In this document: in pieces, positions 1-64,000 of the stretch | Numbering within the stretch: position 1 is the stretch's first letter | Layout of the letters: every line of letters starts with the position of its first letter | Origin: an uncultured Candidatus Saccharibacteria bacterium | GTDB lineage: Bacteria; Patescibacteriota; Minisyncoccia; Phycocordibacterales; JACNGX01 | Assembly (NCBI GenBank): GCA_964621395.1 | Contig: CAZULS010000001.1 | Location: 615-64,614, forward strand | Length of the DNA: 64,000 nt | Direction: 5' to 3' | Program-made: the position numbers and the translations under genes | The notes under the pieces: model-generated | Seen by the model: the letters and a program-made list of their open reading frames with translations, nothing else | Databases searched by the model: none | Told to the model about the DNA's origin: nothing

Positions 1-1261
1 GCGTATCGAAGTCGATGGTCACACAATACGGTGTGCCCACTTCATCCTGCCTTCTGTAGCGCTTGCCGATATTGCCATTATCATCCCACACGACTGTCGG
101 AATTATTTTCTTCAGCTCTGCATACACGCTGCGCGCTTTTTCTGAAAGCTCCGGCTTATTTTTGAGAAGCGGAAAGACAGCCACTTTTGTCGGCGCCAAA
201 TGATACGGCAACTTCAGCACGGTACGCTCCTCTCCATCAAGTTCATCAACTGTGTAGCTTTCTGAAAGCACCGCCAAAAAGACACGACCAAGTCCCATGG
301 ATGTTTCAAGAATCCACGGAATAAATTTCTCGCCATTATCGTTGTATGCAAGATCCGTACCCGAGAACTTCATGTGCTGCGTGAGATCGTAATCGGTGCG
401 GTCATGAATACCCTCCACTTCATCAAAGCCGTATGTGGGAAAATCATATTCAATATCCCACGCATCGGATGCATAAAAGACCAGATTCTCATGCTGTTTC
501 CATCGCAAATGTTTTTCGGCAATACCAAGTGAGAGATACCATTGCCACCTATCTTTTTTAATCTCCTCATATGCCTCTTTGTTTTCATTTGGACGCACGA
601 AGTATTGCGTATCGGCCTGCTCAAATTCACGCGTGCGAAAAAGAAAATTGCGCGGAGAAATTTCATTACGAAACGCCTTACCGATTTGGGCGATACCAAA
701 TGGCACTTTCGGATGCATGGAGTCAACCACATTCTTGTAATTGAGATAGATGCCTTGGCATGCCTCACCCGGAAGGTACACGGGATTGTCCTCCTGCATC
801 GTGAAGTCACCGAGATTTGATTTCACCAAAAGGTTGAACGCACGCGCGGGAGTGAAATTCTTACTTTCGCATTTCGGACACGCAATTTTTTCTTTATGCT
901 CGGTGAAGAGCGCATTGATCTCTTCTTCGCTCATTTTCTCATCTGCAGACACGCCAATCTTCTCAAGCTCTTTGTCCACGCGAATGCGGGTATTACATTC
1001 CTTACACTCCGCCAAGGGGTCGGAGAATCCATTCACATGCCCTGATGCCTCCCACACTTTTGGATCTTTAAACATCGCCGAATCAAGCCCATAATAATTC
1101 TCTTTATCACGCGCGTTTGCCTGCCACCACGATGCTTTGATGTTGTTCAAGAGCTCCACACCGTTGGGACCAAAGTCGTACAAGCCGGCCACACCTCCAT
1201 AAATTTCAGAACCCTGAAAGACGAACCCTTTGCGCTTGGCAAAACCAATAATGTCGTCCAT
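1..1261 (-). CDS. glyQS: Glycine--tRNA ligase (class II GlyQS type), N-terminal ~420 codons; C-terminus runs off the window start
   Basis: Reverse translation from the ATG at 1261 gives MDDIIGFAKRKGFVFQGSEIYGGVAGLYDFGPNGVELLNN... The frame is still open at nt 1 (...RYRRQDEVGTPYCVTIDFDT). It is absent from the ORF track because it is edge-truncated. Confidence 0.85.
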   Translation of the reverse strand, partial: MDDIIGFAKRKGFVFQGSEIYGGVAGLYDFGPNGVELLNNIKASWWQANARDKENYYGLDSAMFKDPKVWEASGHVNGFSDPLAECKECNTRIRVDKELEKIGVSADEKMSEEEINALFTEHKEKIACPKCESKNFTPARAFNLLVKSNLGDFTMQEDNPVYLPGEACQGIYLNYKNVVDSMHPKVPFGIAQIGKAFRNEISPRNFLFRTREFEQADTQYFVRPNENKEAYEEIKKDRWQWYLSLGIAEKHLRWKQHENLVFYASDAWDIEYDFPTYGFDEVEGIHDRTDYDLTQHMKFSGTDLAYNDNGEKFIPWILETSMGLGRVFLAVLSESYTVDELDGEERTVLKLPYHLAPTKVAVFPLLKNKPELSEKARSVYAELKKIIPTVVWDDNGNIGKRYRRQDEVGTPYCVTIDFDT

Positions 1262-1369
1262 TGTTTTTTGAGTATTCATGTATTGAGAATACCAAAAAAA
1301 CCCTTTTCTCACAATACCAAAATCCACAGAAAAATCCGCCGAAGCGGATTTTTCTGTGGTGCCAACAAC

Positions 1370-3154
1370 TTAGAACTCTGAATAATCAATACTATCGGGA
1401 CCGTCTTCAATATCAACAATTGCCGAAAGATCAAGAGTACACTGCGTCGTCCTCACAAGTCCGTCACCGTTTCCCGTCACCGTTACATTGTAGAGACTTT
1501 GTGTACCGGGATTTCCTGTGATTGTTGCAGTAAGGTCAGCACCGGTTGTGTATTCTCCCGACGTCAGTGTCGTATCGCCATCGAATTCAAGAGTAATGCT
1601 ATCCGGAAGAGACGGATCCACGTCAATTGAGAGACTCACCGGATCAGAAAATCCATCCTGGGAAACGACACTGACGTTGAGCGTGTCTGAAAGATTCTCA
1701 GACCCTCCCACTTCAATTTGCAAACCACTCTTATCTTTAGCAAGAGAGAAATCAGGGATAATCGTTGCCAAAACGGTCACTTCTTCCACATCAGACGACA
1801 TGCCATGATTCCCTTCACCGGTATCGTGTATATCATCACAGCCCGGGTCGTCTAAGTCTGTCCATCCATCATTGTCGTTGTCGATACCGTCAGAACACGT
1901 CGTGCTCGTCGTTACTAGTGTCTGAGCTGTATCATTTCCTCCTGCACCATAGCATGTGAGTGTATAAGTTGTACTCACTTCGGGAGACACACTATAACCT
2001 CCGCTGGCTGTACCAACATTTCCATCATACAGCCCATCTGTTCCACTCAGAGTACATATATTCGCATCATCAGCGTTCCATATGAGATCTGTGGAAGCAC
2101 CTACAGTAATGCCCTCAGGATCAGCGGTGAAGAAAGTGATGTCAGCGGGTTGAGAAGGAATCGTTGCCCCCCCTGACACACTCACACAAGCAAGAGGTCT
2201 TGATTTATTACAAGGCGTATCACCAGAATATGCATTACACTTTAGTTCACCGCCTCCCATATCTTGTGGATTATATTCAGGATCTGTAAGCCCCCTATCA
2301 GTATTACACGTTATCTCCGCAGGAATCTCAGGATGATATCCAGGATCATGAAAATCCCACGTCATACCATATGAATTCCCTGTACTAAAACATTCAGCAT
2401 TTTGATTATTAATCCACACCCATGCCCTGTCAGTTGTTGAATTTGCATACAGAGCATCTTCGGAAGAGGCAAATACATCCCATCCTGACTCTTCATGAAA
2501 TTCAAGCCAGTCCCAATCGGAACCAAATTCACTTTCACAATAACTGTTCCCCACAGCAGTACTGGTTATCGCAGAACCGAGAAAATCTGTATTTGTGATA
2601 GCGTATTCATACAACTGACTCCCTCCAAGTGTCATCTCTACATCTATGCTCTGCTGCACACTTCCCCCGAGCCCTATACATTCAAGGATATATGTCTTTT
2701 CTTCAATAATTGGATCAGTTGTTTCTTGATGAGTTCCGTCGGTAGCGGTTTTTGATCCCGACCAATCACCGGAAGCATTACAGGAGGTAGCGTTGGCAAC
2801 CGTCCATTCAAGCGTCGTTGTGAGACCATTTTCCACGTTCGAAGGATTAGCTATAAAAGTCAATGATGGTGCTGCTTCACATGAATCACCGTCCCAGCCG
2901 TACCCTGTATCACACGCAAACTCACATTTAGTGGCCGTGTCGGGGTCGGCATGTATCCAGGGTAAGTCAGAAGGGAGATCCTCTTCTTCTTCGGCATCGT
3001 GTCGGGAAGCGTTGGTGGGAATTGATCCGGTACAGGAATAGCTTCCTCCTGCTCCAGCTTGCACATGTTGCACGAGGATACCACTTCCTATAAACACAAA
3101 AAGGAATGTGAGAGCGGCAAGTATACGGGATAGTGTAAAACGAAATGTGATCAT
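1370..3154 (-). CDS. Secreted Cys-rich protein with a TSP3/dockerin-like acidic motif (TCSDGIDNDNDGWTDLDDPGC)
   Basis: N-terminal hydrophobic signal/TM (LAALTFLFVFIGSGILV). Many Cys residues. One CxDGxDNDxDG...C motif. Acidic stretches. Confidence 0.6.
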   Translation of the reverse strand: MITFRFTLSRILAALTFLFVFIGSGILVQHVQAGAGGSYSCTGSIPTNASRHDAEEEEDLPSDLPWIHADPDTATKCEFACDTGYGWDGDSCEAAPSLTFIANPSNVENGLTTTLEWTVANATSCNASGDWSGSKTATDGTHQETTDPIIEEKTYILECIGLGGSVQQSIDVEMTLGGSQLYEYAITNTDFLGSAITSTAVGNSYCESEFGSDWDWLEFHEESGWDVFASSEDALYANSTTDRAWVWINNQNAECFSTGNSYGMTWDFHDPGYHPEIPAEITCNTDRGLTDPEYNPQDMGGGELKCNAYSGDTPCNKSRPLACVSVSGGATIPSQPADITFFTADPEGITVGASTDLIWNADDANICTLSGTDGLYDGNVGTASGGYSVSPEVSTTYTLTCYGAGGNDTAQTLVTTSTTCSDGIDNDNDGWTDLDDPGCDDIHDTGEGNHGMSSDVEEVTVLATIIPDFSLAKDKSGLQIEVGGSENLSDTLNVSVVSQDGFSDPVSLSIDVDPSLPDSITLEFDGDTTLTSGEYTTGADLTATITGNPGTQSLYNVTVTGNGDGLVRTTQCTLDLSAIVDIEDGPDSIDYSEF

Positions 3155-3165
3155 ATGATTCCTAT

Positions 3166-3822
3166 TTATACTAAAGTGCTCCTACATGAAGACTTCCTTG
3201 TGACAACCATCGCAACAATACCGATAAGTAAGACAAGGGCAACAACGATGTCCGAAGAGGTGTTCCTTTCTCCTTCGGATAGCCCCGGTTCATATATTGT
3301 CCAAAAACCCAGAGCATATCCGTCGGGTGCATAGATTGTGACACTCACCTCCGGATCGGGGCAGTCGGCGGTAACAGGAAGAGAAAGTATGGGACGTTTA
3401 TCGGTAATAGGAAAAGAAATAACTGTTTTCTCACTACAACGAACAGAGCTCGCTGCGTCGGTGAGATACGCATTGAGAGAAAGCTCGGGAACGGCTTCAG
3501 CATACTGAAGAACGTCCGGTACCATGGGTGAATCCCAAGAAACAGTGAGTTGCGCATTTTGTCCTTGTGTATATGATTCTGTATCAAGAGTTACTCCAAG
3601 TGAGGTGATAGAGATATGAGCATCTGCTTCCTCAAGAGACTTCTGTGCGAGATACAAACGAAGTTCTTCTTTTTGGGATGCGGAGAGGAACGAGATATCT
3701 CCTTTTTCCTCCACTTCATCGAGGAAGAGGGGTCTCTCAAGAGCATATACGGGTACACCAAAGATACTACCCATGAGAAGAGCCAAGAATATGCCTTGTG
3801 TGAGTGCATGTGCTGTGTTCAT
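3166..3822 (-). CDS. Hypothetical exported protein with a C-terminal transmembrane anchor
   Basis: Signal-like N-terminus (FLALLMGSIFGVPVYA) and C-terminal hydrophobic helix (IVVALVLLIGIVAMVV). Same strand, 12 nt from the upstream gene. Confidence 0.5.
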   Translation of the reverse strand: MNTAHALTQGIFLALLMGSIFGVPVYALERPLFLDEVEEKGDISFLSASQKEELRLYLAQKSLEEADAHISITSLGVTLDTESYTQGQNAQLTVSWDSPMVPDVLQYAEAVPELSLNAYLTDAASSVRCSEKTVISFPITDKRPILSLPVTADCPDPEVSVTIYAPDGYALGFWTIYEPGLSEGERNTSSDIVVALVLLIGIVAMVVTRKSSCRSTLV

Positions 3823-3843
3823 AATGTAAGAGATAGAATATTA

Positions 3844-4803
3844 TTATTCGCTTGTATCATATGCGTCACTGCAGCCCCCATCATGCCCGTCGATATTGCC
3901 ATCCCTATCATTATCAACACCATCGGAACACTCAGGTAAGGTACTATTATCCTGGTCCCAACATTCGAGATAGAAAGAATCCGAATGTGTCACCGTCACG
4001 CTCTGTAAACCCGCACCCGGTGTTATCCATCCGCCCCACCCTTCCGTCTCTGACGATGCCCAACAAGAATACGCACCAACCGTATCCCATGAGATATTCA
4101 CGGATTCGTTCACAGCCACCTCTGCACTCGAAGTACCGTTGACATACAGCGAGACTTCAGGTGCTCCTCCCTCAGTGGTGTCAAAGACGCTTTCGCATCT
4201 TCCGTCGTCAAGATCAATATCGTCATCGTCATCGTTATCGATGCCATCGGTACATTCCGAAGTCGCACTCACACCAGATTGTCCGAAATAAATAGCACCA
4301 AATTCATCGGACCATGCATATCCCGAAAGAGTCCCGTCGGGGTTTATCGTAACTCCATAGGGCGAGCTATCTTGTGCGGTGCCGGAAAGATGAATCCACC
4401 CCTCATTGCCCCCGGCATTCACTCCCGCATCGGCTATGCCCACAAAGCGCGCCCATCCTTTAATGGTGTCACCTTCTCGATATGCCGCACATGTTCCTGA
4501 GGGACATCCGGTCAAATATCCGGCCATGTTATCAAAGGCAATGTAACCCATGTTCTCACTATAGGCATATCCCGAAAGATCGCCATCGTCTACGGGAATA
4601 GACACACTGTAGGAAATAGCGCCGCCACCGGTGGTATTGCTCATGCTTATCCACCCAATACCGGTGTTTATCCCGGCACCATCGTCGCTCCCACCCCACA
4701 ACCACCCATAGACGGAGGTATCGGCAGAGAGAAAAGTAGCACCAAAGAAAAGTACGGAAAGCGTGAGAAGTGCTATCAAACGTGTCTGTGAAAAATATTT
4801 CAT
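3844..4803 (-). CDS. Secreted protein with two ECxDGxDNDxDG...C acidic motifs and internal GYAxS..G.IxF repeats
   Basis: Signal peptide MKYFSQTRLIALLTLSVLFFGATFLSA. Motifs ECTDGIDNDDDDDIDLDDGRC and ECSDGVDNDRDGNIDGHDGGC. Confidence 0.6.
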   Translation of the reverse strand: MKYFSQTRLIALLTLSVLFFGATFLSADTSVYGWLWGGSDDGAGINTGIGWISMSNTTGGGAISYSVSIPVDDGDLSGYAYSENMGYIAFDNMAGYLTGCPSGTCAAYREGDTIKGWARFVGIADAGVNAGGNEGWIHLSGTAQDSSPYGVTINPDGTLSGYAWSDEFGAIYFGQSGVSATSECTDGIDNDDDDDIDLDDGRCESVFDTTEGGAPEVSLYVNGTSSAEVAVNESVNISWDTVGAYSCWASSETEGWGGWITPGAGLQSVTVTHSDSFYLECWDQDNSTLPECSDGVDNDRDGNIDGHDGGCSDAYDTSE

Positions 4804-4813
4804 AAAGAATGTA

Positions 4814-5356
4814 TTATTCTTCTACCCTATATCGCAACGTAATACGATCAGCAAGGATATGATCACTATCACTGAGCGTACCGGTAGATACTGAGACCTC
4901 ATACCCCTCTTTGAGATCATTTTTGCTGAGTGTTCGCATTTCAAAAGGCTTCGGAGGAGTTCCTCGGTATTCGGGATCACTCTCTATTGCCTCGGTATAG
5001 CGACTCATTGCTTCAGCATAGCTTTCAGTGCTCGAAACGCGAACATATTCAATGATGGCCGTCTCAGGCGTGATGGTATAGATGAGTGTATCGGGTGGAT
5101 TGTCCACACCGAAACGATCAGCATCCACAGCGAGAGTCAGAGTATCCCCTGAGAGCTCCGTAATGACCCCGGTCACTTCACTGGCAGGTACGCTTTTAAG
5201 GAGCATGGTCATTTCCGCCACATACGCGCGACGTGCGTCACGATGAGCCATGAAAAGAAAGGCACCGCACACGATAAGGACAATAAGAAGTGCTGAGAGA
5301 AAAATATTTTTGTTAGCGGAAAGTGAGGATGACATACTAGAAAGGAGGTTGATCAA
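4814..5356 (-). CDS. Hypothetical membrane-anchored protein (single N-terminal TM)
   Basis: N-terminal TM (FLSALLIVLIVCGAFLFMA). Overlaps the next gene by 20 nt, suggesting an operon. Confidence 0.5.
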   Translation of the reverse strand: MINLLSSMSSSLSANKNIFLSALLIVLIVCGAFLFMAHRDARRAYVAEMTMLLKSVPASEVTGVITELSGDTLTLAVDADRFGVDNPPDTLIYTITPETAIIEYVRVSSTESYAEAMSRYTEAIESDPEYRGTPPKPFEMRTLSKNDLKEGYEVSVSTGTLSDSDHILADRITLRYRVEE

Positions 5357-6080
5357 ATACGCCCCAAGAAGAACCTTTGTTTGCGTAACACTGCGGCAAG
5401 CTAGAGGTCGACAAGGCTTTGCAGCACACAGTGGTGTTCTGAGCTTTGGTACATTCTAATTCGCCCCTCACTATACTACCAGGCCATGAAGAATTCGAAG
5501 GATACGACCACGGCGTAAAGCTTGCACTTTCTACGCTCCAAGACCACGGCGTAAAGCTTGCAGAACGGCAGGACACGCTGCCATTACTAGCCTGTTTACA
5601 GCATTCCAATGAACCATACCCTTCGGAATCACAAGACCATGAATTAAAACCGTCACCACTTCCCCCCAAATCACTCGCCCATTCGCCGGAAGAACGAATA
5701 TATACATCATCGAAATTTGCCGTGCCACCACCGTAGGTATTCCCCCCAATCGACACGCCGTTTACCCAATCATTGAATCCATTGATGTAGAGTATTTCGC
5801 TGTCTTCACTGTATCGTCCGCCGATACTGCGCTTGTCAGCACTTGCTCCGTACCCGGCAAGGTATTGACTGTCTGAGGCATTGATACTGATAGTACCTGT
5901 TTTTGTTTGCGCTTGTGCGCCTGTAGTAAGTGGCGCGCCAACATTGTCCGCCGGAGGAAACGATGACGGCTCCGTCCATGCAGCCACATACTGAAGTCCT
6001 GCAGCAAGAAGCACACCTCCGAGAGCTGCGCCCAGAAGTCGTGTGGTGGATATAAGCTGTGTGGAAAGTGAGGATGGCAT
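5337..6080 (-). CDS. Hypothetical exported/anchored protein with a tandem SASFTPWSW repeat and a CC pair
   Basis: Hydrophobic N-terminus (LLGAALGGVLLAAGL). Repeat SASFTPWSWSVESASFTPWSY. Last (upstream-most) gene of the minus-strand surface-protein cluster. Confidence 0.5.
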   Translation of the reverse strand: MPSSLSTQLISTTRLLGAALGGVLLAAGLQYVAAWTEPSSFPPADNVGAPLTTGAQAQTKTGTISINASDSQYLAGYGASADKRSIGGRYSEDSEILYINGFNDWVNGVSIGGNTYGGGTANFDDVYIRSSGEWASDLGGSGDGFNSWSCDSEGYGSLECCKQASNGSVSCRSASFTPWSWSVESASFTPWSYPSNSSWPGSIVRGELECTKAQNTTVCCKALSTSSLPQCYANKGSSWGVFDQPPF

Positions 6081-6282
6081 ACAAAGAATATCGTCTTATG
6101 AATGGAAAGACGGTTTTAAACTATCGACTAATATATACGTGTATTATATCAATCTGTAATATCAGAGCAATTTGAGTATGTGGATAGTAGAACCAGTCTC
6201 ACTGAAAACGAAAAATATAAGGGGTTCGTATTCAAGAGCTGCGCTCGACGATTTTCAGTGAGCCTAGTTCTAGATTGAGTAA

Positions 6283-8214
6283 CTACTCCTCCACCGCCGC
6301 ATCATCGGCACTCACATTCGGGTCAGAAGAAAGATCAGTGTTGATATCACTATGGGACACAGAAATATTTGTATCGGTAAATGCGTCGTAGGCGCGCATG
6401 ACAATATCGGAGAACAGTACCGGACGAGAACCGACCTGAGTCACACTCGGAGTAAGCCCCACCTGAAACGCCGCTTCGGGGCCCGCCTCTTCCACGCCGG
6501 CACCAGCTTCAAGCGAGCCGATGGTCCAGGACACAGTACGGTTTGCGGCATTGTACGCAATATCGGCATACGACGGATTAACAGTACCTTTCCACTCCAC
6601 ACCTACGGGAAGTTTCCCTGAAACGGTTGTATTACGCAAATCGTTGGATGAGTTTACCGCCGAAAGCGCGATGGTGTATGTCGTTTCCTCTTCCGGTGTC
6701 GGCGGAATCGGTCCGATATTTGAAAACGGTCCTATGGAATGCAGCCCTCGGACGGCAATACGCATATCAGAAAAGACACGCACACTTCGCACAATAGCAT
6801 CCGAGTGTGACTCCATGACATCACCCTCCGCCTCGCGAATACCGCTTACATCAACTGAGAGGACGGTTTCGGGATTGCGAATACTCGTCCCCGAAACATC
6901 CACAAGCGCCTTTGAAGCGAAGTCAAATGAAAACATTCCCGATTCTCCCGGTTCAATTTCTTCAAGTCCCTTATACGTGTCGGTGCTCCAAAGAATCGTC
7001 CCTTTTTTTGAATCATAAAATCCATTTTTGGCATCAACACCATACTTATCAATCACATCACCGGAGAATGTGAGTTCGATCACCACATCGCGCAGCGGCA
7101 CGGTTGTGTTGTTGCGGTACGAAAGCGTCCCTCTCACCGCTTTCTCCGGGGCAATCACATAGCTGTCTTTCACCTCGCCTCCAAGCGCAAGCTGCATGCC
7201 AAGGAAGAGGTCACGCACGGCAATTGTCGTTTGGCTTTGATTATACATGACCGTCAGTTCTTCATGTTCGGCGGAATCAATCATGCCGACGCGCGCGCGA
7301 ATCGTTCGCTCATCATTATGCTCACCGCGAACAATGCCGCGAATGAGAATACTCGCATCACCGCCGGAAGGAATATCTCCCACATACCATACGGTATTTC
7401 CATACGACGGTTCGGGCTCGGCCGCAACCGGCTCAAAGCCAAAAGGGTACTCAAGAATCACCGCCACATCTTCAAGAAGCACATCAGTATTGGACACCAC
7501 CTCGATACCGATGTCAACCTCCTGTCCATTATTCACTTCATCGAGTGTCGAGAGTGTCATGCCGATTGGCGCCGAATCAATACGAATAGCATGCGACACC
7601 TCTTTGATAAACGTGGCACTCGAATTCGGCACACGATATTCCATGGCAATGCCAACACTCTTTTCGTCGTCCTCACTACCGAAGACCACACCTTGAATCA
7701 GCTCTTCTTTTGTCTCGCCCGGGGCAATCGAGCCAAGTGAACGATATTCCCGTGTGAGCTCTTCACCCGTCACATCATCAATGGCATGGAATCCGGGCGG
7801 ATACGTAATCACAATATTGGATCGTTCCAGCGTTTGGGAATTGTTATTGGTAATGGAAACCGTCAAATCCATATCATCGCCGCCGGAAATAGAAACCGGT
7901 CCTTCAAATGCAATATCCACACGATCTGAAGAAATTGTCACTCCCCCTCCGGAGAGAAGAAAAGTCGCAATACCAACGGCCGCGATAAAAAACACCACCG
8001 ACACACCAAAGACGACTTTCACAAGCCCTCCTTTTTTCTTGGAAGTGGGAAGTGCGGATTTTTCTCCCTCTTTCTTCCATTCCCGCGTAATGTCCCTGCC
8101 TCGCGAATAAAAAACGGGGCGAATCTCCCGCTCGCGTGAACGCCATTTCGGATCATACAGATTCTTTTTCACACGCTCAATACGTTCGGGCTTTTTCTGA
8201 GACTTCTTCTTCAT
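6283..8214 (-). CDS. Large membrane-anchored extracellular protein (644 aa), hypothetical
   Basis: Start trimmed to MKKKSQKKPE (ATG at 8214), because the upstream part of the ORF only translates the hairpin repeat (RIKCGMT). Basic N-terminus, then a TM (VVFGVSVVFFIAAVGIATFLL), then a long ectodomain with recurring YPPGF/YPFGFEP motifs. Confidence 0.6.
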   Translation of the reverse strand: MKKKSQKKPERIERVKKNLYDPKWRSREREIRPVFYSRGRDITREWKKEGEKSALPTSKKKGGLVKVVFGVSVVFFIAAVGIATFLLSGGGVTISSDRVDIAFEGPVSISGGDDMDLTVSITNNNSQTLERSNIVITYPPGFHAIDDVTGEELTREYRSLGSIAPGETKEELIQGVVFGSEDDEKSVGIAMEYRVPNSSATFIKEVSHAIRIDSAPIGMTLSTLDEVNNGQEVDIGIEVVSNTDVLLEDVAVILEYPFGFEPVAAEPEPSYGNTVWYVGDIPSGGDASILIRGIVRGEHNDERTIRARVGMIDSAEHEELTVMYNQSQTTIAVRDLFLGMQLALGGEVKDSYVIAPEKAVRGTLSYRNNTTVPLRDVVIELTFSGDVIDKYGVDAKNGFYDSKKGTILWSTDTYKGLEEIEPGESGMFSFDFASKALVDVSGTSIRNPETVLSVDVSGIREAEGDVMESHSDAIVRSVRVFSDMRIAVRGLHSIGPFSNIGPIPPTPEEETTYTIALSAVNSSNDLRNTTVSGKLPVGVEWKGTVNPSYADIAYNAANRTVSWTIGSLEAGAGVEEAGPEAAFQVGLTPSVTQVGSRPVLFSDIVMRAYDAFTDTNISVSHSDINTDLSSDPNVSADDAAVEE

Positions 8215-8304
8215 ACTATAATGATAGCAGACTGGTACGCTGGTTTCTAGTATCTGGTAGCCGGTTGCGCGCGCTATCGCGCGCTTCCACACAAACAAAA
8301 CCTT

Positions 8305-8383
8305 TGTCATCCCGCACTTGATGCGGGATCTAAAACGTAACGAAACCACTGACCCAAGATTCCGCATCAAGTGCGGAATGACA
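8305..8383. repeat. Two copies of the ~26-nt stem-loop element family (tgtcatcccgcaCTTGAtgcgggatc and gattccgcaTCAAGtgcggaatgaca)
   Basis: 8-bp stem with a CTTGA loop, flanked by TGTCAT...GATC. Other copies at 9272-9296, 9330-9355, 17562-17587, 17621-17646, 20575-20601, 20635-20660, 22627-22653, 25302-25327, 26674-26698, 35373-35398, 43440-43466, 51820-51846, 53007-53032, 54417-54442, 54478-54503. Confidence 0.8.
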
Positions 8384-8425
8384 GAAAAAAGTGATTTAAT
8401 CTGGAAACTTCACCGTTGTGTCGCA

Positions 8426-8475
8426 GCTCCTAAGGTTAAACCTTGGTATTTATACCAAGGTTTAACCTTAGGAGC
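8426..8475. repeat. Perfect 24+24-nt palindrome with an aaggtttaacctt core
   Basis: gctcctaaggttaaaccttggtat-tt-ataccaaggtttaaccttaggagc. Related palindromes at 16278-16333, 27398-27434 and 52028-52079. Confidence 0.8.
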
Positions 8476-8574
8476 TTTCGTACATTCGTATATATTCGTA
8501 CCATTTGTAGATTTGTATCTATTCGTATATTCGGAGTACCCGAGCTCTAAGCTAAAAGCTATCAGCTATAAGCT

Positions 8575-9123
8575 CTAAAGATGGCTTTCGGCAAGAGATG
8601 CCTGAACAGCTTCTTCTAAATGTGAAATTTCTTTTCCAGGAAGTACCCCTGTGGCATACTCCACAGCAACGCTTTCTTCTGCATATCCGAGTGCTGAAAG
8701 AATGGCATACTTTCCTGCAAGAAGCACATGCCTCTTTTCTTCCGCGCTTTCCGAATAAGAGATCAAGTCCATACTCATTGTGGCAACGACAAAAAGAAGT
8801 TCATTCCCCTCTTCACCTTTGATGAGCCTGCGGAGAAATGAGGAAAGTTCGGCGCAGTGCGCACAGCTCTCCAGTGCACACGCTTCCTTTCCTTTCGAAA
8901 AAATACCGGTAAGCGTCCATACATTCTTCCCGCGCACAATATCAATTGTCACATGTCGATATTCCGAAAGATGATATTTCATTTTTGAACCAATAAGACG
9001 AGAACCGCGAGCAACAACGCCGATAAGTCCAAAATCGGGTGTGAGTATATGAAGGAAACGATCGGCCTCTCCCGTGCCAACACTTGCGAGAATGATACCT
9101 TCAGTGTGGTAGATGTGATACAT
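8575..9123 (-). CDS. recO: DNA repair protein RecO (short form)
   Basis: N-terminal OB-fold signature TEGIILASVGTGEADRFLHILTPDFGLIGVVARGSRL. Cys cluster CALESCAHC. Confidence 0.6.
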   Translation of the reverse strand: MYHIYHTEGIILASVGTGEADRFLHILTPDFGLIGVVARGSRLIGSKMKYHLSEYRHVTIDIVRGKNVWTLTGIFSKGKEACALESCAHCAELSSFLRRLIKGEEGNELLFVVATMSMDLISYSESAEEKRHVLLAGKYAILSALGYAEESVAVEYATGVLPGKEISHLEEAVQASLAESHL

Positions 9124-9440
9124 GGTTATCGAGCTTATAGCTTTTAGCTGAGAGCTTATAGGAGAGAGGTTGTTTCGATGCTGTGGAACAGGTTGGAGGA
9201 TTTGTTAGTTTTTAGTTGGTAGTTGTTAGTCGGGCGCGGCTCCGCCACGCCCGTACATATCCCAAACCACAGTCATCCTGAACTTGATTCAGGATCTTCG
9301 CCATGTTATTTCTGAAAATTATTCGAGAAGATTCTGAATCAAGTTCAGAATGACACATAATTCACTTTAATCACAAAAGCGATATTCGTATATATTTGTA
9401 CCATTCGTAGTTTTGTACCTATTCGTAATTCGTAATATTC

Positions 9441-12400
9441 TTACCTCAAAGCGAAGCGCACCGTCTCATTCTCACCAAGTACCGCTTCCGTCGCGTCTTC
9501 AATTTCTTTCTCAAACACGATATTTCTGAGCGATGCTGTTTTCTGAATCATATCTTTGTATTCAGCGATGAGCGACTCAGCGATTGAATCAGCGGAAACA
9601 GCGAGTGTTACCACATCATCCGGCGATAGCCCCTTTGCTTTACGTGCATCTTGAATTGCACGCAAGAGTTCACGCACTTCCCCTTCGCGACGCAGATCAT
9701 CCGTGAGTTCTAAATCGAGACCTGTTCCATTCTCCGTCTTCGATTCGTCCACCACAATTTTCTTCACATTCACTTCATCTTTGATAAGTGCGGCATATCG
9801 CTCGTCGGAGACATACTCGCCCTTCTCGGCAACAAAAAGTGTCGAAAGCGGCTGGCGCACCTTCACCCCTTCGCGCTTGCGCACCAGAAGAGCGGAAGAC
9901 ACCACAGCGCGCACCTTTTCCATCGCGACAATCACCTCCTTTTCTTTCTTCCCCTCTTTCATCTCAATCCAGCTCTCCAAATGCACACTCTCTTTCTTTC
10001 CACCTGTGCGTCCGTACACACGCTCAGAAACAAACGGCGTAAAGGGTGCAAGGAGTATTGCCGTGGCACGAAGCACTTCTCCAAGTACTGCACGCGCCTC
10101 GCGTGCGTCGTTCCCCTCACCTTTCATACGCTCTCTGCTTCGACGCACATACCACGTGGAAAGATCATCCAGAAAGCCAACAAACGGTCTCGTCGCACGG
10201 TCGAGTTCATATGCATCCAAAGCTCGCGTCACATCACGCGACACCTCTCCAAGTCGCGCGAGAATCCATTGATCAAGCACGTTCTTGGGCGCGCCGCCTC
10301 CCGTGGCGCGTCCTTCTTGTCCTTCTTGCCCGGCGGTCCCTCGACCGCTTAGGGCCTCTCCCTTTGGGACGACAAGTTCATAGAAGGCCACCACATTCTC
10401 CAGTCGCGCAATAATTTTTTTATACACCTCATCAACACCCTTCTCGGAAAAGCGAAGTTCTTCACCGCGCACCGCCGGCGAATTCAAGAGATAGAAGCGA
10501 ATGGCATCGGCGCCATAGCGATCCGCCAGATTCATTGGATCAGGATAATTTTTCAGCTTCTTACTCATCTTCTTCCCATCTTCCGCCAAAATCAAACCGT
10601 TCACAATCACGTGGCGGTACGGCGACTCATCAAAAAGCCCGACGCCAAGCATAAGTAAGGTATAAAACCAACCGCGTGTTTGATCCAGTCCTTCAGCAAT
10701 AAAGTCTGCCGGAAAATATTTCTTGAATGATTCTTTCCCTTTCGCCGGATATCCAAATTGTGCAAACGGCATCGCACCGGATTCAAACCAGCAGTCAAAC
10801 ACATCGGGGATACGTGTGTAGGCAGTACCGTCTTTTTCAATTTCCACCTCATCAATATACGGACGATGCACATCAAGCTCGTACTCGGCATTGTGCGGCA
10901 AGGGCACAAAATCCAGCTTTCGATATGTGCCGGTAGATATAAAATCACCTTCTTGCTGTGCATATATCTCAACGATTTCATCTACCGTTCTCCCTTCTGC
11001 ACCTTCAAAGAGCATGCGCGTTGCACCATCATGCGTGACAAAAAGAACGTTTTTCCCCTCATATGTTTCCTCGCATCCATACAACACCTCACTGACTCGA
11101 CGCTTCACATCGACATTACTCTCCCCTTTCGGACGCGGCTTTGTCATCCATTCATGAGCGTTTGTAAAATGCTCATCATCAACACTAACCGGCTTCCCTT
11201 CAAAATCACCAAAGTCATGCTCGCGAATTCCTTCCTCAATAACAATTGCGTCTTCCGGAAATCCGAGACCTTCGGCAACAAGCTTAGCAGTCTCACGCGT
11301 ACGCACCAAGGGCGATGCGATAATCACATCCGGCATGAAGCCTTCTTTCTTCATTCTTTCCACCGCCTCTGTAATTTCTTCTTTTCCTTTCTCTGTTACA
11401 TGATGTTCGTTCTCCGGAAGACCGGAATAAATTCCTGCCACATTACTCTCCGCTTCACCATGACGCATCACTACATAGGTATTGCCGGCAGTCTTTGTAT
11501 ACTTTTTCAATGTTGCCACACTATCAACCACCAATCGCTCACCCCTCTCATTCTCCCACACAGGCAAGGGAGCCCCCCAGAAACGCTGACGAGAAAAATT
11601 CCAGTCCGGCGCACCTTCAAGGAGATTTGCAAAACGCGCCGAGCCAATCTTCTCCGGCACCCAGCCAATCTTTTTATTTTTCTTCAGCGCACGGTCCTTG
11701 AGCTTTTGAATATCAATAAACCACGCCTCTGTCGCATAATTCAGAAGTGGTGTATCACAACGCCAACAATGCGGATACGGGTGTTCATACTTTTCTTTCG
11801 CAAAAAAGGCGTTGTGTTCTTGCAGATACTTGATCACTGCAATATCGGTTGCAAGACGCTCTTTCTCATCATCACTTCTTGGCTTCACCGCCATACCGGA
11901 AAGCACCTCCACCGTATCCTTCACGATGCCCGTATCATCCACATGCTGCACAAACGGCAGATTATGTTTCTTCCCAAGTGTAAGATCGTCTTCACCAAAC
12001 GCCGGCGCAATGTGCACAATACCGGTTCCGTCTTCGGTTGTCACAAAATCACCCGCATAGATTTTCCATCCGTTTTCACGGTGTTCAAGATTCTCGTCGT
12101 CAGCGTAGTATGGGAAGAGTGGCTTATATGCTTTACCCACAAGCTCTCCTCCCTTCATCTCTCCCTCGACATCATATTCCTTTATACCTGCCTTCTCGAA
12201 CACATCTCCCACCCTCTCTTTGGCAACGATATATCGCGCACCACTCGCAAGGACAATCACATACTCAATATCCTCTCCCACAGCCAAAGCCACATTGCCC
12301 GGCAGTGTCCACGGCGTGGTAGTCCACGCGAGAACGTAAGTTCTCGTGTGCCCCGCGGAGCCTTGGCGGAGTAGGGCATCTCCATCTTCCCCACCATCAT

Positions 12401-13142
12401 CAACCAATTCAAACTTCGCAATCACCGACAAGTCCTTCACGTCCTTGTACCCTTGCGACACCTCATTATTCGAAAGCGTTGTCTCACATCGCGGGCAGAT
12501 ATGCATAGAACGATATCCTTTCGTGATGAGTCCCTTTTTATCGAGCTCAGAAAACGCCCACCATACCGATTCGGTGTATGAGGTATCCATCGTTTTATAC
12601 GCATGATCCATGTCGATAAATCGTCCCATGCGCGGCACGGTTCGCTTCCATTCCTCGTCGTAGCGCATCACACTTCCGCGCGCGCGTTCATTGAATTTCC
12701 CGATGCCATATTTCTCAACATCTTTTTTGTTTTCCAATTCGAGCTCTTCTTCAATCAACACCTCCACCGGCAATCCATGACAATCCCATCCCCATTGCCT
12801 GCGGACATGATTTCCCTGCATTGTTTTGTATCGCGGAATTGCATCCTTCATCGTCCCGGCCAAGAGATGACCATAGTGCGGTGTACCGGTCGCAAATGGA
12901 GGTCCATCATAAAACACAAACTCCTTGCCGCCCTCTGTCGCCTCAAGCGTGCGCTCAAAAATACGTTGCTGTCTCCAGAGCGCAAGTGTTTCTTCTTCTT
13001 TACGCGCAACGTCGGAGAGGGTGCGGTTCCCCTCCATGGCCTTGGCGACGGAGGGTGTCTCCTTTGTTGTATCTGCGTGAGAGGACATCTCATCTCCTTT
13101 TCCACAACCGGGAGAACATGTTTTTGGCACAGACTGACTCAT
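9441..13142 (-). CDS. ileS: Isoleucine--tRNA ligase carrying an inserted histidine-phosphatase (PGAM-type) domain
   Basis: HYGH (PHYGHLLAG) and KMSKS (KMSKKL) motifs. The C-terminal tRNA-binding region is present. About 190 aa between PDWNFSRQRFWGAPLPVWE and RIPDVFDCWFESG carry RHGEAESN...RTRETA...EHDFGDFEG...VTHDGATR. Confidence 0.9.
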   Translation of the reverse strand: MSQSVPKTCSPGCGKGDEMSSHADTTKETPSVAKAMEGNRTLSDVARKEEETLALWRQQRIFERTLEATEGGKEFVFYDGPPFATGTPHYGHLLAGTMKDAIPRYKTMQGNHVRRQWGWDCHGLPVEVLIEEELELENKKDVEKYGIGKFNERARGSVMRYDEEWKRTVPRMGRFIDMDHAYKTMDTSYTESVWWAFSELDKKGLITKGYRSMHICPRCETTLSNNEVSQGYKDVKDLSVIAKFELVDDGGEDGDALLRQGSAGHTRTYVLAWTTTPWTLPGNVALAVGEDIEYVIVLASGARYIVAKERVGDVFEKAGIKEYDVEGEMKGGELVGKAYKPLFPYYADDENLEHRENGWKIYAGDFVTTEDGTGIVHIAPAFGEDDLTLGKKHNLPFVQHVDDTGIVKDTVEVLSGMAVKPRSDDEKERLATDIAVIKYLQEHNAFFAKEKYEHPYPHCWRCDTPLLNYATEAWFIDIQKLKDRALKKNKKIGWVPEKIGSARFANLLEGAPDWNFSRQRFWGAPLPVWENERGERLVVDSVATLKKYTKTAGNTYVVMRHGEAESNVAGIYSGLPENEHHVTEKGKEEITEAVERMKKEGFMPDVIIASPLVRTRETAKLVAEGLGFPEDAIVIEEGIREHDFGDFEGKPVSVDDEHFTNAHEWMTKPRPKGESNVDVKRRVSEVLYGCEETYEGKNVLFVTHDGATRMLFEGAEGRTVDEIVEIYAQQEGDFISTGTYRKLDFVPLPHNAEYELDVHRPYIDEVEIEKDGTAYTRIPDVFDCWFESGAMPFAQFGYPAKGKESFKKYFPADFIAEGLDQTRGWFYTLLMLGVGLFDESPYRHVIVNGLILAEDGKKMSKKLKNYPDPMNLADRYGADAIRFYLLNSPAVRGEELRFSEKGVDEVYKKIIARLENVVAFYELVVPKGEALSGRGTAGQEGQEGRATGGGAPKNVLDQWILARLGEVSRDVTRALDAYELDRATRPFVGFLDDLSTWYVRRSRERMKGEGNDAREARAVLGEVLRATAILLAPFTPFVSERVYGRTGGKKESVHLESWIEMKEGKKEKEVIVAMEKVRAVVSSALLVRKREGVKVRQPLSTLFVAEKGEYVSDERYAALIKDEVNVKKIVVDESKTENGTGLDLELTDDLRREGEVRELLRAIQDARKAKGLSPDDVVTLAVSADSIAESLIAEYKDMIQKTASLRNIVFEKEIEDATEAVLGENETVRFALR

Positions 13143-13216
13143 ATACGCTGTACTATAGCATATTTTAGGAGATTAGTATGTTAGGAGAATAGGAGATTAA
13201 AGAAAAACAAAACTGT

Positions 13217-13285
13217 TGTCATCCCGCATTCCGTGCCGAGCACTTTTTTCACTTTAGTGAAAATGGTGCTTGGTGATGCGGAATC
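13217..13285. repeat. Compact copy of the composite MITE-like element (tgtcatcccgcat...ttttcactttagtgaaaa...gatgcggaatc)
   Basis: Terminal inverted repeats match the stem-loop family. The internal part is a cactttagtgaaa palindrome shared with the 130-nt copies. Confidence 0.6.
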
Positions 13286-13287
13286 TT

Positions 13288-13341
13288 ACAAAACCAAAGG
13301 TGAGCTTTGGTATGCATACCAAAGCTCACCTTTGGTTTTGT
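13288..13341. repeat. Perfect 25-bp-arm palindrome (acaaaaccaaaggtgagctttggtat-gc-ataccaaagctcacctttggttttgt)
   Basis: Seen directly. Lies in the divergent region between ileS and the plus-strand gene at 13491. A further GC hairpin gcgccccggatgac-ttc-gtcatccggggcgc sits at 13387-13417. Confidence 0.8.
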
Positions 13342-13490
13342 CGTACCCACTCACACCTTCATTCTTAATTCGTAACTCTTTATTCTGCGCCCCGGATGAC
13401 TTCGTCATCCGGGGCGCTTGACTTCCCCTCATCTTTCAGGTAGATATAAAGGCAGTAACACGTTCCCAAAAACCAAAAACAAACACGAAC

Positions 13491-14243
13491 ATGACACAGT
13501 CAAACGCAACAAACACCGTTGAAGAATACAGAGACATGATTCTCCGGCAGGTAGAAAAAGTAGCTGGTGGCTCCAAAGATGATCTCCTTTCCTTTTATTA
13601 TGAAAAATATGATCACCGTACACACGATGAAAAAAATAAATTCCGTGTCGCACTATCGACCGTCATTGAAGATGTATTCAGCTCAGATCCGCCTATCAAC
13701 CCTGTCGTTTGGACAAAAGAACTCATCGACCTTGTTGCTCTGACACTTGCAGACGAAGCGCTAACAAAAGTCCTTGGGCACTCAAAGAGAATGCTTGGTA
13801 AAAAGAAAGGTGGCTACGAAGAAAGACGTCAGAGAACGTTCACCTTGCTTTCCGACACAATCCAAAATATATTTCTCGACCAGAACGATCTGTTCAGACC
13901 GGAGTGGATCACAAAATTTGCAGAAAGCACATTCTTCAATCCCGAAAAAGATGCTATCCATATTCTTCTTATGGTCGCACGGACCATACCTGACGAATTC
14001 GAGACGTTTGTCGTCTCTATGCGCAAGCATGTAAACACCCTTGTTGTCCGTACAGACAGGGATAAGGTACGTGTTTATGCATACGCACAAGAAATCGTCG
14101 ACAAAATCGGAAAGAGACGGGCAGTACTTTCTCTCGGTATTGAAGATTACAGACTGAAAGAAATTCTCTTCCTGGAAGAAGATTCTCCTTTCAGAATAAT
14201 CGCAAAAGAGGACATGCACAAACTCCTCGAACCCCCGAAATGA
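13491..14243 (+). CDS. Hypothetical protein (250 aa)
   Basis: Long ORF with a balanced composition, followed by two rho-independent-type hairpins (14232-14255, 14264-14297). No recognisable family motif. Confidence 0.5.
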   Translation: MTQSNATNTVEEYRDMILRQVEKVAGGSKDDLLSFYYEKYDHRTHDEKNKFRVALSTVIEDVFSSDPPINPVVWTKELIDLVALTLADEALTKVLGHSKRMLGKKKGGYEERRQRTFTLLSDTIQNIFLDQNDLFRPEWITKFAESTFFNPEKDAIHILLMVARTIPDEFETFVVSMRKHVNTLVVRTDRDKVRVYAYAQEIVDKIGKRRAVLSLGIEDYRLKEILFLEEDSPFRIIAKEDMHKLLEPPK

Positions 14244-14263
14244 CACGGGGGTTTTTATATATA

Positions 14264-14297
14264 CACAAGCGCGGCGACCGTAAGGTCGCCGCGCTTG
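14264..14297. terminator. Bidirectional terminator hairpin between convergent genes (acaagcgcggcgacc-gtaa-ggtcgccgcgcttgt followed by T-run)
   Basis: GC-rich perfect stem with T-runs on both strands, between the 13491-14243 (+) gene and argS (-). Confidence 0.6.
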
Positions 14298-14432
14298 TGT
14301 TTTTTTCTCCGGCGCGCGTTAGCGCGCCTTTTCTAATAACTACCAACTAAAAACTAACAACTCCTCCATTTCTTCGCCATCATCCAAACAACCACCCTCT
14401 CGAAACTCGATACTCGCAACTCGAAACTCCTT

Positions 14433-16121
14433 TTACATTCTCTCAGGCACGGAAATCCCGAGAAGCGACAATCCCGATTCAAGCGTTGAGGCGACGGCTT
14501 TCGCGAGCGCCACGCGATACGGCGCTTCCTCCATCTCGGAGACAATCGGCGTGTGCGCGTAGTATGCATTAAATGCCTGCGCAATATCGGTGATTGCCGT
14601 CACAATCCTATGTGGCATACGCGCTCTTGCGCTCTCGCGCACATCTTCCGGGAAGCGCGCAATGAGTCGTTCGAGTTCACCAATATCATCACCCTCTTTC
14701 GTAATATCAGCAACGATACCCACTTCTTTTGCTTTCTCAACCACCGAGCGGGCACGCACCGCCGTATACTGCACATACGGTCCTGAAGCCCCTTCAAAGG
14801 AAAGCCACTTCTCAGCATCGTAGACAATATTCTTCCCTGTCTCTCCGCGCAGCACTCCATATTTGAGTGCGGAAACAGCAACCATATTCGCAATACTCCC
14901 ATCATCGTCCACACCATTTTCTTTGAGCTTCCCGGCGGCGCGCTCGGTCACTTCATTAAGAAGCGATTCGCCCGTCACCACATTCCCCTTGCGCGACGAC
15001 ATCTTCCCTTCCGCAAGCTGCATCATACCGTGTGAGATATGTTCGAAGCGACCGGCCGTCTCAGGCTTCATCTTTGCAAGCGCGGCAAACACCACCTTGA
15101 AATATTCTTTCTGCTCTTCAGCGGTAATCGTGTAAAACGTTTTCGCATTGGGAAATGCCTCGAGTTTCGAAATCGCCAATCCAATATCCTTCGCCTCATA
15201 TGTCGGCAATCCTTTTCCGCCGATAAATACACGAGTATGGAGCCCGCTTTCTTCACCTCTGTACACGACAGCACCTTCCGATTCTTCAAACACATTTCCC
15301 ACATGCTCTAAAACGGCATCACGTCCTTTCTTCCATGTCTCACTTTCAAAAACATACGTATCAAAAGCTGTGCCGAGTTTTTGATAGAGCTCTTCAAAAT
15401 GCTCAAGTGTTGTCTTTCTTCCCGCATCATAGAGAGTGTTGAGCTCCTCATCATCGCGCTCATACACATGTGTGTTGAGTGTGTCAATCGCGTGCTTCGC
15501 TTCTCCCCCTTCTTCATATTTTTCATTCCCATATACATACGCTTTGCCAATGGCGAGAACATCGTCCGGCGACACATCGAGCTCCTTCATGCCATACAAT
15601 GCTTTGGCAACATGCAAACCCACATCCCCTTGATAATTCATGCGCACCACATTATCACCTTCCGCTTCCAGGAGTCGACACAGCGACTCCCCAATCGCAT
15701 TACTCATCAAGTGACCAATATGAAAAAGCTTAAACGGATTCGGATCGGTATATTCCACGACAACCGTCTCCCCCGTCTTTTCATCCGCATACCCATATTT
15801 CTCTTCCGTTGTCTGGACCAAGCGCGAGAGAATCACGCTTTTGGAAAGTGTAATATTAATGAATCCGGGACCGGCCACAGACGCTCCCGAAACCATACCC
15901 TCACTATCGGCCTCAGAAATATGCTTCTCAATGCTTTCGGCAAGCTCACGCGGATTCTTTCCCGTCTCCTTTGCACTCACAAGCGCAATATTGCTCGCAT
16001 AATCCCCGTGCGTCATATCCGCCGGCACCTCCACATGCACATCTTCTGGGCGCACCAAAACACCCGCTTTTTCAGCAGAAAGAGCAATCACTGATTGAAG
16101 ATATTCGGGAATGTAAAACAT
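14433..16121 (-). CDS. argS: Arginine--tRNA ligase
   Basis: HIGH motif (FHIGHLMSNAIGESL), N-terminal Arg_tRNA_synt_N-like region, C-terminal DALR-type anticodon-binding region. 562 aa. Confidence 0.95.
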   Translation of the reverse strand: MFYIPEYLQSVIALSAEKAGVLVRPEDVHVEVPADMTHGDYASNIALVSAKETGKNPRELAESIEKHISEADSEGMVSGASVAGPGFINITLSKSVILSRLVQTTEEKYGYADEKTGETVVVEYTDPNPFKLFHIGHLMSNAIGESLCRLLEAEGDNVVRMNYQGDVGLHVAKALYGMKELDVSPDDVLAIGKAYVYGNEKYEEGGEAKHAIDTLNTHVYERDDEELNTLYDAGRKTTLEHFEELYQKLGTAFDTYVFESETWKKGRDAVLEHVGNVFEESEGAVVYRGEESGLHTRVFIGGKGLPTYEAKDIGLAISKLEAFPNAKTFYTITAEEQKEYFKVVFAALAKMKPETAGRFEHISHGMMQLAEGKMSSRKGNVVTGESLLNEVTERAAGKLKENGVDDDGSIANMVAVSALKYGVLRGETGKNIVYDAEKWLSFEGASGPYVQYTAVRARSVVEKAKEVGIVADITKEGDDIGELERLIARFPEDVRESARARMPHRIVTAITDIAQAFNAYYAHTPIVSEMEEAPYRVALAKAVASTLESGLSLLGISVPERM

Positions 16122-16277
16122 GGTATACGAGTGAAGAGTTGAGAGTTAAGAGAAAGCGGTCGTTTTGATGTTGGGGAACATGTTGGGGAAGTTGTTAGTT
16201 TTTAGTTGGTAGTTATTAGTCCGCGCGCTACTTGTCCCACGAAGCCGCTGCGGAGTGGGAACGCGCACTCAAACACC

Positions 16278-16333
16278 GAACCGACCAAGGTTAAACCTTG
16301 GTATAAATACCAAGGTTTAACCTTGGTCGGTTC
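16278..16333. repeat. Perfect 27-bp-arm palindrome of the aaggtttaacctt family
   Basis: gaaccgaccaaggttaaaccttggtat-aa-ataccaaggtttaaccttggtcggttc. Confidence 0.8.
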
Positions 16334-16860
16334 CCAATCAATACCGGCAGTATAGCATAAAACGAACCCCCTCGAGAGAACTGAATCTCAAGAGAGGGTC
16401 ACGGCTTGGGCGTGTTAAGCCGTTACAGTAGTACCGCCGGTGATGTAGGTCGTAGAAGTGGAAACTACCACCGAAGGCGGATCATGGTAATGCAACATAT
16501 GCACCTCCATAATTGGCCGGAGTCTGTCTCGCTCTTCTGGGAGGACGAATCGGCAAAAATGAAACTATGTCCAGAAAGAACAACAGACCCCCATTGTACA
16601 CATTTCTGCAAAACGGCGCAACTCTTATGAGCATATTCCATAAAAAAGTCGCCCTTGTGAGGATACTGTGTGATGTCTCGACGGCTTCTTCTGGGATGGT
16701 CAGAAGCCGGAGATATGCGGTGTTCGTTCTTCTGTCGGATCATAGCAACCTTCTGTGGGGTCACAACAGTATCCGGACACTTCCGGTGAGCAGGATTCAA
16801 CCGCTCCTACGATGAGAGTTTCCATAACGCACTCCGTCTTGATTCTAAAAAAATCTGAAG

Positions 16861-17496
16861 TCAATTCGCAATCATTCTCTTCACTGCTTCAAGCGCCGCT
16901 TCCCTGGCTTGTATTTCATTAAGAGCAACGGTATCGATAATGACATAGTGATCTTCGGGCATAGACGCGAGCTCTTTGTGATACGCCTCGCGAACGCGAG
17001 TGTGGAATGCAACACTCTCCGTATCAAAGCGAGTTTTGGTGGTACCATGTTCCCCCACGACTCGCGAAAGACCGATTTCCGGTTCTACATCAAGAAAGAT
17101 ATAGTATGGCTCCGCATACGGCGCCACAATACGTCCGTAGAGCTCACGATAGAGCACTTCCAACTCCGGACGTTCCCTTCCCACAATCTGATACGCATAG
17201 GTGGAAAGTGCGAAACGGTCACACATCACATGCTTGCCGGAGGCAAGTGCCGGCTCAATCACTCTTTTCATATGCTCAGCCCGATCAGCGAAAAAGAGAA
17301 GGAGTTCTGTTTCGGGAGTCATTTCTTTTTCCAGAAGAAGCGCACGAATACTGCCTCCGATATCAGTACCGCCCGGTTCACGAGTGTACACAAACCCTTC
17401 ATCACCAAGATTTTTGCGCACATAGTCGAAACACGTCCCTTTCCCGGCTCCATCCCCTCCTTCAAAGACGATGAGTTTTCCGCGATTTGTGTTCAT
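16861..17496 (-). CDS. tmk: Thymidylate kinase
   Basis: P-loop LIVFEGGDGAGKGT and a DRF...STYAYQ lid region. Start trimmed to MNTNRGK (ATG 17496) because the upstream ORF extension runs into repeat elements. Confidence 0.8.
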   Translation of the reverse strand: MNTNRGKLIVFEGGDGAGKGTCFDYVRKNLGDEGFVYTREPGGTDIGGSIRALLLEKEMTPETELLLFFADRAEHMKRVIEPALASGKHVMCDRFALSTYAYQIVGRERPELEVLYRELYGRIVAPYAEPYYIFLDVEPEIGLSRVVGEHGTTKTRFDTESVAFHTRVREAYHKELASMPEDHYVIIDTVALNEIQAREAALEAVKRMIAN

Positions 17497-17667
17497 AGTT
17501 TCTCTATGATACCACATGGGGCGTGGAGCATGAATCACGGAGCACGACAAAACCCCCATACTGTCATTCCCAACTTGATTGGGAATCTTATTAAATAACC
17601 TCTACAGACAACATACCGAAGATTCCCGCTCAGGGGCGGGAATGACAATGCTGGAGTTTTATACACA

Positions 17668-17705
17668 AAAGCGCCACACCCGAAGGGTGCGGCGCTTTTT
17701 TATCG
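17668..17705. terminator. Rho-independent terminator downstream of rplK (gcgccacaccc-gaa-gggtgcggcgc + T-run)
   Basis: GC stem with a T-run on the minus strand immediately after the rplK stop. Also has a T-run on the plus strand. Confidence 0.6.
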
Positions 17706-17728
17706 TTTAACGTTTATAGTTTATCGTT

Positions 17729-18151
17729 CTATTTCACATCAATCCCCATCGAACGCGCTGTTCCTTCGATGATGCGTGTGGCACCTTCGATGTCAGTAGC
17801 GTTTAGGTCGGGCATTTTACGTTCTGCAATTTCAGCAACTTGTGCACGAGTGATGGAACCAGCTTTTTTCACCGGCGTCTTCCCCGATCCTTTCTGCACG
17901 CCCGCAGCTTTCAGGATGAGCGATGAAGCCGGAGGAGTTTTCAAAATGAAATCAAATGAACGATCTTCGTATACACTGATTTCCACCGGAATAATGTCAT
18001 TGCCCATCTCACGTGTCTGCTCGTTGAATTGATTCACAAATTCACCGATAGCAACACCTGCTTGTCCGAGCGCCGGACCAAGCGTGCCGGCAGGAGTCGC
18101 CTTTCCGGCAGGTACCTGCACCTTTAGCTTTTTCATGACTTGTTTTGCCAT
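17729..18151 (-). CDS. rplK: 50S ribosomal protein L11
   Basis: [46 protein letters not shown]..., a canonical L11 sequence. Confidence 0.95.
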
Positions 18152-18369
18152 ATGTTAGGAAATTAAAGATTAGGAGATTAAATATTAAAGGCGATTTCAC
18201 GAAAAGGGGCGTAACTTCCTTCGCTGTGCGAAGACCCTTTTCTCACCTTCTTTCTTAGAAGCTCTGATACCATACCGCATTTTTCGCCTTGATGCAAGCC
18301 ACTAAAAGTGAAATAAGAAAAATGAAATACGAAATATGTATGCGATGACAATGCTTACATACGCATCAC

Positions 18370-18408
18370 AAAAAAAGCGGCGGCACCTTCGGTGCCGCCG
18401 CTTTTTTG
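18370..18408. terminator. Terminator hairpin after nusG (gcggcggcacc-ttc-ggtgccgccgc flanked by A/T runs)
   Basis: Perfect 11-bp GC stem with T-runs on both sides. Lies between nusG and rplK. Confidence 0.65.
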
Positions 18409-18473
18409 CCTTATCTTAGGTGCGGCGTAGCCGCGCATTTCTCTTAACTCTCAACTCTTTTCTCTTCACTCTT

Positions 18474-19019
18474 CTACGCCTTCTTCACCTGAAGAAAGTC
18501 AAGCTCCACCGGTGTCTCACGTCCAAACATTGAAACTAGCACCTTCACCTTGCCACGCTCTGTGTCCACTTCACTCACCTTCCCTTCAAATTCCTTAAAC
18601 GGACCGTCCATGACAATCACCGGATCATCCACTGAGAGATCAATGTCATGCTTCACATCCTTCTTCTCCATGCGTGAGAAGAGCATATCAATTTCCGATT
18701 TTTCAACCGGCACCGGCTGTGTTCCCGCACCGATAAATCCGGTCACGCGCGGAGTGTTGCGCACCACATACCACGATTCATCGTCCACGATCATATCCAC
18801 GAGCACATATCCGGGATAGATATTTTCTTCCACTTCCACGCGCTTTCCGCCCTTCACCTTCACTGTCTTTTCCACCGGTACCACAACATCAAAAATCTTC
18901 TCCTCCATGCCGAGGGATTCGATGCGCTGTTTGAGATTACGCTCCACCGCCTTTTCATAGCCCACATAGGTGTGGACGGCGTACCAATTACGCCCGCGTT
19001 GTGTGTCTTGTTTTGCCAT
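18474..19019 (-). CDS. nusG: Transcription termination/antitermination factor NusG
   Basis: NGN domain (WYAVHTYVGYEKAV) and KOW motif (GPFKEFEGKVSEVD). Gene order is secE-nusG-rplK. Confidence 0.95.
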   Translation of the reverse strand: MAKQDTQRGRNWYAVHTYVGYEKAVERNLKQRIESLGMEEKIFDVVVPVEKTVKVKGGKRVEVEENIYPGYVLVDMIVDDESWYVVRNTPRVTGFIGAGTQPVPVEKSEIDMLFSRMEKKDVKHDIDLSVDDPVIVMDGPFKEFEGKVSEVDTERGKVKVLVSMFGRETPVELDFLQVKKA

Positions 19020-19077
19020 ACTAGAAACGAAAAACTATAAACGATTAACGATAAAAACTCGCGCTACGCGCTCGGGG

Positions 19078-19251
19078 CTAAAGGATATAATTCTCGAATA
19101 CCCAGGAAAAGAGTGCATCAAATGCACCGAGATAATACGCGGCAACAAACGACACCACAATCACAATAATGGTGAACAAAGTGATCTGGCGACGATTCGG
19201 CCAATTCACGTGTCGCATTTCTGCTTGTACTTCTTTGAGATAATTGCTCAT
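19078..19251 (-). CDS. secE: Preprotein translocase subunit SecE (57 aa; below the ORF-track length cutoff)
   Basis: Minus-strand translation reads MSNYLKEVQAEMRHVNWPNRRQITLFTIIVIVVSFVAAYYLGAFDALFSWVFENYIL. Single TM. Located immediately upstream of nusG as in the conserved operon. Confidence 0.8.
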   Translation of the reverse strand: MSNYLKEVQAEMRHVNWPNRRQITLFTIIVIVVSFVAAYYLGAFDALFSWVFENYIL

Positions 19252-19374
19252 ATATATTGTATGAAAAATCCATTTTTAAAAGGCCTTTCGGCCCCTGTTT
19301 CCTCTACTATACTCCCCTCACGGAGAAAGTCAAGTATTCGTCAGAGTTATGCGAAAATATGCTACACTTGTTTT

Positions 19375-20037
19375 ATGAGTGTCCGAATATCGATAGACTC
19401 ATCATCAAGTTTTCTTTCTTCACGCAAGAAAAGTATTTCTGCTTTTATTAATCAGGTGGTTAGTTCAGTGGAAAGAGATATTGATTTTGGTGATGTGGAA
19501 ATAGAAATAGTGGAAACAAAAAATTCCGCTGTTCTGAAGAATATTAATGGTATTGGAGCATATACCCCTTCAGAAGATTTTATTCGACTGACCATTGATG
19601 TTGTCCACCCTGGCATGGACGAGCAGCTCAATACATATCTTCATATTCCACTTATTCATGAACTCCATCATTGTGCTCGAAGAAGAGCAGGTGTTGCCAT
19701 CGATGGAACAACATTCGGAGAGTGTATATTCAGTGAGGGTCTGGCTGACTATTTTGCATATACCAAAACGGGAACATTACCGCCGTGGATAATAGACATT
19801 CACAAACAAGACAAAGAGTTGCTACGCAAAAAAATAAAAGGATTGTATGAAAAGGAATTTACACTTGATGACTATACTGCTTGGTTTATAAAAGGATCAG
19901 AGGAAAAAAATATACCTGCATTTGCAGGCTATACTCTTGGATTTGATATGGTAAAAAATCTTATTGAGAAAAATCCTCAACACACAATACTATCGCTCAC
20001 CCACACACCTTTCTCTATGTCTTTTGTAAAAAATTGA
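19375..20037 (+). CDS. Putative Zn-dependent peptidase-like protein with an HELHH (HExxH) motif
   Basis: Start trimmed to MSVRISIDSS (ATG 19375) because the 5' part of the ORF is antisense to secE. HELHHCARR motif. Family assignment is tentative (DUF2268-like). Confidence 0.45.
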   Translation: MSVRISIDSSSSFLSSRKKSISAFINQVVSSVERDIDFGDVEIEIVETKNSAVLKNINGIGAYTPSEDFIRLTIDVVHPGMDEQLNTYLHIPLIHELHHCARRRAGVAIDGTTFGECIFSEGLADYFAYTKTGTLPPWIIDIHKQDKELLRKKIKGLYEKEFTLDDYTAWFIKGSEEKNIPAFAGYTLGFDMVKNLIEKNPQHTILSLTHTPFSMSFVKN

Positions 20038-20051
20038 GTTCCCGGTTTCCC

Positions 20052-20570
20052 TTAGACACACACTGCCCACGCCCTCTGGCGCAAACGAATGAGCATCGCC
20101 CAGAGGAATGCGGAAATAAATATGAGCGACGAGGAAAAGCACGTGCCGTCGGAAGCATAGAGCGTTTCAAGCGTACACCCTAAAGGTGCAGCAAGAGAAA
20201 TATCTCCCGCCTTTACCATCCCTGAAAATACCAGCGAGGCAATGCTCCCGATACCAAGATACCACGTGAGGAGTTTCTGACGAAAACGACGAGATCGCCC
20301 ACACGGGTCCCCGCGATACACAAAGAGTGACCATACAAATCCGATGGAAAGCGCCACGGCGGTGAAAAAACATACCGACACAAGCGACCACCCCTCAATG
20401 CATGTCATCGGAATATCATTTGTTGTTTCAAAAAAATGCAGAACCTTCGTATACACACCCGACCACACCGACAATGCCCCGGCAATAAGGAGCGTCGATT
20501 GAAAAAGGAAAAGGAGAGAACGTAGAGAAAGAGACCGTGCCATGGGTATAATTGTACCACTCACATCCAT
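20052..20570 (-). CDS. Hypothetical integral membrane protein (about 4 TM segments)
   Basis: Several hydrophobic helices. An alternative start at MARSLSL (20543) is possible. Confidence 0.5.
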   Translation of the reverse strand: MDVSGTIIPMARSLSLRSLLFLFQSTLLIAGALSVWSGVYTKVLHFFETTNDIPMTCIEGWSLVSVCFFTAVALSIGFVWSLFVYRGDPCGRSRRFRQKLLTWYLGIGSIASLVFSGMVKAGDISLAAPLGCTLETLYASDGTCFSSSLIFISAFLWAMLIRLRQRAWAVCV

Positions 20571-20833
20571 ATACTGTCATTCCCGCCTCCGAGCGGGAAT
20601 CTTCTCTGTCTTGTTTCCGAGAGCTATTAGGGAAGATCCCGCATCAAGTGCGGGATGACAAAGAGTGTATATGCCATCTGAAAAGCGGTGACCGAAGGTC
20701 GCCGCTTCTTTCTAATTTCTAATTCCGAATTTCTAACTTCTAATCATCGTCATCATCCTTGTCTTTCTTATGTGAATCGCTTTTTTTCGAAGAACCTGCC
20801 TCATCGTAGGTGGCTTGTTCTCGTGAGTGAAGA

Positions 20834-20942
20834 TTCGTGCGAACCGCAGTCGCGGAGACCGTGCCGCACCATTCGTGCGGTGCGGTTGAGCGACAAGGTG
20901 CAGCCGAATATTCAACACGAGAACTGCCAAGCACACACTCAA
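20834..20942. repeat. Copy A of a ~100-nt structured repeat (..cggagaccgtgccgcac-cattc-gtgcggtgcggttgagcgacaag..gagaactgccaagc)
   Basis: The same element in reverse orientation sits at 29077-29180 and 52168-52270. The central hairpin has G.U pairs in one orientation only. Confidence 0.7.
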
Positions 20943-20971
20943 AGCATACAGCGAATTATCTACGCGGCGTA

Positions 20972-21193
20972 CTATGAGGCAGGTTCGACAACTTTCGGTC
21001 CGCGATGAGGTGGAATGATGAAAATGGCTAAAATGTAAGCAACAAGTCCGGGCATGATGCCGGTAAAAATGGTCACCACAACCCACAACACGCGCAAAAT
21101 CACCGGGTCAACATCAACATATTCACCAATACCGCCACACACGCCTGCAAACACCCTGTTTTCACTGCTTCGATAAAGCTTTTTCATATGCAA
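20972..21193 (-). CDS. PspC-domain membrane protein
   Basis: LYRSSENRVFAGVCGGIGEYVDVDPVILRVLWVV followed by a TM segment. Typical PspC N-terminal domain. Confidence 0.8.
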   Translation of the reverse strand: MHMKKLYRSSENRVFAGVCGGIGEYVDVDPVILRVLWVVVTIFTGIMPGLVAYILAIFIIPPHRGPKVVEPAS

Positions 21194-21246
21194 TACGAGA
21201 TAAGAATAATGTCTGTATCATAACAGCTTTTTACCGTGTGTAAATA

Positions 21247-21987
21247 TCATAGTTTATACAAAAAACCATTTCTACTCCAAAACCAGAGAGGGGGATGCAT
21301 GTCGATTGGAGTAATTCCACTTCCCTCAAGAGCAAGTCTCCATTTCTCCGCAATTTCATCTTTTGACATCGACGACGCCTCTCTTTCGGTAATAAGACCA
21401 AGTACGACGGAACACTGAGTAATGTGTGTGTCCGGAGCAATTGAAATGTACTCTCGGTTTTCCATATCCACCTTACCAAAATCTTCCAAAATGAATGCCC
21501 AATAATTAAATATCTTCGGACCGGAAAGATACGGGAATCCTTTTTTATACTTGTTCTGAACAGTATTCTGAAGTAATAAAAAATCTTTTCCCACTTCATT
21601 AATAAAATTACTAAAGGAGCCCCACTCGTTAAAGACTGTCTTTGCAATAGTTTTCCATGTCGTAGTATGTTTATTCGGCTGAAGAGCAAGCTTATGCTCT
21701 TGAAGTCTTTCTCTCAACACTTCATCGGACATACGAGAAACAGTGGAGATATCAAAAACTTCTTTTGTGTCTTTGTCATTCCATGTTTTTAAAGCACTTT
21801 TCCATAATACATAACTGTCGCGTTGATAATTCAATGCCATGGGAAGTGTAAAGTAAACCAGTCGCTCTTCTCTCTGATCTTGAGTGAATCCTGGATTACT
21901 ATCCTCAGGCATAACAGTCTGTCCAAGTAGCCCATCGTCGTATGCCCTTAACAACATCCTACATTTATATACTAATTCTTTATTCAT
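21247..21987 (-). CDS. Putative HhH-GPD-superfamily DNA glycosylase-like protein
   Basis: Hairpin-like FPYLSGPKIFNYWAFIL followed by ISIAPDTHITQCSVVLGLI, which resembles the LxGxGxKTA...VDTHV signature. Overlaps the upstream gene by 4 nt (ATGA). Confidence 0.4.
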   Translation of the reverse strand: MNKELVYKCRMLLRAYDDGLLGQTVMPEDSNPGFTQDQREERLVYFTLPMALNYQRDSYVLWKSALKTWNDKDTKEVFDISTVSRMSDEVLRERLQEHKLALQPNKHTTTWKTIAKTVFNEWGSFSNFINEVGKDFLLLQNTVQNKYKKGFPYLSGPKIFNYWAFILEDFGKVDMENREYISIAPDTHITQCSVVLGLITEREASSMSKDEIAEKWRLALEGSGITPIDMHPPLWFWSRNGFLYKL

Positions 21988-22499
21988 ATCTTTCGACTAT
22001 CATACGCCCAGTGGAGTAATGCCTGGCGCTGGCGAGGGCGGCAGGCAGCATCTTTCTTGGTGCAATTCTTTCTCACAGCTCCCGCGTGGCGACGAAACGC
22101 TTTCCAGCGTTTGATTTGTCGCTCATCGTCAGAGTGCCGTCGCCCCATATAATACCGACAGTACCACTGAAACCACCCCCTTGGGTCGTCTTCGTGAATC
22201 CACCCCTTCGTCTTCCAATATGAGAGTGGTTTACTTGCATTTACACCAAAATAATTCAGTGTCGCATCGCGTTTTTCATGACACAGCTTCGCATCCGTAA
22301 ACCAATTCGACGGAAACTCCGCTCTGCAGTCGGTCATGTACTTCCCACCAAAGACACCAAGAGCAAGCATTTCCTTCGGCGAAAGTTCCGGATTAAAATC
22401 AGGATGAAAATTCTTCCCCTCCGGCTCACTAAGCTCATAGGAATATCCCTTTTGCATCAAGTCATTCACCACAATTGTTTTTTTATGTTTCCGCGGCAT
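21984..22499 (-). CDS. Conserved hypothetical Cys/Trp-rich protein (KGWIHEDDPRGWFQWYCRYYMGRRH), co-transcribed with the glycosylase-like gene
   Basis: 171-aa ORF with a 4-nt overlap onto the downstream gene. I could not place it in a family. Confidence 0.45.
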   Translation of the reverse strand: MPRKHKKTIVVNDLMQKGYSYELSEPEGKNFHPDFNPELSPKEMLALGVFGGKYMTDCRAEFPSNWFTDAKLCHEKRDATLNYFGVNASKPLSYWKTKGWIHEDDPRGWFQWYCRYYMGRRHSDDERQIKRWKAFRRHAGAVRKNCTKKDAACRPRQRQALLHWAYDSRKI

Positions 22500-22750
22500 A
22501 GCACAAATGTTTCAAAACTTCCTCAAGCGGAACACCACCTTCGCGCACGTTAGTGAAGTCCGCAATCGTCTCCCACTCTTCATCTTTTTCGTCTTCTTTG
22601 TTCATAGGCACTCTATACACCATTCCCGTCATTCCCGCCCCCGAGCGGGAATCTTCATTATATTTTTTCCAAAAGTTATTCAGGAAGATTCCGCATTATA
22701 TCCGACTGCTCGCAGTGTAGGATCAAGTGCAGAATGACAGGAAAAATATA

Positions 22751-24400
22751 TTATTCCTTCTTCTCCCACTGAGGGTCCGGTTCAATAAGGCCGTGGCCTT
22801 CCAAGCGGGCGCGGATACTGCCCGGCTGGCGACCGAAGATTGGCGGCAATTCCTCAAGCGACTTTCCTTCCTTGAAGAGTGCAACGAGCTTTTCATCATC
22901 CTCTTCTTTCCACGGACGATAGGCATTCGGATATGTTTCGCGCAATTTCTCAATACGCTTTTGCCATGCTGAGGGTTCTTTAGATTTTTCTTTTTGGGTC
23001 TTGCCCGATCCGGTCGCACTTTTGCGCTTGCGCGAAAGTGCGACCGGATGTAGGGTCCCTCCGCATGCCTTGATAAAATTCTCATGCATGCTCTTCAATT
23101 CTTCCGCGCTCTTGCCCGCAAAAATATCTCTCGCTTTGCCACTTGCTTCGCGGAATGTCTCATCTCTCGCACGCACATCACTATCGACAGCAAACGCTCG
23201 TTCGTTGTAGCCGAGCAGATGCACTCCTTCGAGCCTTCGCACACGCGAAAGCGCCACATATCCCTGCCCGTATTCAAACACGCCGGAAAGATCCATTGCC
23301 GCCATGTCCATACTCATACCCTGGCTCTTATGCACGGTAATCGCCCAAGCCAACCGCAAGGGTATCTGAGAAATCCGCGCGCGCACTTTGCCGTCTTCTT
23401 CCACCACCCATTCCATCATTTCCGTGTCCACCGTCGTACCATCACCGATTTTCACTTTCGGATTGCCGGAAAAATCATCAAAGCCAACCACCTCACCAAG
23501 CGTCCCGTTTACAAATTCTTTCTTCGGGTCGTTCTTCGTAAACATAACCTTCGCGCCGATTTTGAGCTTGAGCTCTTCAGGCGAGAGACACCCTTTCTTC
23601 AGCGCAGCAACGAGCGATTCTTTCCCTGTGCCCGTCATGTGAAATGTGTGCATATCACCGGGAATGCGCCCGAGTGCCACATCGTTGACCTTGTCGACAT
23701 TAGCATTGTGCGAAAAGAGCTTCGGCATGTCCCCTTCCACCACCGTCACAATCCGCTCTTCCAAACACGCCTTATGCGTGCCATCAAATGTACCACACCG
23801 AATAGCGGAAAGTACTTCAAGATACCGCGGATCGTCCTGACGATATTGCTCGGAAAGATAGCACGTGAGAAATCCCGCCTCCTTCCACACAGGTGAATCA
23901 TATGCAAAGCGCGGCGGTTTTTCGTTCTGAAAAAGCCGGGCATCGGCGCCCGCCCGCGGCTTCGCAATCGGCGGCAATTGAAAAAAATCTCCCACCAACA
24001 CAACCTGCAATCCGCCAAATGCTTCCGGCTTCCCGCGCACTTCCCGACACACAGCGTCCACCATGGAAAGGACATTCGGTCCGAGCATGGATACCTCATC
24101 AATAATAAGTACGGTTGCCTTGCGAATGCGCTTTGCCAGATATTCACGCATGGCAATCGTCTCCACGTCGTAGACTGAAAAGTAGTCACGCACGCCAATA
24201 CCGCTCCATGCGTGAATCGTCATACCGCCCAAATGCGTGGCGGCAATACCTGTTGAGGCGGTAATTGCCGGCTCAATGCCATGCTCACGCAAATACGCCA
24301 CATACGTATTCACCGTATGTGTCTTACCGCTCCCCGGCTCTCCCGTGAGAAACACATTCGCCCCCGTTTTCAAAATTGAAAGCGCTTCAGATTGAGTCAT
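22751..24400 (-). CDS. Pif1/RecD-like ATP-dependent DNA helicase with a C-terminal extension
   Basis: Walker A LTGEPGSGKTHT, Walker B LIIDEVSM, UvrD_C_2-like QGMSMD...ALSRVR. About 120 aa of Lys/Glu-rich C-terminal tail. Confidence 0.8.
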   Translation of the reverse strand: MTQSEALSILKTGANVFLTGEPGSGKTHTVNTYVAYLREHGIEPAITASTGIAATHLGGMTIHAWSGIGVRDYFSVYDVETIAMREYLAKRIRKATVLIIDEVSMLGPNVLSMVDAVCREVRGKPEAFGGLQVVLVGDFFQLPPIAKPRAGADARLFQNEKPPRFAYDSPVWKEAGFLTCYLSEQYRQDDPRYLEVLSAIRCGTFDGTHKACLEERIVTVVEGDMPKLFSHNANVDKVNDVALGRIPGDMHTFHMTGTGKESLVAALKKGCLSPEELKLKIGAKVMFTKNDPKKEFVNGTLGEVVGFDDFSGNPKVKIGDGTTVDTEMMEWVVEEDGKVRARISQIPLRLAWAITVHKSQGMSMDMAAMDLSGVFEYGQGYVALSRVRRLEGVHLLGYNERAFAVDSDVRARDETFREASGKARDIFAGKSAEELKSMHENFIKACGGTLHPVALSRKRKSATGSGKTQKEKSKEPSAWQKRIEKLRETYPNAYRPWKEEDDEKLVALFKEGKSLEELPPIFGRQPGSIRARLEGHGLIEPDPQWEKKE

Positions 24401-24544
24401 GAGAACAGTATATCACGGACATATGAAACTGACCTCATTTGTAAACTTACGCTTCTCAATTGTAAACTCATTGTAAACAAACCCCCTCTCCTGGCTCAGG
24501 CAACTACCCTTGTATCACAAAAAGGAGATACTACACACTAATTA

Positions 24545-24820
24545 TCAGTTATATATGTCATGATCCCCGATAGCAAGAAGAAGAATGTGTTTCTCTTTCG
24601 TGTATGAGAAAACAATTCGTATCTTGTAGTTTACCGAAAATGCATAACGTCCGGAGAGTTTTCCTTTCAGTTTGTGCACTTTCAAGCGCCTGTGATTTGT
24701 AGCGGTGCGCACATCGTCAATTGCATCAAGAGCTTCTTCTTGGAGCTCAAACGGAAGTGATTCGAGCTGGCGCATGAATGACGGAGTATAGAGAATATCC
24801 ATACGATTATTTTTTCTCAC
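24545..24820 (-). CDS. Type II toxin, RelE/YafQ family
   Basis: LKVHKLKGKLSGRYAFSVNYKIRIVF...ILLLAIGDHDIY. Overlaps the upstream small gene by 14 nt. Confidence 0.65.
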   Translation of the reverse strand: MRKNNRMDILYTPSFMRQLESLPFELQEEALDAIDDVRTATNHRRLKVHKLKGKLSGRYAFSVNYKIRIVFSYTKEKHILLLAIGDHDIYN

Positions 24821-25028
24821 GAAGAATCTTTCGCAAGTCTCCTTTTAATATTTTTCCCTCGCGTACTTCTTGTTCAGACATAAGCACGGCTCGTATCGCT
24901 TCTTCTTCCGCCAAACGCATAAGCGCCTTGCGTACAACAGCCGCCTTATTCGGCGACTCACCCGACTTGATTTGCGACTCAATAAACGCCTCGAGCTCAC
25001 CAGAAATGGGAACAGATAATGTGGTCAT
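24807..25028 (-). CDS. Putative antitoxin (ribbon-helix-helix/DinJ-like) paired with the RelE/YafQ toxin
   Basis: 73-aa acidic helical protein immediately upstream of the toxin gene and overlapping it. Confidence 0.55.
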   Translation of the reverse strand: MTTLSVPISGELEAFIESQIKSGESPNKAAVVRKALMRLAEEEAIRAVLMSEQEVREGKILKGDLRKILREKK

Positions 25029-25134
25029 AATAAAGTATGATAATATAATATGATACTATCATATACCTCTCGTGTGCGGGTGTCAATACAAAAACAACCC
25101 GCGTTTCCTTTCAGGAAACGCGGGTTGTTTTTTG

Positions 25135-25209
25135 TGGGGTGCCTACAGGGAATTGAACCCTGATAGCCGCCTCCACAGGGCGGAGCTTTACCATTAAGCT
25201 ATAGGCACC
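25135..25209 (-). tRNA. tRNA-His (anticodon GUG), with genomically encoded G-1 and CCA
   Basis: Minus-strand GGUGCCUAUAGCUUAAUGGUAAAGCUCCGCC-CUGUGGA-GGCGG...AGGGUUCAAUUCCCUGUAGGCACCCCA. G-1:C73 gives an 8-bp acceptor stem. Terminator hairpin at 25086-25134. Confidence 0.85.
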
Positions 25210-25335
25210 ATGTTGTCAGAGCAGCGCGGAAGCTTCGCTTCCGCGCTGCCTGAGTCGCCCTTTTATAGCACACTTTATTGGGTTTCGTCCAGTTTTCTCT
25301 GGATTCCGTGTCAAGCACGGAATGACAGTTGGTTT

Positions 25336-26133
25336 TTATCCGACAAACCCGGCAGCGATGAGGAGCGCGGCACATCCAAGAAGTAGCCAGCCGAATTGGA
25401 TGCGGCGAGCCGCGGCGAGAAGGAGATGAATCGTTGCCAAACCAAAGGCACATGAGGCAAGAAGCGTGACGACATTCTCAAGAGACAATGCAAAAAGTTC
25501 TGTATTTAATATGATGTTTCCGGCAACGATGAGCGGAATACCGGCAATAAAAGAGAGCTTCAGCGAGGCATCATCTCCATATCCGCGCAAAAGAAGTGCG
25601 GCAACCGTCGTCCCTGATCGGGAGATGCCGGGGATAACCGCGAGTGCTTGTCCAAGACCAACGAGCACGCCATCAATAAAGCGCACATCCCCCTCCCGCT
25701 TTTCTCCGCCCTTCCCTTTTGAAAGCTGCAACACACCGGTCACAGCAAGTGCCGCGCCAAGAAGCATGTTCACCCACATACCGCTCGTTGCGAGTATACT
25801 TTCTGCAGAATCAAGAAGGGAGAGTATGCCGATGCCGACAATGCCGCCAATGAGCGTTGCCACAATATAAAAAACGAGAGGATTCTTTTTTTCTTGCGGT
25901 AAGCCACGATACTGAAAGAGGTCTTTAATGAGTGCGACGATATCGGAGCGGAAATACACAATCGCTGCAAGCACCGTCCCGAGATGCAGAAAGAGCGCAA
26001 AGCGAATTGTATCACCAAGCGAGCCGCCGCCAAAAAAGAAGTGTTGCACGAGCACCACCATTCCTTCAGAACTCACCGGCAGCCATTCGGTGATCCCCTG
26101 CACTATTCCCAATGTAAGCGCTTCGCTTATCAT
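25336..26133 (-). CDS. uppP: Undecaprenyl-diphosphatase (BacA/UppP)
   Basis: LGIVQGITEWLPVSSEGMVVL N-terminal signature and multiple TM helices. Its start overlaps the toxin gene stop (ATGA). Confidence 0.9.
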   Translation of the reverse strand: MISEALTLGIVQGITEWLPVSSEGMVVLVQHFFFGGGSLGDTIRFALFLHLGTVLAAIVYFRSDIVALIKDLFQYRGLPQEKKNPLVFYIVATLIGGIVGIGILSLLDSAESILATSGMWVNMLLGAALAVTGVLQLSKGKGGEKREGDVRFIDGVLVGLGQALAVIPGISRSGTTVAALLLRGYGDDASLKLSFIAGIPLIVAGNIILNTELFALSLENVVTLLASCAFGLATIHLLLAAARRIQFGWLLLGCAALLIAAGFVG

Positions 26134-26411
26134 ATCCGCTTTTTTACTTGTCCATATATGGACGAACGATGTCCTATCATAACAACAACAATAACTTCTT
26201 GTTTGATTTCAAAAATGACTCTATAATCACCGACTCGAAGTTTTCTATATCCTCGCAACGACTGCTCTAGAGGAGCACCAAAAACCTCCGGCGATGTCGT
26301 TAATTTCTCTTCAATTGCTTTCTGTACACGCATCTGCACACTCTTCCCAAGAGCAGGGAGGTCTTTCTTTGAGATATCTTCATGGTAGATAACGGTATAT
26401 CTCATTTCCAT
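26130..26411 (-). CDS. Type II toxin, RelE/ParE family
   Basis: LRGYRKLRVGDYRVIFEIKQEVIVVVMIGHRSSIY. Confidence 0.75.
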   Translation of the reverse strand: MEMRYTVIYHEDISKKDLPALGKSVQMRVQKAIEEKLTTSPEVFGAPLEQSLRGYRKLRVGDYRVIFEIKQEVIVVVMIGHRSSIYGQVKKRI

Positions 26412-26623
26412 ACTTCATCATGAGAAAGATATACATTGCTTCTTTTTTGCCGTTCGGAAGCAAGACGATCAAACATAATATCTTCCTCAATCTCAAGCGC
26501 AAGGCGCAGCAATTCGGCCGCCTTTGTCGCTTGCGGAACATCATCGCGAAGAGCGAGTTTCTTCACCGCCCGCTCCACGTCTTTCGAGACACTGATATTG
26601 ATTCGTTTTTTTGTTGTAGGCAT
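26402..26623 (-). CDS. Putative RHH-type antitoxin paired with the RelE/ParE toxin
   Basis: 73-aa protein (MPTTKKRINISVSKDVERAVKKLAL...) upstream of the toxin and overlapping it by 10 nt. Confidence 0.6.
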   Translation of the reverse strand: MPTTKKRINISVSKDVERAVKKLALRDDVPQATKAAELLRLALEIEEDIMFDRLASERQKRSNVYLSHDEVWK

Positions 26624-26674
26624 ATGATGAAGTGTATCAAAAGTGTATCACCTATGTCAAGTAACGAATTCGTG

Positions 26675-27247
26675 TCATTCTGAATGTGATTCAGAATCTT
26701 CGTCATATGTTGGTGAATGTTCGGTAATACCTGCCTCCTCATTCACATATCGTGCGAAGACAAAAAAGAATGAAGACAGCCGATTCAAATACTGCAATGT
26801 TTCAGGCTGTACTTTTACTATTCCCTCTTCCGAAACAGCAACAACTCTTCTTTCAGCTCTTCGCGAAACCGTGCGCGCCACATCTCCGCGAGCGGAAATT
26901 TCATTTCCTCCCGGCACAATAAATGAATGGATGGAAGGAATCTTCTCTGCCATATTCTCTTCCATCTCCTCAAGTGTCGTTACCGACGCGGGAGTGATAT
27001 GCTTATCCGCCCCGGCGACTTCAGCCTGAATCGTAAAAAGATGCGATTGAATGTCGGTGAGAAACTCTTTCGCTAAAACACCTCCCGGCAATTGCATGTT
27101 ACCGACAAGTGCAACAGAAAGCCCGATTATGCTCGTTGCCTCATCGAGCGCGCCAAGCGCCTCAGCAATTGCTGAGCTCTTTGATATGCGCTGATCACAT
27201 CCATACAGCGTCGTCGTTCCATCATCACCTTTGCCTGTAAAATACAT
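26675..27247 (-). CDS. ATP:cob(I)alamin adenosyltransferase, PduO type
   Basis: MYFTGKGDDGTTTLYG N-terminal motif typical of the PduO/MMAB family. The 3' end of the ORF runs through a stem-loop repeat (26674-26698). Confidence 0.8.
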   Translation of the reverse strand: MYFTGKGDDGTTTLYGCDQRISKSSAIAEALGALDEATSIIGLSVALVGNMQLPGGVLAKEFLTDIQSHLFTIQAEVAGADKHITPASVTTLEEMEENMAEKIPSIHSFIVPGGNEISARGDVARTVSRRAERRVVAVSEEGIVKVQPETLQYLNRLSSFFFVFARYVNEEAGITEHSPTYDEDSESHSE

Positions 27248-27361
27248 GGTCAGTAGGTTAGTAAATCAGTAAATGAGGAGGTGAGTACAAAAGAAACCAC
27301 ACAAGCGAACATGCTCTCACCTATATACAGTATACCAGAGTTGATAAAGACGAAACAAAAG

Positions 27362-27380
27362 GCGGCGCTTCGCGCCGCCT
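27362..27380. terminator. GC hairpin terminator after cfa (gcggcgcttcgcgccgcc + T-run)
   Basis: Perfect stem followed by a T-run on the minus strand. The next feature is the aaggtttaacctt-type near-palindrome at 27398-27434. Confidence 0.55.
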
Positions 27381-27439
27381 TTTGTTTCATTTGGTAATTA
27401 CCTTTGATTAAGGTTTAACCTTAATCAAAGGTAACGTTT

Positions 27440-28570
27440 CTATGACACTCTCGTATATCCCCCCTCCACGCCTTTGGGTGAAAGGACGATTTGCCAAAGG
27501 TGAACATAACGCGAAGCAAAGGCGCCCGAAAACGATAGAAGATAGTACTTCCACATGCGATAGAAATAGTCGTCGTATTCCGGACTTTCCTTGAGGGCGC
27601 TCCATGCCGCATCAAAGTTCTTGAACCACTCTTTCAAGGTAAGTGAATAATCATGTCCGAAATTATGCCAATCCTCCATCACAAAATATAGCTGTACTGC
27701 CGAGGCCATATACTCAAGAGAGGGGAGTACTCCTCCTGGAAAAATATACTTATCTAACCAGGCATCTCCTACTTTCGTAGTCATGTGACTGCCGACAGTG
27801 TGGAGTAAAAATAAACCATCTGGTTTAAGAAGTTCTCGTACCTTTTTCATGTACGTTTCGTAATACTTCACACCAACAGCTTCAAACATTCCTATTGAGA
27901 CCACTCTGTCAAATTCACCCTCCAATTTGCGATAATCGACCAACTTAATCTCAATCGGTAGACCTTCACAGAGCTCTCGCGCAAGCTTTGCCTGCTCCTC
28001 AGAAACGGTAATACCGACCCCACTCACGCCGTATTTCTCCACAGCGTATTTTAGAAAGCTCCCCCATCCGCAGCCGATATCAAGTACTGTCATTCCCGGC
28101 TCAAGACCGATCTTCCTGCAGATCAAGTCGAGTTTTGCCTCCTGTGCTTCGTCGAGCGTTTTCGCCCCTCCTTGAAAATACCCGCAGGTGTAGACCAAGC
28201 GCTTGTCGAGCATCTTTTCGTACAAGTCGTTGCCAATGTCGTAGTGGTGCTCACCAATATAGTGTGAACGCTTCACATGACCGAGGTCCTGGAAAAGCAT
28301 GCCAAGATACACGGGAATCATATGCATAAGCATGCCTGGGTTCCTTATCTCTTTATCAAGATTCGCGGAAAGCACTTTCTTGAAAAACACATTGAGCGGC
28401 TCAGCATCCCACCAGCCTTCCGAATATGCCTCGCCCAAACCAAGCGTACCGCGCTTCATCACACGGTCGTACAGCTTTTCATTATGCACAACAATATCTC
28501 CCAGATTATTACCGCCGGGTGTAATATCCGCCTTTGCGAGAAGCCCTTCAATGAAAGATTGTTTGTTCAT
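27440..28570 (-). CDS. cfa: Cyclopropane-fatty-acyl-phospholipid synthase
   Basis: SAM-binding VLDIGCGWGS, plus ...DYRK..., FEAVG and YFPGG motifs of the Cfa/mycolic-acid methyltransferase family. Start trimmed to MNKQSF. Confidence 0.85.
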   Translation of the reverse strand: MNKQSFIEGLLAKADITPGGNNLGDIVVHNEKLYDRVMKRGTLGLGEAYSEGWWDAEPLNVFFKKVLSANLDKEIRNPGMLMHMIPVYLGMLFQDLGHVKRSHYIGEHHYDIGNDLYEKMLDKRLVYTCGYFQGGAKTLDEAQEAKLDLICRKIGLEPGMTVLDIGCGWGSFLKYAVEKYGVSGVGITVSEEQAKLARELCEGLPIEIKLVDYRKLEGEFDRVVSIGMFEAVGVKYYETYMKKVRELLKPDGLFLLHTVGSHMTTKVGDAWLDKYIFPGGVLPSLEYMASAVQLYFVMEDWHNFGHDYSLTLKEWFKNFDAAWSALKESPEYDDYFYRMWKYYLLSFSGAFASRYVHLWQIVLSPKGVEGGYTRVS

Positions 28571-28748
28571 ATGAAAGTACAATAACAGAAGGATGCTCAT
28601 TTTTCCAGTAGTAAGCAGAAAAGAAAACGGGCGCCTGACACCACTTTCGATTCTGAAGACAGCATATATTATGATTCAAAAAACACCGTCTCGTAACGGT
28701 GTTTTTTGTAGGAAAATGTAAAAGTGGTGTCAGGCGCGCTCTTTGCTC

Positions 28749-28988
28749 TTACCCCTCCGTATACGATTCCTCAACGATACGAATGAGATTCTTCACAACA
28801 TCAATATGCCGTTTCTCATCTTCGGCAATGCGAGCGATGATTTCTTTATCTTCTTTTTCTTCGGAAGAAAGCTCCTTCCCTTCCAGGAGGCTGAGATATT
28901 CTTCATAGAGTTTCAGCGAACGCTCCTCATATCCCAATCCCTGTGAGAGATTAAAAAGAATATCTTTTTGTGACAGTGGACATTCCAT
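28749..28988 (-). CDS. Small helical protein with E...ExxH-like signatures (possible half-ferritin-like two-helix protein)
   Basis: LYEEYLSLLEG...IAEDEKRHIDVV. Weak family resemblance only. Confidence 0.35.
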   Translation of the reverse strand: MECPLSQKDILFNLSQGLGYEERSLKLYEEYLSLLEGKELSSEEKEDKEIIARIAEDEKRHIDVVKNLIRIVEESYTEG

Positions 28989-29076
28989 ACAAATATACTA
29001 ATCGTTACAAATGTACATATACCTAGAACCCATCTCATATTAAACCGCTCAAAATAACATTTTACACTTCGTGTAA

Positions 29077-29180
29077 GAGCTTGGCAATTCTCGCACTCTC
29101 TATCCGGCTCCGTCTTGTCGCTCAACCGCACCGCACGAATAGTGCGGCACGGTCTCCGCGACATCGTCTCGCTCGAATAG
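29077..29180. repeat. Copy B (reverse orientation) of the ~100-nt structured repeat
   Basis: Reverse complement aligns with 20834-20942 (gagaccgtgccgcactattcgtgcggtgcggttgagcgacaag...gagaattgccaagc). Confidence 0.7.
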
Positions 29181-29307
29181 AAAGCGCGAGAATAAGCCAT
29201 TTAATATGAGATGGGTTCTACAAATAATACAAATGATTTGTGTTTGGTGAATATATTCGCGTATTCGTACCATTCGTATATATTTGTATGTATTCATACA
29301 TTCGGAA

Positions 29308-29535
29308 TTATTGATACTTCTTGATCATTTGACTAATGGCCTCACGATGAAATTCAGAATCGCGCTTGAGTGTTTGTACACCGGAAATAAACTCAGGGCG
29401 CTTTTCTTCGGCAATACAATTCCCCACGTCCACGCGCAACAGCGCGTCGTACAACGCGACCATTGTCTGCTCAATCGTCTCATCTTGCAAAAGATTTTGC
29501 AGAACCTGCTTCATGTCTGTGTGTTCCATAGACAT
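29308..29535 (-). CDS. Small helical protein paralogous in style to 28749-28988 (..EFHREA..)
   Basis: 75-aa ORF (LLQDETIEQTMVALYDALL...DSEFHREAISQMIKKY) on the other side of repeat copy B. Confidence 0.35.
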   Translation of the reverse strand: MSMEHTDMKQVLQNLLQDETIEQTMVALYDALLRVDVGNCIAEEKRPEFISGVQTLKRDSEFHREAISQMIKKYQ

Positions 29536-29640
29536 AGTATAGCAAAAAATATGTGAGAGCGGATGTGGATTATTTCATATTCGCCCCCTTGTTTAGTACC
29601 GTAGTAGCAACAAGGCTTCAAAAATGTTAGCATACAAAAT

Positions 29641-30366
29641 ATGAAAACTGCTGTAGTCACAGGAGCAAGTAAAGGTATCGGTGGAGCCATCGCAATTGCG
29701 TTAGCAAAAGACGGTTATTCGGTAGCAATAAACTTTAAGTCGGATACTAAAGCGGCTAAAAAAATTATTGAAGAATGTAATACATATTCTAAAAACAACC
29801 TGCTTGTACAGAGTGATGTTTCAAAAGAAGATGAAGTTGCAAAAATGTTTGAAATAATAAAATCAAAGTTTGAAAATATTGAAGTGGTTGTCAACAATGT
29901 GGGAGTGTTCGACGAGAAAGACAGCCCTACCAATATCCAAGCGTTTGAACATATCTACCACAATAATTTTTTAAGTTGCGTTCTCACAACAAAGCATGCG
30001 TTACCGCTGATGCAAATAGGAAAAATAGTTAATATCACCTCAATACATGGTAGACTCGGCCATGGTCGACCAGAAGCAACCGCGTATTCAGCATTTAAGG
30101 CAGCTCTTGAGAGTTACACAAAAAATCTCGCGAAGGAGTTGGCGCCGAACATTCTGGTAAATGCGATTGCTCCAGGACGAGTCAATACTCCGATGTGGAG
30201 TGCCAATAAGAAAGAGCGGAAAGAGCTTGGGGAAGTGCACTTAATACAACGCATGATTGAACCGGAAGAAATCGCAGACGGCGTACTCTTTCTCGTAAAA
30301 AACAATGCTGTATGCGGCGAAGTACTAACTATTGACGGTGGCATGGGGTTGGTAACTTTGGGGTGA
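29641..30366 (+). CDS. Short-chain dehydrogenase/reductase (FabG-like 3-oxoacyl-ACP reductase family)
   Basis: TGASKGIGGAIA Rossmann motif, NNVG, and YSAFK catalytic Tyr/Lys. Confidence 0.9.
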   Translation: MKTAVVTGASKGIGGAIAIALAKDGYSVAINFKSDTKAAKKIIEECNTYSKNNLLVQSDVSKEDEVAKMFEIIKSKFENIEVVVNNVGVFDEKDSPTNIQAFEHIYHNNFLSCVLTTKHALPLMQIGKIVNITSIHGRLGHGRPEATAYSAFKAALESYTKNLAKELAPNILVNAIAPGRVNTPMWSANKKERKELGEVHLIQRMIEPEEIADGVLFLVKNNAVCGEVLTIDGGMGLVTLG

Positions 30367-30447
30367 TTGTATGGAAGATCAACTTATTTTGTGTCTGTTT
30401 ACAAACAAAACAAAACCGTGTAGGATAACGAGACTGGTTCTAACACT

Positions 30448-30531
30448 GCGCGAGTGGCGAAACAGTAGACGCGCTAGCTTGAGGGGCTAGTGTCCATTGC
30501 GGACGTGGAGGTGCGAATCCTCTCTCGCGCA
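30448..30531 (+). tRNA. tRNA-Leu (anticodon GAG), long variable arm
   Basis: Acceptor GCGCGAG/CUCGCGC. Anticodon stem-loop CUAGC-UUGAGGG-GCUAG. Long variable arm. T-arm GGAGG-UGCGAAU-CCUCU. Followed by hairpin 30541-30579. Confidence 0.8.
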
Positions 30532-30634
30532 CCGTAAATAAGGAAGCGGGCGGCAACCAACGGTTGCCACCCGCTTCCTTGCTTCTTCCGCCGTAATTCT
30601 TTATTCTTAACTCGTTATTCGTTATTCAATTATT

Positions 30635-30716
30635 GCCCGGGTGGTGAAATTGGTAGACACGTACGCTTCAGGTGCGTATGCCGAAAGGTGTGGAGGTTCG
30701 AGTCCTCTCCCGGGCA
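30635..30716 (+). tRNA. tRNA-Leu (anticodon CAG), long variable arm
   Basis: Acceptor GCCCGGG/CCCGGGC. Anticodon stem-loop UACGC-UUCAGGU-GCGUA. Variable arm UGCCGAAAGGUGU. T-arm GGAGG-UUCGAGU-CCUCU. Confidence 0.85.
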
Positions 30717-30763
30717 CAACCTAATAAAAAGCCCGTAATAACCACATGATTACGGGCTGTTTC

Positions 30764-31177
30764 TTATTTTGTTGCGACAAATACAAGTTGATGCTTCGCA
30801 AGAACTTTCCCTTCATTCTCAAATACGACATCTGTAAGGCCTTTCATGCGAAGACTATCTTCACGTAAAATTATTACCTCGACAAACAAATCAACTTCGT
30901 GGTTCATGGGGATTTCCTTGAAATAACACCCAGAATTGGAAACAACTCTCATATTTGAAAAAAGAAGTCCTCTTTTCGCTGCTGTGTGTGCCATGTTCCA
31001 AATAGCAAACTCTTGATGGGTCATGTTTACATGATCACGATCCACAAGAGACTGGTCAACTTCTGGATTAAAAAGCACTTTACCTCTAAACGTAAAGCCA
31101 CTTAATGATGTCTTTTTAAACTCGCCCGACTGTAAATAGTGTGGACGCGGCGTTCCATGTAAAATTATTTTCTTCAT
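30764..31177 (-). CDS. Hotdog-fold acyl-CoA thioesterase-like protein (tentative)
   Basis: DRDHVNMTHQEFAIW resembles the 4HBT D-x-x-HVNN..Y motif. 137 aa. Confidence 0.45.
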   Translation of the reverse strand: MKKIILHGTPRPHYLQSGEFKKTSLSGFTFRGKVLFNPEVDQSLVDRDHVNMTHQEFAIWNMAHTAAKRGLLFSNMRVVSNSGCYFKEIPMNHEVDLFVEVIILREDSLRMKGLTDVVFENEGKVLAKHQLVFVATK

Positions 31178-31330
31178 TTTACTTCCCCTTTTTGTTAATC
31201 AAAGTATCACGATCCAATACCATCGTAAAAAACAAAAGTGAGTGTATAAACTGTCTTGGATAAAAATTCTCCTTCAAAACGTCATTTCATTGACAACAAT
31301 ACATATTTAAGTATAAAATGACGACATTAT

Positions 31331-32119
31331 ATGTCGTCGAAAAAATCTCTACAAGAAGAGCTTGGGGAAATCGGATTGACCAAACAAGAATCAATCATAT
31401 ATTTATCTTGCCTGCATAATCCCAAAACAACGCCTTCTAAGCTCTCAAAAGAAACTGGTATTGCACGGACCAGCATATATCCGATTATTCAAAAATTGTT
31501 GGATAAACACTTTCTTTACCAAAAAACTTTTTCTAAAAAGAAATATCTGTTTCCTTACCCCCCTTCAAAAGCCCTCGACACAGCTACACACGCCGCACAG
31601 GTACAGGCAGATTGCATCGCGCGTGTCGCTGAAAGACTATCTGAAAGACTCAAAGAAAGTGAGAAACAGCTACCTCTCAGTGCAGATACAGGTGCCTCAT
31701 TCTTATATGGGAAACAGGGTGTGAGGGATTTGGTTCAAAGAGTACTCGAAGAGAAAGAAGATATTTATTGGCTGGGTCCTTCAAATATTTTTCTTGATCT
31801 CAATAAAGAACAGCAAAGAGAGTTGTTCCAGCGTTTATCCGTAAAACGTATGGACGAAAACACCACAGCATTTGCAATAACAGACAATAATTTTATGACA
31901 AGCTCTTATTTCCATGGAGGATCAGAGACCTTCAGGCAGCTTCGTATTGTAACAATCCCTCAAGAAATCACCTCCATGGTATTTGCCACGGGAGATTTGT
32001 GCGGTTTAGTGAAATCGCTTGGCAATAAATCGGAAGTGCTTATTCTTAGAAATAGGGAATATGCCCATATCATGCGATTTGCATTACACACTTTGTGGCA
32101 ACATCTGAAAGAAGTATAA
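31331..32119 (+). CDS. TrmB-family helix-turn-helix transcriptional regulator
   Basis: N-terminal LGLTKQESIIYLSCLHNPKTTPSKLSKETGIARTSIYPIIQKLLDKHFL, a TrmB-type HTH. Terminator hairpin at 32120-32149. Confidence 0.65.
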   Translation: MSSKKSLQEELGEIGLTKQESIIYLSCLHNPKTTPSKLSKETGIARTSIYPIIQKLLDKHFLYQKTFSKKKYLFPYPPSKALDTATHAAQVQADCIARVAERLSERLKESEKQLPLSADTGASFLYGKQGVRDLVQRVLEEKEDIYWLGPSNIFLDLNKEQQRELFQRLSVKRMDENTTAFAITDNNFMTSSYFHGGSETFRQLRIVTIPQEITSMVFATGDLCGLVKSLGNKSEVLILRNREYAHIMRFALHTLWQHLKEV

Positions 32120-32258
32120 AAAAACACCGCGCGCGAGCGCGGTGTTTTTGGTTGCGTATTATTTAGTCCTTTTTCTCTTCTTCTTCAGAAGCTTCTTCCA
32201 TATTTTCACTTCTCCGTTCTTGCATAGAAGGGAGGAAGAGGTATAATGAAAAATAAGC

Positions 32259-32534
32259 ATGAATCCGGACGAATCACCAAACATAACATTCGAGAGCGAA
32301 GATCATCAACAGCCGGTCCACTCAACCCAACCGCAGACACCCAAAATTGTGCGGCGGGTTATTAAATATTCTGGCGGATATGTGAAGAACGAGAAGCAGG
32401 CGACGTATATCCTTATTGGGTTTGTGGTGGTAGCAATTATTGTTACTTTTCTTTTTGTAAATGCAAGCAGAGATACTAGTTACACTGTGCGCCAACAAGA
32501 ACAAGCACCGACAGGATGGTCTTCGCAACAATGA
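32259..32534 (+). CDS. Small membrane protein upstream of the pilin gene
   Basis: Single TM (ATYILIGFVVVAIIVTFLFV). Ends immediately before the prepilin gene. Confidence 0.5.
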   Translation: MNPDESPNITFESEDHQQPVHSTQPQTPKIVRRVIKYSGGYVKNEKQATYILIGFVVVAIIVTFLFVNASRDTSYTVRQQEQAPTGWSSQQ

Positions 32535-32536
32535 TT

Positions 32537-33028
32537 ATGAGTAATAAGTTTTCAACAAGCGGAGGATTCACTCTGATAGAACTTTTGGTTGTTATCGCGA
32601 TCATCGGTGTTCTATCATCAGCTGTACTTGCTAGTCTAAACTCTGCCAGGCTAAAGGCAAACGATGCTCGGCGCATTTCTGATTTGCACCAGATTCAAAC
32701 GGCGCTTGAGCTATATTACGACTCGAGCAACAGTTATCCGAGCGGAAGTTTTGATTCACGTGTCGGTGGTGAGTGGACGACTTTTTCCGGTTATCTTTCG
32801 CCTGCATATATGCCGACGGTACCAGTTGACCCGAGAAACGGATCTGGCGAAGGAGCCATGTGCGGAAACTGCGGCGAATATTATTACAGTTCTACAGATG
32901 GGCAGAAATACGTAATTTCTACATATTTAGCTATTGATGGCTCTCTTACCACAAACTCAAATCAATACGGTCCATATCATTCAGTAACTTCTGGGTGTAC
33001 CCCATCGACATTTTGGGCTTGCGATTAA
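32537..33028 (+). CDS. Type IV pilin (prepilin with N-terminal methylation motif)
   Basis: MSNKFSTSGG|FTLIELLVVIAIIGVLSS leader and cleavage/methylation motif. The ORF track starts upstream at 32516 (MVFATMIM), so 32531/32537 are the likely true starts. Confidence 0.8.
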   Translation: MSNKFSTSGGFTLIELLVVIAIIGVLSSAVLASLNSARLKANDARRISDLHQIQTALELYYDSSNSYPSGSFDSRVGGEWTTFSGYLSPAYMPTVPVDPRNGSGEGAMCGNCGEYYYSSTDGQKYVISTYLAIDGSLTTNSNQYGPYHSVTSGCTPSTFWACD

Positions 33029-33105
33029 AATATCTTTGAAAAAGAAATAGGTCAGCGCTGCAGTAAAAAACACCGCGCGTGAGCGCGATGTTTTCTATGT
33101 ATGTA

Positions 33106-33834
33106 TTATTTTTCTTTTTTATCTTCTTCCTTGACCGACGCATCTTCAGATGCGTTTAGGTCGGCAGGAGTTCCTTCAACCTTCTCTTCCGTTTCGGTAG
33201 AAGCCTCTTCTGCTTTTTCTTCAACAGCTTCTTCAGCTTGAGACGTTTCTTCCTTTGGCTCTTCCGAAGCCGGAGCAGCTTCCGTATTTTCTACCACTTC
33301 GTTTGTTTCCGTTGCTTCAGTTGCAACCTCTTCATTTTCTACTTTCGGTTCTTCCGTGACCGACACATCTTCTGATGTGTTTAGGTCAATCACCTCTTCA
33401 ACCTCTTCCTCTTTGGCCGACTCCGCTTCAGCGGAGTTTAGGTTCTTTGTGAGGTCAGGCAATGCAATACCGAAGAGATTCTTGACCTTGCGGCGAATCT
33501 CCTTCGCGGTCTTCTCGCGGATGAAGTAGAGCTTTGCGCGACGCGCCTTCGAACGGCGCACAAGTTCGATTTTGTCGATATTCGGCGAATACAGCGGAAA
33601 TGTTCGCTCTACACCCACACCGCTTGCAATCTTGCGCACGGTGAATGTCGCACCCGGCTCGGATCCGTGCTTGCGGGAAATCACCAATCCTTCAAATGCC
33701 TGAAGACGGGTCTTCCCCTTTTCCTCCACCTTGGAATATACACGCACTGTGTCTCCGGGGCGAATATCCATACCCTTGCGATGCGATACATCAGCCGGGG
33801 AAAGCGCAATCGTTGTCTTGTCGATCATGTTCAT
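33106..33834 (-). CDS. rplS: 50S ribosomal protein L19 with a ~120-aa acidic C-terminal tail
   Basis: Core [36 protein letters not shown]...LYFIR. The tail is Glu-rich, with repeats [13 protein letters not shown] and [13 protein letters not shown]. Confidence 0.9.
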
Positions 33835-33856
33835 ATTAGTTATAGTGGCTCAGATG

Positions 33857-34639
33857 TTAGCACAATTCGTCAAAGCGAGCAAGCGCCTGCACAAAATCCT
33901 CGGGAAATGCCGCCTCATATGATGCCTCCTCCCCTCCCGGCAAGCGCAAGTGAATACGGTACGCATGCAACGCGCTCCGAGAAAAGCCAAGCACCGGATC
34001 ACTCTCGCCCGTAATCCTATCGGTTGCGTATGTCATATCTTGGACGATTGGATGCCGAATGCCTCCGAGATGCACACGGATTTGATGCGTTCGTCCTGTA
34101 TGCGGGAAAAGCGCAAGGTACGAATACCCGTTTTTTTCTCCCAACACGGTATAATCGGTACGCGCCTCGCGAAGCTCCCCGCGAGCTTCAGCCCCGGCAG
34201 CACGCTTTGTCATACTTCCGCCGCTTCTGCCAATCGGCGCATCAAGAACACCGCGCTTTTTGGCAAAACTTCCATAGGCAAACGCACGGTATTCCTTCCG
34301 AATCTTTTTATCTTGAAACTGGCGCTTCAAATACAAATACATCGGTTGCGTTTTAGCGATAAGAATCACACCGGACGTGTCGCGATCAAGGCGATGCACA
34401 ATGCCCGGACGCGGCAACACCTCTCCTTCGGGTGTGCGCATTTCCTCACCCACGTCCGCACACGCCGGACACTTCTCAAGAATCCAGTCGGCAAGGGTTG
34501 GTTCGCCATTCCTTCCATCAGCATGCGTTAACAGCCTGGACGGTTTATCCACCACCAGAAGTTCGTCGGATTCAAAAAGGATACCGGGATTACTTCCCTC
34601 TGTTTTGTTGCCGCTTTCCATATGCGTGGAGAATATCAT
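33857..34639 (-). CDS. RluA-family pseudouridine synthase
   Basis: HRLDRDTSGVILIAKT catalytic motif. Start trimmed to avoid overlap with uppS (MIFSTHMESGN). Confidence 0.8.
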   Translation of the reverse strand: MIFSTHMESGNKTEGSNPGILFESDELLVVDKPSRLLTHADGRNGEPTLADWILEKCPACADVGEEMRTPEGEVLPRPGIVHRLDRDTSGVILIAKTQPMYLYLKRQFQDKKIRKEYRAFAYGSFAKKRGVLDAPIGRSGGSMTKRAAGAEARGELREARTDYTVLGEKNGYSYLALFPHTGRTHQIRVHLGGIRHPIVQDMTYATDRITGESDPVLGFSRSALHAYRIHLRLPGGEEASYEAAFPEDFVQALARFDELC

Positions 34640-35273
34640 CAAACTCTTCTTTGGTAAACGCAGGCCAATACGTATCAATAAAAAAGAGCTCACTATACGC
34701 ACTTTGCCACAGAAGAAAATTTGAAAGACGCTTTTGTCCGCCAGTGCGGATGATTAAGTCGGGATCAGGAATACCTGCCGTCCAGAGCTTTTCTCCAAAC
34801 GTCTCCTCGGTGAGTGCCCCTCTTTCTTCCTCCGACATATTCTTTACCGCTTCCACAATTTCCGCCCGCCCGCCATACGAAGCAGCGACCACAAGCGTTA
34901 GCTCCGCTTCATCGGTGTCAGTCTCGCGTTCCATGTATGCAAACTTTTCACGAAGTGTATCCGAGAGACGATTTCGCTGTCCAATCACTTGCACACGCAC
35001 TTTCTCTTTCTTTGCCACGTGTGTATACACTCGAGTAAATTCGAGTGCGACTTCCTTGAGATCCGACACCTCTTCTTCCGAACGTCTCCAGTTTTCCGTC
35101 GAAAACGCATAGACAATGAGATATTGCACGCCGGCGTCTTTTGCCCATGCTACGCAATCAAGGAGTTTTTTCATCCCCTCTCGGTGTCCCTCATGAACAG
35201 ACATATTCCGTTCTCTCGCCCACCGACGATTCCCATCCATCATAATGCCGATTGTTTTAGGGGTAGTATCCAT
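34590..35273 (-). CDS. uppS: Undecaprenyl-diphosphate synthase (isoprenyl transferase)
   Basis: IGIMMDGNRRWA...AFSTENWRR...LLWQSAYSELFF motifs. Confidence 0.9.
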   Translation of the reverse strand: MDTTPKTIGIMMDGNRRWARERNMSVHEGHREGMKKLLDCVAWAKDAGVQYLIVYAFSTENWRRSEEEVSDLKEVALEFTRVYTHVAKKEKVRVQVIGQRNRLSDTLREKFAYMERETDTDEAELTLVVAASYGGRAEIVEAVKNMSEEERGALTEETFGEKLWTAGIPDPDLIIRTGGQKRLSNFLLWQSAYSELFFIDTYWPAFTKEEFDDILHAYGKRQQNRGK

Positions 35274-35287
35274 AAAAATTCACTTGC

Positions 35288-35340
35288 TGTCATCCCGCAC
35301 TCGACCCTACACCGCAAGCGGTCGGACACAATGCGGGATC
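35288..35340. repeat. Stem-loop family element with a 27-nt internal insertion (tgtcatcccgca-ctcgaccctacaccgcaagcggtcggacacaa-tgcgggatc)
   Basis: Same termini as the 26-nt elements but with an expanded loop. A degenerate copy lies at 35373-35398. Confidence 0.6.
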
Positions 35341-35404
35341 TATAGGTTAATACAACCATTCGCTTCTGCTTGGATTCCGGGTCAAGCCCGGAATAACAAA
35401 ATTA

Positions 35405-35719
35405 TTACACCACACTTTTTCCGTTCTCAAGAGGACGGTCCTTTCGGAGCATAATTCGAAAATCGCCCAGGGCACCCTCCGCATCATGTTCCATATACGA
35501 CACATCTTCCACATTCGCCCATGGCGGACCTTTTTGCATATCCTTAAGAAGGATGGCGAACTTGTTCTTCTCCCCTTCTGCAATAAAGCCGACTGTGCCG
35601 TCGGCATTGTTCCACACACGCCCGACAATACCATATTTGGAAGCTTTTCGTCGGACAAAATCTCGAAACATCACGCCCTGTACCTTCCCCAACACAATTC
35701 CTTCATATCGCTTTCGCAT
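35405..35719 (-). CDS. acyP: Acylphosphatase
   Basis: VQGVMFRDFV motif. 104 aa. Confidence 0.85.
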   Translation of the reverse strand: MRKRYEGIVLGKVQGVMFRDFVRRKASKYGIVGRVWNNADGTVGFIAEGEKNKFAILLKDMQKGPPWANVEDVSYMEHDAEGALGDFRIMLRKDRPLENGKSVV

Positions 35720-35823
35720 TGCACAATCATAGCATAGTTAGCTTATAGCTTATAGCTTTTGGCTTATAGGAAATTCAAAATTATTGCAAAAAAGAAGGAT
35801 ATGCTGTATAGTATTTCTCACGC

Positions 35824-35897
35824 GGGCGATTAGCTCAGTTGGCTAGAGCAATCCGTTTACACCGGAAAGGTCGGGGGTTCAAGTCCCTCATCGCCCA
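35824..35897 (+). tRNA. tRNA-Val (anticodon UAC)
   Basis: GGGCGAUUAGCUCAGUUGGCUAGAGC-A-AUCCG-UUUACAC-CGGAA..GGGGGUUCAAGUCCCUCAUCGCCCA. Terminator hairpin at 35900-35943. Confidence 0.85.
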
Positions 35898-35943
35898 CAA
35901 ATACACGAGCGCGGAGCATGACTCCGCGCTCGTTTTGTATTTG

Positions 35944-36152
35944 TGTGGCGATGAGGGACTTGAAGAGAGCTGTGCGCGAAGCCCGACAAGATTTATCTTG
36001 TCGGAGCACGGCGACGGGGTCGCGAGTTCTTAGTAAATTGCGAATACTTGGAGCAATATACTTAGAACTGGTGACCAAGTCCCTCATCAAAAAAATCCCG
36101 AAGCATGCCTTCGGGACCTTTGATTTTGTAGGACGATGAGGGACTTGAAAGC
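35944..36152. repeat. Inverted and direct partial copies of the tRNA-Val 3' end (tgtggcgatgagggacttgaa; caagtccctcatc; gacgatgagggacttgaaagc)
   Basis: Fragments at 35944-35964 (inverted), 36070-36088 (direct) and 36132-36152 (inverted), all downstream of the tRNA-Val gene. Confidence 0.7.
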
Positions 36153-36230
36153 CGCAGGCCGCGAAGCCGATTCCGACTTTCGGAGGAATCGAGGCCGAGG
36201 CGGGGTGAGAAAGCGAATGCCTGGAACTTT

Positions 36231-36306
36231 CGCAAGGTCTTTTGAGATATATTGAAAGGCTTTGCTTGAACAATATATCCAAAAGGTGTACTGCTCCTGT
36301 AAGGAG
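36231..36306. repeat. Copy A of a conserved ~75-nt module (..ttgagatatattg-aaaggctttgcttgaa-caatatatcc..ggtgtactgctcctgtaaggagg)
   Basis: Homologous copies at 48315-48393 and 48155-48228. The stem sequence differs between copies but the base pairing is retained. Confidence 0.7.
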
Positions 36307-36431
36307 GCAACACTTTGCGGATTATGAGCTTTAGCGAAATAATACGCTTAGTGATTCGTGATCGAGTCCATTACACTTACCTTCAATTTCCCCATGTATG
36401 GTATCTGAAAAATTTTTGATATAATTGTGGT

Positions 36432-37271
36432 ATGAGTGGGACAAACGTAAAAAAAGCAAACAACCCTCACAACTTGCCACTGGATAGTGTTTTGTTAGGT
36501 GACAATGTCGAAGTACTTAAAACGCTTCCTGATAATTCTATTGATCTCGTGGTTACAAGTCCGCCATATGATTCTGTACGTGATTACAAAGGGAAGCCAG
36601 AATTTGATCTGCACGCAACAGGTGAACAAATAGCCCGTGTGCTCAAGGAAGGAGGTGTTGCAGTGATGGTGATTCAAGATCAAACTAAGGACTTTGCAAA
36701 AAGTTTGACCTCATTTCGTACTATTGTTGACTGGGTGGACAATATCGGCTTACGGCTGTTTGAAACAGTAATCTATAGAAAACATGGCACTGAAGGCGCG
36801 TGGTGGAAGTATAGATTTCGCGTTGACCATGAATACATGCCAATTTTCCTCAAAGGAGCACGTCCACAATATTTCGACAAGGAACCACTAAAGATTCCAT
36901 CGAAACATGGTGGGAAGGTAATGACAGGGAGTGGAAACCGAAAAACTGATGGTTCAACAACAAAAACAGTCACGCGTCCTATCAATCCAATGAAGTGCAG
37001 GGGCACAGTATGGGATTATCTAATGGCAGGCGACAAAGACCCGCTCAAACGAAAACATCCAGCCGTTTTCCCAGACCAGATTCCCTTTGACATGATCCAA
37101 TGCTTCTGCCCCCCAGACGGCGTGGTACTAGATCCATTTGGAGGTTGCGGATCTACAGCAGTCGCCGCAAAACAGCTCGGCAGGAACTACATCGTAATAG
37201 ATGTAGCAGAAGAATATTGCAAACTGGCAGAACAAAGAATTTCCACTGTCCCAATACCTTTGTTTAGTTAA
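36432..37271 (+). CDS. DNA methyltransferase (beta-class amino-MTase, N4-cytosine/N6-adenine; DPPY motif)
   Basis: DLVVTSPPYDSVRDYKG catalytic motif and C-terminal FxGxG SAM motif (VLDPFGGCGSTAVAA). Convergent with, and overlapping by 8 nt, the candidate endonuclease gene. Confidence 0.85.
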   Translation: MSGTNVKKANNPHNLPLDSVLLGDNVEVLKTLPDNSIDLVVTSPPYDSVRDYKGKPEFDLHATGEQIARVLKEGGVAVMVIQDQTKDFAKSLTSFRTIVDWVDNIGLRLFETVIYRKHGTEGAWWKYRFRVDHEYMPIFLKGARPQYFDKEPLKIPSKHGGKVMTGSGNRKTDGSTTKTVTRPINPMKCRGTVWDYLMAGDKDPLKRKHPAVFPDQIPFDMIQCFCPPDGVVLDPFGGCGSTAVAAKQLGRNYIVIDVAEEYCKLAEQRISTVPIPLFS

Positions 37272-38316
37272 ATCTGCCTGGCTCCTCAATCGTATACTCA
37301 ATGTTGGTGCCGCTTGTCATTGCCATAGATAGCGGCTCCCTGTCCATCAGAGCAGTATAGGTGCCGTTGTTAAGTGTCGTTGCCGAAAAGTCGCCCTTGG
37401 AGAAGGTCTCGAGTCGGAACCCATCCCATGTCCAATTCTCTCGAACGTAGGGTATTCCAACATGTGTACTCATACTTGAAATGAACCCTTCAATACGCTC
37501 ACGCTCATTTTCATGTAAGTCGTACGTGTGACCACGCTGTACAAGATTGATCGGCAAACCACGCGGGTTAGATAACTTGAGCTGATGTCCAGACCTTTTG
37601 TTACGTCCGCCAGATTGATACTCGGCGCCATTGTAATAACCCTTTGCATTATATGTATCACGTAGTCGTAAAAAGGTATCCAGTCCTTCCATGATTTCAT
37701 AAAAACTGTGCTCGCTGGTACAAAAATGCTGATTCAAAATGTGTGCCGGATTGTCTATTTGCAGGTACTTGATCCAGTCCAAACAATTCTCTGTATAACC
37801 AAACAAATTGTTCCATACGCCATCCGCAAAAAGAAGCGGCCAGATTGCCTGTGGTGACAAGTTTGTGACAATGCCAGCGTGATGGAGAATACCCAGATAT
37901 AGATGAATTGCCCCAAATGGATATTTCCTCTGAAAATCTTTTTTACCATCAAAGCCGCGGAAGATGTTTGGCTGGATGCAATTATCGTAATGATAGTGTT
38001 GGTGAGTGATGCGGTTATTGTAGGTAACTAAGTGATTACCTAAACTTGGCACATTTGCCCTGTTTATTTCGACATCCAAAAATATACAGTCGTTTACCGA
38101 TAAACCATCTTTAATCACCAATACCTTGCCGTCGTAGTATCCCGCAACTTTTGCTCCCAAACAATGAGTGGCGAACAATCCACACAAAAAACCATCACTA
38201 TCAGGACCAAGCACTATATTCCTATCTCGTTCTATGATCCAAGGAAAAATATCAATCACTTTCTGATAGTCAAGAATTTCTCGTCCATCTTGTGTTTGTG
38301 TGTTTACATCAAACAT
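37264..38316 (-). CDS. Putative type II restriction endonuclease (cognate to the MTase; no family assignment)
   Basis: Position between the C-protein gene and the convergent MTase matches the classical PvuII/BamHI-like C-R/M layout. Start taken at MFDVNTQ (38316); the ORF track extends to 38370, overlapping the C gene. Confidence 0.5.
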   Translation of the reverse strand: MFDVNTQTQDGREILDYQKVIDIFPWIIERDRNIVLGPDSDGFLCGLFATHCLGAKVAGYYDGKVLVIKDGLSVNDCIFLDVEINRANVPSLGNHLVTYNNRITHQHYHYDNCIQPNIFRGFDGKKDFQRKYPFGAIHLYLGILHHAGIVTNLSPQAIWPLLFADGVWNNLFGYTENCLDWIKYLQIDNPAHILNQHFCTSEHSFYEIMEGLDTFLRLRDTYNAKGYYNGAEYQSGGRNKRSGHQLKLSNPRGLPINLVQRGHTYDLHENERERIEGFISSMSTHVGIPYVRENWTWDGFRLETFSKGDFSATTLNNGTYTALMDREPLSMAMTSGTNIEYTIEEPGRFN

Positions 38317-38317
38317 A

Positions 38318-38539
38318 CTACCGTGTGAAAAATGAAAGTTCTTTATTATATATCTTTGCAATCTCTTCAAGCTCTACAACATCAACTCTCCGTTCACCTC
38401 GTTCGATCTTTGATATGTAGGATTGAGGTCGTTTGAGTTTCTCTGACACCCCAACCTGAGTAAGTCCAGCTTCAAGACGAGCAGCTTTCAACTGCTCTAC
38501 AACCTTTTTATACTTATTAGAATACAGAGACCTGCTCAT
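38318..38539 (-). CDS. Controller (C) protein, XRE-family HTH, of the R-M system
   Basis: QLKAARLEAGLTQVGVSEKLKRPQSYISKIERGERRVDVVELEEIAKIY, typical of C.PvuII/C.BamHI-type regulators. Located immediately upstream of the endonuclease gene. Confidence 0.75.
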   Translation of the reverse strand: MSRSLYSNKYKKVVEQLKAARLEAGLTQVGVSEKLKRPQSYISKIERGERRVDVVELEEIAKIYNKELSFFTR

Positions 38540-38552
38540 ATAACGAGTTAAT

Positions 38553-38593
38553 GTTATAACCTATTGTGGAATAACCCAAAACAGGTTATGACA
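38553..38593. promoter_or_regulatory. Candidate C-box operator (tgttataacct-N19-aggttatgaca) upstream of the C gene
   Basis: Imperfect inverted repeat 14-55 nt upstream of the C-protein start. C proteins autoregulate via such palindromes. Confidence 0.4.
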
Positions 38594-38602
38594 TTAATCT
38601 CA

Positions 38603-38645
38603 CCACCACACAAAGACGTGCATTGAGCACGTCTTTGTGTGGTGG
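38603..38645. terminator. Perfect 19-bp hairpin (ccaccacacaaagacgtgc-attga-gcacgtctttgtgtggtgg) insulating the R-M islet
   Basis: Seen directly. Lies between the hypothetical gene at 39014 and the C-box region. Confidence 0.5.
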
Positions 38646-38935
38646 ATTATTACTGTTCTCACAATTTGTTCCTAGTTCCTAGGATACTAGGAACATTCCA
38701 TTTTGGGAAGTGCCAAAATGAAACCGAGCAAAGTCTTATCTTTCCCAATCCTCAATCACCAATGTCTTCCCTTTCTTTTTCACGACCACCTTTTGCTTTT
38801 CACGCCAGCCGAGCTCACGGACAAATTCAATCGGGAGTGTGACGGAGATTGTCCTTCCACGCCCTGTACGGAAGAGTTTACGGATATTGCGTTTACTGAG
38901 TATGCGCCGTGCCATATGTTTTAGTATACCACAGC

Positions 38936-38975
38936 CCTGCTCTAGAGCTAACTCTAGAGTTAGCTCTAGAGCAGG
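38936..38975. repeat. 40-nt perfect palindrome cctgctctagagctaa-ctctagag-ttagctctagagcagg
   Basis: Seen directly. It is also its own reverse complement. Lies just upstream of the 39014 gene. Confidence 0.8.
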
Positions 38976-39013
38976 TTCGTTTTTCCCAAAATCTCTGGTA
39001 CAATACCAATGCT

Positions 39014-39655
39014 ATGGCATCCGAACAATATTTGGCGAAATCTTTTGAGGAAGATTTTATACTCAAAACACTCAATGGGAAAGAAAAAGAACATTCCCAA
39101 ACAATTCAAAACATTCTGGAAACTCGCACGATACAGCCCAATACGTACAGCTTCGGACAAGAAAAAAGACTGGCATGCACATTCCTTCACGACAATTATC
39201 TGAAAACCTACCGTGCGCAAGGATTGATTTTTCAGACTCAACAAAAACCTGATTTCATTTATCCATTTGATATTGTCCTTCTTTCCGAAGCTGAAAAAAT
39301 AGTCGTGCAGTATTATAGAATTCAGCACCAACTGCATCTTCACTATAATCACGAATTGATTCCCGGTTTTGAACGATTTATTTTTGATGACATCCCCACT
39401 CTTTTGAAGAAATACCCAACGCAAGAAACACTCCTGGAAGACATTAATCGTTTTCGCATTGAGCATGGATACGGCGTTGTCCCCAAGCAAAAACGTAAGC
39501 TCATAGAGTACAACGAGGTCATCTTTCATGATCCCGTCGAAATCACTCCTATTGCTATCTTTGGATATCGATCAGCCGCACGAAAAATCGCCCGAGAATA
39601 CGGACTCCCTCATTTCACTTCTGCAAAGAAGTTTTATGAGTCTTTGGAGGGGTAG
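39014..39655 (+). CDS. Hypothetical protein (213 aa) in the R-M islet
   Basis: Start trimmed to MASEQYLAKS (ATG 39014), because the ORF-track start at 38909 would read through the 40-nt palindrome. No family motif recognised. Confidence 0.5.
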   Translation: MASEQYLAKSFEEDFILKTLNGKEKEHSQTIQNILETRTIQPNTYSFGQEKRLACTFLHDNYLKTYRAQGLIFQTQQKPDFIYPFDIVLLSEAEKIVVQYYRIQHQLHLHYNHELIPGFERFIFDDIPTLLKKYPTQETLLEDINRFRIEHGYGVVPKQKRKLIEYNEVIFHDPVEITPIAIFGYRSAARKIAREYGLPHFTSAKKFYESLEG

Positions 39656-39659
39656 GGGT

Positions 39660-39917
39660 TCGATTCCTGGCAGGGGCACTGATTCACAAAACACCACTCC
39701 CTTAAGGGAGCGGTGTTTTGCATCACGGCGCAAGCGCCGTAGAATCAGTGCCCCTGCCAGGAATGTCCCACAGTCACTAAGTAAAATACTTCGCCAAGGC
39801 TCGTATTTTACAAAGTGCTGCTGGACGCGGCTCGCGGTCTTCGCAGCAAGCTGCTCAGACATACTCCGCCGTTCGATTCCTGACGCGAGCCAAGCAGTTG
39901 GCTCGCTGCAGGGGCAC
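39660..39917. repeat. Array of partial tRNA-Arg(UCU) 3'-end copies and nested hairpins
   Basis: ggttcgattcctggcaggggcac (39662-39684). gtgcccctgccaggaat (39749-39765). gttcgattcctg-[acgcgagccaagcagttggctcgctg]-caggggcac (39871-39917). Followed by a 21-bp hairpin that closes onto the tRNA gene. Confidence 0.7.
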
Positions 39918-39950
39918 AAATGAAAAAGCCCTTCCGGACTTTTTCATTTG

Positions 39951-40022
39951 TGCCCCTGCCAGGAATCGAACCTGGAATGGGAGATTAGAAGTCTCCAGTT
40001 ATATCCGTTTAACTACAGGGGC
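39951..40022 (-). tRNA. tRNA-Arg (anticodon UCU)
   Basis: Minus-strand GCCCCUGUAGUUAAACGGAUAUAACUGGAGA-CUUCUAA-UCUCC..CAGGUUCGAUUCCUGGCAGGGGCA. Confidence 0.85.
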
Positions 40023-40031
40023 ATATCAAAC

Positions 40032-40352
40032 TTACCATGCCGGGTCTTTCACCTCAAGCCCTTCGGAGAGCAGCTGGGCATACGCTTCTTCTTTCTCCGC
40101 ATATAAACGAATAACATCGTTCATGGATTCAATGTCGAGTGTATATGATTCATACATTGACGCGGTGCGTACTCCCGTCTCCTGCTCCTGAAACACGATC
40201 ATCCGTGCACCTATATTGAAAAGCAATGCGCACACGGAAATACCCACGACGAGCACATACCAATCACGCGCCGGTTTATATGGTCGCTTCAATGTATCGC
40301 GGTGGATAAGCCGCATATACGTCTTTTGCATGTGAGTAAGTGAAAATTTCAT
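40032..40352 (-). CDS. Small single-TM protein, last gene of the pilM-pilN operon region
   Basis: TM WYVLVVGISVCALLFNIGARMIVF. 106 aa. Confidence 0.45.
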   Translation of the reverse strand: MKFSLTHMQKTYMRLIHRDTLKRPYKPARDWYVLVVGISVCALLFNIGARMIVFQEQETGVRTASMYESYTLDIESMNDVIRLYAEKEEAYAQLLSEGLEVKDPAW

Positions 40353-40394
40353 ATTAGAACTAGAAACAGTCTCACTGAAAATGGCTTGTTCTCA

Positions 40395-40934
40395 TTACAG
40401 AGTAACGTTCAAAAGCCGAAACGTATGCGAACCTCTCCATATGTCCTCCTCCCCGTTATACTGAAGGTCAATCTCGTCCACAGTAATATTCCATGGATAC
40501 GTTTCAAGAAGAGCAACGTAGAGGATCGACTGCTCCCATGTACCAACAGTTGTCACGCTAATATCAAGAGAGGAGATCTCTGTGCCGTCTGTTGGCTTCT
40601 CTCGTGTATCAATATCGTGCAGTGTGAGCACAACACCGGCAGACTCCCCCATGTCTTCTATACTATCAATCAATTGCAACATGCCGTCGTCTCCCTCAAC
40701 GATCCGCGAGCGAAGCACATCTCGAATGTCACGAGTCTGCTCAAAGGTATGCTCCACTTTTTTCGCCGCATCATTGTGTTGGGAAAGAGTGTACGACTCT
40801 TCTTCAAGAACCTGAATCTTCGTGAGAGTGTCGTATGTCATGTACGAAAGTGCCCCATACACACCCCACGCACCAAAAGCGGCGAAGAGTGCAATAACTA
40901 TGGTAATGGCAGTATGTGTATTCATACAGAACAA
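40395..40934 (-). CDS. PilO-like pilus assembly protein (tentative)
   Basis: N-terminal TM, then a coiled-coil-like region. Lies immediately downstream of pilN, and the gene order is as in the pilMNO operon. Confidence 0.4.
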   Translation of the reverse strand: MFCMNTHTAITIVIALFAAFGAWGVYGALSYMTYDTLTKIQVLEEESYTLSQHNDAAKKVEHTFEQTRDIRDVLRSRIVEGDDGMLQLIDSIEDMGESAGVVLTLHDIDTREKPTDGTEISSLDISVTTVGTWEQSILYVALLETYPWNITVDEIDLQYNGEEDIWRGSHTFRLLNVTL

Positions 40935-41486
40935 TTACTCCTGAAACGTCAATGAAAAATCAATATCATACTCACTGATAAAACTTCCCACGGGAATATT
41001 AATGCCGGAAAATCCTTCTGCTTCAAGTGCGCGAGCAAATCCGACCAAATCTTCTCTGGTATCGGCAATACCGTGTACATGGATAACTCCTCCTTCTTTT
41101 TCAGCATCATAGGCAATACCGCGCACAGAAACTCCCGTACGGGCATCCGCAATGCGAAGAAAAATACGTTCGTATACCAATGTGTGCGGTTCATAGACAT
41201 GAGAAAGCAACGCTACGGTTGCATTCATCTCATCGAGCTCTTCTTTAATTTCCTCAACATACGCTGCTTCCTCGCCTTCTCTTGCAAGGGTCATCCACTC
41301 CCGAACGATGTCATGTTCCATTGTATACCCCCAATACACAATTCCCGCAACGGCGGCGGAAAAAGCACCAAGGAGTGCGGCAAACACACCGGCGGTTGTC
41401 GTGAGATTCATGCGGTACGACGTACGCAATTCCTTTTTCTTTTGCACGGGTAAAAGATTGATCATACTTATGCCAGCCCCAATCAA
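40935..41486 (-). CDS. pilN: Type IV pilus assembly protein PilN
   Basis: MINLLPVQKKKELRTSY N-terminal PilN signature, followed by a TM. Confidence 0.7.
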   Translation of the reverse strand: MIGAGISMINLLPVQKKKELRTSYRMNLTTTAGVFAALLGAFSAAVAGIVYWGYTMEHDIVREWMTLAREGEEAAYVEEIKEELDEMNATVALLSHVYEPHTLVYERIFLRIADARTGVSVRGIAYDAEKEGGVIHVHGIADTREDLVGFARALEAEGFSGINIPVGSFISEYDIDFSLTFQE

Positions 41487-41626
41487 CCTCCGTACGGTAA
41501 CACATTACGGAATTTCGAGCGAAAAACGAGATGGAGCGCGCGCCATAACGAGTTATGGTAAGCGCGAAGCGAAGTTTTGTAGCCGAAATTCTGTGATGTG
41601 TGTACGGTTGTTGGTTGGGGATGGTA

Positions 41627-42709
41627 TTAACATGTCATGTGTGGCAATGCCAAGCCGATAACTGTGGCGTATCCAAGCGACTTATTGTGCGGAATAGGTG
41701 GAATATACATATCAAGCGAACAGCAGTTGGTCCACGGATTTCCCACACTGATAGGCACCTTGAGTCTGTGGGAAAGGAAAGGAGCCAGTCCGTTCATATT
41801 GGCACCGCCGCCGGAGAGCAAAATATCACTTATGCGCTGCTCGTCTTTGTGCTTTGCGTGATAGGTATGCCAATAGATATACAGCTTGTGTAATTCGTCT
41901 TCCAGGTGCTCAAGCGATGGGAGAAGAGCTTCGTAAAAATCCTTTTGTGCCGGATGGAGCGGTAGCGCATTTTTCATTTCCAGCACTTCTTCAGACGACA
42001 CCGACAATGCGGCTTTCAGAGCACGAGTAAATGTCTCACTCCCCATGTCGATGGTTGAGGTAAAACGCACAAGATTATTGTGAATGATTGACACGCCGGT
42101 ACGCAAACGACCGATATCGACAATCATCACGGCTGCTGAGCGTTTCTCCTCAGGAATAATCGCCCGAGCGATTGCCTGGCTTTCGATTTCAAACGACAAT
42201 GGGACAATACCCACTTCTTCAAGAACGGTTGCGTATCCTTCCACATCTTCGCGAGGCATTGCCGCCACCAACACCCGTATCGTGGATTCCGATGACAGAT
42301 CATCGAGAACGGTGTAATCAAAAATAACGTTCTCGGGCTTGAGCGGCACATATTCCTCAATCTGAAATGTAATACTTTCCCTGATTTCATTTTCCTCAAC
42401 GCGCGGAATATCCATGTGCACAATGTATGCACGCTCTTCCGGAAGCGATACATGTGCATAGGTGCAATGATAGGTACGTTTTACTCCCTGCATAATGGCC
42501 GAGAATTCCAGGGGTCGCTTGATGTGCCCGCTCACAATCACGCCCGGAGGAATGGTCATTTCTCCGTGTCGTTTGACTCTCAATGCGTCTTTTTCGCCAG
42601 ACAATTCAAGCACGCGCACTCTTCTATCGGTAATGTCGAGTCCGACCGATGGAAACGTCAATGCGCGCGGAACAGGCAATGTCTGTGCCAAAGAATCACA
42701 GATACTCAT
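41627..42709 (-). CDS. pilM: Type IV pilus assembly ATPase-like protein PilM
   Basis: Actin-like fold signatures VGLDITDRRVRVLEL...VDIGRLRTGVSII. Start trimmed to MSICDSL. Confidence 0.8.
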   Translation of the reverse strand: MSICDSLAQTLPVPRALTFPSVGLDITDRRVRVLELSGEKDALRVKRHGEMTIPPGVIVSGHIKRPLEFSAIMQGVKRTYHCTYAHVSLPEERAYIVHMDIPRVEENEIRESITFQIEEYVPLKPENVIFDYTVLDDLSSESTIRVLVAAMPREDVEGYATVLEEVGIVPLSFEIESQAIARAIIPEEKRSAAVMIVDIGRLRTGVSIIHNNLVRFTSTIDMGSETFTRALKAALSVSSEEVLEMKNALPLHPAQKDFYEALLPSLEHLEDELHKLYIYWHTYHAKHKDEQRISDILLSGGGANMNGLAPFLSHRLKVPISVGNPWTNCCSLDMYIPPIPHNKSLGYATVIGLALPHMTC

Positions 42710-42759
42710 AATACATGTATTATACCCGAAACACCCGAGCACGAACACGTCTCTGTGCA

Positions 42760-43404
42760 CTACATTGCAATAAGCCAAATCATGAGGCCCACAAAAGCAA
42801 TGCCGAGTGTGATCCATGCAATCATGCGCGGAAGAGACATGCCGGGCAACGCGCCGAGCCTGTCGGTCACATACGCAGCCAAACCAAAACGTACGATGCG
42901 AGAAATAATCGAAGCAATAACAAATATGGGAAATGAAACGGCAAACACACCGGCACCAAGAGTAAACAGCTTATACGGAATCGGGGTAAAGCCCGCCATA
43001 AAGACGGCAATGAATGCATTGTTTTGAAACGCTTCGGCAACAGCCTTAAACGCTTCATGAGCATGATACGTATCAAGAATCCATGTGCCCCAGGTATCAA
43101 AAAAGAATGCGCCGATGATAAATCCAATCATACCGCCAAATACCGAACCGGCTCCTGCAACGACAGCCGGTACCGCCCAATCGAGGAAACGGCGCAATCG
43201 CGAAGTCGCTCGCTCTTGTGCCATTTTCTTCAGTGAGACAATCGGAATGAGAAGCGCTTCCGGCGGTACGGGGAAAAAGACCGCCTCGGCGGCACCAAGG
43301 AGGAAAAGAAAAACGAGAGCGCCGCGCCCTTGGGCGCGGCGCGCAACCCGCTCCTTCAAAGAAAACTTCTTTCCCTCTTGTGTTATTGGTGTTTCAGGTG
43401 TCAT
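42760..43404 (-). CDS. DedA/YqaA-family membrane protein
   Basis: AVFFPVPPEALLIPIV core motif and multiple TMs. Confidence 0.7.
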   Translation of the reverse strand: MTPETPITQEGKKFSLKERVARRAQGRGALVFLFLLGAAEAVFFPVPPEALLIPIVSLKKMAQERATSRLRRFLDWAVPAVVAGAGSVFGGMIGFIIGAFFFDTWGTWILDTYHAHEAFKAVAEAFQNNAFIAVFMAGFTPIPYKLFTLGAGVFAVSFPIFVIASIISRIVRFGLAAYVTDRLGALPGMSLPRMIAWITLGIAFVGLMIWLIAM

Positions 43405-43497
43405 GTCAGAGTATACATAAAGTCTTTATTTGTTCTCTAGATCCCGCATCAAGTGCGGGATGACAAGTGTCTGATTTAGAATGACAATTAACTCTTT

Positions 43498-43630
43498 TGT
43501 CATTCCGGACTCCTGCCGAGCTCGACTTTCACTGATTACATTAAAAAATTGTAAACGATAGAAGAAAGAACAAAAAAATGTTTTGCTGTAAACGACATTA
43601 GTGAAAGTGGGGCTCTGGTGATCCGGAATC
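43498..43630. mobile_element. MITE-like ~130-nt composite element (tgtcattccggactcctgccgagctcgactttcactga...agtgaaagtggggctctggtgatccggaatc)
   Basis: ~30-nt terminal inverted repeats built on the stem-loop family, with a ~70-nt AT-rich core. Full-length paralogues at 51880-52011 and 62147-62277 in the opposite orientation. Overlaps the 3' end of ruvX. Confidence 0.65.
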
Positions 43631-44023
43631 TTCGCTATGTCTTTTCTGCTTATCCAAATACCGCTGCAGAATAAGTGCCGCCGCCGATGCATCGTTTGTC
43701 TCCGTCTTTCCTTGCATCTTTCGCGCCTCCTGCGACGTATCATATTCCCACTCAAAATGCACACTGAGGCCGGTTGCTTCTTCAAGCGCTCGAGCATACG
43801 CTTGAGATTCTTCCCAAATCGGATTCTCTTCTCCCGAACGCATGCGTGACTCTCCCATGACAATCACACTCACGCTATGCTCACGAACAATCTCTTTGAT
43901 TCGCTCCACACTCTCCTCCCTCGCAGAAACAACTTCAAGCGGAAATGCCAATGTACCACTCTCATCTGAAAGCGCGACGCCAAGGCGTTTGGTTCCATAA
44001 TCAATGCCAAGATATGTGCTCAT
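43598..44023 (-). CDS. ruvX: Holliday-junction resolvase-like RuvX/YqgF
   Basis: LGIDYGTKRLGVALSDESGTLAFPL and SV...DASAAALILQ motifs. Start trimmed to MSTYLGIDYG. Confidence 0.85.
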   Translation of the reverse strand: MSTYLGIDYGTKRLGVALSDESGTLAFPLEVVSAREESVERIKEIVREHSVSVIVMGESRMRSGEENPIWEESQAYARALEEATGLSVHFEWEYDTSQEARKMQGKTETNDASAAALILQRYLDKQKRHSEDSGSPEPHFH

Positions 44024-44027
44024 ATTT

Positions 44028-45323
44028 TTATACCGACTTCCTATACTGAGTAATCGCATCAGCAATGCTCTTCAGCGTTGTCTCAAACACCGCTTCATCC
44101 GGCTCAAGGAGTGTCATACGAAAACCAAGAATATCGGTGTTAAATCCCGAAAGAGGCACCACGCAAATTCCGGTGGAAGCAAGAAGATAATACACAAAAC
44201 GCTTATCGACAGGCACGTCCTTCACCGCTTTTTCGGTGAGCTCTCGCACGGCATCGTTCTCAATCGGGAGTGTCCCGCCCTCCGGCATATCATCAAAGAC
44301 GACTGAATAATAAAAAGAGCTTTCCGCGCGCGGCGCAATCACACCATGGGTGTTTCCCAGAGCCTTATATGCTTGGTCTGCACGATTCGCATATGTCTTC
44401 ACCCGCGCGCGGACGTGGGCTTCGTATCGCTCATCGGAGAAAAGTTTCGGCAACACCCGTTGCGGCAGTGTCGTTGAACACACCTCAAGCATTTTGGCAT
44501 CATGTAGTGTCTTTACATACCTACAAAACGACTCATCGACATCCGCATTATACACCTCAATCCATCCGGCACGCGCACCCGGCCACGGCACCTCTTTTGA
44601 AAGTCCGCGCATGACAATGGCAGGCACGTCGCTACCGACAAGCTCCGCAAGCGCAACAAATTCGCCGTTATATGCCAAGCGGGCATAGGTCTCATCGGCA
44701 ATAAGAAAAAGGTTATGCCGACGAGCAATAGCCACAATTTCTTCAAGGACCCGGCGCGGATATACCATGCCGGTGGGATTATCAGGATTGATAATGAGAA
44801 TACCGGCAACGGCAGGATTGTAGAGTACTTTGTTTTTAATATCCTCCACATCCGGCAGCCAATTACGATGTGGGTCCAGCGTGTAGGTAATATGCGGGGA
44901 TCCTGCATGCGCCGCCTCAGCCGATGAATGCGTCGGATACGCCGGCGACGGACCAATAATACGCGCTCCCCGGTGGAGATACGTATACACAATAGAAATC
45001 GCATCTCCCAAGCCATTGAAGAAAAGAATATCATCAGGAGACAGATCCACGCCCGACTCTCGTTTTCTCTCCTCGGCAATACACTCACGCGCTTCCTTCA
45101 CCCCCTTGGTCGGTGAATAGCCGAAAGAATCATTTTCCTGCACCTCAGACGCAATAATATCCCGAATCCACTCAGGCACCTTCTCGCCCTTGGCAATCGG
45201 ATCACCAATATTTTCCCAGATAATATCCACGCCCAGTTTTTCAATCTTCTCAGCAAAATCAACAATCCCCCGTATTTCATACGAGAGCTCATCAGCACCT
45301 TCATGAACAATTCGCGTTCGCAT
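44028..45323 (-). CDS. PLP-dependent aminotransferase, class I/II (alanine aminotransferase-like)
   Basis: NIGDP...SKEVPWPGARAGW..., the fold-type I aminotransferase pattern. Start uncertain (45323 or 45401). Confidence 0.8.
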   Translation of the reverse strand: MRTRIVHEGADELSYEIRGIVDFAEKIEKLGVDIIWENIGDPIAKGEKVPEWIRDIIASEVQENDSFGYSPTKGVKEARECIAEERKRESGVDLSPDDILFFNGLGDAISIVYTYLHRGARIIGPSPAYPTHSSAEAAHAGSPHITYTLDPHRNWLPDVEDIKNKVLYNPAVAGILIINPDNPTGMVYPRRVLEEIVAIARRHNLFLIADETYARLAYNGEFVALAELVGSDVPAIVMRGLSKEVPWPGARAGWIEVYNADVDESFCRYVKTLHDAKMLEVCSTTLPQRVLPKLFSDERYEAHVRARVKTYANRADQAYKALGNTHGVIAPRAESSFYYSVVFDDMPEGGTLPIENDAVRELTEKAVKDVPVDKRFVYYLLASTGICVVPLSGFNTDILGFRMTLLEPDEAVFETTLKSIADAITQYRKSV

Positions 45324-45501
45324 GGGAGTCAGTATACCAATGCCACACCTCTTCCGCCAGCCCGCGACCAAAGCCCGACGCGCCATCAAACACTCTCTCA
45401 CTTCTCACATCATATTGCGTATGAGGTGTGGCATTGCAGTAAGATAGGAGATTAGTAGGTTAGTAAAAAGGCACGCTATCGCGCGCCTTCATTCATAATT
45501 C

Positions 45502-45780
45502 TTGCTTCTTTATTCTCTTTGTTGGTATACTATGCACATGGACATCATAGAAATCGTCAACAATCCAATTGCCATGCTTTTGCTTATTGCATGGGTACTG
45601 CCGTGGAAAGGGTACGCGCTGTGGCTTGCATCACGACGCAATCAAACCTGGTGGTTTATCGCATTGCTTGTCTTGAATACCGTAGCAATTCTCCCCATCA
45701 TCTACATCTTTCTCGTCGCCCCACGCTACAGTGAAATCGGCGAGGAAGAAAAAGGTATATCTTCAGACGACAAAAGATAG
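45502..45780 (+). CDS. Small two-TM membrane protein (DUF5652-like: PWKGYALWLASRRNQTWWFIALLVLNT)
   Basis: Signature resembles a family common in Patescibacteria. An alternative start at MHMDIIEIV is possible. Confidence 0.55.
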   Translation: MLLYSLCWYTMHMDIIEIVNNPIAMLLLIAWVLPWKGYALWLASRRNQTWWFIALLVLNTVAILPIIYIFLVAPRYSEIGEEEKGISSDDKR

Positions 45781-45864
45781 ACGTACCGTAAAACCCTTGT
45801 ATGATATGAGGGTTTTAAAACAGTGGCATAAATCTATGCAAATTTGTTTTCCGGCGACACGAAC

Positions 45865-45951
45865 TTGACAAAAGATTCAATGTGATATAGTATGCAGTCA
45901 GTCAAATAAATAAGCCATTTCCTAAAAAAATACCTAAAGGAGGTAACCATG
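45865..45951 (+). promoter_or_regulatory. Near-consensus sigma70-type promoter (TTGACA-17-TAGTAT) plus strong SD (AAAGGAGGT) for the 45949 gene
   Basis: TTGACA at 45865-45870, 17-nt spacer, TAGTAT at 45888-45893. AAAGGAGGTAACCATG at the gene start. Confidence 0.5.
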
Positions 45952-46488
45952 TTAGCTCTTTCCGTTCTCAAGGATGTTAAAACGCTTGAAAAACAAATCC
46001 AGGAATACGCCAAAGAGGTCTATGCCCGCATCACCGGATTTCCTTCAGAAGTCCGAAACGACACCAAAAAACGCACGGGAATCTGGGTCCTGGTCGGAGA
46101 ACCGGATTCCAGAAACTTCGTGAAATTCAAGGTTAGCAGACCTTCAGATGCGGCAAATCATTTCTGCTCTGAAAAAGCAGTTCGTTCCAGCGGTCGGGGA
46201 GAAGCTTCCTCAACAAATAGCCGTGATCCTCACAGGTCTCGTTTCAGCGGAAGCATTACCGTGGAAGTTCTCATTTGCCAGAGCGAAAATGAATATATGG
46301 ACTTGCAGTGTTCTATCTCTGGGCTCATGGAGCCAGAAGACACAGCAGGCGCAATTATGATTCTTGCAGAATTGCTCTGCGTCTCTTGTCAAGAAATCTG
46401 CGAAAATGTCCATGACCAAGGAGGAGAACTTCCTGAAGAAATTACTCAAAACGGCCACTATCTTAACGATCTTTTGTTCGCCGTTTAA
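45949..46488 (+). CDS. Hypothetical Cys-containing protein (179 aa) with a strong promoter/SD
   Basis: ORF with CxxxC/CxSCxxxC clusters near the C-terminus. No family recognised. Confidence 0.5.
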   Translation: MLALSVLKDVKTLEKQIQEYAKEVYARITGFPSEVRNDTKKRTGIWVLVGEPDSRNFVKFKVSRPSDAANHFCSEKAVRSSGRGEASSTNSRDPHRSRFSGSITVEVLICQSENEYMDLQCSISGLMEPEDTAGAIMILAELLCVSCQEICENVHDQGGELPEEITQNGHYLNDLLFAV

Positions 46489-46556
46489 GAGATTCCTGGA
46501 CAAAAACAAACCGCACACGTCAGTACACAGAGACGTTATGCGGTTTTTATATTTCT

Positions 46557-47285
46557 TTATTTCCTCAGCCACACCTTTCGTTCTTTTTCAGGAAACTTTT
46601 CGATTGCGTAGCGAAGCGTGGTGCGTGGCATGTGATGAATATGTTTCTTAAGAAATTGCCTCAACACTTTCTCGTCCTGCTTGCCAATTTCACGAAGCAT
46701 CCAGCCAACGGCTTTGTGGAGTAAATCTTCTCTGTCTCCAAGGAGTATTTCGGCAATGGAGAGAGCGTCGGTAAATTTCCCCGCACGAATAAAAGGAAAC
46801 ATGGCGAGCATGGCAATGCGGCGTTCCCACATGTTTTTTGAACGTGCAAAATCATACAAAAAAGCACGTTCCTTTTTCGGACGAGACAACAGATGCGTGC
46901 CCACAATGTGCGGTGTTGTCACATCCACCAAATCCCAATTATTGATTGCCGCGCGATTATCCAGATAAAAATCAAAGATGTCTTGTTTCTTCTGCGCATC
47001 GTTCGTCTTCTGATATTGGCTCACCAATATAAGAAGACCAGCCATGCGCTCCTCATGCCACGTGCTTTTGAGCAGTGTGTGTATATGCGCAAAAGAAAGA
47101 TCAGGGAAATGTTTCGCAGCACCGCGAATCTCCGGCATGGAAAGCCCAAGAAATTGATCCCCTTCCCCATACTGTCCGGGACCGGTTTTGAAAAACCAAG
47201 CGTAGTCCTTTGCTCGCTCCTTACTCCCTAGAGCCCGAATCTCTTTTTGCACCGCTCGTGCTGACATAATGTGCGTATTACTCAC
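46557..47285 (-). CDS. DNA alkylation repair protein (AlkD-like HEAT-repeat glycosylase family)
   Basis: ...DYAWFFKTGPGQYGEGDQFLGLSMP...NNWDLVD..., typical of the DNA_alkylation family. Confidence 0.7.
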   Translation of the reverse strand: MSNTHIMSARAVQKEIRALGSKERAKDYAWFFKTGPGQYGEGDQFLGLSMPEIRGAAKHFPDLSFAHIHTLLKSTWHEERMAGLLILVSQYQKTNDAQKKQDIFDFYLDNRAAINNWDLVDVTTPHIVGTHLLSRPKKERAFLYDFARSKNMWERRIAMLAMFPFIRAGKFTDALSIAEILLGDREDLLHKAVGWMLREIGKQDEKVLRQFLKKHIHHMPRTTLRYAIEKFPEKERKVWLRK

Positions 47286-47877
47286 TGAACAAAACTACAC
47301 AATGCCCCTCTTCTAATGCGTGAATAGGTAAAGAACTATCGCCATATTTTTCAAGATCGCTATATGCTTTATCCCAATCAATAGTACCTCGCGGATCTTC
47401 TGCTCCATAATCTGACTCAAAATGCGCAATAAATTTAATCGGCAGCACACCTAATCCGTCCATACATGTTCGCCAATCACATGTCCAAAAGTGCCTCACA
47501 AGAGCATTTGAACCCGCAGAGCTGGCACCAACAGTTTTCCCTTCAAAAATTGTAGGAATATTAAATTCCTTTAACCAATACTGAAGCAAGTGATCGTCAC
47601 CGCCATGAATGTAAATTGCATCCGCGTCTTTGACTTGCTCCTCAAAATTCTCCGGCATTGTCATCTCAAAAACCGGCTCCACTCCATCCGGAACAAGAGA
47701 CGGTATGCTTTCAATATCTTTTTGATATTTTTCTTCCCAACGTTCTCTTGGTAGGGCAAAGAAACAAAGTAATAACTTCGGACTCTCACCAAACCCCTCG
47801 AGCATCTCAGTAAAAAAACTGTCGGAAAGTTCGGGCTTATTGCGCAAGCCGCCTGAATTGAGCACATATTTCGTCAT
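47278..47877 (-). CDS. Peptidase S51 (dipeptidase E)-like / class I glutamine amidotransferase-like protein
   Basis: IYIHGGDDHLL and GASSAGSNAL (GxSAG nucleophile elbow) motifs. Overlaps the downstream gene by 8 nt. Confidence 0.65.
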   Translation of the reverse strand: MTKYVLNSGGLRNKPELSDSFFTEMLEGFGESPKLLLCFFALPRERWEEKYQKDIESIPSLVPDGVEPVFEMTMPENFEEQVKDADAIYIHGGDDHLLQYWLKEFNIPTIFEGKTVGASSAGSNALVRHFWTCDWRTCMDGLGVLPIKFIAHFESDYGAEDPRGTIDWDKAYSDLEKYGDSSLPIHALEEGHCVVLFSE

Positions 47878-47976
47878 GACCCGATTCTATCATGTTAGAG
47901 AGCTCATCGCATTGTCTTCCTGGAAAACAGTTGCCCCGATACGTATTTCGTTCTATAGTAGTGCATACATAATTAG

Positions 47977-48063
47977 GGAGAGGTGGCAGAGTGGTCGATT
48001 GCACCGGTCTTGAAAACCGGAGTGCGGGAAACCGTACCGAGGGTTCGAATCCCTCCCTCTCCG
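47977..48063 (+). tRNA. tRNA-Ser (anticodon UGA), long variable arm
   Basis: GGAGAGGUGGCAGAGUGGUCGAUUGC-ACCGG-UCUUGAAA-ACCGG-variable arm-GAGGGUUCGAAUCCCUCCCUCUCCG. Confidence 0.85.
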
Positions 48064-48540
48064 CATTTGAAAATCCCGCCCATTTAGGCGGTGATTTTCT
48101 TATGCGGAGAGGAGGAAGCCAACTGCTTGGCTTTCGTGAGGGATTCGAAAAGGTTCTCCCATATTTTTGAGGAGCTTTGCTCCGAAAAAATGGGAAACCT
48201 GCACTGCTCCTGTAAGGAGAGAATCCCTCCCTCTCCGCAGTGAACGAAGTGAATAAGGCGGTGGAGGGATTCGAACCCGTAGGGGGTCGGGGTGAGGAGC
48301 GAATACGTGGAGCTCCGCAAGACCTTTTGAGATATATTGGAGAGCTTTGCTCGAACAATATATCCATAAAGGTGTACTGTTCCTGTAAGGAAGGCGGAAC
48401 GCCCCCGTGGAGGAGGCAACGCGGAACCGTGGGTTCCGCGAGCGCAGTCCAGCCCTACTTTTTCAAAAGTAGGGCTGGACGAGCAGTGAGCATTCCCTCC
48501 CTCTCCGCATAAATAATGAGTCAGGTGCGTGTCCACATCC
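48064..48540. repeat. Array of tRNA-Ser 3'-end fragments (direct and inverted) interleaved with two copies of the conserved ~75-nt module
   Basis: Inverted acceptor + agccaactgcttggct hairpin + inverted T-arm at 48103-48149. Modules at 48155-48228 and 48315-48393. ccctccctctccgca repeats at 48235-48249 and 48499-48513. Confidence 0.7.
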
Positions 48541-48571
48541 CTATTGGTATTTGATATAGTATACTAAACAT

Positions 48572-49057
48572 ATGGAAGAAAACGCTCTCAACGAACCATT
48601 CCAATGGACAGCGCCGGAATATCAGCAAAGAGCTCACACGCCTGATTGGTATTGGGGAGTCGGACTTACCGGTGCCGTGCTTGTTGCTGTCGGCATCATC
48701 ACAAACAATCCCTTCTTCTCAATCTTCATCGTCATTGCTGTTGCTTCCATTTTCTTTTTCCACGTCCGCACGCCGCACATTGTTGATTTCGGCGTCTCAC
48801 GCAAAGGAGTCCGTGTCGACAAGACACTCTACCCCTTCGCTACACTTGAGTCATTTTGGATTAGGGAGAATATTCTTGAAGAGAAAGAGCCGAAGCTCAT
48901 TTTGAAATCAAAAAAGATGGTTATGCCACTCGTCATTATCCCGCTTCCGGAAGGCGTTGATTTCGATGAACTGCAAGACTTCCTCGAACAATTCCTCTCC
49001 GAAGAAGAACACCCCGAGCAGCTCTCCGAGCAGATTATGGATCGGTTGGGATTCTAG
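48572..49057 (+). CDS. Hypothetical two-TM membrane protein
   Basis: TM segments (VGLTGAVLVAVGIITN, FSIFIVIAVASIFFF). Acidic C-terminus. Confidence 0.5.
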   Translation: MEENALNEPFQWTAPEYQQRAHTPDWYWGVGLTGAVLVAVGIITNNPFFSIFIVIAVASIFFFHVRTPHIVDFGVSRKGVRVDKTLYPFATLESFWIRENILEEKEPKLILKSKKMVMPLVIIPLPEGVDFDELQDFLEQFLSEEEHPEQLSEQIMDRLGF

Positions 49058-49145
49058 ATTTAGAAATAAGAAAAACCTAAAGCCCGACAAGCCGGGCTCG
49101 GTCACGGTAGAAATTAGAAAATAGAAAACACCCTTGCGGGCGTTT

Positions 49146-49721
49146 TTACGTTTTCAAAGAAAATCTTTTGTATTCTCGCCATTCTCCTTTTTCGTTTTGA
49201 ATAGCGAGGCAGACATTATCGATTTTAATCTCTCTTTCAAATGTCTTCCCCGAAAGATATTCTTTGGCTTTTTCATATCCATCTTCCGTCAAATCTTTAT
49301 ACGCAACAGTAATGTGAGGACTATAGGGTAGCGGCTGCTGGTACCACACCGCATACGAACTCGCGATGTTTTCTTCAAAAAATGTTGTTATTTCCCCGAG
49401 CCCTCCCAAATTGTATGGCTTGATGTACACAACAAAGGGACTCAATCCGAGCTTCGCACCTTGTGTCCAATCAGACATAAAAGAAAATGTTTGAGTCTCT
49501 ATGTGAAAAACAGGAACATTTTCTAGAAAGGCTTCTATTTCTTCATACAACTTTTCTAATTGTTCACCAGTAACTTCAACGCCCGAACCCACCGTAATAT
49601 GTGGTTCCCATACTTCCCACGCACCTTTTGAGTCGGTGATATCTGTTAATTCTTTCTGAATTTCCACAATTTCTTTGGCAATCTCTTTGGGGAAATACGA
49701 GACAATTGAGAATGTATACAT
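49146..49721 (-). CDS. 2H phosphoesterase superfamily protein (LigT/2'-5' RNA ligase-like)
   Basis: Two H-x-T-x motifs (HITVGSG and HITVAYK). Start trimmed to MYTFSIV, because the upstream ORF extension covers tRNA-derived repeats. Confidence 0.7.
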   Translation of the reverse strand: MYTFSIVSYFPKEIAKEIVEIQKELTDITDSKGAWEVWEPHITVGSGVEVTGEQLEKLYEEIEAFLENVPVFHIETQTFSFMSDWTQGAKLGLSPFVVYIKPYNLGGLGEITTFFEENIASSYAVWYQQPLPYSPHITVAYKDLTEDGYEKAKEYLSGKTFEREIKIDNVCLAIQNEKGEWREYKRFSLKT

Positions 49722-49790
49722 GGACCTATGGTAGCACATGTGTTGATTGGGAGGAATTGCCTCGGAACCACCTAAAGTAAGTCGCTGGAT

Positions 49791-49838
49791 GTCGATTCCT
49801 GACGCAAGGCAAGCAGTTGCCTTGCTCCGAGGGGACAC
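49791..49838. repeat. Inverted tRNA-Arg(GCG) 3'-end duplicate with inserted hairpin (gtcgattcctg-[acgcaaggcaagcagttgccttgct]-ccgaggggacac)
   Basis: Same architecture as 39871-39917 and 48103-48149. The insert is homologous (aaGCAGTTg core). Confidence 0.7.
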
Positions 49839-49878
49839 AGCAAAAAGGGCACCCACAGGTGCTCCTTTCTGCAATGTG

Positions 49879-49950
49879 TCCCCTCGGCAGGAATCGAACC
49901 TACATTACGAGCTCCGCAAGCTCGCGTCCTATCCGTTGAACGACGAGGGG
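49879..49950 (-). tRNA. tRNA-Arg (anticodon GCG)
   Basis: Minus-strand CCCCUCG-UC-GUUC-AACGGAUA-GGAC-G-CGAGC-UUGCGGA-GCUCG-UAAU-GUAGG-UUCGAUU-CCUGC-CGAGGGG-A. The anticodon loop places GCG at positions 34-36. Confidence 0.7.
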
Positions 49951-49989
49951 AAGGTTTGAGAGCGAGCTTTCGCTCGCTCTCAGGGATTA

Positions 49990-50253
49990 TTATTTCGACG
50001 CTTTTGCGAGAGCGGCGGCAAGGCGTGATTTCTTGCGCGCTGCGGTGTTTTTCTTAATCACCCCGCGCTTTGCAGCCTTATCAATCGCCTTGTATGCATC
50101 AGAAAGCTTCGCCTGTGCATCTCTCGAACTGTCTTTCATTGCACTGCGAACGCTCTTCACCGCCTCACGCATGGTGCGACGACGACGATCGTTAAACGTC
50201 TTCTTTGCGGCGGAAACTTTCACCGCCTTCTTTGCTGAACGTGTTATCGGCAT
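49990..50253 (-). CDS. rpsT: 30S ribosomal protein S20
   Basis: MPITRSAKKAVKVSAAKKTFNDRRRRTMREAVKSVR..., Ala/Lys-rich, 87 aa. Confidence 0.9.
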   Translation of the reverse strand: MPITRSAKKAVKVSAAKKTFNDRRRRTMREAVKSVRSAMKDSSRDAQAKLSDAYKAIDKAAKRGVIKKNTAARKKSRLAAALAKASK

Positions 50254-50331
50254 AGTTACGAAACTATATCAGGTTTTACCTCAAAAGGCAAGTGTTTTGT
50301 CCTGCACTGATGGGTGTGATAAAATGCTCGT

Positions 50332-51123
50332 ATGGAAAAAATAATCCTTCAAAATAGAAAAGGTCAAAACATTGTGGGCATTCTTGAAAAGCCAGAGAAT
50401 GGGACAATTATCGGAACTGCCGTTATTGAGCACGGGTACGGTGGTTTCAAAGAACAAAAACATATTCTCGCAATGAGAGATGCTTTCTTGGAAAACGGAT
50501 TTGTCACATTCAATTTTGATGCCACAAATACGTTCGGAGAAAGTGACGGTGATTTCGAGAAGGCAACACTCGGTCTTCACACCGAAGATTTTGAAGATGT
50601 GACCGAGTGGATACAGGAACAAAACTGGTTCACCGGTCCGCTTGCAATAACGGGGCACTCAATGGGGGGGTATGCATGCGCACGGTACGCGGAAACATTT
50701 CCGGAGAAAGTTTCCTTTTGTCTCCCCATCGCTCCGGTAGTATCGGGACAATTATCATGGGATGCTCTTCGAGAATTCAAACCCGAAGAATTCAACGAGT
50801 GGAGAGAGAAAGGAATGCTAGAGGATGAAAGTAGATCAAAACCAGGTGCCATCAAAAGGAAGCCGTGGAGTCACATGGAGGAACGACTTGGTCATGACCT
50901 GCTCCCTGATGCGCACAAACTCACAATGCCTCTTTTCCTTTTTGTGGGGACAGAAGACACGGCAATACCCCCTAAACATGTCCGGCTCTTATTTGACACC
51001 ATCCCTGAAGGAAACAAAACTCTTGTTGTTGCAGACGGAGCGCCCCATACATACAAAACAGAAAAAGATATCAGCTTTCTAAGAAATGAAATAGATAAGT
51101 GGTTGAAAAAACACGTTGACTGA
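50332..51123 (+). CDS. Alpha/beta-hydrolase fold protein
   Basis: GHSMGG nucleophile elbow, plus downstream Asp/His candidates. Confidence 0.8.
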   Translation: MEKIILQNRKGQNIVGILEKPENGTIIGTAVIEHGYGGFKEQKHILAMRDAFLENGFVTFNFDATNTFGESDGDFEKATLGLHTEDFEDVTEWIQEQNWFTGPLAITGHSMGGYACARYAETFPEKVSFCLPIAPVVSGQLSWDALREFKPEEFNEWREKGMLEDESRSKPGAIKRKPWSHMEERLGHDLLPDAHKLTMPLFLFVGTEDTAIPPKHVRLLFDTIPEGNKTLVVADGAPHTYKTEKDISFLRNEIDKWLKKHVD

Positions 51124-51204
51124 AAAGCATGCGGCAGCGGAGCTGCCGCATGCTTTTTTCTTCTATTTCATATTCCATATTTCGTATTTCATCACTTTCG
51201 CGGT

Positions 51205-51756
51205 ATGATTAGACCAATGATCGAGCCGTTTATTGCCGCACATCCCATTCTCGGACCCGTGAGCTTTATTATTCTCCGTGCACTGATTGTGCTTGTCCCC
51301 TTCTTCCCCGGAGTCCTCGCTGACATTCCGGCACTGAAATATTTTGGCTGGATTGCCGGATTTTTCTACACCGAAATCGGTGTCCTTCTTGGCGCGTCGC
51401 TGGCATTTTTCCTCGCTCGCTACGGCAAGAAAATACTCATTCGCGTATTCCCCATATGCGCGCATGCACACAAGCACTCGAAGTGGACCGAACGTGACCG
51501 TTTTCTTGCAATTCTCATTGCTCGCCTTTCCACTCTTCCTCTCTTTGATTACATTGCCGGCTTCTCCCGCATGTCCTATACCACATTTATTACCGCTTCC
51601 GTTATTGGGAGTATTCCGCCAACATTTCTCTTCTACTATTTCGGTGATAAAGCATTTGATTTCGGACTCTGGTACGGCGTGACATTTATCTCCATTATCA
51701 GTGTTGTGGCTCTTGTGGGAGTTGTTAGAACCGTCCTCACTGAAAACGTGAAATGA
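51205..51756 (+). CDS. TVP38/TMEM64 (VTT-domain, DedA-related) membrane protein
   Basis: VPFFPGVLADIPALKYFGW...FLARYGKK core. 183 aa. Confidence 0.65.
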   Translation: MIRPMIEPFIAAHPILGPVSFIILRALIVLVPFFPGVLADIPALKYFGWIAGFFYTEIGVLLGASLAFFLARYGKKILIRVFPICAHAHKHSKWTERDRFLAILIARLSTLPLFDYIAGFSRMSYTTFITASVIGSIPPTFLFYYFGDKAFDFGLWYGVTFISIISVVALVGVVRTVLTENVK

Positions 51757-51879
51757 GGGAATCATATTCGTCTTTCTCCCAATCGTTCTGCCGCACAGGC
51801 AAAGACAGGGAAATAATTCTGTCATTCCGGCCTCCGAGCCGGAATCTTCGCTGTATTATTTCTTGAGAGCGTTGGGGAA

Positions 51880-52011
51880 GATCCCGCATCACCAGAGCCC
51901 CACTTTCACTAATCTCATTTTTACTCACATACTTTTTGTTCATTCTTCTATCGCCTTTGGTTTTCTTATGTAATCAGTGAAAGTGAAGCTCGGCAGGAGT
52001 GCGGGATGACA
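51880..52011. mobile_element. MITE-like ~130-nt composite element, second full-length copy
   Basis: gatcccgcatcaccagagccccactttcac...cagtgaaagtgaagctcggcaggagtgcgggatgaca. A solo stem-loop lies adjacent at 51820-51846. Confidence 0.65.
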
Positions 52012-52027
52012 AAGAATGGAGTGTGCA

Positions 52028-52079
52028 CCCTGCCAAGGTTAAACCTTTGGATTAATCCAAAGGTTTAACCTTGGCAGGG
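52028..52079. repeat. Perfect 26-bp-arm palindrome of the aaggtttaacctt family
   Basis: ccctgccaaggttaaacctttggatt|aatccaaaggtttaaccttggcaggg. Confidence 0.8.
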
Positions 52080-52167
52080 TTTCAGCTCGTCAAAAGACAA
52101 AAATGATATATAATACAAGAACCAGTCTCACTGAAAACACAGCGCTATAAGTATTATTAAAAAGCTG

Positions 52168-52270
52168 CGTATGGGCTGTTCTCGCACCAAAAATCCGACT
52201 GCGCCTTGACTCTCAACCGCATCGCACGAGAGTGCGCCGCGGTCTCCGAGACATCGGCTCGCTCGAATTT
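52168..52270. repeat. Copy C (reverse orientation) of the ~100-nt structured repeat
   Basis: Reverse complement aligns with copies A/B (cggagaccgcggcgcac-tctc-gtgcgatgcggttgagagtcaag). Confidence 0.65.
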
Positions 52271-52312
52271 TTTGTCCGAGTCCAAGCCGTTTTCAATGAG
52301 ACTGATTCTCAT

Positions 52313-52888
52313 ATGATTGGACATCTCTCAGGCACGGTCATACTAGTCTCACATCAATTTCTTATTCTTGATGTGTCGGGAGTGGGCTACAAGGTATACG
52401 CTTCGCCCGACACGCTCCTCCCCCTCTCAGAAGACAATAGCGCGTCTCTTTTCATTCACACGGCTGTCAGGGAAAACGCGCTTGATTTGTACGGCTTCCC
52501 CACCCACGCCGAGCTCATCTTCTTCGAACTCCTTATCACCATCTCCGGCATTGGACCAAAATCAGCGCTCGGTATTCTTTCGGTCGCTCCCGTGGACACG
52601 CTTAAAAAGGCAATCTCCGCAGGCGATCCTTCATACCTCACGCAAGTCTCCGGCATCGGCAAAAAGAGTGCTGAGAAAATCGTCATTGAGCTTCGCGATA
52701 AACTCTCCGGCGGATTGGTGGAGGAGGGCGTACCCGGCATGATGAAAGAAGAAACAGACGCACTCGAAGCGCTCCAAGCACTTGGCTACACCACAACTGA
52801 AGCTCGCGATGCTCTGAAAGAGGTGCCCGACGACATCACCGGTACCGATATGCGTATCAAAGAAGCTCTTCGCCGCCTCGGCTCATAA
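52313..52888 (+). CDS. ruvA: Holliday junction DNA helicase RuvA
   Basis: MIGHLSGTV... N-terminal OB domain. HhH motifs (ISGIGPKSALGIL, VSGIGKKSAEKIV). C-terminal domain III. Start trimmed to MIGHLSG (52313), because the upstream ORF extension lies over repeat copy C. Confidence 0.85.
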   Translation: MIGHLSGTVILVSHQFLILDVSGVGYKVYASPDTLLPLSEDNSASLFIHTAVRENALDLYGFPTHAELIFFELLITISGIGPKSALGILSVAPVDTLKKAISAGDPSYLTQVSGIGKKSAEKIVIELRDKLSGGLVEEGVPGMMKEETDALEALQALGYTTTEARDALKEVPDDITGTDMRIKEALRRLGS

Positions 52889-53114
52889 TACATTACGAAT
52901 TACGAATATAATACGAATCTACGAATGGGTTATATATCTGCTTCGGGCTTACGATTTTCCCATATCACAATATATTTTCAAGTAGTATCTCTTTGAGACA
53001 TATTCTGAGAGAAACAAAACAACGAAGATTCCGGATCAAGTCCGGAATGACAAAATATTTGCGTATTCGTATATTCGCGGTATTCGTAATTCGTAATTGT
53101 GGTAAGATAGCATC

Positions 53115-54383
53115 ATGAATCTCGAAAACATTCTCCGCATTATAAAGAAATTTATTCCCCACCGTGTCTTTGCGTTTTTCCAGCCGGCGTATCATTATGT
53201 GCTTGCACTTCTCGGCGGGCTTCTCTATCGCTTCCCCGGACACGGTTTGCATATCACTGCTGTGACCGGCACCAAAGGAAAAACAACTGTCACCGAACTT
53301 CTCGGCGCCATCTTTAGAGAAGCCGGCTACACAGTCGCCACGTCCTCCACGCTCCACTTCACGATTGGTGATATCGAGGAACGCAATATGTATAAAATGA
53401 GTCTGCCGGGGCGCTTCTTTCTCCAGAAATTTCTCCATCGCGCAAAGGGAGCTGGATGCACGCATGTGATTGTGGAAGTCACCTCAGAGGCGGCAAAACA
53501 ATATCGTCATCTCTTTGTTCCTTTCGACGGTCTTGTTTTTACCAACATCACACCCGAGCACATCGAATCACACGGTTCGTTTGAAAAATATCTCGACGCC
53601 AAACTCTCTATTGGCCGTGCCGTGGCACGAAGCCGCAAACGACACACGGTCATCGTTGCAAATAGCGACGATGCACATGGAAAAGACTTTCTCGCTCTCA
53701 CAACAACTCGCTCATTCCCCTTTTCATTTGATGACGCACCGGAAGCTCGTGTGGAAAGTGACTCTATCACCCTTCGCGTGGGCGAGAGAGATGTTGTCGT
53801 GGGTCTTTCGGGGCGTTTTAATCTTGCAAATATCTTAGCGGCTATCACCTATGCACGAGCATGGGGCATTACCGATGAAACAATCGCTCATGCCCTTGAG
53901 GGATTCAGTGGCATTCGCGGACGCATGGAAAAAGTAGATGAGGGACAAGATTTTGAAGTGCTTGTCGACTATGCCCACACACCCGAATCACTTGAAGCGG
54001 CATATTCTGCACGCAATACGCGGAAGATTTGTGTCTTGGGAGGGACAGGCGGCGGGCGCGACAGAGAAAAGCGCTCTGCCATGGGCGCTATTGCCGATAA
54101 TCATTGCGCGCATATCATTCTCACCAATGAAGACCCCTACGATGAAGACCCGGAGCAAATCGTGCATGATGTAAAAAACGGTATCTCCTCTACGCCGGTA
54201 GACATCATAATGGATCGTCGCGAAGCTATTGCCCATGCTTGCGACATTGCACAAAAAGGCGATACCGTCTACATCACCGGCAAAGGGACCGATCCGTATA
54301 TCGTTGGCCCCGATGGACACAAAACCCCATGGGATGATGCATCGGTCGTCCGCGACGTATTACAGGAACGGTCTTCGCATTAA
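53115..54383 (+). CDS. murE: Mur ligase (MurE-like UDP-N-acetylmuramoyl-tripeptide synthetase)
   Basis: ITAVTGTKGKTTVTELL P-loop. Mur ligase middle and C-terminal domains (DYAHTPESL). Confidence 0.8.
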   Translation: MNLENILRIIKKFIPHRVFAFFQPAYHYVLALLGGLLYRFPGHGLHITAVTGTKGKTTVTELLGAIFREAGYTVATSSTLHFTIGDIEERNMYKMSLPGRFFLQKFLHRAKGAGCTHVIVEVTSEAAKQYRHLFVPFDGLVFTNITPEHIESHGSFEKYLDAKLSIGRAVARSRKRHTVIVANSDDAHGKDFLALTTTRSFPFSFDDAPEARVESDSITLRVGERDVVVGLSGRFNLANILAAITYARAWGITDETIAHALEGFSGIRGRMEKVDEGQDFEVLVDYAHTPESLEAAYSARNTRKICVLGGTGGGRDREKRSAMGAIADNHCAHIILTNEDPYDEDPEQIVHDVKNGISSTPVDIIMDRREAIAHACDIAQKGDTVYITGKGTDPYIVGPDGHKTPWDDASVVRDVLQERSSH

Positions 54384-54566
54384 ACATAAAAAGTTATTCC
54401 AGACCACGCCGTTTAAGATTCCGGATCAGGTCCGGAATGACAGGAAGAGAGCAAGTGGTCACTCTACACTAAAGACATGTCATTCTGAACTTGATTCAGA
54501 ATCTTCCCAAACAACCCTCGCAGACAACAGCGCCACTTTTCTCTACTCATAACTCTCAACTCGTCC

Positions 54567-55397
54567 ATGTCATCTATTTCAGAATTTCTTATCGTTATCG
54601 CCCTCATTGTGCTTCTGTGGTTTGCCTGGTTTGCCACCGGCGGCCCTGAGCGTTTTCGGGATTCGCAAGGACTCTTTCTTTCAGACACCCCCCTTGATAG
54701 CGACTCTTCCAATCTTCCCTGGAATGCGGAGCAACATCCCTTTGCGCAATATATTGATATCGAGACACATGGTGTAGAGAGTAACACCCCTTCTTCGGAA
54801 TACATTTTAATTTCATCGGCATGGAATACGCCGGAAAACATCAATCTCACCGGGTGGTCCTTGCGCAACAAAAAAGGAGAAGAAGTGGTTATTGACTTTG
54901 GTACGGAAACCCCGCGCCAAGGATCCCAAAACAGCTCCGAAGACATCTTTCTTTCTCAGGGAAACGTGGCGATTATCACAACCGGCCGCTCCCCCATCGG
55001 TATATCATTTGGAGTAAATATCTGCTCGGGATATATCGGAGAATTGCAAACATTCACCCCCCATCTTTCCACCTCGTGTCCCTCGGCACTCGACATGGCG
55101 CAAGCGCGCGGTGTAAACACGGATGATGCTCAGTGCAAAACAGCGCTTCGCCGTATCCAGCCCTGCAGCACATACACGGGAAGAGTTCCCGGTGATGTAT
55201 CAGGATCATGTGAAGATTTTCTCCGCGAGGACATCAACTACAATACCTGTGTTCGTACATATGATGATGTCTACAATTTCGATGAAAAAGAATGGCGTGT
55301 CTTCCTGGGACGCAATACGGAATTTTGGAATGATGAAGGCGACACGATTTCTCTCTACGATGAAAAGGGGGAGTTTGTGACGAGTGTGAGTTATTAG
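54567..55397 (+). CDS. Membrane-anchored protein with a lamin-tail-domain (LTD)-like region
   Basis: N-terminal TM (FLIVIALIVLLWFAWFA). INLTGWSLRNKKGEEVV...GDTISLYDEKGEFV resembles the LTD signature. Terminator at 55429-55456. Confidence 0.5.
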   Translation: MSSISEFLIVIALIVLLWFAWFATGGPERFRDSQGLFLSDTPLDSDSSNLPWNAEQHPFAQYIDIETHGVESNTPSSEYILISSAWNTPENINLTGWSLRNKKGEEVVIDFGTETPRQGSQNSSEDIFLSQGNVAIITTGRSPIGISFGVNICSGYIGELQTFTPHLSTSCPSALDMAQARGVNTDDAQCKTALRRIQPCSTYTGRVPGDVSGSCEDFLREDINYNTCVRTYDDVYNFDEKEWRVFLGRNTEFWNDEGDTISLYDEKGEFVTSVSY

Positions 55398-55508
55398 AAT
55401 AAAGAATTAGGAGTTAAGAATTAAGTATAAAGGGCGGCGCTACGCGCCGCCCTTTTCAATATCTCACGCTCTTCTTTCTGTCACTGCCGGCTCCGACCGG
55501 AATCTCCT

Positions 55509-55556
55509 GCGCCAAAGTTACGCTTTGGCAGAATTGCCAAAGCGTAACTTTGGCGC
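55509..55556. repeat. Perfect 22-bp-arm palindrome gcgccaaagttacgctttggca-gaat-tgccaaagcgtaactttggcgc
   Basis: Seen directly. A long-stem structured region follows at 55660-55790 (gcactgttataccg...cggtataacagtgc). Confidence 0.8.
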
Positions 55557-55798
55557 ATACATATTTCATATTTCGTTTTTCACTCGACCGAGCACGATTT
55601 ATCGTGCTTTAGGTATATTCCTAGCCCTTTAGAGCCTGTTTATGGTTCTCTGTCGTGCGTAATGCACTGTTATACCGAGCGAAAATCGTGAAAAGTGTCG
55701 ATGGAGTACTGTCGTACTTCGAGACGCTTTGAGCGATTTGCAGCCGGTATAACAGTGCATTAAGCCGGCAAGTATTTATTCTTATTTTTACGTTGAGA

Positions 55799-56272
55799 TT
55801 ATGAACAGGCTCTTAGCGCATACAAAGCAATTCCCGTTGCAACCGACACATTCAGCGATTCCTTCTCCCCTCTCATCGGTATCTCAATGAGGACATCGCA
55901 CTTCTTTCGAAGCTGCGGGGAAATCCCGCGCACTTCATTACCCACAAGAAGTGCCGCCTTCTCCTTTTTTGGCGCACTGCGATAATCAACCGACCGCTCA
56001 TCCTGCTCCAAACCGACAATCTCATATCCTTCTTTTTTCAAACGTGCAATAAGTGACGATACATTCTTCGCAGTACTCCACGGTACCGAAAGCTCCGCGC
56101 CCAGTGCGGTCTTGGCAATATCTTTTCGCGGTCGATTAAACTGATCCGTCGGAAGCGGGGTGTATCCAGAGAGATACACATGCGACACACCAGCCCCATC
56201 AGCCGTACGAAATATCGCACCCACATTATGCGCACTCCGAATGTTGTGAAGTATGAGAACAACGTCATTCAT
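55799..56272 (-). CDS. SpoU/TrmH-family RNA 2'-O-methyltransferase
   Basis: LILHNIRSAHNVGAIFRTADGAG...LLVGNEVRGIS...IEIPMRGEKESLNVSVA, the SPOUT knot motifs. Confidence 0.85.
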   Translation of the reverse strand: MNDVVLILHNIRSAHNVGAIFRTADGAGVSHVYLSGYTPLPTDQFNRPRKDIAKTALGAELSVPWSTAKNVSSLIARLKKEGYEIVGLEQDERSVDYRSAPKKEKAALLVGNEVRGISPQLRKKCDVLIEIPMRGEKESLNVSVATGIALYALRACS

Positions 56273-56346
56273 CAAAAAAGCATAGCATAAACTCTTGATT
56301 CTGTGAAAAAATGTGTTATATTAAAGCGCGTCGTCAAGAGACACAT

Positions 56347-56419
56347 CCGCCCGTAGCTCAGCTGGTAGAGCAGTTGCCTTTTAAGCAAACGGTCGAAGGT
56401 TCAAGTCCTTCCGGGCGGA
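56347..56419 (+). tRNA. tRNA-Lys (anticodon UUU)
   Basis: CCGCCCG-UA-GCUC-AGCUGGUAGA-GAGC..UUGCC-UUUUAAG-CAAAC..GAAGG-UUCAAGU-CCUUC-CGGGCGG-A. First acceptor pair is C1:G72 (unusual but consistent). Confidence 0.75.
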
Positions 56420-56495
56420 CTAAAATAAGACATGGGGGGGATTGTCTTACGAAAGATTCTTTGCGTGTGAGTCGTAATAGTTTTAAAGTTGATTT

Positions 56496-57023
56496 ATGAC
56501 AAATTGGACATATAAACAGAAATCCGACAATGACTTCATGAATTCATTCTCACCTGAAACCAAAAAGTATCTTGAATTTGATGACGGCTTCCCTTCACAC
56601 AATCAAGCAAGGTGGTTTCTTGACGCCCACCAATTAATGAAAGAAAACTACACCCATTCGTATGGAGACTATTCATTCATGGTCGTTCCAGCATCTAAGG
56701 CTTTGGAAAGTTGGGTATTTAAAGTCGGCAATAGTTTGGGAGTCGACATTAAAACTAAAAACGCAAATAAAGCTAGGGAAATAATCGCTGATGGTTTAGA
56801 TGATATTCTTAAAGAAGTTGATAAAAAAGTGAGCGACATACTTAAAGACGAATTTACTCAATTGAGGGTTTTCATACAAGATTACAGAAACGACATTGTT
56901 CACAGTAACAGGATCATTGACAATCCAACACGCGCAGAAAATAAGATAAAAGCCATCATTGAAAAAATAGACACTTTAACAACAAAACTTGCGCAAGCTG
57001 GATTAATTTCCACCGAAAAATAA
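56496..57023 (+). CDS. AT-rich hypothetical protein with an R-x4-H (HEPN-like) motif, inserted after tRNA-Lys
   Basis: RVFIQDYRNDIVHSNR. Markedly lower GC than its neighbours. Followed by a strong terminator (57064-57092). Confidence 0.45.
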   Translation: MTNWTYKQKSDNDFMNSFSPETKKYLEFDDGFPSHNQARWFLDAHQLMKENYTHSYGDYSFMVVPASKALESWVFKVGNSLGVDIKTKNANKAREIIADGLDDILKEVDKKVSDILKDEFTQLRVFIQDYRNDIVHSNRIIDNPTRAENKIKAIIEKIDTLTTKLAQAGLISTEK

Positions 57024-57142
57024 TCGGTTTCGATTAAATCTCGTATTGCAAGTATGAGTATAAGAAAAAACACCCTCAAAGGGGTGTTTTTTCTTATACT
57101 CATCCAAAGCAAGATGGCTAATTAGTCCGTGTAATATATAAT

Positions 57143-57829
57143 TTATCGAAACAACTCCTCTGCTTTCTCGCACAGAGGACATGAAAATACGTTTCGTGAT
57201 TCGATAACTGTTGCTTGCTGTGCTTCGGAAATCTCCCTGGAAAGAAATGTATACGGCAATCCCCATTCAGACACTGCTGTTGCAAGCTTCTCAACCGATA
57301 CCTCCATTGTACTCAATATCTCGTCCGTATTCACCTGACTACGCAGCGTACCCCATCCGTATGCCACGCCGGCAAAGATAAGAAGAAACATGACACCGCG
57401 CCGCACGCTTCTGAGAGCCCCTGCACTTCCGTTTGCTGCACGCACACCCAAGCGCGACCCCGTCGGACTCTTTGCAAATTGCACTCCTTGTCGTGTCCCG
57501 ACAGCACTTTCGCTTCGCGATACTCGAGCACCCCCATCACGCGATTTCACTCTTCCTGTCATATCACGTTCTTGCGCTCGCAGTGCGCGCAAAGAATGAT
57601 CACGATCAACGTTCCCCGAAAATATGCTTGTATGACTTCCTCCGTGTTCACGCATATGGCCGGAAAAAGAGTCGAAATCAACATATGATGTGCCGCCCAT
57701 GTGCTTCCCGCCTACAAAACCATCGCGAGAGAGCTTGCTCACATATTCCGGCGTATAGCCCGCCAAATCAGCAGCCTTCGCGGCTGATACATACTTCTTT
57801 CCATTGATGATAAGAGTATCTGTTGGCAT
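57143..57829 (-). CDS. Hypothetical protein with an N-terminal HTH-like segment and one TM
   Basis: KYVSAAKAADLAGYTPEYVSKLSRDG. TM VMFLLIFAGVAYGWG. C-terminal CPLC. Confidence 0.45.
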   Translation of the reverse strand: MPTDTLIINGKKYVSAAKAADLAGYTPEYVSKLSRDGFVGGKHMGGTSYVDFDSFSGHMREHGGSHTSIFSGNVDRDHSLRALRAQERDMTGRVKSRDGGARVSRSESAVGTRQGVQFAKSPTGSRLGVRAANGSAGALRSVRRGVMFLLIFAGVAYGWGTLRSQVNTDEILSTMEVSVEKLATAVSEWGLPYTFLSREISEAQQATVIESRNVFSCPLCEKAEELFR

Positions 57830-57841
57830 GCGCTTATTATA

Positions 57842-58591
57842 TTATACACGGGAAAGAATCCACTGCTCCAACCCTTCTTTGAGTGGCATTTCCCCTCCAT
57901 GCCCTTCATGATACACGGAGACAAGCGATGATGAAAGTGCGGTGAGATCCGTATCGGAAAATTTCTCTACCGCGCGCTTTGCCTTCCCGTACACAAATGG
58001 CTTGAGCCCCGCCTCTTCAGCGCTTTTCACACGAGAGGCTGCAAGAATCGCACGCACCTGCCAGGCGACAATACCGTGAATCTCCTCCATGGGAAGCTCA
58101 CACAGCGACGCCTGCTCCAGAAGTGTCCATGCGCGCTTTTTATCTCGGGCAGCCACGGCATCGGCAAGATGAAACGGATTATACGCCGCGCACATTGCTC
58201 CATACTCATCATGTGTTTCAGCAGCAACATCTTTCTTCTTTTCATACACAAACACATCTTGCGCGTGCTTCTCGAGCTTTTTCTTCGTTTTCGCATCAAT
58301 CTTTTCCGCATACAGCACAAAGACATGTGCTGTTTCTGCAATCGCCTCTGCATGCTTGGTGAGAAAATCTGCCGCTTCCGGATGTGCGAGCACTCTGTCG
58401 AGAATAACGATATACTTCTCATCAAAAAGCCCTTGGCCTCCGATGAGCTCAGCCATACGAGACACATCAAAACTTTCATCGTCCGTCACAAACACTGCCG
58501 CATCAGGGCGCTTTTTTTCAAGGGTGGCACGCAGTGCCGTAAGCTTTGCCCGCCCTTTATCGATATCGTTTCCTGTGATGATGTATAACAT
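57842..58591 (-). CDS. holA: DNA polymerase III delta subunit-like (HolA), tentative
   Basis: Length, the MLYIITGND start, and the position upstream of polA/tsaE fit. Helical C-terminal region. Weak motif support. Confidence 0.45.
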   Translation of the reverse strand: MLYIITGNDIDKGRAKLTALRATLEKKRPDAAVFVTDDESFDVSRMAELIGGQGLFDEKYIVILDRVLAHPEAADFLTKHAEAIAETAHVFVLYAEKIDAKTKKKLEKHAQDVFVYEKKKDVAAETHDEYGAMCAAYNPFHLADAVAARDKKRAWTLLEQASLCELPMEEIHGIVAWQVRAILAASRVKSAEEAGLKPFVYGKAKRAVEKFSDTDLTALSSSLVSVYHEGHGGEMPLKEGLEQWILSRV

Positions 58592-58657
58592 ACAAAAGTT
58601 GAGAGCGAAGAGTTAAGAGAAAAGAGAATACAGCTCCGTCTCTCAACTCTCAACTCT

Positions 58658-61036
58658 TTACTCTTTTACTTTTTCTAAGCTTCCCCATCGCGTACCTGAA
58701 GACACCGTTACAAGAAGTGGTACGGAGATATCCACCGCGTTCTCCATCACTTCTTTCATACGCTTACCCGCCTCTTCAGCCGCATCTTTTTTCGCCTCCA
58801 CAATCAATTCATCGTGCACTTGAAGAAGGAGCCTTGCTTTGCCGGCAAATTCTTTCTCCAGCATATCGTCCACCTGCTTCATCGCAATCTTAATAATATC
58901 AGCAGCCGTTCCTTGAATTGGCGCGTTCATCGCGGCACGCTCAGCGGCCGCCTTGATATACGGCACGTGTGAACGAATATCGGCAAAATGACGCCTTCGC
59001 CCAAAATACGTTTCCGTATAACCCTTTTTCGCCGCGTCCTTTTTTACCGTATCAAAATACGTGGCAATGGAAGGAAATTGCTCAAAATACTGATCATAAA
59101 ACGCCCGCGCTTCGGATTGCGTCCCGCCAATATTTTCTTTCAACGCATTCACCCCCATGCCATACACAATACCGAAATTAATCACCTTCGCTTTTCGGCG
59201 CATGTCTTTCGTTACGTCGTTCTCACTCACGCCAAAAACACGCGACGCCACCGAAGCGTGCACGTCTCTGCCATCACGAAATGTCTTCTGCAACACTTCA
59301 TCTTCCGAAAGTAATGCCAAAACACGCATTTCGATTTGGGAGTAATCAGCAGACACCAAGACACTCCCTTTTGGCGCAACAAATGCATCGCGCACTCGGT
59401 CGCCGTCTCCGCGCGTGGGAATATTCTGCAGATTCGGATTCATGGAAGAGAAGCGTCCGGTCGTTGTGCCCGTCTGACACAGTGTGGTGTGAATACGATT
59501 GTCTGCATCGGCAAGACCGGGCAATACGTCAATGTATGTGGAGACAAGTTTCTGCACTTCCCGATATTCCAAAAGAGCTTCAATGATATCGTGTTCGCCT
59601 TTAAGCTTCAGGAGTTCTGATTCGCGCGTACTGCGAGCACCGCCCGCCGTTTTTTTCAAGCCCTTCACAGAGAGCCCCATTTCGTCAAAAAGCACTTCGC
59701 CGAGCTGCTTGGGAGAATTGATATTAAATTCCCTGCCTGCATGCTTCCAAATCTCTCCTTCAAGCTTTGCAACGTGCGCGTGATATTCGTCGGCGAGCTT
59801 CTTTGTATAGCCACCATCGAGAAGCACCCCTCGCTTCTCCGCTTTTTCAATACAGTCAATGAGCGGCTCTTCAATGTCGGCATACACCTTCTCTAAGCCC
59901 GCGTCTTTCATATCGGCAAAAATCTTCTCCTTTGCTGAGGAGAACGATTTCGTACCCGCATACGAAAGCACATCATCAATGCTCGGATTGGTGATGTCTG
60001 AGCGAAGAAGCCACAATGCAATAGCGGTTTCTTTGAGCTCCCGCTCAGTGTAATCCTTCTCCGCTTTCTCTTCTCCTTTTTTTTCTTCGCCTCCTTCACC
60101 AATGAGCTCACGAAAACGATTTGTCAGTGAGCGAAATTCAAGCTCGGCAAAGAGAGTCTCCACTAAGGAAGGATCAAGTGCATCTTTCCACTTCTCTTTG
60201 GGAAGCATAAAGTCAATCGGTGCATCTTTGCGAATCGTCGCCAAGGTCTTAGAGAAGAGCGCATCATCTTCGCCCTCGAGGATAAGTGAGCGTGCCTTTG
60301 GCTTAAGTCCGGCATCCTCAAGCGCCTTCTCGCCCTTCTTCTTAATCGCTTTATACATCTCTTCAATGCTTCCGAAGTGTGTGATGCATGTTGTTGCCGT
60401 CTTGGCGCCAATGCCGACAATACCGGGAATATTATCCGACGGGTCCCCTGAAAGCCCTTTGAAATCCGGCAAGTGCTCCGGCCCGAATTCAAATCGCTCT
60501 TTCACGGCGCCCTCATCATACAGCACCGTATCGTTCATACCTTTGCGCAATGTATACACCTGCACCCTCTTTTTCTCCACAAGCTGCAAGGTGTCCATGT
60601 CGCCTGAAGCAATCACGACATCCACCGGCTCGTTCCTTAGCTTCTCGGCAATGGTGCCGAGAATGTCATCAGCCTCAAATCCTTCCGCTTCATAGATAGG
60701 AATATTGAATGCGGCAAAGATATCCCGCGAGCGCACAATCTGAGACACGAGCGCATCATCGGCTTCCTTACGCCCCGCCTTATACTCATCATATGCTTCG
60801 TGGCGGAATGTCGGTTTGGGAAGATCATAGCAGGCCGCCAAGTAATCGGGCTTGAGCTCTTTCACAATATTCATGAGCATGGTGGAGACACCAAAGAGCC
60901 CGCCCGTCGGCTCACCCGAAGAAGTGGAGAAATCGGGCAACGCATGATAGGCCCGATGAATAATCGCATGAGCGTCGAGAAGCACCAAGCGAGGCCGCTC
61001 TTGCACATTCTTCTTTTGTGAAGACGTTTTAGACAT
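58658..61036 (-). CDS. polA: DNA polymerase I (5'-3' exonuclease + polymerase; short form)
   Basis: N-terminal 5'-nuclease (LVLLDAHAIIHRAYHAL). Polymerase motifs A/B/C (VSADYSQIEMRVLA, RRKAKVINFGIVYGMG, QVHDELIVE). Confidence 0.95.
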   Translation of the reverse strand: MSKTSSQKKNVQERPRLVLLDAHAIIHRAYHALPDFSTSSGEPTGGLFGVSTMLMNIVKELKPDYLAACYDLPKPTFRHEAYDEYKAGRKEADDALVSQIVRSRDIFAAFNIPIYEAEGFEADDILGTIAEKLRNEPVDVVIASGDMDTLQLVEKKRVQVYTLRKGMNDTVLYDEGAVKERFEFGPEHLPDFKGLSGDPSDNIPGIVGIGAKTATTCITHFGSIEEMYKAIKKKGEKALEDAGLKPKARSLILEGEDDALFSKTLATIRKDAPIDFMLPKEKWKDALDPSLVETLFAELEFRSLTNRFRELIGEGGEEKKGEEKAEKDYTERELKETAIALWLLRSDITNPSIDDVLSYAGTKSFSSAKEKIFADMKDAGLEKVYADIEEPLIDCIEKAEKRGVLLDGGYTKKLADEYHAHVAKLEGEIWKHAGREFNINSPKQLGEVLFDEMGLSVKGLKKTAGGARSTRESELLKLKGEHDIIEALLEYREVQKLVSTYIDVLPGLADADNRIHTTLCQTGTTTGRFSSMNPNLQNIPTRGDGDRVRDAFVAPKGSVLVSADYSQIEMRVLALLSEDEVLQKTFRDGRDVHASVASRVFGVSENDVTKDMRRKAKVINFGIVYGMGVNALKENIGGTQSEARAFYDQYFEQFPSIATYFDTVKKDAAKKGYTETYFGRRRHFADIRSHVPYIKAAAERAAMNAPIQGTAADIIKIAMKQVDDMLEKEFAGKARLLLQVHDELIVEAKKDAAEEAGKRMKEVMENAVDISVPLLVTVSSGTRWGSLEKVKE

Positions 61037-61118
61037 ACATCATAAGCACATGCCGACAAATCACAAAAAACAAGTACCAAATATCAAATAATATCAAAAT
61101 CTCAATATCGAAACGGCT

Positions 61119-61493
61119 TTATGTTGATTTCTCAACAATTCTCGAGAAAATCTTTTTCAATTCCACCGCCTCCTCAGTCAACCACCTCCTCTTCTTTTCA
61201 ATTTCTTCAGAATGAGCGTTCAGAAGTCGTAACCACAGCACACTTTCTTTTGCTTCCTTGCGACATATTTTCATTCGCATGACAAAATCTTTTTTACTGA
61301 GAGATTCATTCGCTTCAATATAATTTGCGGCAACAGACCCTGAAGATCGTATGAGCTGTTTACCATCTTCAATGTGTGCACTTGTCTTCTGTAGACTTGC
61401 AACAAATACTCTTACTTCTTTCGCGAAAAGAAAAGTTCGTTCTTCCAAATCATATGGTTTTTCGTCATTATTCACTTCTCTAGTGTACCACAT
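61119..61493 (-). CDS. Four-helix-bundle protein (23S rRNA IVS-type family)
   Basis: Pattern YDLEERTFLFAKEVRVFV...SSGSVAANYIEANESLSKKDFVMRMKICRKEAKESVLWLRL. Confidence 0.7.
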   Translation of the reverse strand: MWYTREVNNDEKPYDLEERTFLFAKEVRVFVASLQKTSAHIEDGKQLIRSSGSVAANYIEANESLSKKDFVMRMKICRKEAKESVLWLRLLNAHSEEIEKKRRWLTEEAVELKKIFSRIVEKST

Positions 61494-61527
61494 TTAAATG
61501 GGAGTATTGGAATTTCGTTATTGTGAT

Positions 61528-61983
61528 TTATTTGTGATTTGGTGCTTGTGATTTGAGGTTTATTTTCCTTGTGGTCTCGTTAATGTGCTCAAGCGTGAGC
61601 TGTATCGTATTTTTAGGGATGATAGATTCAATCCGTTCAGGCCATTCGATGACTATGAAATTTTTGGGATCGGTTATGAGATTCTCCCAGCCAAGTGTTT
61701 CCATATCTTTACTCCCTTCAAGGCGATAGGCATCAATATGAATGAGTGTGGTGAATGTTTCATCCGCGGTATCATACGAACGCATGATACCGAATGTCGG
61801 ACTTGTTACCCTCCCTTTCACACCCAGCTCTTCGGCGAGCGCTTGGGTGAATGTGGTTTTCCCCGCACCGAGGTCTCCTGAGAGAGTGAGGATCGACGCT
61901 TCACGTGCGTCGGAGGGCAGCGCGGCAAGGGTTTCGCGCACGACATTCTTCATTTCTTTGGTGTTTTGAATCGTGTATTCCAT
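61528..61983 (-). CDS. tsaE: tRNA threonylcarbamoyladenosine biosynthesis protein TsaE
   Basis: Walker A LSGDLGAGKTTFTQALAEELGV. HIDAYRLE motif. Confidence 0.8.
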   Translation of the reverse strand: MEYTIQNTKEMKNVVRETLAALPSDAREASILTLSGDLGAGKTTFTQALAEELGVKGRVTSPTFGIMRSYDTADETFTTLIHIDAYRLEGSKDMETLGWENLITDPKNFIVIEWPERIESIIPKNTIQLTLEHINETTRKINLKSQAPNHK

Positions 61984-62146
61984 ATGAGTAAGAATAAAGA
62001 ATTACGAATAATGAATCAAGGCACGGAAGTGGTGCGGGACCGGCCATGGAATAAAGAATTATGAATTATGAATCAAGGCACAGCAAAAAACGGCGTCATG
62101 CGCCGCATCACTTCCACGCAAGACAAAAGCGGCACATGAATCTCGA

Positions 62147-62277
62147 GATCCCGCATCACCAGAGCCTCACTTTCACCAATATCATTTGCAGTAAAACATC
62201 TTTTACCCCCCCTCCTACCGTCTACAGTTTCTCAGGTGTTCAGTGAAAGTGAAGCTCGGCAAGAGTGCGGGATGACA
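62147..62277. mobile_element. MITE-like ~130-nt composite element, third full-length copy
   Basis: gatcccgcatcaccagagcctcactttcaccaata...cagtgaaagtgaagctcggcaagagtgcgggatgaca. Followed by terminator hairpin 62307-62335. Confidence 0.65.
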
Positions 62278-62427
62278 GTGGTAGTTTGAGAATATTAAAT
62301 AACAGCAAAAGGCGCGCCCTTCGGGCGCGCCTTTTGCTTGTGAGTCGCGAAGCGACTCTTTTAACCGTTTAACATTTACCGTTCATCGTTTGTGAATCAT
62401 TTGTTTTGGAGCATGAGGGATGTACGT

Positions 62428-64000
62428 TTACGCACTTCCCGGCCCCGCCGCAGCTGCTTTCTTCGCCTTGTGTTCATCGTAGTATCCGACAATCGTACGG
62501 ACCAAAATCACGAGAATAAGAAGAAGAATCGCGAGGAAGAGCCATCCGACAAATGTTGTCGGGAAAAATCCTCCGCTTCCGAGGAAAAGTCCTGCGGCTG
62601 CGCGATCATAACGGCTATCCGAAAGGACATCATCCGTTACTCGAATGTAGACGCTATTGGAACTTTCAGCATGCTCCTCGCTCTCAACACGAGCGATATT
62701 TTCAATCGTCATGCCGGTGCGGGCATCATCCGTTACAATCATGTCAAGCGTTACCCTTTCCGTCTCTCCCGGGCGAAGATCGCCGATAAACCAAACCACT
62801 TCACGCTGCGGATCATCATGAGCAAGCTGGTCTTCAGCATTGGCGAATTCAAGATAGAACGGTACAAGATCGCTAATCTCCGTTTCCGAGAGCGTGTAAT
62901 CACCGGTGTTCTCCACATCAATTGTGTAGCGAACAGTGTGTCCTCGCTCACCCAAGATATCAGTGTCCGTACCATTTTCAGCATCAAGGTTCTCCACGGT
63001 CTTTATGATGCGCACATCGTATTCCTTCGGCTCAGGTTTCGGCTCGGGAGTCGGTCCTAGAGGCGCACCAAGCGTGGTAAACGATACGATATTACCGCGA
63101 TCAATGCCGTACGTATTCTGCACAACAAGTCGGTAGTAGTAGGTTGTATTGTATGCAAGAGAGAACTGTGAATGCTCTACAAGCGCTGAAGGACCGCTTC
63201 CAATCGACTGACTTGCCGAAGTACGTCCGAGCGACGGACTCGTTCCCCATTCAAACCATGCAACACTGCGTGCCGCAGACGGCATACTTGCCGTTCCCAC
63301 AAAACGCGCCGAGGTGCGTCCGATATTGAATGCCGCATTGGTAATGGCGTCAGGCGCACGACCGTCGGTGTATCCACCGTTGCCCGTGTCAAAGTTTTTC
63401 ATTGAGCCATACGTGGTACCGTCATCATTTTCAGCAACACAACGGTAGTAGTAAATGGTACGCGAATCAAGATTGGTAATAATCTTGTCGATATTCTCAC
63501 TGCGGTCATCGCCGTCAACGAATCGATGATACGTGTCCTCACGCATGGATGTCGTCTCACCGTATTCAAACCACACCTCCGTATCGGTACCATTGGGCTC
63601 CACCTCACAGCGGAGGCGCGCCGAATCGCTCGTTATGTCGGTTGCGGTAAGCGTCGTCACATCGGGACGATCGCCGTCATTGTCGTCATCGGTGTAAAAG
63701 GTTTTCGTATCACCATAGGTGCGACCTTCATCGTTCTCGGCAACACAACGGAAGTAATACTTCTCGTCTTCGTCGAGTCCGTAAATGGTGCGGCTGACAC
63801 GTTCTTCATCATCACCGTCACCGACAGAACGCTTGGATGTGTCTTCATCCATGCCGGAATCCTCACCGTATTCGAACCACACATCAGTGTCGTCATTGTT
63901 GGGATTCACATCACAACGAAGCGTTGCGGAGTCTTCATCGATATTGATTGCCGAGAGCGTGTCTACGTCGGGACGATCAGCGTTGTCATCACATCCGCCG
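62428..64000 (-). CDS. Large cell-surface protein with tandem ~90-aa WFEYGE...YYFRCVAENDxGTTYG repeats and a C-terminal TM anchor; N-terminus beyond the window
   Basis: Frame stays open to nt 64000 (..GGCDDNADRPDVDTLSAINIDEDSATLRCDV...). At least four repeat units. C-terminal TM FVGWLFLAILLLILVILV plus a basic tail. Confidence 0.7.
   Translation of the reverse strand, partial: GGCDDNADRPDVDTLSAINIDEDSATLRCDVNPNNDDTDVWFEYGEDSGMDEDTSKRSVGDGDDEERVSRTIYGLDEDEKYYFRCVAENDEGRTYGDTKTFYTDDDNDGDRPDVTTLTATDITSDSARLRCEVEPNGTDTEVWFEYGETTSMREDTYHRFVDGDDRSENIDKIITNLDSRTIYYYRCVAENDDGTTYGSMKNFDTGNGGYTDGRAPDAITNAAFNIGRTSARFVGTASMPSAARSVAWFEWGTSPSLGRTSASQSIGSGPSALVEHSQFSLAYNTTYYYRLVVQNTYGIDRGNIVSFTTLGAPLGPTPEPKPEPKEYDVRIIKTVENLDAENGTDTDILGERGHTVRYTIDVENTGDYTLSETEISDLVPFYLEFANAEDQLAHDDPQREVVWFIGDLRPGETERVTLDMIVTDDARTGMTIENIARVESEEHAESSNSVYIRVTDDVLSDSRYDRAAAGLFLGSGGFFPTTFVGWLFLAILLLILVILVRTIVGYYDEHKAKKAAAAGPGSA

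What the first reader, a model, noticed from the sequence alone, without database searches (positions are those of the whole stretch)
1370..8214. Co-directional cluster of six secreted or membrane-anchored proteins carrying acidic Cys-bounded C-x-DG-x-DND-x-DG motifs
Six consecutive minus-strand genes (1370-8214) all have signal peptides or TM anchors, with short gaps or overlaps, so they look like one surface module. Two of them (1370-3154, 3844-4803) carry three copies of the motif Cys-x-DG-[IV]-DND-x-DG-x(2)-D-x(2)-D-x(0,1)-C. Examples: TCSDGIDNDNDGWTDLDDPGC, ECTDGIDNDDDDDIDLDDGRC, ECSDGVDNDRDGNIDGHDGGC. The motif resembles Ca-binding thrombospondin-type-3 or dockerin repeats. The neighbouring genes carry tandem short repeats (SASFTPWSW, GYAYSENMGYIAF) and YPPGF-type repeats in a 644-aa ectodomain protein. 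In a small-genome organism this could be an attachment or cell-cell interaction apparatus.
Basis: partly seen in the sequence, partly recalled or inferred. Interest (0 to 1): 0.55.

Follow-up and report, generated by a model that had tools for sequence, protein, structure and literature searches.

The report
Patescibacterial surface-protein cluster with calcium motifs
Six neighbouring genes of an ultrasmall (Patescibacteria) bacterium encode exported or membrane-anchored proteins; two of them carry a small acidic, disulfide-closed module that matches a known calcium-binding motif, and three belong to a large uncharacterised gene set that sits inside type IV pilus operons in some related bacteria, so the cluster is probably part of the cell's attachment equipment.

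Summary
Six co-directional minus-strand genes (1370-8214) all start with a signal peptide or a membrane anchor. The three motif copies exist exactly as quoted and nowhere else in the window; residue shuffles gave none.

The motif is a known element, not noise. It matches NCBIfam NF033662 (acidic double-disulfide repeat). A profile of 23 instances finds the teneurin-4 C-rich domain (PDB 7PLP) as its best solved relative. The invariant positions are that domain's Ca2+ ligands plus the C838-C857 disulfide. The thrombospondin-type-3 guess is essentially right. The dockerin guess is not supported.

The cluster is composite.
- g6 (DUF11/CLIPPER, membrane-anchored) is conserved beside RecO and IleRS in relatives.
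- g5-g4-g3 is a conserved Patescibacteria trio.
- g2 and g1 are variable extras.

The g3 family is very large (8,374 cluster representatives) and has no Pfam or NCBIfam model. A g5-family gene lies within three genes of it in 57 of 85 loci. In seven distant loci it sits inside or beside type IV pilus operons. Most members end in a family-specific C-terminal tag (W[KR]EVAP, or [FY]SEF as in g1).

Best reading: Ca2+-stabilised surface adhesion proteins, probably pilus-associated. Calcium binding and the pilus link are inferred, not shown.

The parts
1370..3154 (-). g1: 594-aa secreted multidomain protein. Signal peptide; Cys-containing N-terminal region; Ig-like domains at about aa 93-175 and 340-415; unique central region 180-340; acidic module; C-terminal beta-rich domain; ends in IDYSEF.
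   Evidence: signal peptide. (coverage of homologues: only the two Ig-like domains are widespread). (the Ig-like domains match a phage virion-protein PHROG). No Pfam family.
1814..1897 (-). Acidic disulfide module of g1 (aa 420-447, CSDGIDNDNDGWTDLDDPGCDDIHDTGE).
   Evidence: NF033662 E=8.1e-7, model positions 2-28 of 32. Member of profile A1, which hits teneurin-4 C-rich domain 7PLP.
1373..1390 (-). Extreme C-terminal tag IDYSEF of g1.
   Evidence: The same [FY][SEQ]E[FIY] ending occurs in g3-family and g1-like proteins of close relatives. Tags are found in 51/82 g3-family ORFs against 3/1132 other ORFs.
1324..1359 (-). Intrinsic-terminator-like hairpin directly after the g1 stop codon (16-bp stem, then a U-rich tail).
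   Evidence: Folding energy -27.8 kcal/mol, z = -5.6.
3166..3822 (-). g2: 218-aa protein with a signal peptide, a beta-rich ectodomain and a C-terminal TM anchor. Lineage-specific.
   Evidence: No homologue in 85 related loci apart from the identical contig L001. Weak similarity (E = 0.002) to the ectodomain-plus-TM part of the gene at the same position in L002.
3844..4803 (-). g3: 319-aa secreted protein. Conserved N-terminal GW-hairpin domain, acidic module, Ig-like domain, acidic module. It lacks the C-terminal tag that most family members carry.
4270..4722 (-). g3 N-terminal domain (aa 28-178), the hallmark of a very large Patescibacteria family.
   Evidence: 8,374 cluster representatives at E<=1e-3 and 5,638 at E<=1e-10. 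AlphaFold2 pLDDT above 90 over most of the domain. No Pfam or NCBIfam match. No PDB match by sequence profile. No Foldseek hit with E<=0.001.
4171..4254 (-). Acidic disulfide module 1 of g3 (aa 184-211, CTDGIDNDDDDDIDLDDGRCESVFDTTE).
   Evidence: This is the degenerate copy, with DD in place of DG.
3847..3930 (-). Acidic disulfide module 2 of g3 (aa 292-319, CSDGVDNDRDGNIDGHDGGCSDAYDTSE). It ends the protein.
   Evidence: NF033662 best stretch aa 290-313..
4814..5356 (-). g4: 173- to 180-aa bitopic membrane protein (N-terminal anchor plus a small beta domain). Member of a family that recurs next to g3 and g5.
   Evidence: Orthologues in L002, L004 and L006. A g4-family gene lies within 3 genes of g3 in 15/85 loci.
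5337..6080 (-). g5: 247-aa secreted protein of the 'AWTEP' family, with a variable Cys-rich C-terminal part that includes the local SASFTPWS[WY] duplication.
5901..5981 (-). Conserved start of mature g5 (A|WTEPSSFPPADNVGAPLTTGAQAQTKTG).
   Evidence: The same A-W-T-[EGD]-P-x3-PP-x2-N-[VIL]-x-AP-[IL]-N block follows the signal-peptide-like segment in about 60 g5-family ORFs of other loci.
6283..8214 (-). g6: 643-aa type II membrane protein. 60-aa basic cytoplasmic tail, TM helix within aa 61-95, ectodomain of Ig-like DUF11/CLIPPER-type domains, no cysteine.
   Evidence: Pfam DUF11 38.7 bits (cutoff 24.6), best stretch aa 504-573; NPCBM_assoc sub-threshold.. Orthologues lie next to RecO and IleRS in L004, L006, L008, L018 and L041.

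Best explanation
The region encodes cell-surface proteins of a Patescibacterium and has three layers.

(1) g5-g4-g3 is a conserved, lineage-wide trio: a secreted 'AWTEP' protein, a small membrane anchor and a secreted GW-hairpin-domain protein. I infer that it works with the type IV pilus, as non-pilin components displayed with or primed by minor pilins, in the way PilY1-type proteins are. The conserved parts (the g3 N-terminal domain, the extreme C-terminal tag of the family, the conserved mature N-terminus of g5) would handle docking and assembly. The variable middle and C-terminal parts would contact the target.

(2) g6 is a membrane-anchored stalk of DUF11/CLIPPER Ig-like domains. It belongs to a separate conserved neighbourhood (IleRS-RecO-g6) and is probably transcribed separately.

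(3) g2 and g1 are fast-evolving, lineage-specific exported proteins. g1 looks like a modular adhesin built from Ig-like domains.

The acidic Cys-bounded motif is a self-contained module of about 30 residues, placed between or after beta-sandwich domains. A single disulfide closes a D-x-D-x-D-G-x-x-D-x-x-D loop that most likely binds two (possibly three) Ca2+ ions, as in thrombospondin type 3 repeats and the teneurin C-rich domain. That would stiffen and stabilise the linker outside the cell.

Shown here: the sequence features, the family memberships, the synteny and the match to the solved Ca2+-binding domain. Inferred: Ca2+ binding itself, pilus association in this organism, and adhesion.
For: Motif:
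- NF033662 matches g1 and g3 at E about 1e-6. Proteins with 3 or more copies of the same unit pass its cutoff at 69-126 bits.
- Profile A1 of 23 instances finds teneurin-4 C-rich domain 7PLP_A as the best PDB hit (E = 1.4e-4), followed by other teneurins and then EF-hand proteins.
- The invariant columns C5, D10, D12, D14, D18, D21 and C24 of A1 align to C838, D843, D845, D847, D851, D854 and C857. In the 1.5 A structure these are Ca2+ ligands and the 1-3 disulfide. Two of the three Ca2+ sites there are described as thrombospondin-T3-like (PMC9058538).
- Seven of nine side-chain ligands are present in all three window copies (read directly from the sequences).
- The same core was tabulated for teneurins, a diatom glucanase, Volvox gametolysin and Pfam MopE (PMC3278476).
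- The module recurs in tandem arrays of 34-37 aa in other CPR and DPANN surface proteins.

Surface location: N-terminal signals or anchors in all six proteins; DUF11/CLIPPER in g6, a stalk domain of fibrillar adhesins (PMC12617251).

Transcription: a strong terminator lies only after g1. A hairpin and a -10-like TATAAT lie in the 202-nt gap between g6 and g5.

Conserved trio: a g5-family gene lies within 3 genes of a g3-family gene in 57/85 loci, and 69/75 g5-family genes in those loci are that close.

Pilus link: the g3-family gene is embedded in or adjacent to type IV pilus operons in L040, L067, L069, L073, L080, L081 and L085. Examples are PilB-pilin-PilT-PilC-pilin-PilD-g3-(vWA protein with the same tag)-four minor pilins-g5 in L081, and PilD-g3-four minor pilins in L073. 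The window organism has PilM and a type IV pilin.

Tag: present in 51/82 g3-family ORFs against 3/1132 other ORFs and in 90/109 further representatives. It is not confidently docked in cis in the AlphaFold2 model of a tagged member (pLDDT 54-60).
Against: - No experiment on any member was found; literature searches for the motif strings gave nothing.
- The window copies have one disulfide, not the three of the teneurin domain, and lack the equivalents of E835 and D856. The third Ca2+ site may therefore be missing.
- The AlphaFold2 models give only pLDDT 50-72 for the modules. The models hold no ions, so they say nothing about coordination.
- Pfam TSP_3 and dockerin models do not match.
- The pilus link is seen in only 7 of 85 loci. 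Several of these share synteny and so are not independent events. In the window and in most Moraniibacteriota the trio sits among housekeeping genes, about 25-35 kb from the pilin and PilM genes.
- The window g3 lacks the family tag.
- g5 and g3 have ordinary signal peptides, not prepilin leaders.
- Signal peptides were judged by simple rules only.
Confidence: 0.6

Rival explanations
1. General envelope proteins unrelated to pili. The trio and g6 would be structural parts of the Patescibacterial cell envelope (S-layer-like or wall-associated proteins) that are kept next to housekeeping genes. The occasional position in pilus operons would be incidental.
For: In most loci, including the window, the genes lie between tRNA synthetases, RecO, UvrA and a glycosyltransferase, not pilus genes. 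The g3 family is nearly ubiquitous and mostly short (300-400 aa). g6 is a membrane-anchored Ig-domain stalk.
Against: In seven loci from several classes the g3 gene sits precisely between PilD and the minor-pilin genes, or next to PilB/PilC, on the same strand. In L081 a vWA-domain protein, a domain type used by pilus adhesins, carries the same C-terminal tag as the g3-family protein next to it.
Confidence: 0.25
2. The acidic module is not a structural Ca2+ site. It would instead be a docking or ligand-binding element: a dockerin-like partner of a cohesin-like protein, a binder of basic ligands like LDL-receptor A modules, or a binder of copper as proposed for the MopE motif.
For: One of 23 instances gives a weak Pfam Cu-binding_MopE match (E = 0.12). 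The third teneurin Ca2+ site resembles LDL-receptor A modules, which use their acidic cage to hold ligands (PMC9058538). The modules often sit at the very C-terminus, just before the tag.
Against: No dockerin or cohesin match. The invariant positions are exactly the Ca2+ ligands of the solved relative. The His and Met residues expected for copper sites are absent. The modules occur between domains, as linkers do.
Confidence: 0.1
3. The motif is compositional noise in Asp-rich, low-complexity proteins, and the 'cluster' is a chance run of membrane proteins.
For: g1 and g3 are very acidic (net charge -82 and -43). One copy contains a DDDDD run, which Tandem Repeats Finder reports as a 6-nt repeat.
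Against: Zero matches in shuffles. A curated HMM matches. The positions are conserved across 23 instances from different proteins. The trio is syntenic in 57/85 loci.
Confidence: 0.02
4. The cluster is phage-derived (tail-fibre-like receptor-binding proteins) or a mobile island.
For: The g1 Ig-like domains match a PHROG of virion structural proteins. Some g5-family relatives carry tail-fibre-like GNVGIGT repeats.
Against: No other phage genes. G+C content is the same as the rest of the window. The chromosomal position is conserved across many genomes. Ig-like domains are shared widely between phages and cell-surface proteins.
Confidence: 0.03

Closest known systems
NCBIfam NF033662, acidic double-disulfide repeat
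   Same: The same repeat unit. The window copies align to model positions 2-28 of 32 at about 27-29 bits each. Relatives with 3-9 tandem copies score 69-126 bits.
   Different: g1 has one copy and g3 has two (one degenerate), used as isolated inter-domain modules rather than tandem arrays. Both proteins therefore fall below the whole-protein cutoff of 41 bits. Each unit seen here has two cysteines (one disulfide). I found no published function for the family.
Teneurin C-rich domain (PDB 7PLP; Meijer et al. 2022, PMC9058538)
   Same: Best solved relative of the motif profile (E = 1.4e-4). C-x-D-x2-D-N-D-x-D-G-x2-D-x2-D-x2-C is shared. Seven of nine Ca2+-ligand side chains and the C838-C857 disulfide are conserved.
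   Different: The teneurin domain has six cysteines (three disulfides), a conotoxin-like C-terminal extension and three Ca2+ sites. The bacterial module has one disulfide, lacks the E835 and D856 equivalents, and has its own D-T-x-E tail. The host protein and organism are entirely different.
Thrombospondin type 3 repeats (DxDxDGxxDxxD; PDB 1UX6) and the general DxDxDG calcium loop
   Same: Same spacing of acidic ligands. In the teneurin structure, the two sites built by this stretch are described as T3-like. A few instances give weak EF-hand Pfam matches.
   Different: No match to Pfam TSP_3 at E<=10. The cysteine placement and repeat length differ.
Pfam PF11617, Cu-binding_MopE (putative metal-binding motif)
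   Same: C-x-DG-[IV]-D-N-[DN]-C-DG core, listed beside the teneurin core by Tucker et al. 2012.
   Different: Only 1 of 23 instances matches, at E = 0.12. There is no match for g1 or g3 as whole proteins at E<=1. The extra Cys of the MopE motif is absent.
DUF11 / CLIPPER domain (PF01345; PDB 9IFR; PMC12617251)
   Same: g6 passes the Pfam threshold. Like CLIPPER proteins, it is a surface protein built of repeated Ig-like domains.
   Different: g6 is anchored by an N-terminal TM helix with a long basic cytoplasmic tail, and it has no sorting motif. Whether it has the Lys-Asp-Asn isopeptide triad was not tested. There is no direct PDB sequence hit.
[quoted passage not shown] M. xanthus PilY1, PMC7541494; S. 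sanguinis PilB, PMC8179133; Saccharibacteria PilX1/PilX2, PMC11623550)
   Same: Large exported proteins without a prepilin leader, encoded beside the four core minor pilins. PilY1 binds calcium, according to the Saccharibacteria paper's citations. The proposed role is pilus-tip adhesion.
   Different: No sequence or fold similarity was detected. The g3 N-terminal domain matches nothing solved. In the window the genes are not next to pilus genes. The C-terminal tag has no described counterpart.

Membership tests
NCBIfam NF033662 acid_disulf_rpt | Match of the repeat unit to the HMM | tested here: met
   g1 E = 8.1e-7, aa 415-441 against model positions 2-28 of 32. g3 E = 6.9e-7, two stretches.
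NCBIfam NF033662 acid_disulf_rpt | Whole-protein score at or above the curated cutoff (41 bits) | tested here: not met
   28.7 and 28.9 bits. Relatives with 3 or more copies reach 69-126 bits, so the shortfall reflects copy number.
Teneurin C-rich domain | Acidic Ca2+ ligands E835, D840, D843, N844, D845, D847, D851, D854, D856 | tested here: inconclusive
   Seven of nine are present in all three copies; the E835 and D856 equivalents are absent (alignment, ligand list).
Teneurin C-rich domain | Six cysteines forming three disulfides (1-3, 2-5, 4-6) | tested here: not met
   Each module has only two cysteines, aligned to C838 and C857.
Teneurin C-rich domain | Ca2+ actually bound | not testable with these tools
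   The AlphaFold2 models hold no ions, and the modules have pLDDT 50-72.
Thrombospondin type 3 repeat (Pfam TSP_3) | Match to the family HMM | tested here: not met
   No TSP_3 hit for g1 or g3 at E<=1, nor for 23 isolated modules at E<=10. The DxDxDGxxDxxD spacing is present by inspection.
Dockerin (Pfam Dockerin_1) | Match to the family HMM; paired EF-hand-like loops with helices | tested here: not met
   No hit. The model shows no helices in the modules.
Pfam Cu-binding_MopE PF11617 | Match to the family HMM | tested here: not met
   One of 23 modules matches at E = 0.12. None for the whole proteins.
DUF11 / CLIPPER (PF01345) | Score above the Pfam gathering threshold | tested here: met
   g6: 38.7 bits against 24.6, two stretches.
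DUF11 / CLIPPER (PF01345) | Lys-Asp-Asn intramolecular isopeptide triad | not tested
   No structure was predicted for g6. The paper notes that many DUF11 domains lack the triad.
CARDB / NPCBM_assoc Ig-like domains | Match to the family HMM | tested here: not met
   NPCBM_assoc 21.0 bits, below the 24.4 cutoff. No CARDB hit.
Type IV pilus non-pilin accessory proteins (PilY1-like) | Encoded in the minor-pilin operon | tested here: inconclusive
   True for g3-family genes in L067, L069, L073, L081 and L085, and near PilB/C/D in L040 and L080. Not true in the window or in about 78 other loci.
Type IV pilus non-pilin accessory proteins (PilY1-like) | Sequence or fold similarity to PilY1 or PilC | tested here: not met
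Type IV pilins | Prepilin leader G|F-T-L-I-E and N_methyl motif | tested here: not met
   None of g1-g6 has it. The only match in the window is the pilin at 32516-33028.

The most novel reading that the evidence does not exclude
The g3 family (GW-hairpin domain plus an extreme C-terminal W[KR]EVAP or [FY]SEF tag) and the g5 'AWTEP' family together form a previously undescribed accessory system of Patescibacterial type IV pili. The short C-terminal tag has no following TM helix, is shared by unrelated proteins of one genome (g3-like and g1-like in L002; g3-like and a vWA protein in L081) and differs between lineages. It would be a new kind of assembly or sorting signal that loads interchangeable adhesin modules onto the minor-pilin tip complex or another envelope receptor. 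The Ca2+ modules would stiffen the displayed domains.
Probability: 0.3. Interest if true: 0.75.

Novelty: new variant of a known kind. Interest (0 to 1): 0.5.

Why it matters
Patescibacteria make up a large share of bacterial diversity, and the cultivated ones live attached to other microbes. How they recognise and hold their hosts is largely unknown (PMC11623550, abstract). This cluster points to concrete candidates:

- a secreted-protein family with more than 8,000 cluster representatives and no Pfam or NCBIfam model;
- its constant partner family;
- a family-specific C-terminal tag;
- a gene-context link to the type IV pilus, the one structure already shown to matter for host binding in Saccharibacteria.

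[quoted passage not shown] That bears on the proposed prokaryotic ancestry of teneurin domains.

The motif itself is already catalogued, so the finding as first stated is of moderate interest. The added value lies in the gene families around it.

Tried and rejected
- Single-sequence PDB searches with a module, g1 and g6 gave nothing. Only the 23-instance profile reached teneurin.
- The Pfam scan gave nothing for g1-g5.
- NCBIfam gave only the repeat.
- PHROGs gave only an Ig-like match for g1.
- Foldseek of the g3 model against the PDB gave no hit with E<=0.001. Against viral structures, only the Big_2-like middle domain of the relative P0022 matched.
- The word-indexed homologue search for g5 found only 6 proteins. 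The family became visible only through jackhmmer on the fetched loci.
- The g1 homologue search mostly returned unrelated proteins that share its Ig-like domain, so I ran no further search on g1.
- Literature searches for the repeat name and for the tag and motif strings found nothing relevant except the teneurin table.
- Tandem Repeats Finder sees no DNA-level repeat behind the protein repeats, except the GAC/GAT run of the DDDDD stretch.
- I considered AWTEP proteins as unusual pilins and rejected it. The hydrophobic segment precedes an AXA-type site, which is the signal-peptidase I pattern, not a prepilin leader.
- I considered that the C-terminal tag docks back onto the N-terminal domain. 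The AlphaFold2 model of P0022 gives it low confidence, which argues against this weakly but does not exclude it.

Full report
THE OBSERVATION

The window's first 8.2 kb holds six consecutive minus-strand ORFs:
- g1, 1370-3154
- g2, 3166-3822
- g3, 3844-4803
- g4, 4814-5356 (or from the ATG at 5335, as called on the identical public contig L001)
- g5, 5337-6080
- g6, 6283-8214 (the ATG start is the one shared with the orthologue in L002)

Gaps between g5, g4, g3, g2 and g1 are 0-21 nt. The g6-g5 gap is 202 nt.

All six proteins begin with a hydrophobic segment. g1, g2, g3 and g5 have AXA-type signal-peptidase sites. g4 has an uncleaved anchor. g2 also has a C-terminal TM helix. g6 has a 60-residue Lys/Arg-rich tail before its TM helix, which is the type II membrane topology. 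These are rule-of-thumb predictions, because SignalP and TMHMM were not available.

The three quoted motif copies are present exactly, at g1 aa 420 and g3 aa 184 and 292. They occur nowhere else in the six-frame translation of the 64 kb window. Residue shuffles never produced a match, even when only the very acidic g1 and g3 sequences were shuffled against a loose pattern. The copies share 15-17 of 28-29 residues but only 57-60% of nucleotides, and they use different codons at most identical residues. They are therefore old copies kept by selection on the protein.

WHAT THE MOTIF IS

It matches a curated NCBIfam repeat, NF033662 'acidic double-disulfide repeat', at E about 1e-6 over model positions 2-28 of 32. 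Both proteins stay under the whole-protein cutoff (about 29 against 41 bits). This is only because they have one or two copies: relatives with three to nine tandem copies score 69-126 bits.

I collected 23 instances from g1, g3 and their homologues. The consensus is C-S-D-G-x-D-N-D-G-D-G-x-I-D-x-x-D-P-G-C, followed by a D-x-x-E tail. Both cysteines and five aspartates are invariant.

A profile of these instances finds the teneurin-4 C-rich domain crystal structure 7PLP as the best solved match (E = 1.4e-4). Other teneurins follow, and then EF-hand proteins. In that 1.5 A structure three Ca2+ ions are held by E835, D840, D843, N844, D845, D847, D851, D854 and D856. C838-C857 is one of three disulfides, and two of the sites are described as thrombospondin-type-3-like (PMC9058538).

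The invariant bacterial positions align exactly to C838, D843, D845, D847, D851, D854 and C857. D840 and N844 are also present in all three window copies. The equivalents of E835, D856 and the other four cysteines are missing. The same core had been tabulated for teneurins, a diatom enzyme, Volvox gametolysin and Pfam MopE (PMC3278476).

The Pfam TSP_3, dockerin and MopE models do not match.

Calcium binding is inferred from ligand conservation and was not shown. The AlphaFold2 model gives the modules only pLDDT 50-72 and contains no ions.

The module is mobile. Only 12 of 120 g3 homologues carry it, yet it appears in unrelated secreted proteins of CPR bacteria and a Woesearchaeote, sometimes next to glycoside hydrolase domains. 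In g1 and g3 it sits between or after beta-sandwich domains, which fits a Ca2+-stiffened linker.

WHAT THE GENES ARE

g6 is the only protein with a Pfam family. It matches DUF11, recently renamed CLIPPER, an Ig-like stalk domain of fibrillar adhesins (PMC12617251).

g3 has a 150-residue N-terminal domain made of aromatic hairpins (GWxWG..., GYAYSENMGYIAF, GWARF..., GYAWSDEFGAIYF). AlphaFold2 models it with pLDDT above 90. It has no match in Pfam, NCBIfam or PDB sequences, and no Foldseek PDB hit with E<=0.001. A profile search of 1.84 billion cluster representatives found 8,374 relatives at E<=1e-3 and 5,638 at E<=1e-10, mostly 300-400 aa.

g5 belongs to a family defined by a conserved start of the mature protein, A|W-T-[EGD]-P-x3-P-P-x2-N-[VIL]-x-A-P-[IL]-N-x-G-x3-Q-x-K-x-G, followed by very variable C-terminal parts.

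g4 is a small anchored protein with recognisable orthologues.

g2 is lineage-specific.

g1 combines two copies of a widespread Ig-like domain with unique central and C-terminal regions.

SYNTENY

I fetched 80 loci from species-representative genomes, all of them Patescibacteria MAGs, plus five from metagenome look-ups. I called ORFs and classified them with jackhmmer.
- A g5-family gene lies within three genes of the g3-family gene in 57 of 85 loci.
- 69 of the 75 g5-family genes in these loci are that close.
- Small anchored proteins, including g4-like ones, usually lie between them.

In many Moraniibacteriota the order is g5/g4/g3 - ArgRS - glycosyltransferase - IleRS - RecO - g6. In the window it is ArgRS - IleRS - RecO - g6 - g5 - g4 - g3 - g2 - g1 - GlyRS. 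So g6 belongs to a different conserved neighbourhood and has been brought next to the trio here.

A 16-bp-stem terminator follows g1. A hairpin and a TATAAT-like box lie in the g6-g5 gap. g5-g1 therefore look like one transcription unit, with g6 probably separate.

Close relatives (L002, L003) keep g6, g5, g4 and g3, but they carry different genes in place of g2 and g1. These share only the Ig-like domain, acidic modules and the same C-terminal ending.

A LINK TO TYPE IV PILI

In seven of the more distant loci the g3-family gene is inside or beside a type IV pilus operon.
- In L081 the order is PilB, pilin, PilT, PilC, pilin, PilD, a small TM protein, g3-family, two TM proteins, a vWA-domain protein, four minor pilins, g5-family.
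- In L073 it is PilM ... PilB, PilT, PilC, pilin, PilD, g3-family, four minor pilins.
- L069, L085 and L067 show g3-family followed directly by minor pilins.
- L040 and L080 have it next to PilB/T/C/D or PilB/C.

This is the position occupied by PilY1-type non-pilin proteins in other bacteria (PMC7541494, listed). It also recalls the Saccharibacterial PilX proteins, which lack prepilin leaders and are proposed tip adhesins (PMC11623550).

The window organism has PilM (41627-42817) and a pilin with the N-methylation motif (32516-33028), but the cluster is not adjacent to them. The link is therefore a lead from gene context in a minority of lineages. Several of those share synteny, so they are not independent events.

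A C-TERMINAL TAG (not part of the original finding)

Most g3-family proteins end in [NG]-W-[KR]-E-[VI]-[AS]-P, optionally with one or two more residues. A minority end in [FY]-[SEQ]-E-[FIY]. In the fetched loci the tag is present in 51 of 82 complete g3-family ORFs and in 3 of 1,132 other ORFs. Those three are the g1-like proteins of L002 and L003, which end ...IDFSEF like their g3 neighbour, and the vWA protein of L081, which ends ...WKEITPF like its g3 neighbour.

In the window, g1 ends ...IDYSEF, while g3 stops right after its second acidic module and has no tag.

No TM helix follows the tag, so it is not a sortase- or exosortase-type signal. In the AlphaFold2 model of the tagged member P0022 the last 60 residues have pLDDT 54-60, so there is no confident docking in cis. 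I found no mention of these strings in the searchable literature.

INTERPRETATION

The best-supported reading is a set of surface proteins:
- a conserved, probably pilus-associated trio (g5-g4-g3);
- a membrane-anchored CLIPPER stalk protein (g6);
- variable adhesin-like proteins (g2, g1).

Ca2+-binding single-disulfide modules would stiffen the junctions between domains. I put about 0.6 on this composite: roughly 0.75-0.8 for Ca2+ binding by the module, about 0.85 for surface location, and about 0.4-0.45 for pilus association.

The main rival is a general envelope role unrelated to pili (0.25). Metal or ligand binding other than structural Ca2+ (0.1), phage origin (0.03) and compositional noise (0.02) are less likely, for the reasons given under the rivals.

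NOVELTY

The motif is already catalogued (NF033662), and its calcium chemistry is known from teneurins and thrombospondins. DUF11/CLIPPER is also known. As far as I could search, the following are not described:
- the g3 and g5 families;
- their constant pairing;
- their placement in pilus operons;
- the family-specific C-terminal tag.

I therefore class the whole as a new variant of a known kind (surface adhesion / pilus accessory proteins) and rate interest at 0.5. The more novel reading, a new tag-based assembly system for pilus-associated adhesins in Patescibacteria, gets 0.3 probability and 0.75 interest if true.

Noticed in passing
window 1373-1390 (g1 C-terminus); L002 4553-5458 and 7564-8556; L081 9935-11311 and 12474-14531; proteins P0005-P0120 and P0247-P0355: Extreme C-terminal tag with no TM helix after it. 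W[KR]E[VI][AS]P(x) ends most g3-family proteins, and [FY][SEQ]E[FIY] ends a minority, including g1. It occurs in 51/82 family ORFs against 3/1132 others. Unrelated proteins of the same locus share it. It may be a new sorting or assembly signal.
   Followed up: partly
L081 1340-18841; L073 about 8400-13300; L069 9869-13321; L085 6445-13376; L040; L080; L067: g3-family and g5-family genes are embedded in type IV pilus operons, between prepilin peptidase PilD and four minor-pilin genes, or next to PilB/PilC. In L081 a vWA-domain protein with the same C-terminal tag lies alongside.
   Followed up: partly
window 9441-13142 (-): The isoleucyl-tRNA synthetase is 1,233 aa because a complete histidine-phosphatase (His_Phos_1) domain, aa 557-723, is inserted in the catalytic domain. 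IleRS of related loci is 955-1,061 aa.
   Followed up: no
window 8300-8480 (intergenic, RecO to g6): Two very stable inverted repeats lie upstream of g6. One is a perfect 24-bp-stem hairpin at 8424-8471 (-42.7 kcal/mol, z = -12.5). The other is a 22-bp-stem long hairpin at 8307-8383 (-45.9 kcal/mol, z = -8.8). Short AT-rich tandem repeats lie at 8477-8578. No Rfam family reached its gathering score. They could be a terminator plus a regulatory or mobile element.
   Followed up: partly
window 40395-42817 (-) and 32516-33028 (+): Type IV pilus genes: PilM (41627-42817), followed by two small ORFs that could be PilN/PilO-like (not tested), and a separate pilin gene with the N-methylation motif.
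   Followed up: partly
window 62428-63909 (-): A second DUF11/DUF7507 (CLIPPER-type) protein with an N-terminal fibronectin-like, purple-acid-phosphatase-N-type domain. This is another probable surface protein.
   Followed up: no
window 5502-5564 (-), g5 aa 173-193: Local duplication SASFTPWSW / SASFTPWSY (22/27 nt identical) in the variable Cys-rich tail of g5. It is absent from the six closest homologues.
   Followed up: yes
L003 5064-7679 versus L002 5941-7389 plus 7564-8556: In two near-identical relatives, the genes at the g2/g1 position are one 871-aa ORF in one assembly and two ORFs (482 and 330 aa) in the other. This suggests a frameshift, an assembly difference or on/off variation in the variable adhesin-like gene.
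   Followed up: no
window 54567-55397 (+): A 276-aa protein with a sub-threshold Lamin Tail Domain match. LTD domains also occur in several g1 homologues, so this is another candidate surface protein.
   Followed up: no

Follow-up and report, generated by a model that had tools for sequence, protein, structure and literature searches.

The window, as we call the entire 64-kb stretch of DNA analysed, comes from a Parcubacteria (Patescibacteria/CPR) bacterium and contains 23 copies of a hairpin repeat. These hairpins are probably REP-type elements of the CGTC/TGTC-tagged superfamily, with family CGTC-2 as the best fit, located on a Parcubacteria chromosome. Seventeen copies are short and six have a long loop, with 32–112 nt between the arms (Table 1); together they make up about 8% of the non-coding DNA of the window, and positions 1–8300, 26.7–35.2 kb, 35.4–43.4 kb, 43.7–51.8 kb and 54.6–62.1 kb contain none. 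A preliminary description of this DNA had reported a stem-loop family of at least 20 copies, and each of the nine positions that it quoted corresponds to a genuine copy.

Table 1. Hairpin repeats of the window and the dimers that they form (HH, tags outside).
Feature	Coordinates	Strand	Details
REP unit	8306–8330	+	stem ATCCCGCA, loop CTTGA; HH dimer with 8358–8382
REP unit	8358–8382	-	stem ATTCCGCA, loop CTTGA
REP unit	9272–9296	+	tag AGTC, stem ATCCTGAA, loop CTTGA; left unit, conserved-spacer HH dimer
REP unit	9330–9354	-	stem ATTCTGAA, loop CTTGA
Long-loop REP, 68 nt	13218–13285	+	arms ATCCCGCA/TGCGGAAT, one C·A mismatch; divergent region, IleRS/ORF 13491
Inner hairpin of 13218–13285		+	CCGAGCAC..GTGCTTGG, short version of type C
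REP unit	17563–17587	+	stem ATTCCCAA, loop CTTGA; right unit of HH dimer
REP unit	17621–17646	-	stem ATTCCCGC, 6-nt loop CCCTGA; left unit, conserved-spacer HH dimer
REP unit	20576–20601	+	stem ATTCCCGC, loop CTCCGA; left unit, conserved-spacer HH dimer
REP unit	20635–20659	-	stem ATCCCGCA, loop CTTGA; right unit
REP unit	22628–22653	+	tag CGTC, stem ATTCCCGC, loop CCCCGA; left unit of HH dimer
REP with 27-nt type-B module	22687–22738	-	module between loop CTTGA and 3′ arm
Single REP	25302–25326	-	stem ATTCCGTG, tail CCA; 9 nt past BacA gene stop, before tRNA-His
Single REP	26674–26698	+	stem ATTCTGAA, loop TGTGA
REP with 27-nt type-B module	35289–35340	+	HH dimer with 35373–35397
REP unit	35373–35397	-	degenerate tag TGTT, stem ATTCCGGG, tail CCA
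REP unit	43440–43464	-	stem ATCCCGCA; TT arrangement with 43499–43630
Truncated copy	43473–43485	-	GTCATTCTAAATC
Long-loop REP, 132 nt, type C	43499–43630	+	arms ATTCCGGA, long inner hairpin CCGAGCTCGACTTTCAC..GTGAAAGTGGGGCTCTGG
REP unit	51821–51846	+	stem ATTCCGGC, loop CTCCGA; left unit, conserved-spacer HH dimer
Long-loop REP, 131 nt, type C	51880–52010	-	right unit of HH dimer
Single REP	53027–53051	-	stem ATTCCGGA; left-spacer tail CTTCGTTGTTTTGTTTCT
REP unit	54417–54441	-	stem ATTCCGGA, loop CCTGA; TT dimer with 54479–54503
REP unit	54479–54503	+	stem ATTCTGAA, loop CTTGA
Long-loop REP, 130 nt, type C	62147–62276	-	short-read contig L001 of the same organism ends inside
HH dimer	9272–9354		spacer CTTCGCCATGTTATTTCTGAAAATTATTCGAGAAG; one long REPIN-like hairpin possible, -22 kcal/mol as DNA
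HH dimer, conserved-spacer family	17563–17646		polarity on - strand; folds as two separate hairpins
HH dimer, conserved-spacer family	20576–20659		just downstream of canonical terminator 20683–20707, read on - strand
HH dimer, conserved-spacer family	22628–22738		right unit with 27-nt module
HH dimer, conserved-spacer family	51821–52010		right unit with type-C insert

The unit is a DNA palindrome of 25–26 nt with the layout (T/C)GTC-ATYCNNNN-loop-NNNNGRAT-C(TT), that is, an unpaired 5′ tag (YGTC), an 8-bp stem, a loop of the CTTGA type (or CYCYGA) and a short tail. The symmetric pattern TGTCAT-N20-ATGACA has no match in the window, so that the unit is asymmetric and the terminal GRATGACA proposed earlier is only its view from the reverse strand. 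A covariance model built from 13 copies and run on the entire window with filters off recovered exactly the 17 short copies, with 22–52 bits, the next-best match scoring 12 bits. The long-loop copies have the same tag and 8-bp arms. The tag is YGTC in 21 of the 23 copies (TGTC in 20 and CGTC, AGTC and TGTT in one each), and the arms always start with AT, being perfectly complementary in the short copies and with one mismatch in each of two long-loop copies. Loops of 5 nt occur in 13 copies (ten CTTGA, one CCTGA, one TGTGA and one CTTGA behind the degenerate tag) and loops of 6 nt in four (CCCTGA, CTCCGA or CCCCGA); alternative loops therefore exist, as had been described, although they are 6 and not 7 nt long. 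The 3′ tail is conserved, being CTT(C) in most copies and CCA in two (ending at 25326 and 35397). An Rfam scan of the window identified only eight tRNAs, and no family reached the gathering threshold for the hairpins.

The stems covary perfectly. Pair counts were limited to the 13 ungapped copies, because in a MAFFT alignment of all 17 the gap due to the 6-nt loops wrongly fell within the stem; in these 13, all 104 stem cells were Watson-Crick paired, without a single G-U. Changes occurred on both sides in five of the eight stem pairs, the observed covariation score was reached by none of 500 shuffles, and pairing dropped to 17–49% when the 3′ partners were slid by 1–3 columns. The claim that the stem varies as complementary pairs is thus correct as to the pairing, but variation is confined to positions 3 and 5–8 rather than to all eight: A1, T2 and C4 are invariant, the stem base (A-T, T-A, Y-R, C-G) is fixed and the top 4 bp vary solely as Watson-Crick pairs. 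Among 402 copies from many genomes, 43 had a single mismatch (G·T in 20 and A·C in 15), and this comparison, made to detect selection on an RNA strand, revealed no asymmetry between the two wobble mismatches. The lack of G-U pairs in the window and of a wobble strand bias indicates that the constraint, or the mechanism that generates the pattern, acts on the DNA palindrome and not on one RNA strand. Selection on structure, as originally proposed, is supported at the level of the DNA palindrome; nevertheless, arm-to-arm templated repair could be a source of the perfect covariation alternative to selection for recognition.

Many copies are paired. There are seven HH dimers and two TT dimers (no HT or tandem arrangement), all nine of them heterodimers, and five of the HH dimers share one polar spacer family of 35 nt. 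The inverted pairs of the preliminary description are consequently real, although the distance from hairpin to hairpin is 26–35 nt and not 30–60 nt; from tag to tag it is 77–84 nt, or longer when a partner contains a loop insert. The 6-nt-loop subtype (CYCYGA) is systematically the left unit of a dimer. Individual hairpins have stabilities of -5.6 to -9 kcal/mol as DNA, and most dimers fold as two separate hairpins, while two can fold as a single long one. Direct repeats flanking the HH dimers, as expected from a target-site duplication, were not found in the window.

The window is 81% coding and all 14 sites are intergenic, with units only in intergenic DNA or at extreme gene ends and in both orientations, as first noted. 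The flanking genes are unidirectional at 12 sites and divergent at two, none being convergent, and several sites are 3–15 nt from a stop codon. REP 26674–26698 provides the last ca. 8 codons and the stop of a PduO-type adenosyltransferase ORF (26675–27247, - strand), and the RuvX ORF (43598–44065, - strand) shares its 3′ end with the 3′ part of REP 43499–43630; no in-frame internal insertion into a gene was seen in the window. This preference for DNA between co-directional genes, frequently close to a stop, could reflect RNA-level elements (3′-end stabilisers, attenuators or terminators, or processing sites) selected for folding in the transcript, as could the stability of the hairpins, the argument that many REPs are transcribed (PMC3733652) and the location of the singleton 53027–53051 within a highly conserved intergenic region. 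We nevertheless consider such a role very unlikely, given the Watson-Crick pattern of the stems and the absence of an Rfam match described above, and since single copies lie in either orientation with respect to transcription (two sense, two antisense) and two sites are in divergent promoter regions. A function as intrinsic (Rho-independent) terminators was specifically rejected: the stems are followed by CTTC.., CTAA.. or CCAG.. and by no U-tract, only two units passed a lax terminator scan, and separate canonical GC-rich terminators with a T tract adjoin dimers, which are located past the terminator, immediately before the next gene. A general role of the outward-facing ATGACA as a -35 box was also rejected, because a -10-like hexamer at 17–18 nt was present in only 4 of the 23 copies.

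Three or four relatives that are about 80% identical in nucleotide sequence have repeats of this family, which are absent from eight Parcubacteria loci that are more distant. Comparison of orthologous sites revealed repeats that are present in one genome and missing from another, inverted or decayed copies, and a 27-nt indel in the loop of one REP. The dimer orthologous to 20576–20659 is decayed and inverted in relative L235; at the syntenic sites of relative L122, the whole dimer 51821–52010 is missing and the TT dimer 54417–54503 is represented by a single REP. In relative L221, the tails are CCA. Among these relatives of ca. 80% identity, neither a whole REP nor a whole dimer yielded a pair of empty and filled sites whose flanks aligned cleanly, the empty sites compared being too diverged to define junctions, and the presence/absence differences could be deletions instead of insertions. 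The singleton 53027–53051 is 100% identical in L122, with 93% identity in its intergenic region against 80% in the flanking genes, a conservation that would be compatible with a host function as well. Contigs assembled from short reads of the same organism terminate in these repeats, as expected if there are more copies elsewhere in its genome. Exact-protein look-ups for strain-level polymorphism either gave no record or retrieved only short Logan contigs that appeared identical.

Hundreds of unrelated contigs of viral and metagenomic origin, with 23–72% GC, also contain this hairpin, which is thus abundant outside the window; they include at least 120 metagenome stretches. In viral contigs, the variable arms were perfectly complementary in 128 of 143 matches. 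The base before GTC in other genomes was C in 92 cases, T in 32 and A in three, and the CTTC-tail subtype is common among low-GC metagenome contigs.

The inserts of the six long-loop copies are non-coding palindromes of 27–112 nt and form nested hairpins. They comprise a 27-nt type B, which accounts for the loop insertion of that length previously noticed in the copy at 35289–35340, and a type C of 43–112 nt; other modules occur in unrelated genomes. The inner hairpin of type B covaries between copies 35289–35340 and 22687–22738, and the orthologue of the latter in L235 lacks the module, leaving a clean 27-nt indel inside the loop. Such modules are discrete, and their insertion points fall exactly within the loop or next to it, indicating that the REP hairpin acts as an insertion target.

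We then consider how the repeats might spread. No transposase, integrase or Y1/HUH domain was detected by Pfam and NCBIfam searches in the ca. 70 ORFs of the window, which are housekeeping or without assigned function, and no RAYT was found within these 64 kb and about 32 kb of close relatives. Likewise, about 1.9 Mb of other loci contained no recurrent REP-flanked gene family or mobilising enzyme near the copies. When the ORFs of 120 viral loci that lie no more than 1.5 kb from a copy were clustered, recurrent families were limited to portal, prohead protease, capsid, tail tube and terminase, because the viral collection samples head-tail clusters of gene-transfer agents and prophages. Within 600 nt of copies in 120 metagenome loci, only type IV pilin-like genes recurred, and these ORFs run into upstream REPs. 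Finally, a search for "REPtrons", i.e., ORFs bracketed by inverted REPs, produced 59 candidates with no common family except for prophage/GTA-cluster loci of the viral set. A literature search for a CGTC-specific transposase reported after 2013 found none and, to our knowledge, the enzyme that spreads CGTC-tagged REPs has never been identified. The trans-acting enzyme for GTAG-tagged REPs is a RAYT-type HUH Y1 transposase; the RAYT initially suggested as cognate protein is therefore the partner of a different REP class.

For REP-type elements, the HH dimer, resembling a REPIN, would be the spreading unit, and singletons with half a spacer would be its remnants. Spread may proceed via a single-stranded DNA hairpin intermediate, which an enzyme supplied in trans would recognise through the tag, the stem base and the loop. 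Once inserted, the elements would be largely neutral, co-transcribed passengers that add hairpins to intergenic RNA and occasionally provide gene 3′ ends, and the extruded loop may be a preferred entry point for small palindromic modules, giving rise to nested hairpins. A rather unlikely extension is that the exposed loop is a specific docking site for such modules, targeted by an active machinery for single-stranded hairpin loops that would build the nested elements, and that this machinery and the mobiliser of CGTC REPs are a housekeeping replication/repair enzyme instead of a dedicated transposase; the very small CPR genome of this lineage, with no transposase in view, is what brings such an enzyme into consideration.

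Alternatively, the hairpins could be recognition or target sites for a DNA-acting protein of the host or of a mobile element, their copy number reflecting recruitment and not self-propagation. Such a role has precedents in other systems: filamentous prophages and IS110-type recombinases use Neisseria dRS3 as an attachment site, and the BIMEs of E. coli are bound by gyrase, IHF and Pol I. The conservation of tag, stem base and loop across genomes of 23–72% GC suggests a conserved protein-DNA interface, the hairpin does serve as an insertion target for discrete modules, and dRS3 belongs to the same superfamily (PMC3733652). Against this, the variable upper stem is difficult to reconcile with a simple duplex operator, the loop inserts are short non-coding palindromes and not phages or IS elements, and no recombinase, integrase or prophage adjoins any copy in the window, which makes this explanation improbable in our opinion. 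That the palindromes arose by chance, or by a few local duplications of recent date without belonging to a family, has only the small size of the sample (64 kb) in its favour and is for practical purposes refuted by 12 exact matches to GTCATYC-N13-GRATC versus 0.09 ± 0.29 expected from 100 dinucleotide-preserving shuffles, by stem covariation with copies that differ in 11 distinct stems, and by the occurrence of the element both in relatives and, with complementary arms, in unrelated viral and metagenome contigs, of which there are hundreds.

Parcubacteria have genomes of roughly 1 Mb with very few mobile-element genes, so that few proteins are candidates for mobilising the repeats; with repeats that are abundant and visibly turning over between related genomes, they are a useful case for finding the mobiliser. 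These repeats also break short-read CPR assemblies, give rise to spurious ORFs and change where genes are annotated to end.

Both REP- and MITE-type elements had been proposed at first. The HH dimer, of ca. 84 bp, non-coding and dispersed, with terminal inverted repeats, resembles MITEs such as Correia/NEMIS, RUP and Nezha, but each of its "terminal repeats" is a complete hairpin that is also found alone, and neither a target-site duplication nor a parent IS was detected in the window, whereas the stated features of CGTC-tagged REPs are essentially all present, those of loop and tail in part of the copies. The REPINs and GTAG-tagged REPs that Nunvar and colleagues, in 2010, and Bertels and Rainey, in 2011, are said to have described together with RAYT transposases are likewise short hairpins between genes, tagged by four unpaired nucleotides, and their inverted doublets with a conserved spacer are the likely replicative unit; the two window dimers able to form a single long hairpin add to the similarity. 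They differ in that the window tag is YGTC and not GT[AG]G, with no RAYT in the window, and in that our dimers are mostly heterodimers folding as two hairpins.

Similarities also exist within the CGTC superfamily, to whose families CGTC-1 and CGTC-4 belong, respectively, the Neisseria dRS3 and Rickettsia RPE-6 repeats and the Rickettsia RPE-4 repeats (PMC3733652). The core ATTCCC-N8-GGGAAT of dRS3 is literally present in four window copies (those with the ATTCCCGC and ATTCCCAA stems), preceded by GTC, and, as in Neisseria NIMEs, intergenic mosaics consist of hairpins and short spacer modules in alternation; on the other hand, CGTC-1 loops are 4 nt, the Neisseria copies are mostly in large clusters, and the role of dRS3 as a prophage/IS target is not evidenced in the window. 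As RPE-4 and RPE-6, our repeats can join coding sequence, here at the PduO-type and RuvX ends, but without in-frame internal gene insertions in the window and in a host that is not an intracellular proteobacterium.

CGTC-tagged REPs were described as intergenic palindromic repeats by Di Nocera, De Gregorio & Rocco (2013, BMC Genomics 14:522; PMC3733652). In that work, the tag is "changed to TGTC" in many repeats, TGTC and CCTC variants being accepted; stems are of 8–9 bp, with A-T and T-A at the first and second positions; loops are of 4–5 nt and of a few major types, with exceptions in a few species, an 8-bp stem with a 5-nt loop defining CGTC-2; and the short unpaired 3′ tail has the consensus CCA. 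Dimers are mostly HH, with conserved spacers, while TT are rare and HT negligible, and CGTC-2 forms heterodimers; the repeats are intergenic, mostly with unidirectional or convergent ORFs on either side and close to ORF 3′ ends, with no flanking or dedicated transposase (PMC3733652). The window copies match CGTC-2 in tag, stem start and stem length and, in part of the copies, in the 5-nt loop and the CCA tail, and the class in their HH heterodimers (20–100 bp apart), conserved spacers, intergenic location, overlap with ORF ends and lack of a linked transposase. The CTTGA loop is also implied, according to our back-translation, by REP-encoded peptides (e.g., VIPGLDPGI) in the 2013 supplement. 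They differ from the published repeats in the CTT(C) tail of most copies, in ten loops beyond 4–5 nt, in the confinement of the CYCYGA subtype to left units, in the structured inserts of 32–112 nt in six of the 23 copies, and in the host. Five host phyla were listed, Patescibacteria/Parcubacteria not among them (PMC3733652), and our search of the literature found no report of REPs in Patescibacteria; such repeats are thus apparently new for these tiny-genome bacteria. The finding is otherwise an ordinary instance of a described repeat class, widespread as Neisseria dRS3, Rickettsia RPEs and alphaproteobacterial repeats, which the Parcubacteria copies extend to a sixth phylum.

Direct reading of 8200-9500 revealed units of the form TGTC-ATCCCGCA-CTTGA-TGCGGGAT-C (8305-8330), with an inverted neighbour at 8358-8383, and the pattern GTCATYC-N13-GRATC occurs 12 times in the window, against 0.09 occurrences expected from shuffles. 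Searching for 8-bp arms that begin with ATYC and enclose 3-9 nt identified 17 hairpins, all with perfect stems, preceded by GTC (16) or GTT (one) and invariably followed by C. A covariance model trained on 13 copies with 5-nt loops and run with filters off retrieved exactly these 17 short copies (22-52 bits), the next match in the window scoring 12 bits. Six more copies share this tag and these arms, with long inserts between the arms, giving 23 REP copies in total, which cover 994 nt or about 8% of the non-coding DNA. The stem-loop family of the preliminary description is thus real, and its figure of at least 20 copies holds. The inner small hairpin of the type B inserts covaries between the two copies; the four type C inserts contain an inner hairpin of 43-112 nt (CCGAGC..CACTTTCAC...GTGAAAGTG..GCTCTGG). 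A type-C core hairpin (CCCAGCCCCACTTTCAC...GTGAAAGTGGGGCTGGG) is also found after a REP and dimer spacer in L165 (300-450, - strand), a locus of a probable relative, with no enclosing REP arms, so that the type-C module may exist independently of the REP loop.

Location of REPs and other repeats
Feature	Position	Strand	Remarks
Type B REP	22687-22738	-	27-nt module directly after CTTGA loop
Type B REP	35289-35340	+	27-nt module directly after CTTGA loop
Type C REP	13218-13285	+	long inner hairpin between arms
Type C REP	43499-43630	+	long inner hairpin between arms
Type C REP	51880-52010	-	long inner hairpin between arms
Type C REP	62147-62276	-	long inner hairpin between arms
HH dimers	8306/8382, 9272/9354, 17563/17646, 20576/20659, 22628/22738, 35289/35397, 51821/52010		7
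TT arrangements	54417/54503, 43440/43630		2
~50-nt palindromes	~8426-8475, ~16278-16333, ~52025-52080		variant at 13286-13343
AT-rich arrays	8484-8530, 9384-9440, 13368-13385, 30589-30627, 45491-45515, 53060-53110, 62009, 62066-62090
Head-tail cluster REP	L003 3379-3403		about 27-37 other viral-collection loci, e.g. L004, L010, L015, L021

All 104 stem cells of the 13 ungapped copies are standard pairs, with no G-U pairs or one-sided changes; the A-T, T-A and C-G pairs at stem positions 1, 2 and 4 are invariant, and the five variable pairs were changed on both sides every time (19 cells). None of 500 shuffles reached the observed covariation score, and pairing fell to 17-49% once the 3′ partners were slid by 1-3 columns, bearing out the initial claim that the stem varies only as complementary pairs. 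Among 402 non-redundant copies pooled from all loci fetched, 86% had perfect stems and 43 had a single mismatch, which was of G.T type in 20, of A.C type in 15 and other in eight. Since G.T and A.C mismatches are similarly frequent and G-U pairs are absent from the window, both strands are treated alike; therefore, the constraint, or the copy-making process, acts at the level of the DNA palindrome rather than of a single transcript.

Heads and tails are named as in the REP literature, in which dimers with the tags outside are termed HH (PMC3733652). Besides the dimers, there are five singletons in the window, and no tandem pairs among its 23 copies. Every window dimer is a heterodimer, and five HH dimers have in common the polar spacer CTTCGyTrTrTTrTTTCy...TTATTnrGGAAG; in four of these five the left unit has a 6-nt loop (CYCYGA), and the right unit is CTTGA-type or carries a loop insert. 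The left half of this spacer is kept beside singletons (e.g. 53027-53051) which, together with the shared polar spacer, makes the ~84-bp dimer look like the copied unit. Folding indicated that two dimers are able to form one long hairpin, others forming two separate hairpins.

As a piece of chromosome the window is unremarkable: 81% of it is coding, and its genes include those for IleRS, ArgRS, PolA, L11, NusG, L19, RuvA and RuvX, as well as a RecO-like protein, a Pif1-type helicase, a Mur ligase, TsaE and eight tRNAs. The genes for Pif1, RuvX and PolA adjoin REP copies. As initially described, REPs occupy intergenic regions and gene ends: all 14 REP sites are intergenic, between co-directional (12) or divergent (2) genes, a PduO-type adenosyltransferase gene takes its final ~8 codons from a REP, and a type-C copy extends into the 3′ end of RuvX. 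Within the class I synthetase core of the IleRS ORF (9441-13142, -, 1233 aa) lies an unusual insertion, a domain of the histidine-phosphatase superfamily (His_Phos_1, residues 557-723, E = 1e-31). An N6/N4 DNA methylase gene (36432-37271, +) adjoins a 368-aa ORF without family match (37264-38370, -), possibly forming a restriction-modification pair.

A second repeat family, of perfect ~50-nt palindromes on AAGGTTAAACCTTGG / CCAAGGTTTAACCTT (variant AACCAAAGGTGAGCTTTGG), shares intergenic mosaics with the REPs. Arrays of AT-rich motifs (ATTCGTAATTCTTTATTC / ATTCGTATATATTCGTACC) in most cases immediately precede genes or tRNAs; between RuvA and the Mur ligase, the intergenic region that holds such arrays is 93% identical to that of the relative L122, versus ~80% for the flanking genes, which suggests that the arrays are promoter or regulator sites. 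The RecO-like gene (8575-9123, -) lies between two REP HH dimers and is directly flanked by AGCT-rich inverted repeats (AGCTAAAAGCTATNAGCT..., 8540-8575 and 9127-9160), and the relative's locus L235 holds a similar stretch, AGCTTATAGCT.

PolA shares 86% identity with its counterpart in a 'Parcubacteria group bacterium' MAG (JACNGX010000046.1, here L122), and about 50% with those of other Paceibacterota/Patescibacteria. L122 is syntenic with the window, with about 80% nucleotide identity, and the REP pattern identified relatives at a similar distance on two to three metagenome contigs (L221, L235 and probably L165). The covariance model found two copies in L122, three in L221 and three in L235, and none in eight more distant Parcubacteria loci (149 kb in total); thus, the family is lineage-restricted within the phylum. 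L122 carries the singleton at 53051 unchanged, within an intergenic region conserved at 93%; the 54.4-kb TT dimer is a single REP there, and the 51.8-52.1 kb dimer is missing together with the adjoining ~50-nt palindrome (the 52-kb copy). In L235 the 20.6-kb dimer is present, decayed and in the opposite orientation, and the 22.6-kb dimer lacks the 27-nt module, with a clean indel exactly at the loop/3′-arm junction. At the 17.6-kb site L221 has a different HH dimer, whose stems are not those of the window, whose tails are CCA and whose spacer is 22 nt long; near 16.2 kb it carries a REP that the window lacks. These differences among orthologous sites show that the elements turn over on a time-scale of about 20% sequence divergence. 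Two short-read contigs of the same organism end in repeats, L001 inside a type-C REP and L144 inside the 16.3-kb palindrome, as expected if there are further copies elsewhere in the genome. The alpha/beta-hydrolase gene (50332-51123, +) has no counterpart in L122, and in L235 the DUF2268 protease-like gene (18970-20037, +) lacks about 730 nt.

The elements combine a fixed tag, stem base and loop and a freely covarying upper stem with intergenic dimers, turnover and loop-specific indels. The established biology of GTAG REPs/REPINs and of IS200/IS605 serves here as an analogy for propagation, which would proceed via a single-stranded hairpin that a trans-acting enzyme recognises, with the HH dimer as the putative replicative unit; the action of this putative enzyme, which we infer from the analogy, would be the key step. 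No transposase, integrase or HUH domain, and no RAYT of the kind suggested in the preliminary description, appeared among about 70 window ORFs screened, and three search routes, over the window and around copies in other loci, found no trans-acting enzyme for the REPs, in agreement with the description of the CGTC class as one without a dedicated transposase (PMC3733652). Less well supported is a role of the hairpins as target sites for a protein or recombinase, which is compatible with the loop insertions, although there is no local sign of a partner. A function as RNA stabilisers or terminators is also less well supported, because hairpin orientation is independent of transcription (single copies occur in both orientations), there are no G-U pairs and no strand bias, and true GC-rich terminators with T tracts adjoin some dimers (e.g. 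20683-20707; a GC-rich hairpin between A and T runs at about 17660-17700 also resembles a terminator), the order on the transcript being gene, terminator, REP dimer and next gene, so that the REPs are not the terminators.

The pattern GTCATYC-N4-CTTGA-N4-GRATC was found in at least 120 stretches of viral-collection contigs; among the matches listed, both N4 were perfectly complementary in 128 of 143, host GC ranged from 34% to 72%, GTC was preceded by C in 92 copies and by T in 32, and the tail was mostly CA. The TGTC...CTTC subtype occurred in at least another 120 metagenome stretches, the matches listed having a median GC of 42%. Long-loop versions also exist in many of these genomes (35 cases, versus none in a reversed-arm control, although in some a full unit simply comes after a half unit). 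A CGTC REP (GTCATCCCGGACTTGATCCGGGATC) or HH dimer has a recurrent position in high-GC, probably alphaproteobacterial head-tail gene clusters that look like parts of gene transfer agents or prophages; the L003 copy separates the prohead protease gene from the major capsid gene. TGTC-type REPs are repeatedly found immediately upstream of type IV pilin-like genes (metagenome loci L153, L161, L166, L180, L186, L196, L214 and L231), and naive calls of these ORFs consequently run into REP peptides, such as VILNLIQNL or CHSVLDTESS. The viral-collection contig L057 (57% GC) contains at 2900-6420 at least six same-orientation copies of GTCATTCCGGGCTTGACCCGGAATC in 2.6 kb, several of them after a conserved ~57-nt module starting with a half REP, a tandem-type arrangement rare for the CGTC class.

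The REP-type reading of the preliminary description was right in kind: the window elements have the properties of CGTC-tagged REPs, as defined by Di Nocera, De Gregorio and Rocco (PMC3733652), and by stem and loop length the best-fitting family is CGTC-2. In that superfamily HH dimers predominate and have conserved spacers, dimers of CGTC-2 and CGTC-3 are heterodimers, tails are of 3 nt, mostly CCA, and the repeats are intergenic, between unidirectional or convergent ORFs, with some intragenic copies (PMC3733652). It includes Neisseria dRS3 and Rickettsia RPE-6 (both CGTC-1) and RPE-4 (CGTC-4), and the hosts listed belong to five phyla: Proteobacteria, Chlorobi, Bacteroidetes, Spirochaetes and Thermotogae (PMC3733652). 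Neither a CGTC-specific enzyme nor REPs in Patescibacteria were found in the later literature searched, including an HUH phylogenomics study and the 2025 RepRanger survey. The main value of the window element is as a small-genome system in which to seek the mobiliser of CGTC REPs. It adds a new member to a repeat superfamily that had been described before, differing from published CGTC REPs in its new host phylum, its CTT tail, a subtype with a 6-nt loop and unusually large nested loop inserts.

Follow-up and report, generated by a model that had tools for sequence, protein, structure and literature searches.

Few enzymes are as conserved and as well studied as the aminoacyl-tRNA synthetases, and the type-2 IleRSs among them are known as eukaryote-like and mupirocin-tolerant. 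The IleRS reported here comes from an uncultured Patescibacteria bacterium, and its closest described systems are those of Priestia megaterium (IleRS2, 8c8u) and Thermus thermophilus (1ile). The HIGH/KMSKS core, the CP1 domain, the CP2-CP3 linker, the anticodon-binding domain and DUF5915 are shared with these enzymes. Synthetases with added domains are known as well. The CP1 editing domain, the domains appended to eukaryotic synthetases and the GNAT of an IleRS subtype already defined by NCBIfam as carrying an added enzyme domain (ileS_w_GNAT, NF040702) follow the same principle. In contrast, the domain added to the present IleRS belongs to another family, the histidine phosphatases, and is located at another site, CP3.

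For the added domain itself, the known counterparts are the small branch-1 phosphatases PhoE/YhfR (1h2e), CobC (6e4b, 3hjg), PspA (4ij5) and GpgP Rv2419c (4qih), and likewise the acid-phosphatase half of the RNase H/CobC protein Rv2228c (PRK07238). The insert has their fold, their length of about 200 aa and their RHG...R...E...H catalytic set. It differs from them by an identity of 20-27% and by being embedded in the catalytic domain of another enzyme, not free-standing. No paper describing an IleRS or ValRS with a built-in histidine phosphatase was found in the literature searched. This agrees with a previous sequence-only reading of the locus, which knew of no such synthetase, though hundreds of these sequences are already present in public databases. 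There they are labelled merely 'class I tRNA ligase family protein', a downgrading of the NCBI label that we ascribe to the insert.

The host synthetase

The gene ileS is one unbroken ORF (9441..13142) on the minus strand of the window, the whole 64-kb stretch of DNA that was analysed; all features described below are located on the same strand. It encodes 1233 aa, including a non-conserved N-terminal extension of about 44 aa. Thus, the single uninterrupted reading frame described before was found again. An exact-protein lookup gave no database record for the 1233-aa form. A 1215-aa form starting at M19 and 100% identical to the window IleRS is recorded (P0001), from two contigs of another collection. 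Against TIGR00392, the model for class Ia IleRS, the window protein reached 856.6 bits (cut-off 621.4), the match being divided into two stretches with the insert between them. The full-length AF2 model showed a pLDDT of 85.3 and a pTM of 0.77.

The class-I signature HIGH is present as HYGH (residues 89-92; 12867..12878), and H89, Y90, G91 and H92 are invariant in 40 sequences. The KMSKS signature (residues 858-862; 10557..10571) reads KMSKK, with K858, S860 and K861 invariant in 40 IleRS sequences and M859 nearly invariant. Of the core motifs named in the sequence-only reading, HYGH is therefore correct, whereas KMSKS does not apply to the letter. The CP1 editing domain (residues ~231-460; 11763..12452) contains the threonine-rich motif WTTTPWTLPGN (residues 273-283) together with GTGIVHIAPAFGEDD, and residues 231-458 match 1wk8, the isolated IleRS editing domain. 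The CP2-CP3 linker APDWNFSRQRFWG (residues 511-523; 11574..11612) is the counterpart of 453-ARDWNVSRNRYWG-465 in yeast IleRS, which forms the lining of the tRNA-CCA/reveromycin pocket (PMC7955072). CP3 follows in two parts, an N-terminal one (residues 524-548; 11499..11573) and a C-terminal one (residues 750-778, HNAEYELDVHRPYIDEVEIEKDGTAYTRI; 10809..10895). The first has lost the zinc-knuckle CxxC (VWENERGER), which is retained in most relatives, and the second the CxC. The loss of these cysteines is a further difference to type-2 IleRS. Towards the C-terminus there are a G/Q-rich loop (residues 931-949; 10296..10352), disordered in the model (pLDDT <50 at model residues 887-905), the anticodon-binding domain Anticodon_1 (residues 957-1100; 9843..10274) and the C-terminal domain DUF5915, which is typical of type-2 IleRS (residues 1138-1226; 9465..9731).

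The best PDB matches were IleRS2 8c8u (phmmer, E=2e-202) and the eukaryotic cytoplasmic IleRSs 7d5c, 9wqs and 9w01; the type-1 IleRSs 1ffy and 8c9e matched at about 1e-84 to 1e-88. With a score of 326 the protein stayed below the 'exception' cut-off (1999) of the IleRS-with-GNAT model NF040702 and is thus outside the GNAT subtype. The MupA/MupB models for mupirocin-resistance IleRS (NF000257/8) gave 637 and 678 with a cut-off of 1900. Within the 64-kb window, neither a second ileS nor a further His_Phos gene was found. Judged by these motifs and matches, ileS encodes a type-2 (eukaryote-like) IleRS with intact synthetic and editing sites, which is probably the working copy of the organism.

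The inserted histidine-phosphatase domain

In the alignment to 8c8u, the junction between residues 548 and 750 of the window IleRS corresponds to positions 477 and 480 of the chain. Thus, the insert comprises residues 549-749 (10896..11498). It is located at the tip of the CP3 subdomain, exactly between the WGxPxPVW and DxFDCWFESG blocks, as the type-2 IleRS alignment confirmed; about 200 residues stand here against a 2-residue gap in the solved IleRS2. The sequence-only reading had placed about 190 extra residues at 10908-11480 (residues 555-745), and the insert proved real and somewhat larger. The motifs quoted there, PDWNFSRQRFWGAPLPVWE, VVMRHGEAESN, SPLVRTRETA, EHDFGDFEG, FVTHDGATR, RIPDVFDCWFESG and HYGH, were all found in the protein.

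The Pfam His_Phos_1 core (PF00300) covers residues 557-723 (10974..11474; E=1.3e-31). With 110.3 bits for the whole protein and 115.4 bits for the segment alone (3.3e-33), compared with a gathering threshold of 21.7, the match is far above chance, and the assignment of the segment to this family was confirmed at E about 1e-33. Modelled alone (AF2, pLDDT 96.2), the insert adopts a histidine-phosphatase fold, for which Foldseek gave a probability of 1.00 and TM values of 0.7-0.8 to S. pombe PGM, PspA, PhoE, CobC and GpgP. PDB matches to PPR proteins (5orq and others) were rejected as chance. They involve one amphipathic helix-strand segment (residues 588-613) aligned to a designed repeat, and their strength is inflated by the repeat number of the designed protein.

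The RHG motif is formed by R560, H561 and G562 (11457..11465), with H561 as the predicted phospho-accepting nucleophile, and H704 (11031..11033) is the invariant second catalytic histidine. Invariance in sets of 40 and 57 diverged sequences was observed for R560, H561, N567, R614, E641, E674, R682 and H704. By the standard mechanism of the family, a phospho-histidine intermediate would form when H561 accepts the phosphate, which would be gripped by R560, R614, H704 and N567, and E641 would be the proton donor; for R560, H561, R614, E641 and H704 we take these roles to be those established for the family. Overall, the insert varies more than the IleRS core (pairwise identity 0.455 and 0.642, respectively), and both co-vary (r=0.86). 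The inserts of the relatives are just 33-70% identical to that of the window, and the invariance of the catalytic residues in spite of this divergence suggests that catalysis was retained. The insert is a complete and apparently active histidine-phosphatase domain.

The designation 'PGAM-type' given by the sequence-only reading is appropriate at superfamily level and not beyond, as mutase-specific residues are missing. The insert has the phosphohistidine core in common with the dPGM of S. pombe (1fzt), its best single PDB match (E=5e-13, TM 0.79). However, the alignment to 1fzt shows RHGEAESN for RHGESEWN, with loss of Ser and Trp, as well as WMTK for WRRS, HDG for HGN and YSGL for FTGW. The consensus of the family, THEYP, has HEY at the position of HGN in the mutases. 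No NCBIfam phosphatase or mutase equivalog threshold was attained by the insert. It missed the cut-offs of cofactor-dependent PGM (TIGR01258; 36.7 vs 81.7 bits), alpha-ribazole phosphatase CobC (TIGR03162; 85.0 vs 162.9), PspA (NF045917; 57.6 vs 350), SixA (TIGR00249; 36.1 vs 74.5) and RNase H/CobC (PRK07238; 97 vs 326), and the remaining dPGM equivalogs gave 22-70 bits with cut-offs of 225-421, the 70 bits belonging to the archaeal short dPGM model. As the insert does not have the hallmark residues of cofactor-dependent mutases, it is most likely a phosphomonoesterase, and a PGM is unlikely. It would be a small branch-1 phosphatase resembling PhoE, CobC and PspA.

Distribution among IleRS and ValRS

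None of the 120 nearest IleRS proteins, taken from NCBI, JGI, ENA and Logan assemblies, lacks the insert. When the insert was deleted from the query, 118 of the 120 nearest homologues still carried it. Among GTDB species genomes it was found in 80 of the 80 top loci, one of them on a closed 995-kb chromosome, so that the insertion is common to related genomes, a point the sequence-only reading had raised together with a possible chimerism. The latter is excluded by the same counts. The GTDB carriers are named Paceibacteria, Yonath-, Taylor-, Nomura-, Lloyd- and Zambryskibacteria. The spacing from motif to motif is 250-259 residues in most proteins (124/137). We read the fusion as an old, vertically inherited trait of the Paceibacteria (Parcubacteria) under purifying selection. 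Two close relatives without insert (P0404 and P0416) have a normal CP3 of 58 residues, which indicates that the insert is dispensable for IleRS function. An origin from free-standing phosphatases was rejected. Of 150 representatives, 49 are candidates for such a class, with at most 260 aa and no flank. However, at least one of them, P0121, falls into a cluster with a member of 723 aa and is thus a gene fragment, which makes the free-standing class unreliable. In the NJ tree, short unflanked sequences are intermixed with the IleRS inserts.

Furthermore, sister lineages within the CPR show a similar feature in ValRS. Of 120 CPR ValRS relatives, 70 have a His_Phos domain inserted at the equivalent loop (IPVWY-[insert]-QDEDTLDTWFSS), and those sources that are named belong to the Gracilibacteria and Peregrinibacteria. 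In P0279, P0285, P0298, P0345 and P0126 the same domain family occupies CP3 of a paralogous class-Ia host, with the catalytic residues kept as in the window IleRS. Compared with the latter, they differ in host enzyme, in lineage and in copy number (1 to 4), and their phosphatase domains form a clade apart from the IleRS inserts, 44 of 45 falling into one pure clade.

Both IleRS and ValRS include proteins with 2-4 His_Phos copies. R560 and H561 are preserved in every copy of these relatives, and apart from one N-to-A exchange no core catalytic residue is lost from the complete copies. A second His_Phos site is used in some relatives, between residues 920 and 956 at the G/Q-rich loop. In P0208, for which the HSPs are collinear, CP3 is uninterrupted, the phosphatase is found at this second site and a serine hydrolase at a third one. 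Gains of unrelated domains were also observed in general, with DUF559 and HU in CPR ValRS and a serine hydrolase in IleRS.

Possible functions of the insert

We favour a coupling of the phosphatase to class-Ia tRNA charging over an unrelated passenger. A type-2 IleRS with a competent CP3 phosphomonoesterase, spread throughout the Paceibacteria and tied in its function to class-Ia tRNA charging, is a reading that we regard as having about an even chance of being right. In this working model, the domain would act at the synthetase on a nucleotide or on a tRNA with a phosphorylated 3' end and strip off the phosphate, which would leave the substrate chargeable. The position of CP3 directly after the linker lining the tRNA CCA pocket, the separate clade of this domain family at the equivalent loop of ValRS and the relatives with several copies, whose catalytic residues are kept where the copies are complete, are consistent with such a coupling. 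In addition, phosphorylated tRNA 3' ends are produced in nature by toxSAS toxins. On the other hand, the nearest characterised relatives of the insert all use small metabolites, and to our knowledge there is no histidine phosphatase acting on an RNA end. CP3 also differs in structure between IleRSs; thus, the same loop hit twice could mean a permissive site and not a function. A precise geometry at the CCA pocket is disfavoured, since some relatives such as P0208 have the phosphatase at the other site alone.

A small-molecule housekeeping phosphatase of the PhoE/CobC/PspA type, located in a permissive loop and mechanistically unrelated to aminoacylation, is the alternative that deserves most attention, and we consider it possible but rather unlikely. 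A very small genome might keep the domain for its need of a phosphatase, inside an essential protein that is expressed constitutively. The closest solved and curated relatives of the insert are indeed metabolite phosphatases, and no other His_Phos gene is present within the 64-kb window. Furthermore, CP3 varies in topology among IleRSs and tolerates changes, the core works without insert in P0404 and P0416, the phosphatase is able to occupy the second site instead, and class-Ia synthetases of the CPR gain unrelated domains as well. However, two synthetases that are paralogues and belong to different CPR classes have the same family fixed at equivalent loops, each with a clade of its own, which would be unlikely if the passenger were random. 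The domain multiplies to 2-4 copies within the synthetase, not in the form of free genes, and nearly all members of a deep clade possess the trait. All cases seen here are internal insertions, whereas a fusion for co-expression is typically found at a terminus. That the domain is an artefact of assembly, or a dead domain serving as spacer or ligand sensor, has hardly any probability. A chimera is ruled out by the open frame, by an even base composition (GC of the insert 0.45-0.48, like the flanks) and by the same architecture in hundreds of independent assemblies, and catalytic residues that stay invariant across such divergent inserts speak against a dead domain.

There are two further explanations. 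The insert could be the PGM (3-PG/2-PG) that surveys miss in several Parcubacteria clades, which we regard as improbable. The similarity to the small monomeric PGM of S. pombe in sequence and fold and the match of the archaeal short dPGM model speak for this, and the manual TIGR01258 cut-off of 67.1 bits used by Jaffe et al. would overlook an insert scoring 36.7 bits. In contrast, the residues by which dPGMs bind the second phosphate and the carboxylate are not conserved (WMTK, HDG/HEY, YSGL, loss of Ser/Trp), and every dPGM model remained far under its cut-off. Moreover, this reading leaves unexplained why ValRS carries insertions in lineages like the Gracilibacteria, where glycolysis is completely absent from at least one genome. 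Still less probable is a protein phosphatase acting on the synthetase or a partner, for instance on a phosphoserine at or near the KMSKS loop, which would undo a shut-off by a kinase. Some branch-1 histidine phosphatases, namely SixA, PGAM5 and Sts-1, do dephosphorylate proteins, HipA-family toxin kinases phosphorylate class-I synthetases, and the position in cis would fit self-repair. The match to SixA is weak and under its cut-off, however, and self-repair would hardly account for tandem arrays with as many as four copies.

A more far-reaching form of the coupling to tRNA charging is that the CPR wired an active histidine phosphatase into CP3 of class-Ia synthetases at least twice, in IleRS of the Paceibacteria and in ValRS of other lineages, sometimes with 2-4 tandem copies, as their tRNA charging includes an undescribed step of phosphate removal. 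We regard this form as unlikely. An example would be the removal in cis of a 3'-phosphate or pyrophosphate of the toxSAS type from the CCA end of the tRNA; alternatively, a phosphorylated nucleotide blocking the active site might be cleared. If true, the synthetase would be a combined repair-and-charge enzyme.

For metabolic surveys, the multi-copy synthetases are of concern. As whole proteins, P0161 (92.8 bits) and P0126 (99.3 bits) exceed the manual TIGR01258 cut-off for PGM. Thus, metabolic reconstructions of the CPR may err both ways. In general, an apparent second active site is located inside the catalytic body of IleRS throughout a bacterial class, and it is absent from textbooks and from the literature searched. 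If the phosphatase is a passenger, the fusion would be a clear natural case of an essential enzyme that took up a domain, showing how ultra-small genomes pack their functions, and one from which the engineering of CP3 insertions could profit. If it is coupled to charging, it would point to a new step by which tRNA or nucleotides are repaired or checked for quality in the largest radiation of uncultured bacteria.

Reading frame and insertion point in ileS

The ileS gene (9441-13142, minus strand) is a single uninterrupted ORF of 1233 aa, and its product scored 856.6 bits on NCBIfam TIGR00392 (ileS, cut-off 621.4). With Pfam, tRNA-synt_1 was split into two stretches; His_Phos_1 (residues 557-723, E=1.3e-31 in the whole protein), Anticodon_1 (residues 957-1100) and DUF5915 (residues 1138-1226) were also found, all encoded on the minus strand. 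The sequence-only reading had proposed a PGAM-type histidine-phosphatase domain lying in frame within ileS. This was confirmed far beyond chance by the single ORF, Pfam and TIGR00392: all motifs quoted were found, the proposed segment corresponds to residues 555-745, and the inserted segment alone matched His_Phos_1 with E=3.3e-33. GC content is uniform over the insert and its flanks. An assembly chimera, considered as a possible source of the segment, is excluded by the uninterrupted frame, the even GC content and the lineage-wide architecture, common to homologues from NCBI, JGI, ENA and Logan.

In a phmmer search against PDB sequences the closest match was the type-2 IleRS of Priestia megaterium, IleRS2 (8c8u, E=2e-202). 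The alignment falls into two clean blocks: query residues 47-548 match chain residues 12-477, and query residues 750-1199 match 480-918. Thus, about 200 residues (549-749, nt 10896-11498, minus strand) fill a gap of two residues, and the insertion point, for which an alignment with type-2 IleRS had been suggested, is fixed at 548/750 against chain 477/480. According to structural papers this site lies in the CP3 subdomain, which comprises residues 473-534 in Candida IleRS and 459-526 in yeast; its topology varies among IleRSs, with a zinc site in Thermus only (PMC7191050). CP3 directly follows the CP2-CP3 linker ARDWNVSRNRYWG, part of the tRNA-CCA/reveromycin pocket (PMC7955072). The counterpart in the window IleRS is APDWNFSRQRFWG (residues 511-523, minus strand).

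P0404 and P0416, two near relatives that lack the insert, show the ancestral state, a CP3 formed by a 58-residue zinc knuckle (VWxCxxC...GSxxELK...LHRPYID...CxCGG). Most relatives retain CxxC...CxCG around the phosphatase. The window IleRS lacks all four cysteines and reads VWENERGER ... EKDGTAY (11499-11573 and 10809-10895, minus strand). The flanking motifs lie 250-259 residues apart in 124 of the 137 insert-bearing proteins, and this near-constant spacing points to an insert held in a constrained, non-floppy arrangement.

Neighbours of ileS, all on the minus strand, are a 695-aa DUF11-repeat protein (6283-8370), probably located on the cell surface, a RecO-like protein (8575-9123), arginyl-tRNA synthetase (14433-16121) and thymidylate kinase (16861-17559). 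Several other nearby ORFs (1370-6080, 13491-14243) had no Pfam match. A stop-free ORF of 538 aa antisense to ileS (10758-12374, plus strand) most likely reflects the purine-rich composition of the coding strand and is no gene; GC skew there is about -0.3 on the plus strand. ARAGORN predicted eight tRNA genes at 25135-56420 (His, two Leu, Val, two Arg, Ser, Lys) and no tRNA-Ile in the 64-kb window.

Distribution and inheritance

The insert is a lineage-wide trait and no artefact. PF00300 and IleRS domains occur together in all of the 120 best whole-protein homologues from NCBI, JGI, ENA and Logan (49-100% identity; 1147-1263 aa, with a single exception of 1060 aa), among them proteins named Candidatus Yonathbacteria, Lloydbacteria, Pacebacteria/Paceibacterota, Minisyncoccia and Parcubacteria. 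Two other contigs encode a protein (P0001) that is 100% identical. A query stripped of the insert still gave 118 insert-bearing proteins among the 120 nearest IleRS. Scanning one genome per GTDB species yielded at least 481 relatives; both junctions and the insert were covered in each of the best 80, which include a closed Nomurabacteria chromosome of 994,774 bp. With the insert alone, an exhaustive HMMER search of 1.84 billion cluster representatives gave 605 matches at E<=1e-10, and 97 of the best 150 have class-Ia synthetase flanks. Mean pairwise identity was 0.455 for the insert and 0.642 for the core, and the two are correlated (r=0.86), as predicted by vertical co-inheritance.

One insert-bearing locus (L004, QYPD01000003.1, 8.5-kb contig) carries a Spirochaetia MAG label, and many others the generic TPA label 'uncultured Candidatus Saccharibacteria'. 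These labels probably stem from errors of binning or labelling and reflect no true spread outside Paceibacteria.

Fold and class of the inserted phosphatase

The insert modelled alone reached pLDDT 96.2 and pTM 0.92 (57-sequence alignment). Foldseek against the PDB (probability 1.00, TM 0.7-0.8, identity 20-27%) matched it to S. pombe phosphoglycerate mutase (PGM) 1fzt, the phosphoserine phosphatase PspA 4ij5, PhoE 1h2e, the mycobacterial hydrolase 6s2q, CobC 6e4b and GpgP 4qih. In the full-length model (residues 45-1233; pLDDT 85.3, pTM 0.77) the insert region is at about 90, and confidence is low only at the KMSKS loop and a G/Q-rich loop. Pentatricopeptide-repeat matches in the PDB (5orq, 4pjq) to the segment EEITEAVERMKKEGFMPDVIIASPLV (11304-11381, minus strand; residues 588-613) were rejected as spurious, the likeness to a designed-repeat consensus being judged chance.

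R560, H561, N567, T583, G586, S610, R614, T618, E641, E674, R682 and H704 are invariant in alignments of 40 and 57 sequences. From established family knowledge, we take this set to include every catalytic-core residue of branch-1 histidine phosphatases. None of the NCBIfam equivalog cut-offs was reached (bits against cut-off: PRK07238 97/326, CobC 85/163, archaeal cofactor-dependent PGM (dPGM) 70/225, PspA 58/350, SixA 36/74.5, TIGR01258 36.7/81.7). Compared with the true mutase 1fzt, mutase-specific positions are altered: RHGESEWN to RHGEAESN, FTGW to YSGL, WRRS to WMTK and HGN to HDG, this last motif being THEYP in the insert-family consensus. We conclude that the insert is most likely an active phosphomonoesterase of small generic type and no dPGM.

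Further synthetase insertions and possible role

In P0126, the N-terminal part of a valyl-tRNA synthetase (ValRS) is followed by four His_Phos_1 stretches. A search with this protein found His_Phos in 70 of 120 ValRS relatives from the Candidate Phyla Radiation (CPR), with one copy in 57, two in 11 and three or more in 2 (P0126 and the P0279-P0397 range, outside the window). Those named belong to Gracilibacteria and Peregrinibacteria; ValRS named Nomurabacteria, Peribacteria or Magasanikbacteria lacked it. The ValRS junctions (...WWGHRIPVWY-[His_Phos]-QDEDTLDTWFSS...) and those of the window IleRS (...FWGAPLPVWE-[His_Phos]-RIPDVFDCWFESG...) place the ValRS insert in the homologue of the CP3 site, a loop of about 20 residues in an insert-less ValRS. 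Neighbour-joining put the ValRS inserts in a separate clade (44/45), and the mean Ile-Val insert distance was 0.836 against 0.68-0.72 inside each group, suggesting that the two sets were captured independently or split very long ago.

Two or more His_Phos copies occur in 13 of the best 150 of the 605 insert matches. In P0143, P0167 and P0230 the copy in CP3 is accompanied by another at a second site, between window residues 920 and 956. There the window IleRS has the G/Q-rich low-complexity loop GRGTAGQEGQEGRATGGGA (10296-10352, minus strand; residues 931-949), disordered in the model, which may represent a remnant or an additional permissive site. P0208 (1394 aa, NCBI, 26-kb contig) has an uninterrupted CP3, His_Phos at this second site and an alpha/beta serine-hydrolase domain (PF06821) at a third, about window residues 800-822. 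Complete copies retain the R, H, N, R, E, H core set with one N-to-A exception; one has Q at the non-core positions 674 and 682.

For the mechanism and ALTERNATIVES, the analysis showed a bifunctional polypeptide: an intact IleRS joined to a histidine-phosphatase fold whose catalytic residues are conserved, the combination being fixed throughout a deep clade. It is very probable that the IleRS works, that the phosphatase built into it is active and that this architecture is ancestral to Paceibacteria. The same domain family is found in the corresponding loop of two class-Ia paralogues, and active copies have been amplified within the genes; both facts suggest that the phosphatase gains from being part of the synthetase. 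The start of CP3 adjoins the CCA pocket, and charging is known to be blocked by phosphorylation of tRNA 3' ends, through pyrophosphorylation by toxSAS toxins (10.1101/2021.04.30.441581; PMC11559606). Hence a phosphatase acting on a nucleotide or tRNA end would be a reasonable working model. However, every characterised relative uses small metabolites, the CP3 site is permissive, some relatives carry the phosphatase elsewhere in the protein and others lack the insert. The main rival is a passenger metabolic phosphatase; a protein phosphatase and a dead domain are minor ones.

A second rival, that the insert is the missing PGM of Parcubacteria, is favoured by the reported absence of PGM in several of their clades and by an HMM cut-off that would overlook the insert domain (Jaffe et al. 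2020), but the mutase residues are absent from the insert. That CPR metabolic survey set a manual PGM threshold of 67.1 bits on TIGR01258 (PMC7304191, supplement file 3). Single-copy proteins score 36.7 bits and the multi-copy P0126 and P0161 92.8-99.3 bits; thus the latter could be counted as PGM there and the former not. Functional coupling of the phosphatase to tRNA charging is a tentative and rather doubtful proposal, and the explanation as a whole is about as likely as not.

Full-text literature searches gave no paper on an IleRS with a histidine phosphatase, on a Parcubacteria tRNA synthetase with PGM or on a tRNA ligase with His_Phos_1, and phosphatases go unmentioned in a large aaRS survey. 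For Patescibacteria phosphatase fusions and for CPR aaRS insertions, the papers found dealt with unrelated topics only, judging by title and abstract. The sequences are already public, labelled only 'class I tRNA ligase family protein' by NCBI and 'isoleucyl-tRNA synthetase' by JGI. That synthetases accrete domains is well known; NCBIfam 'ileS_w_GNAT' is an existing IleRS subtype with an added domain. CPR ValRS proteins (P0302, P0337, P0311, P0305) sporadically carry PF04480 (DUF559, endonuclease-like), PF00216 (HU DNA-binding) or PF16326, and this variety hints that class-Ia synthetases may be general landing pads for insertions in CPR genomes.
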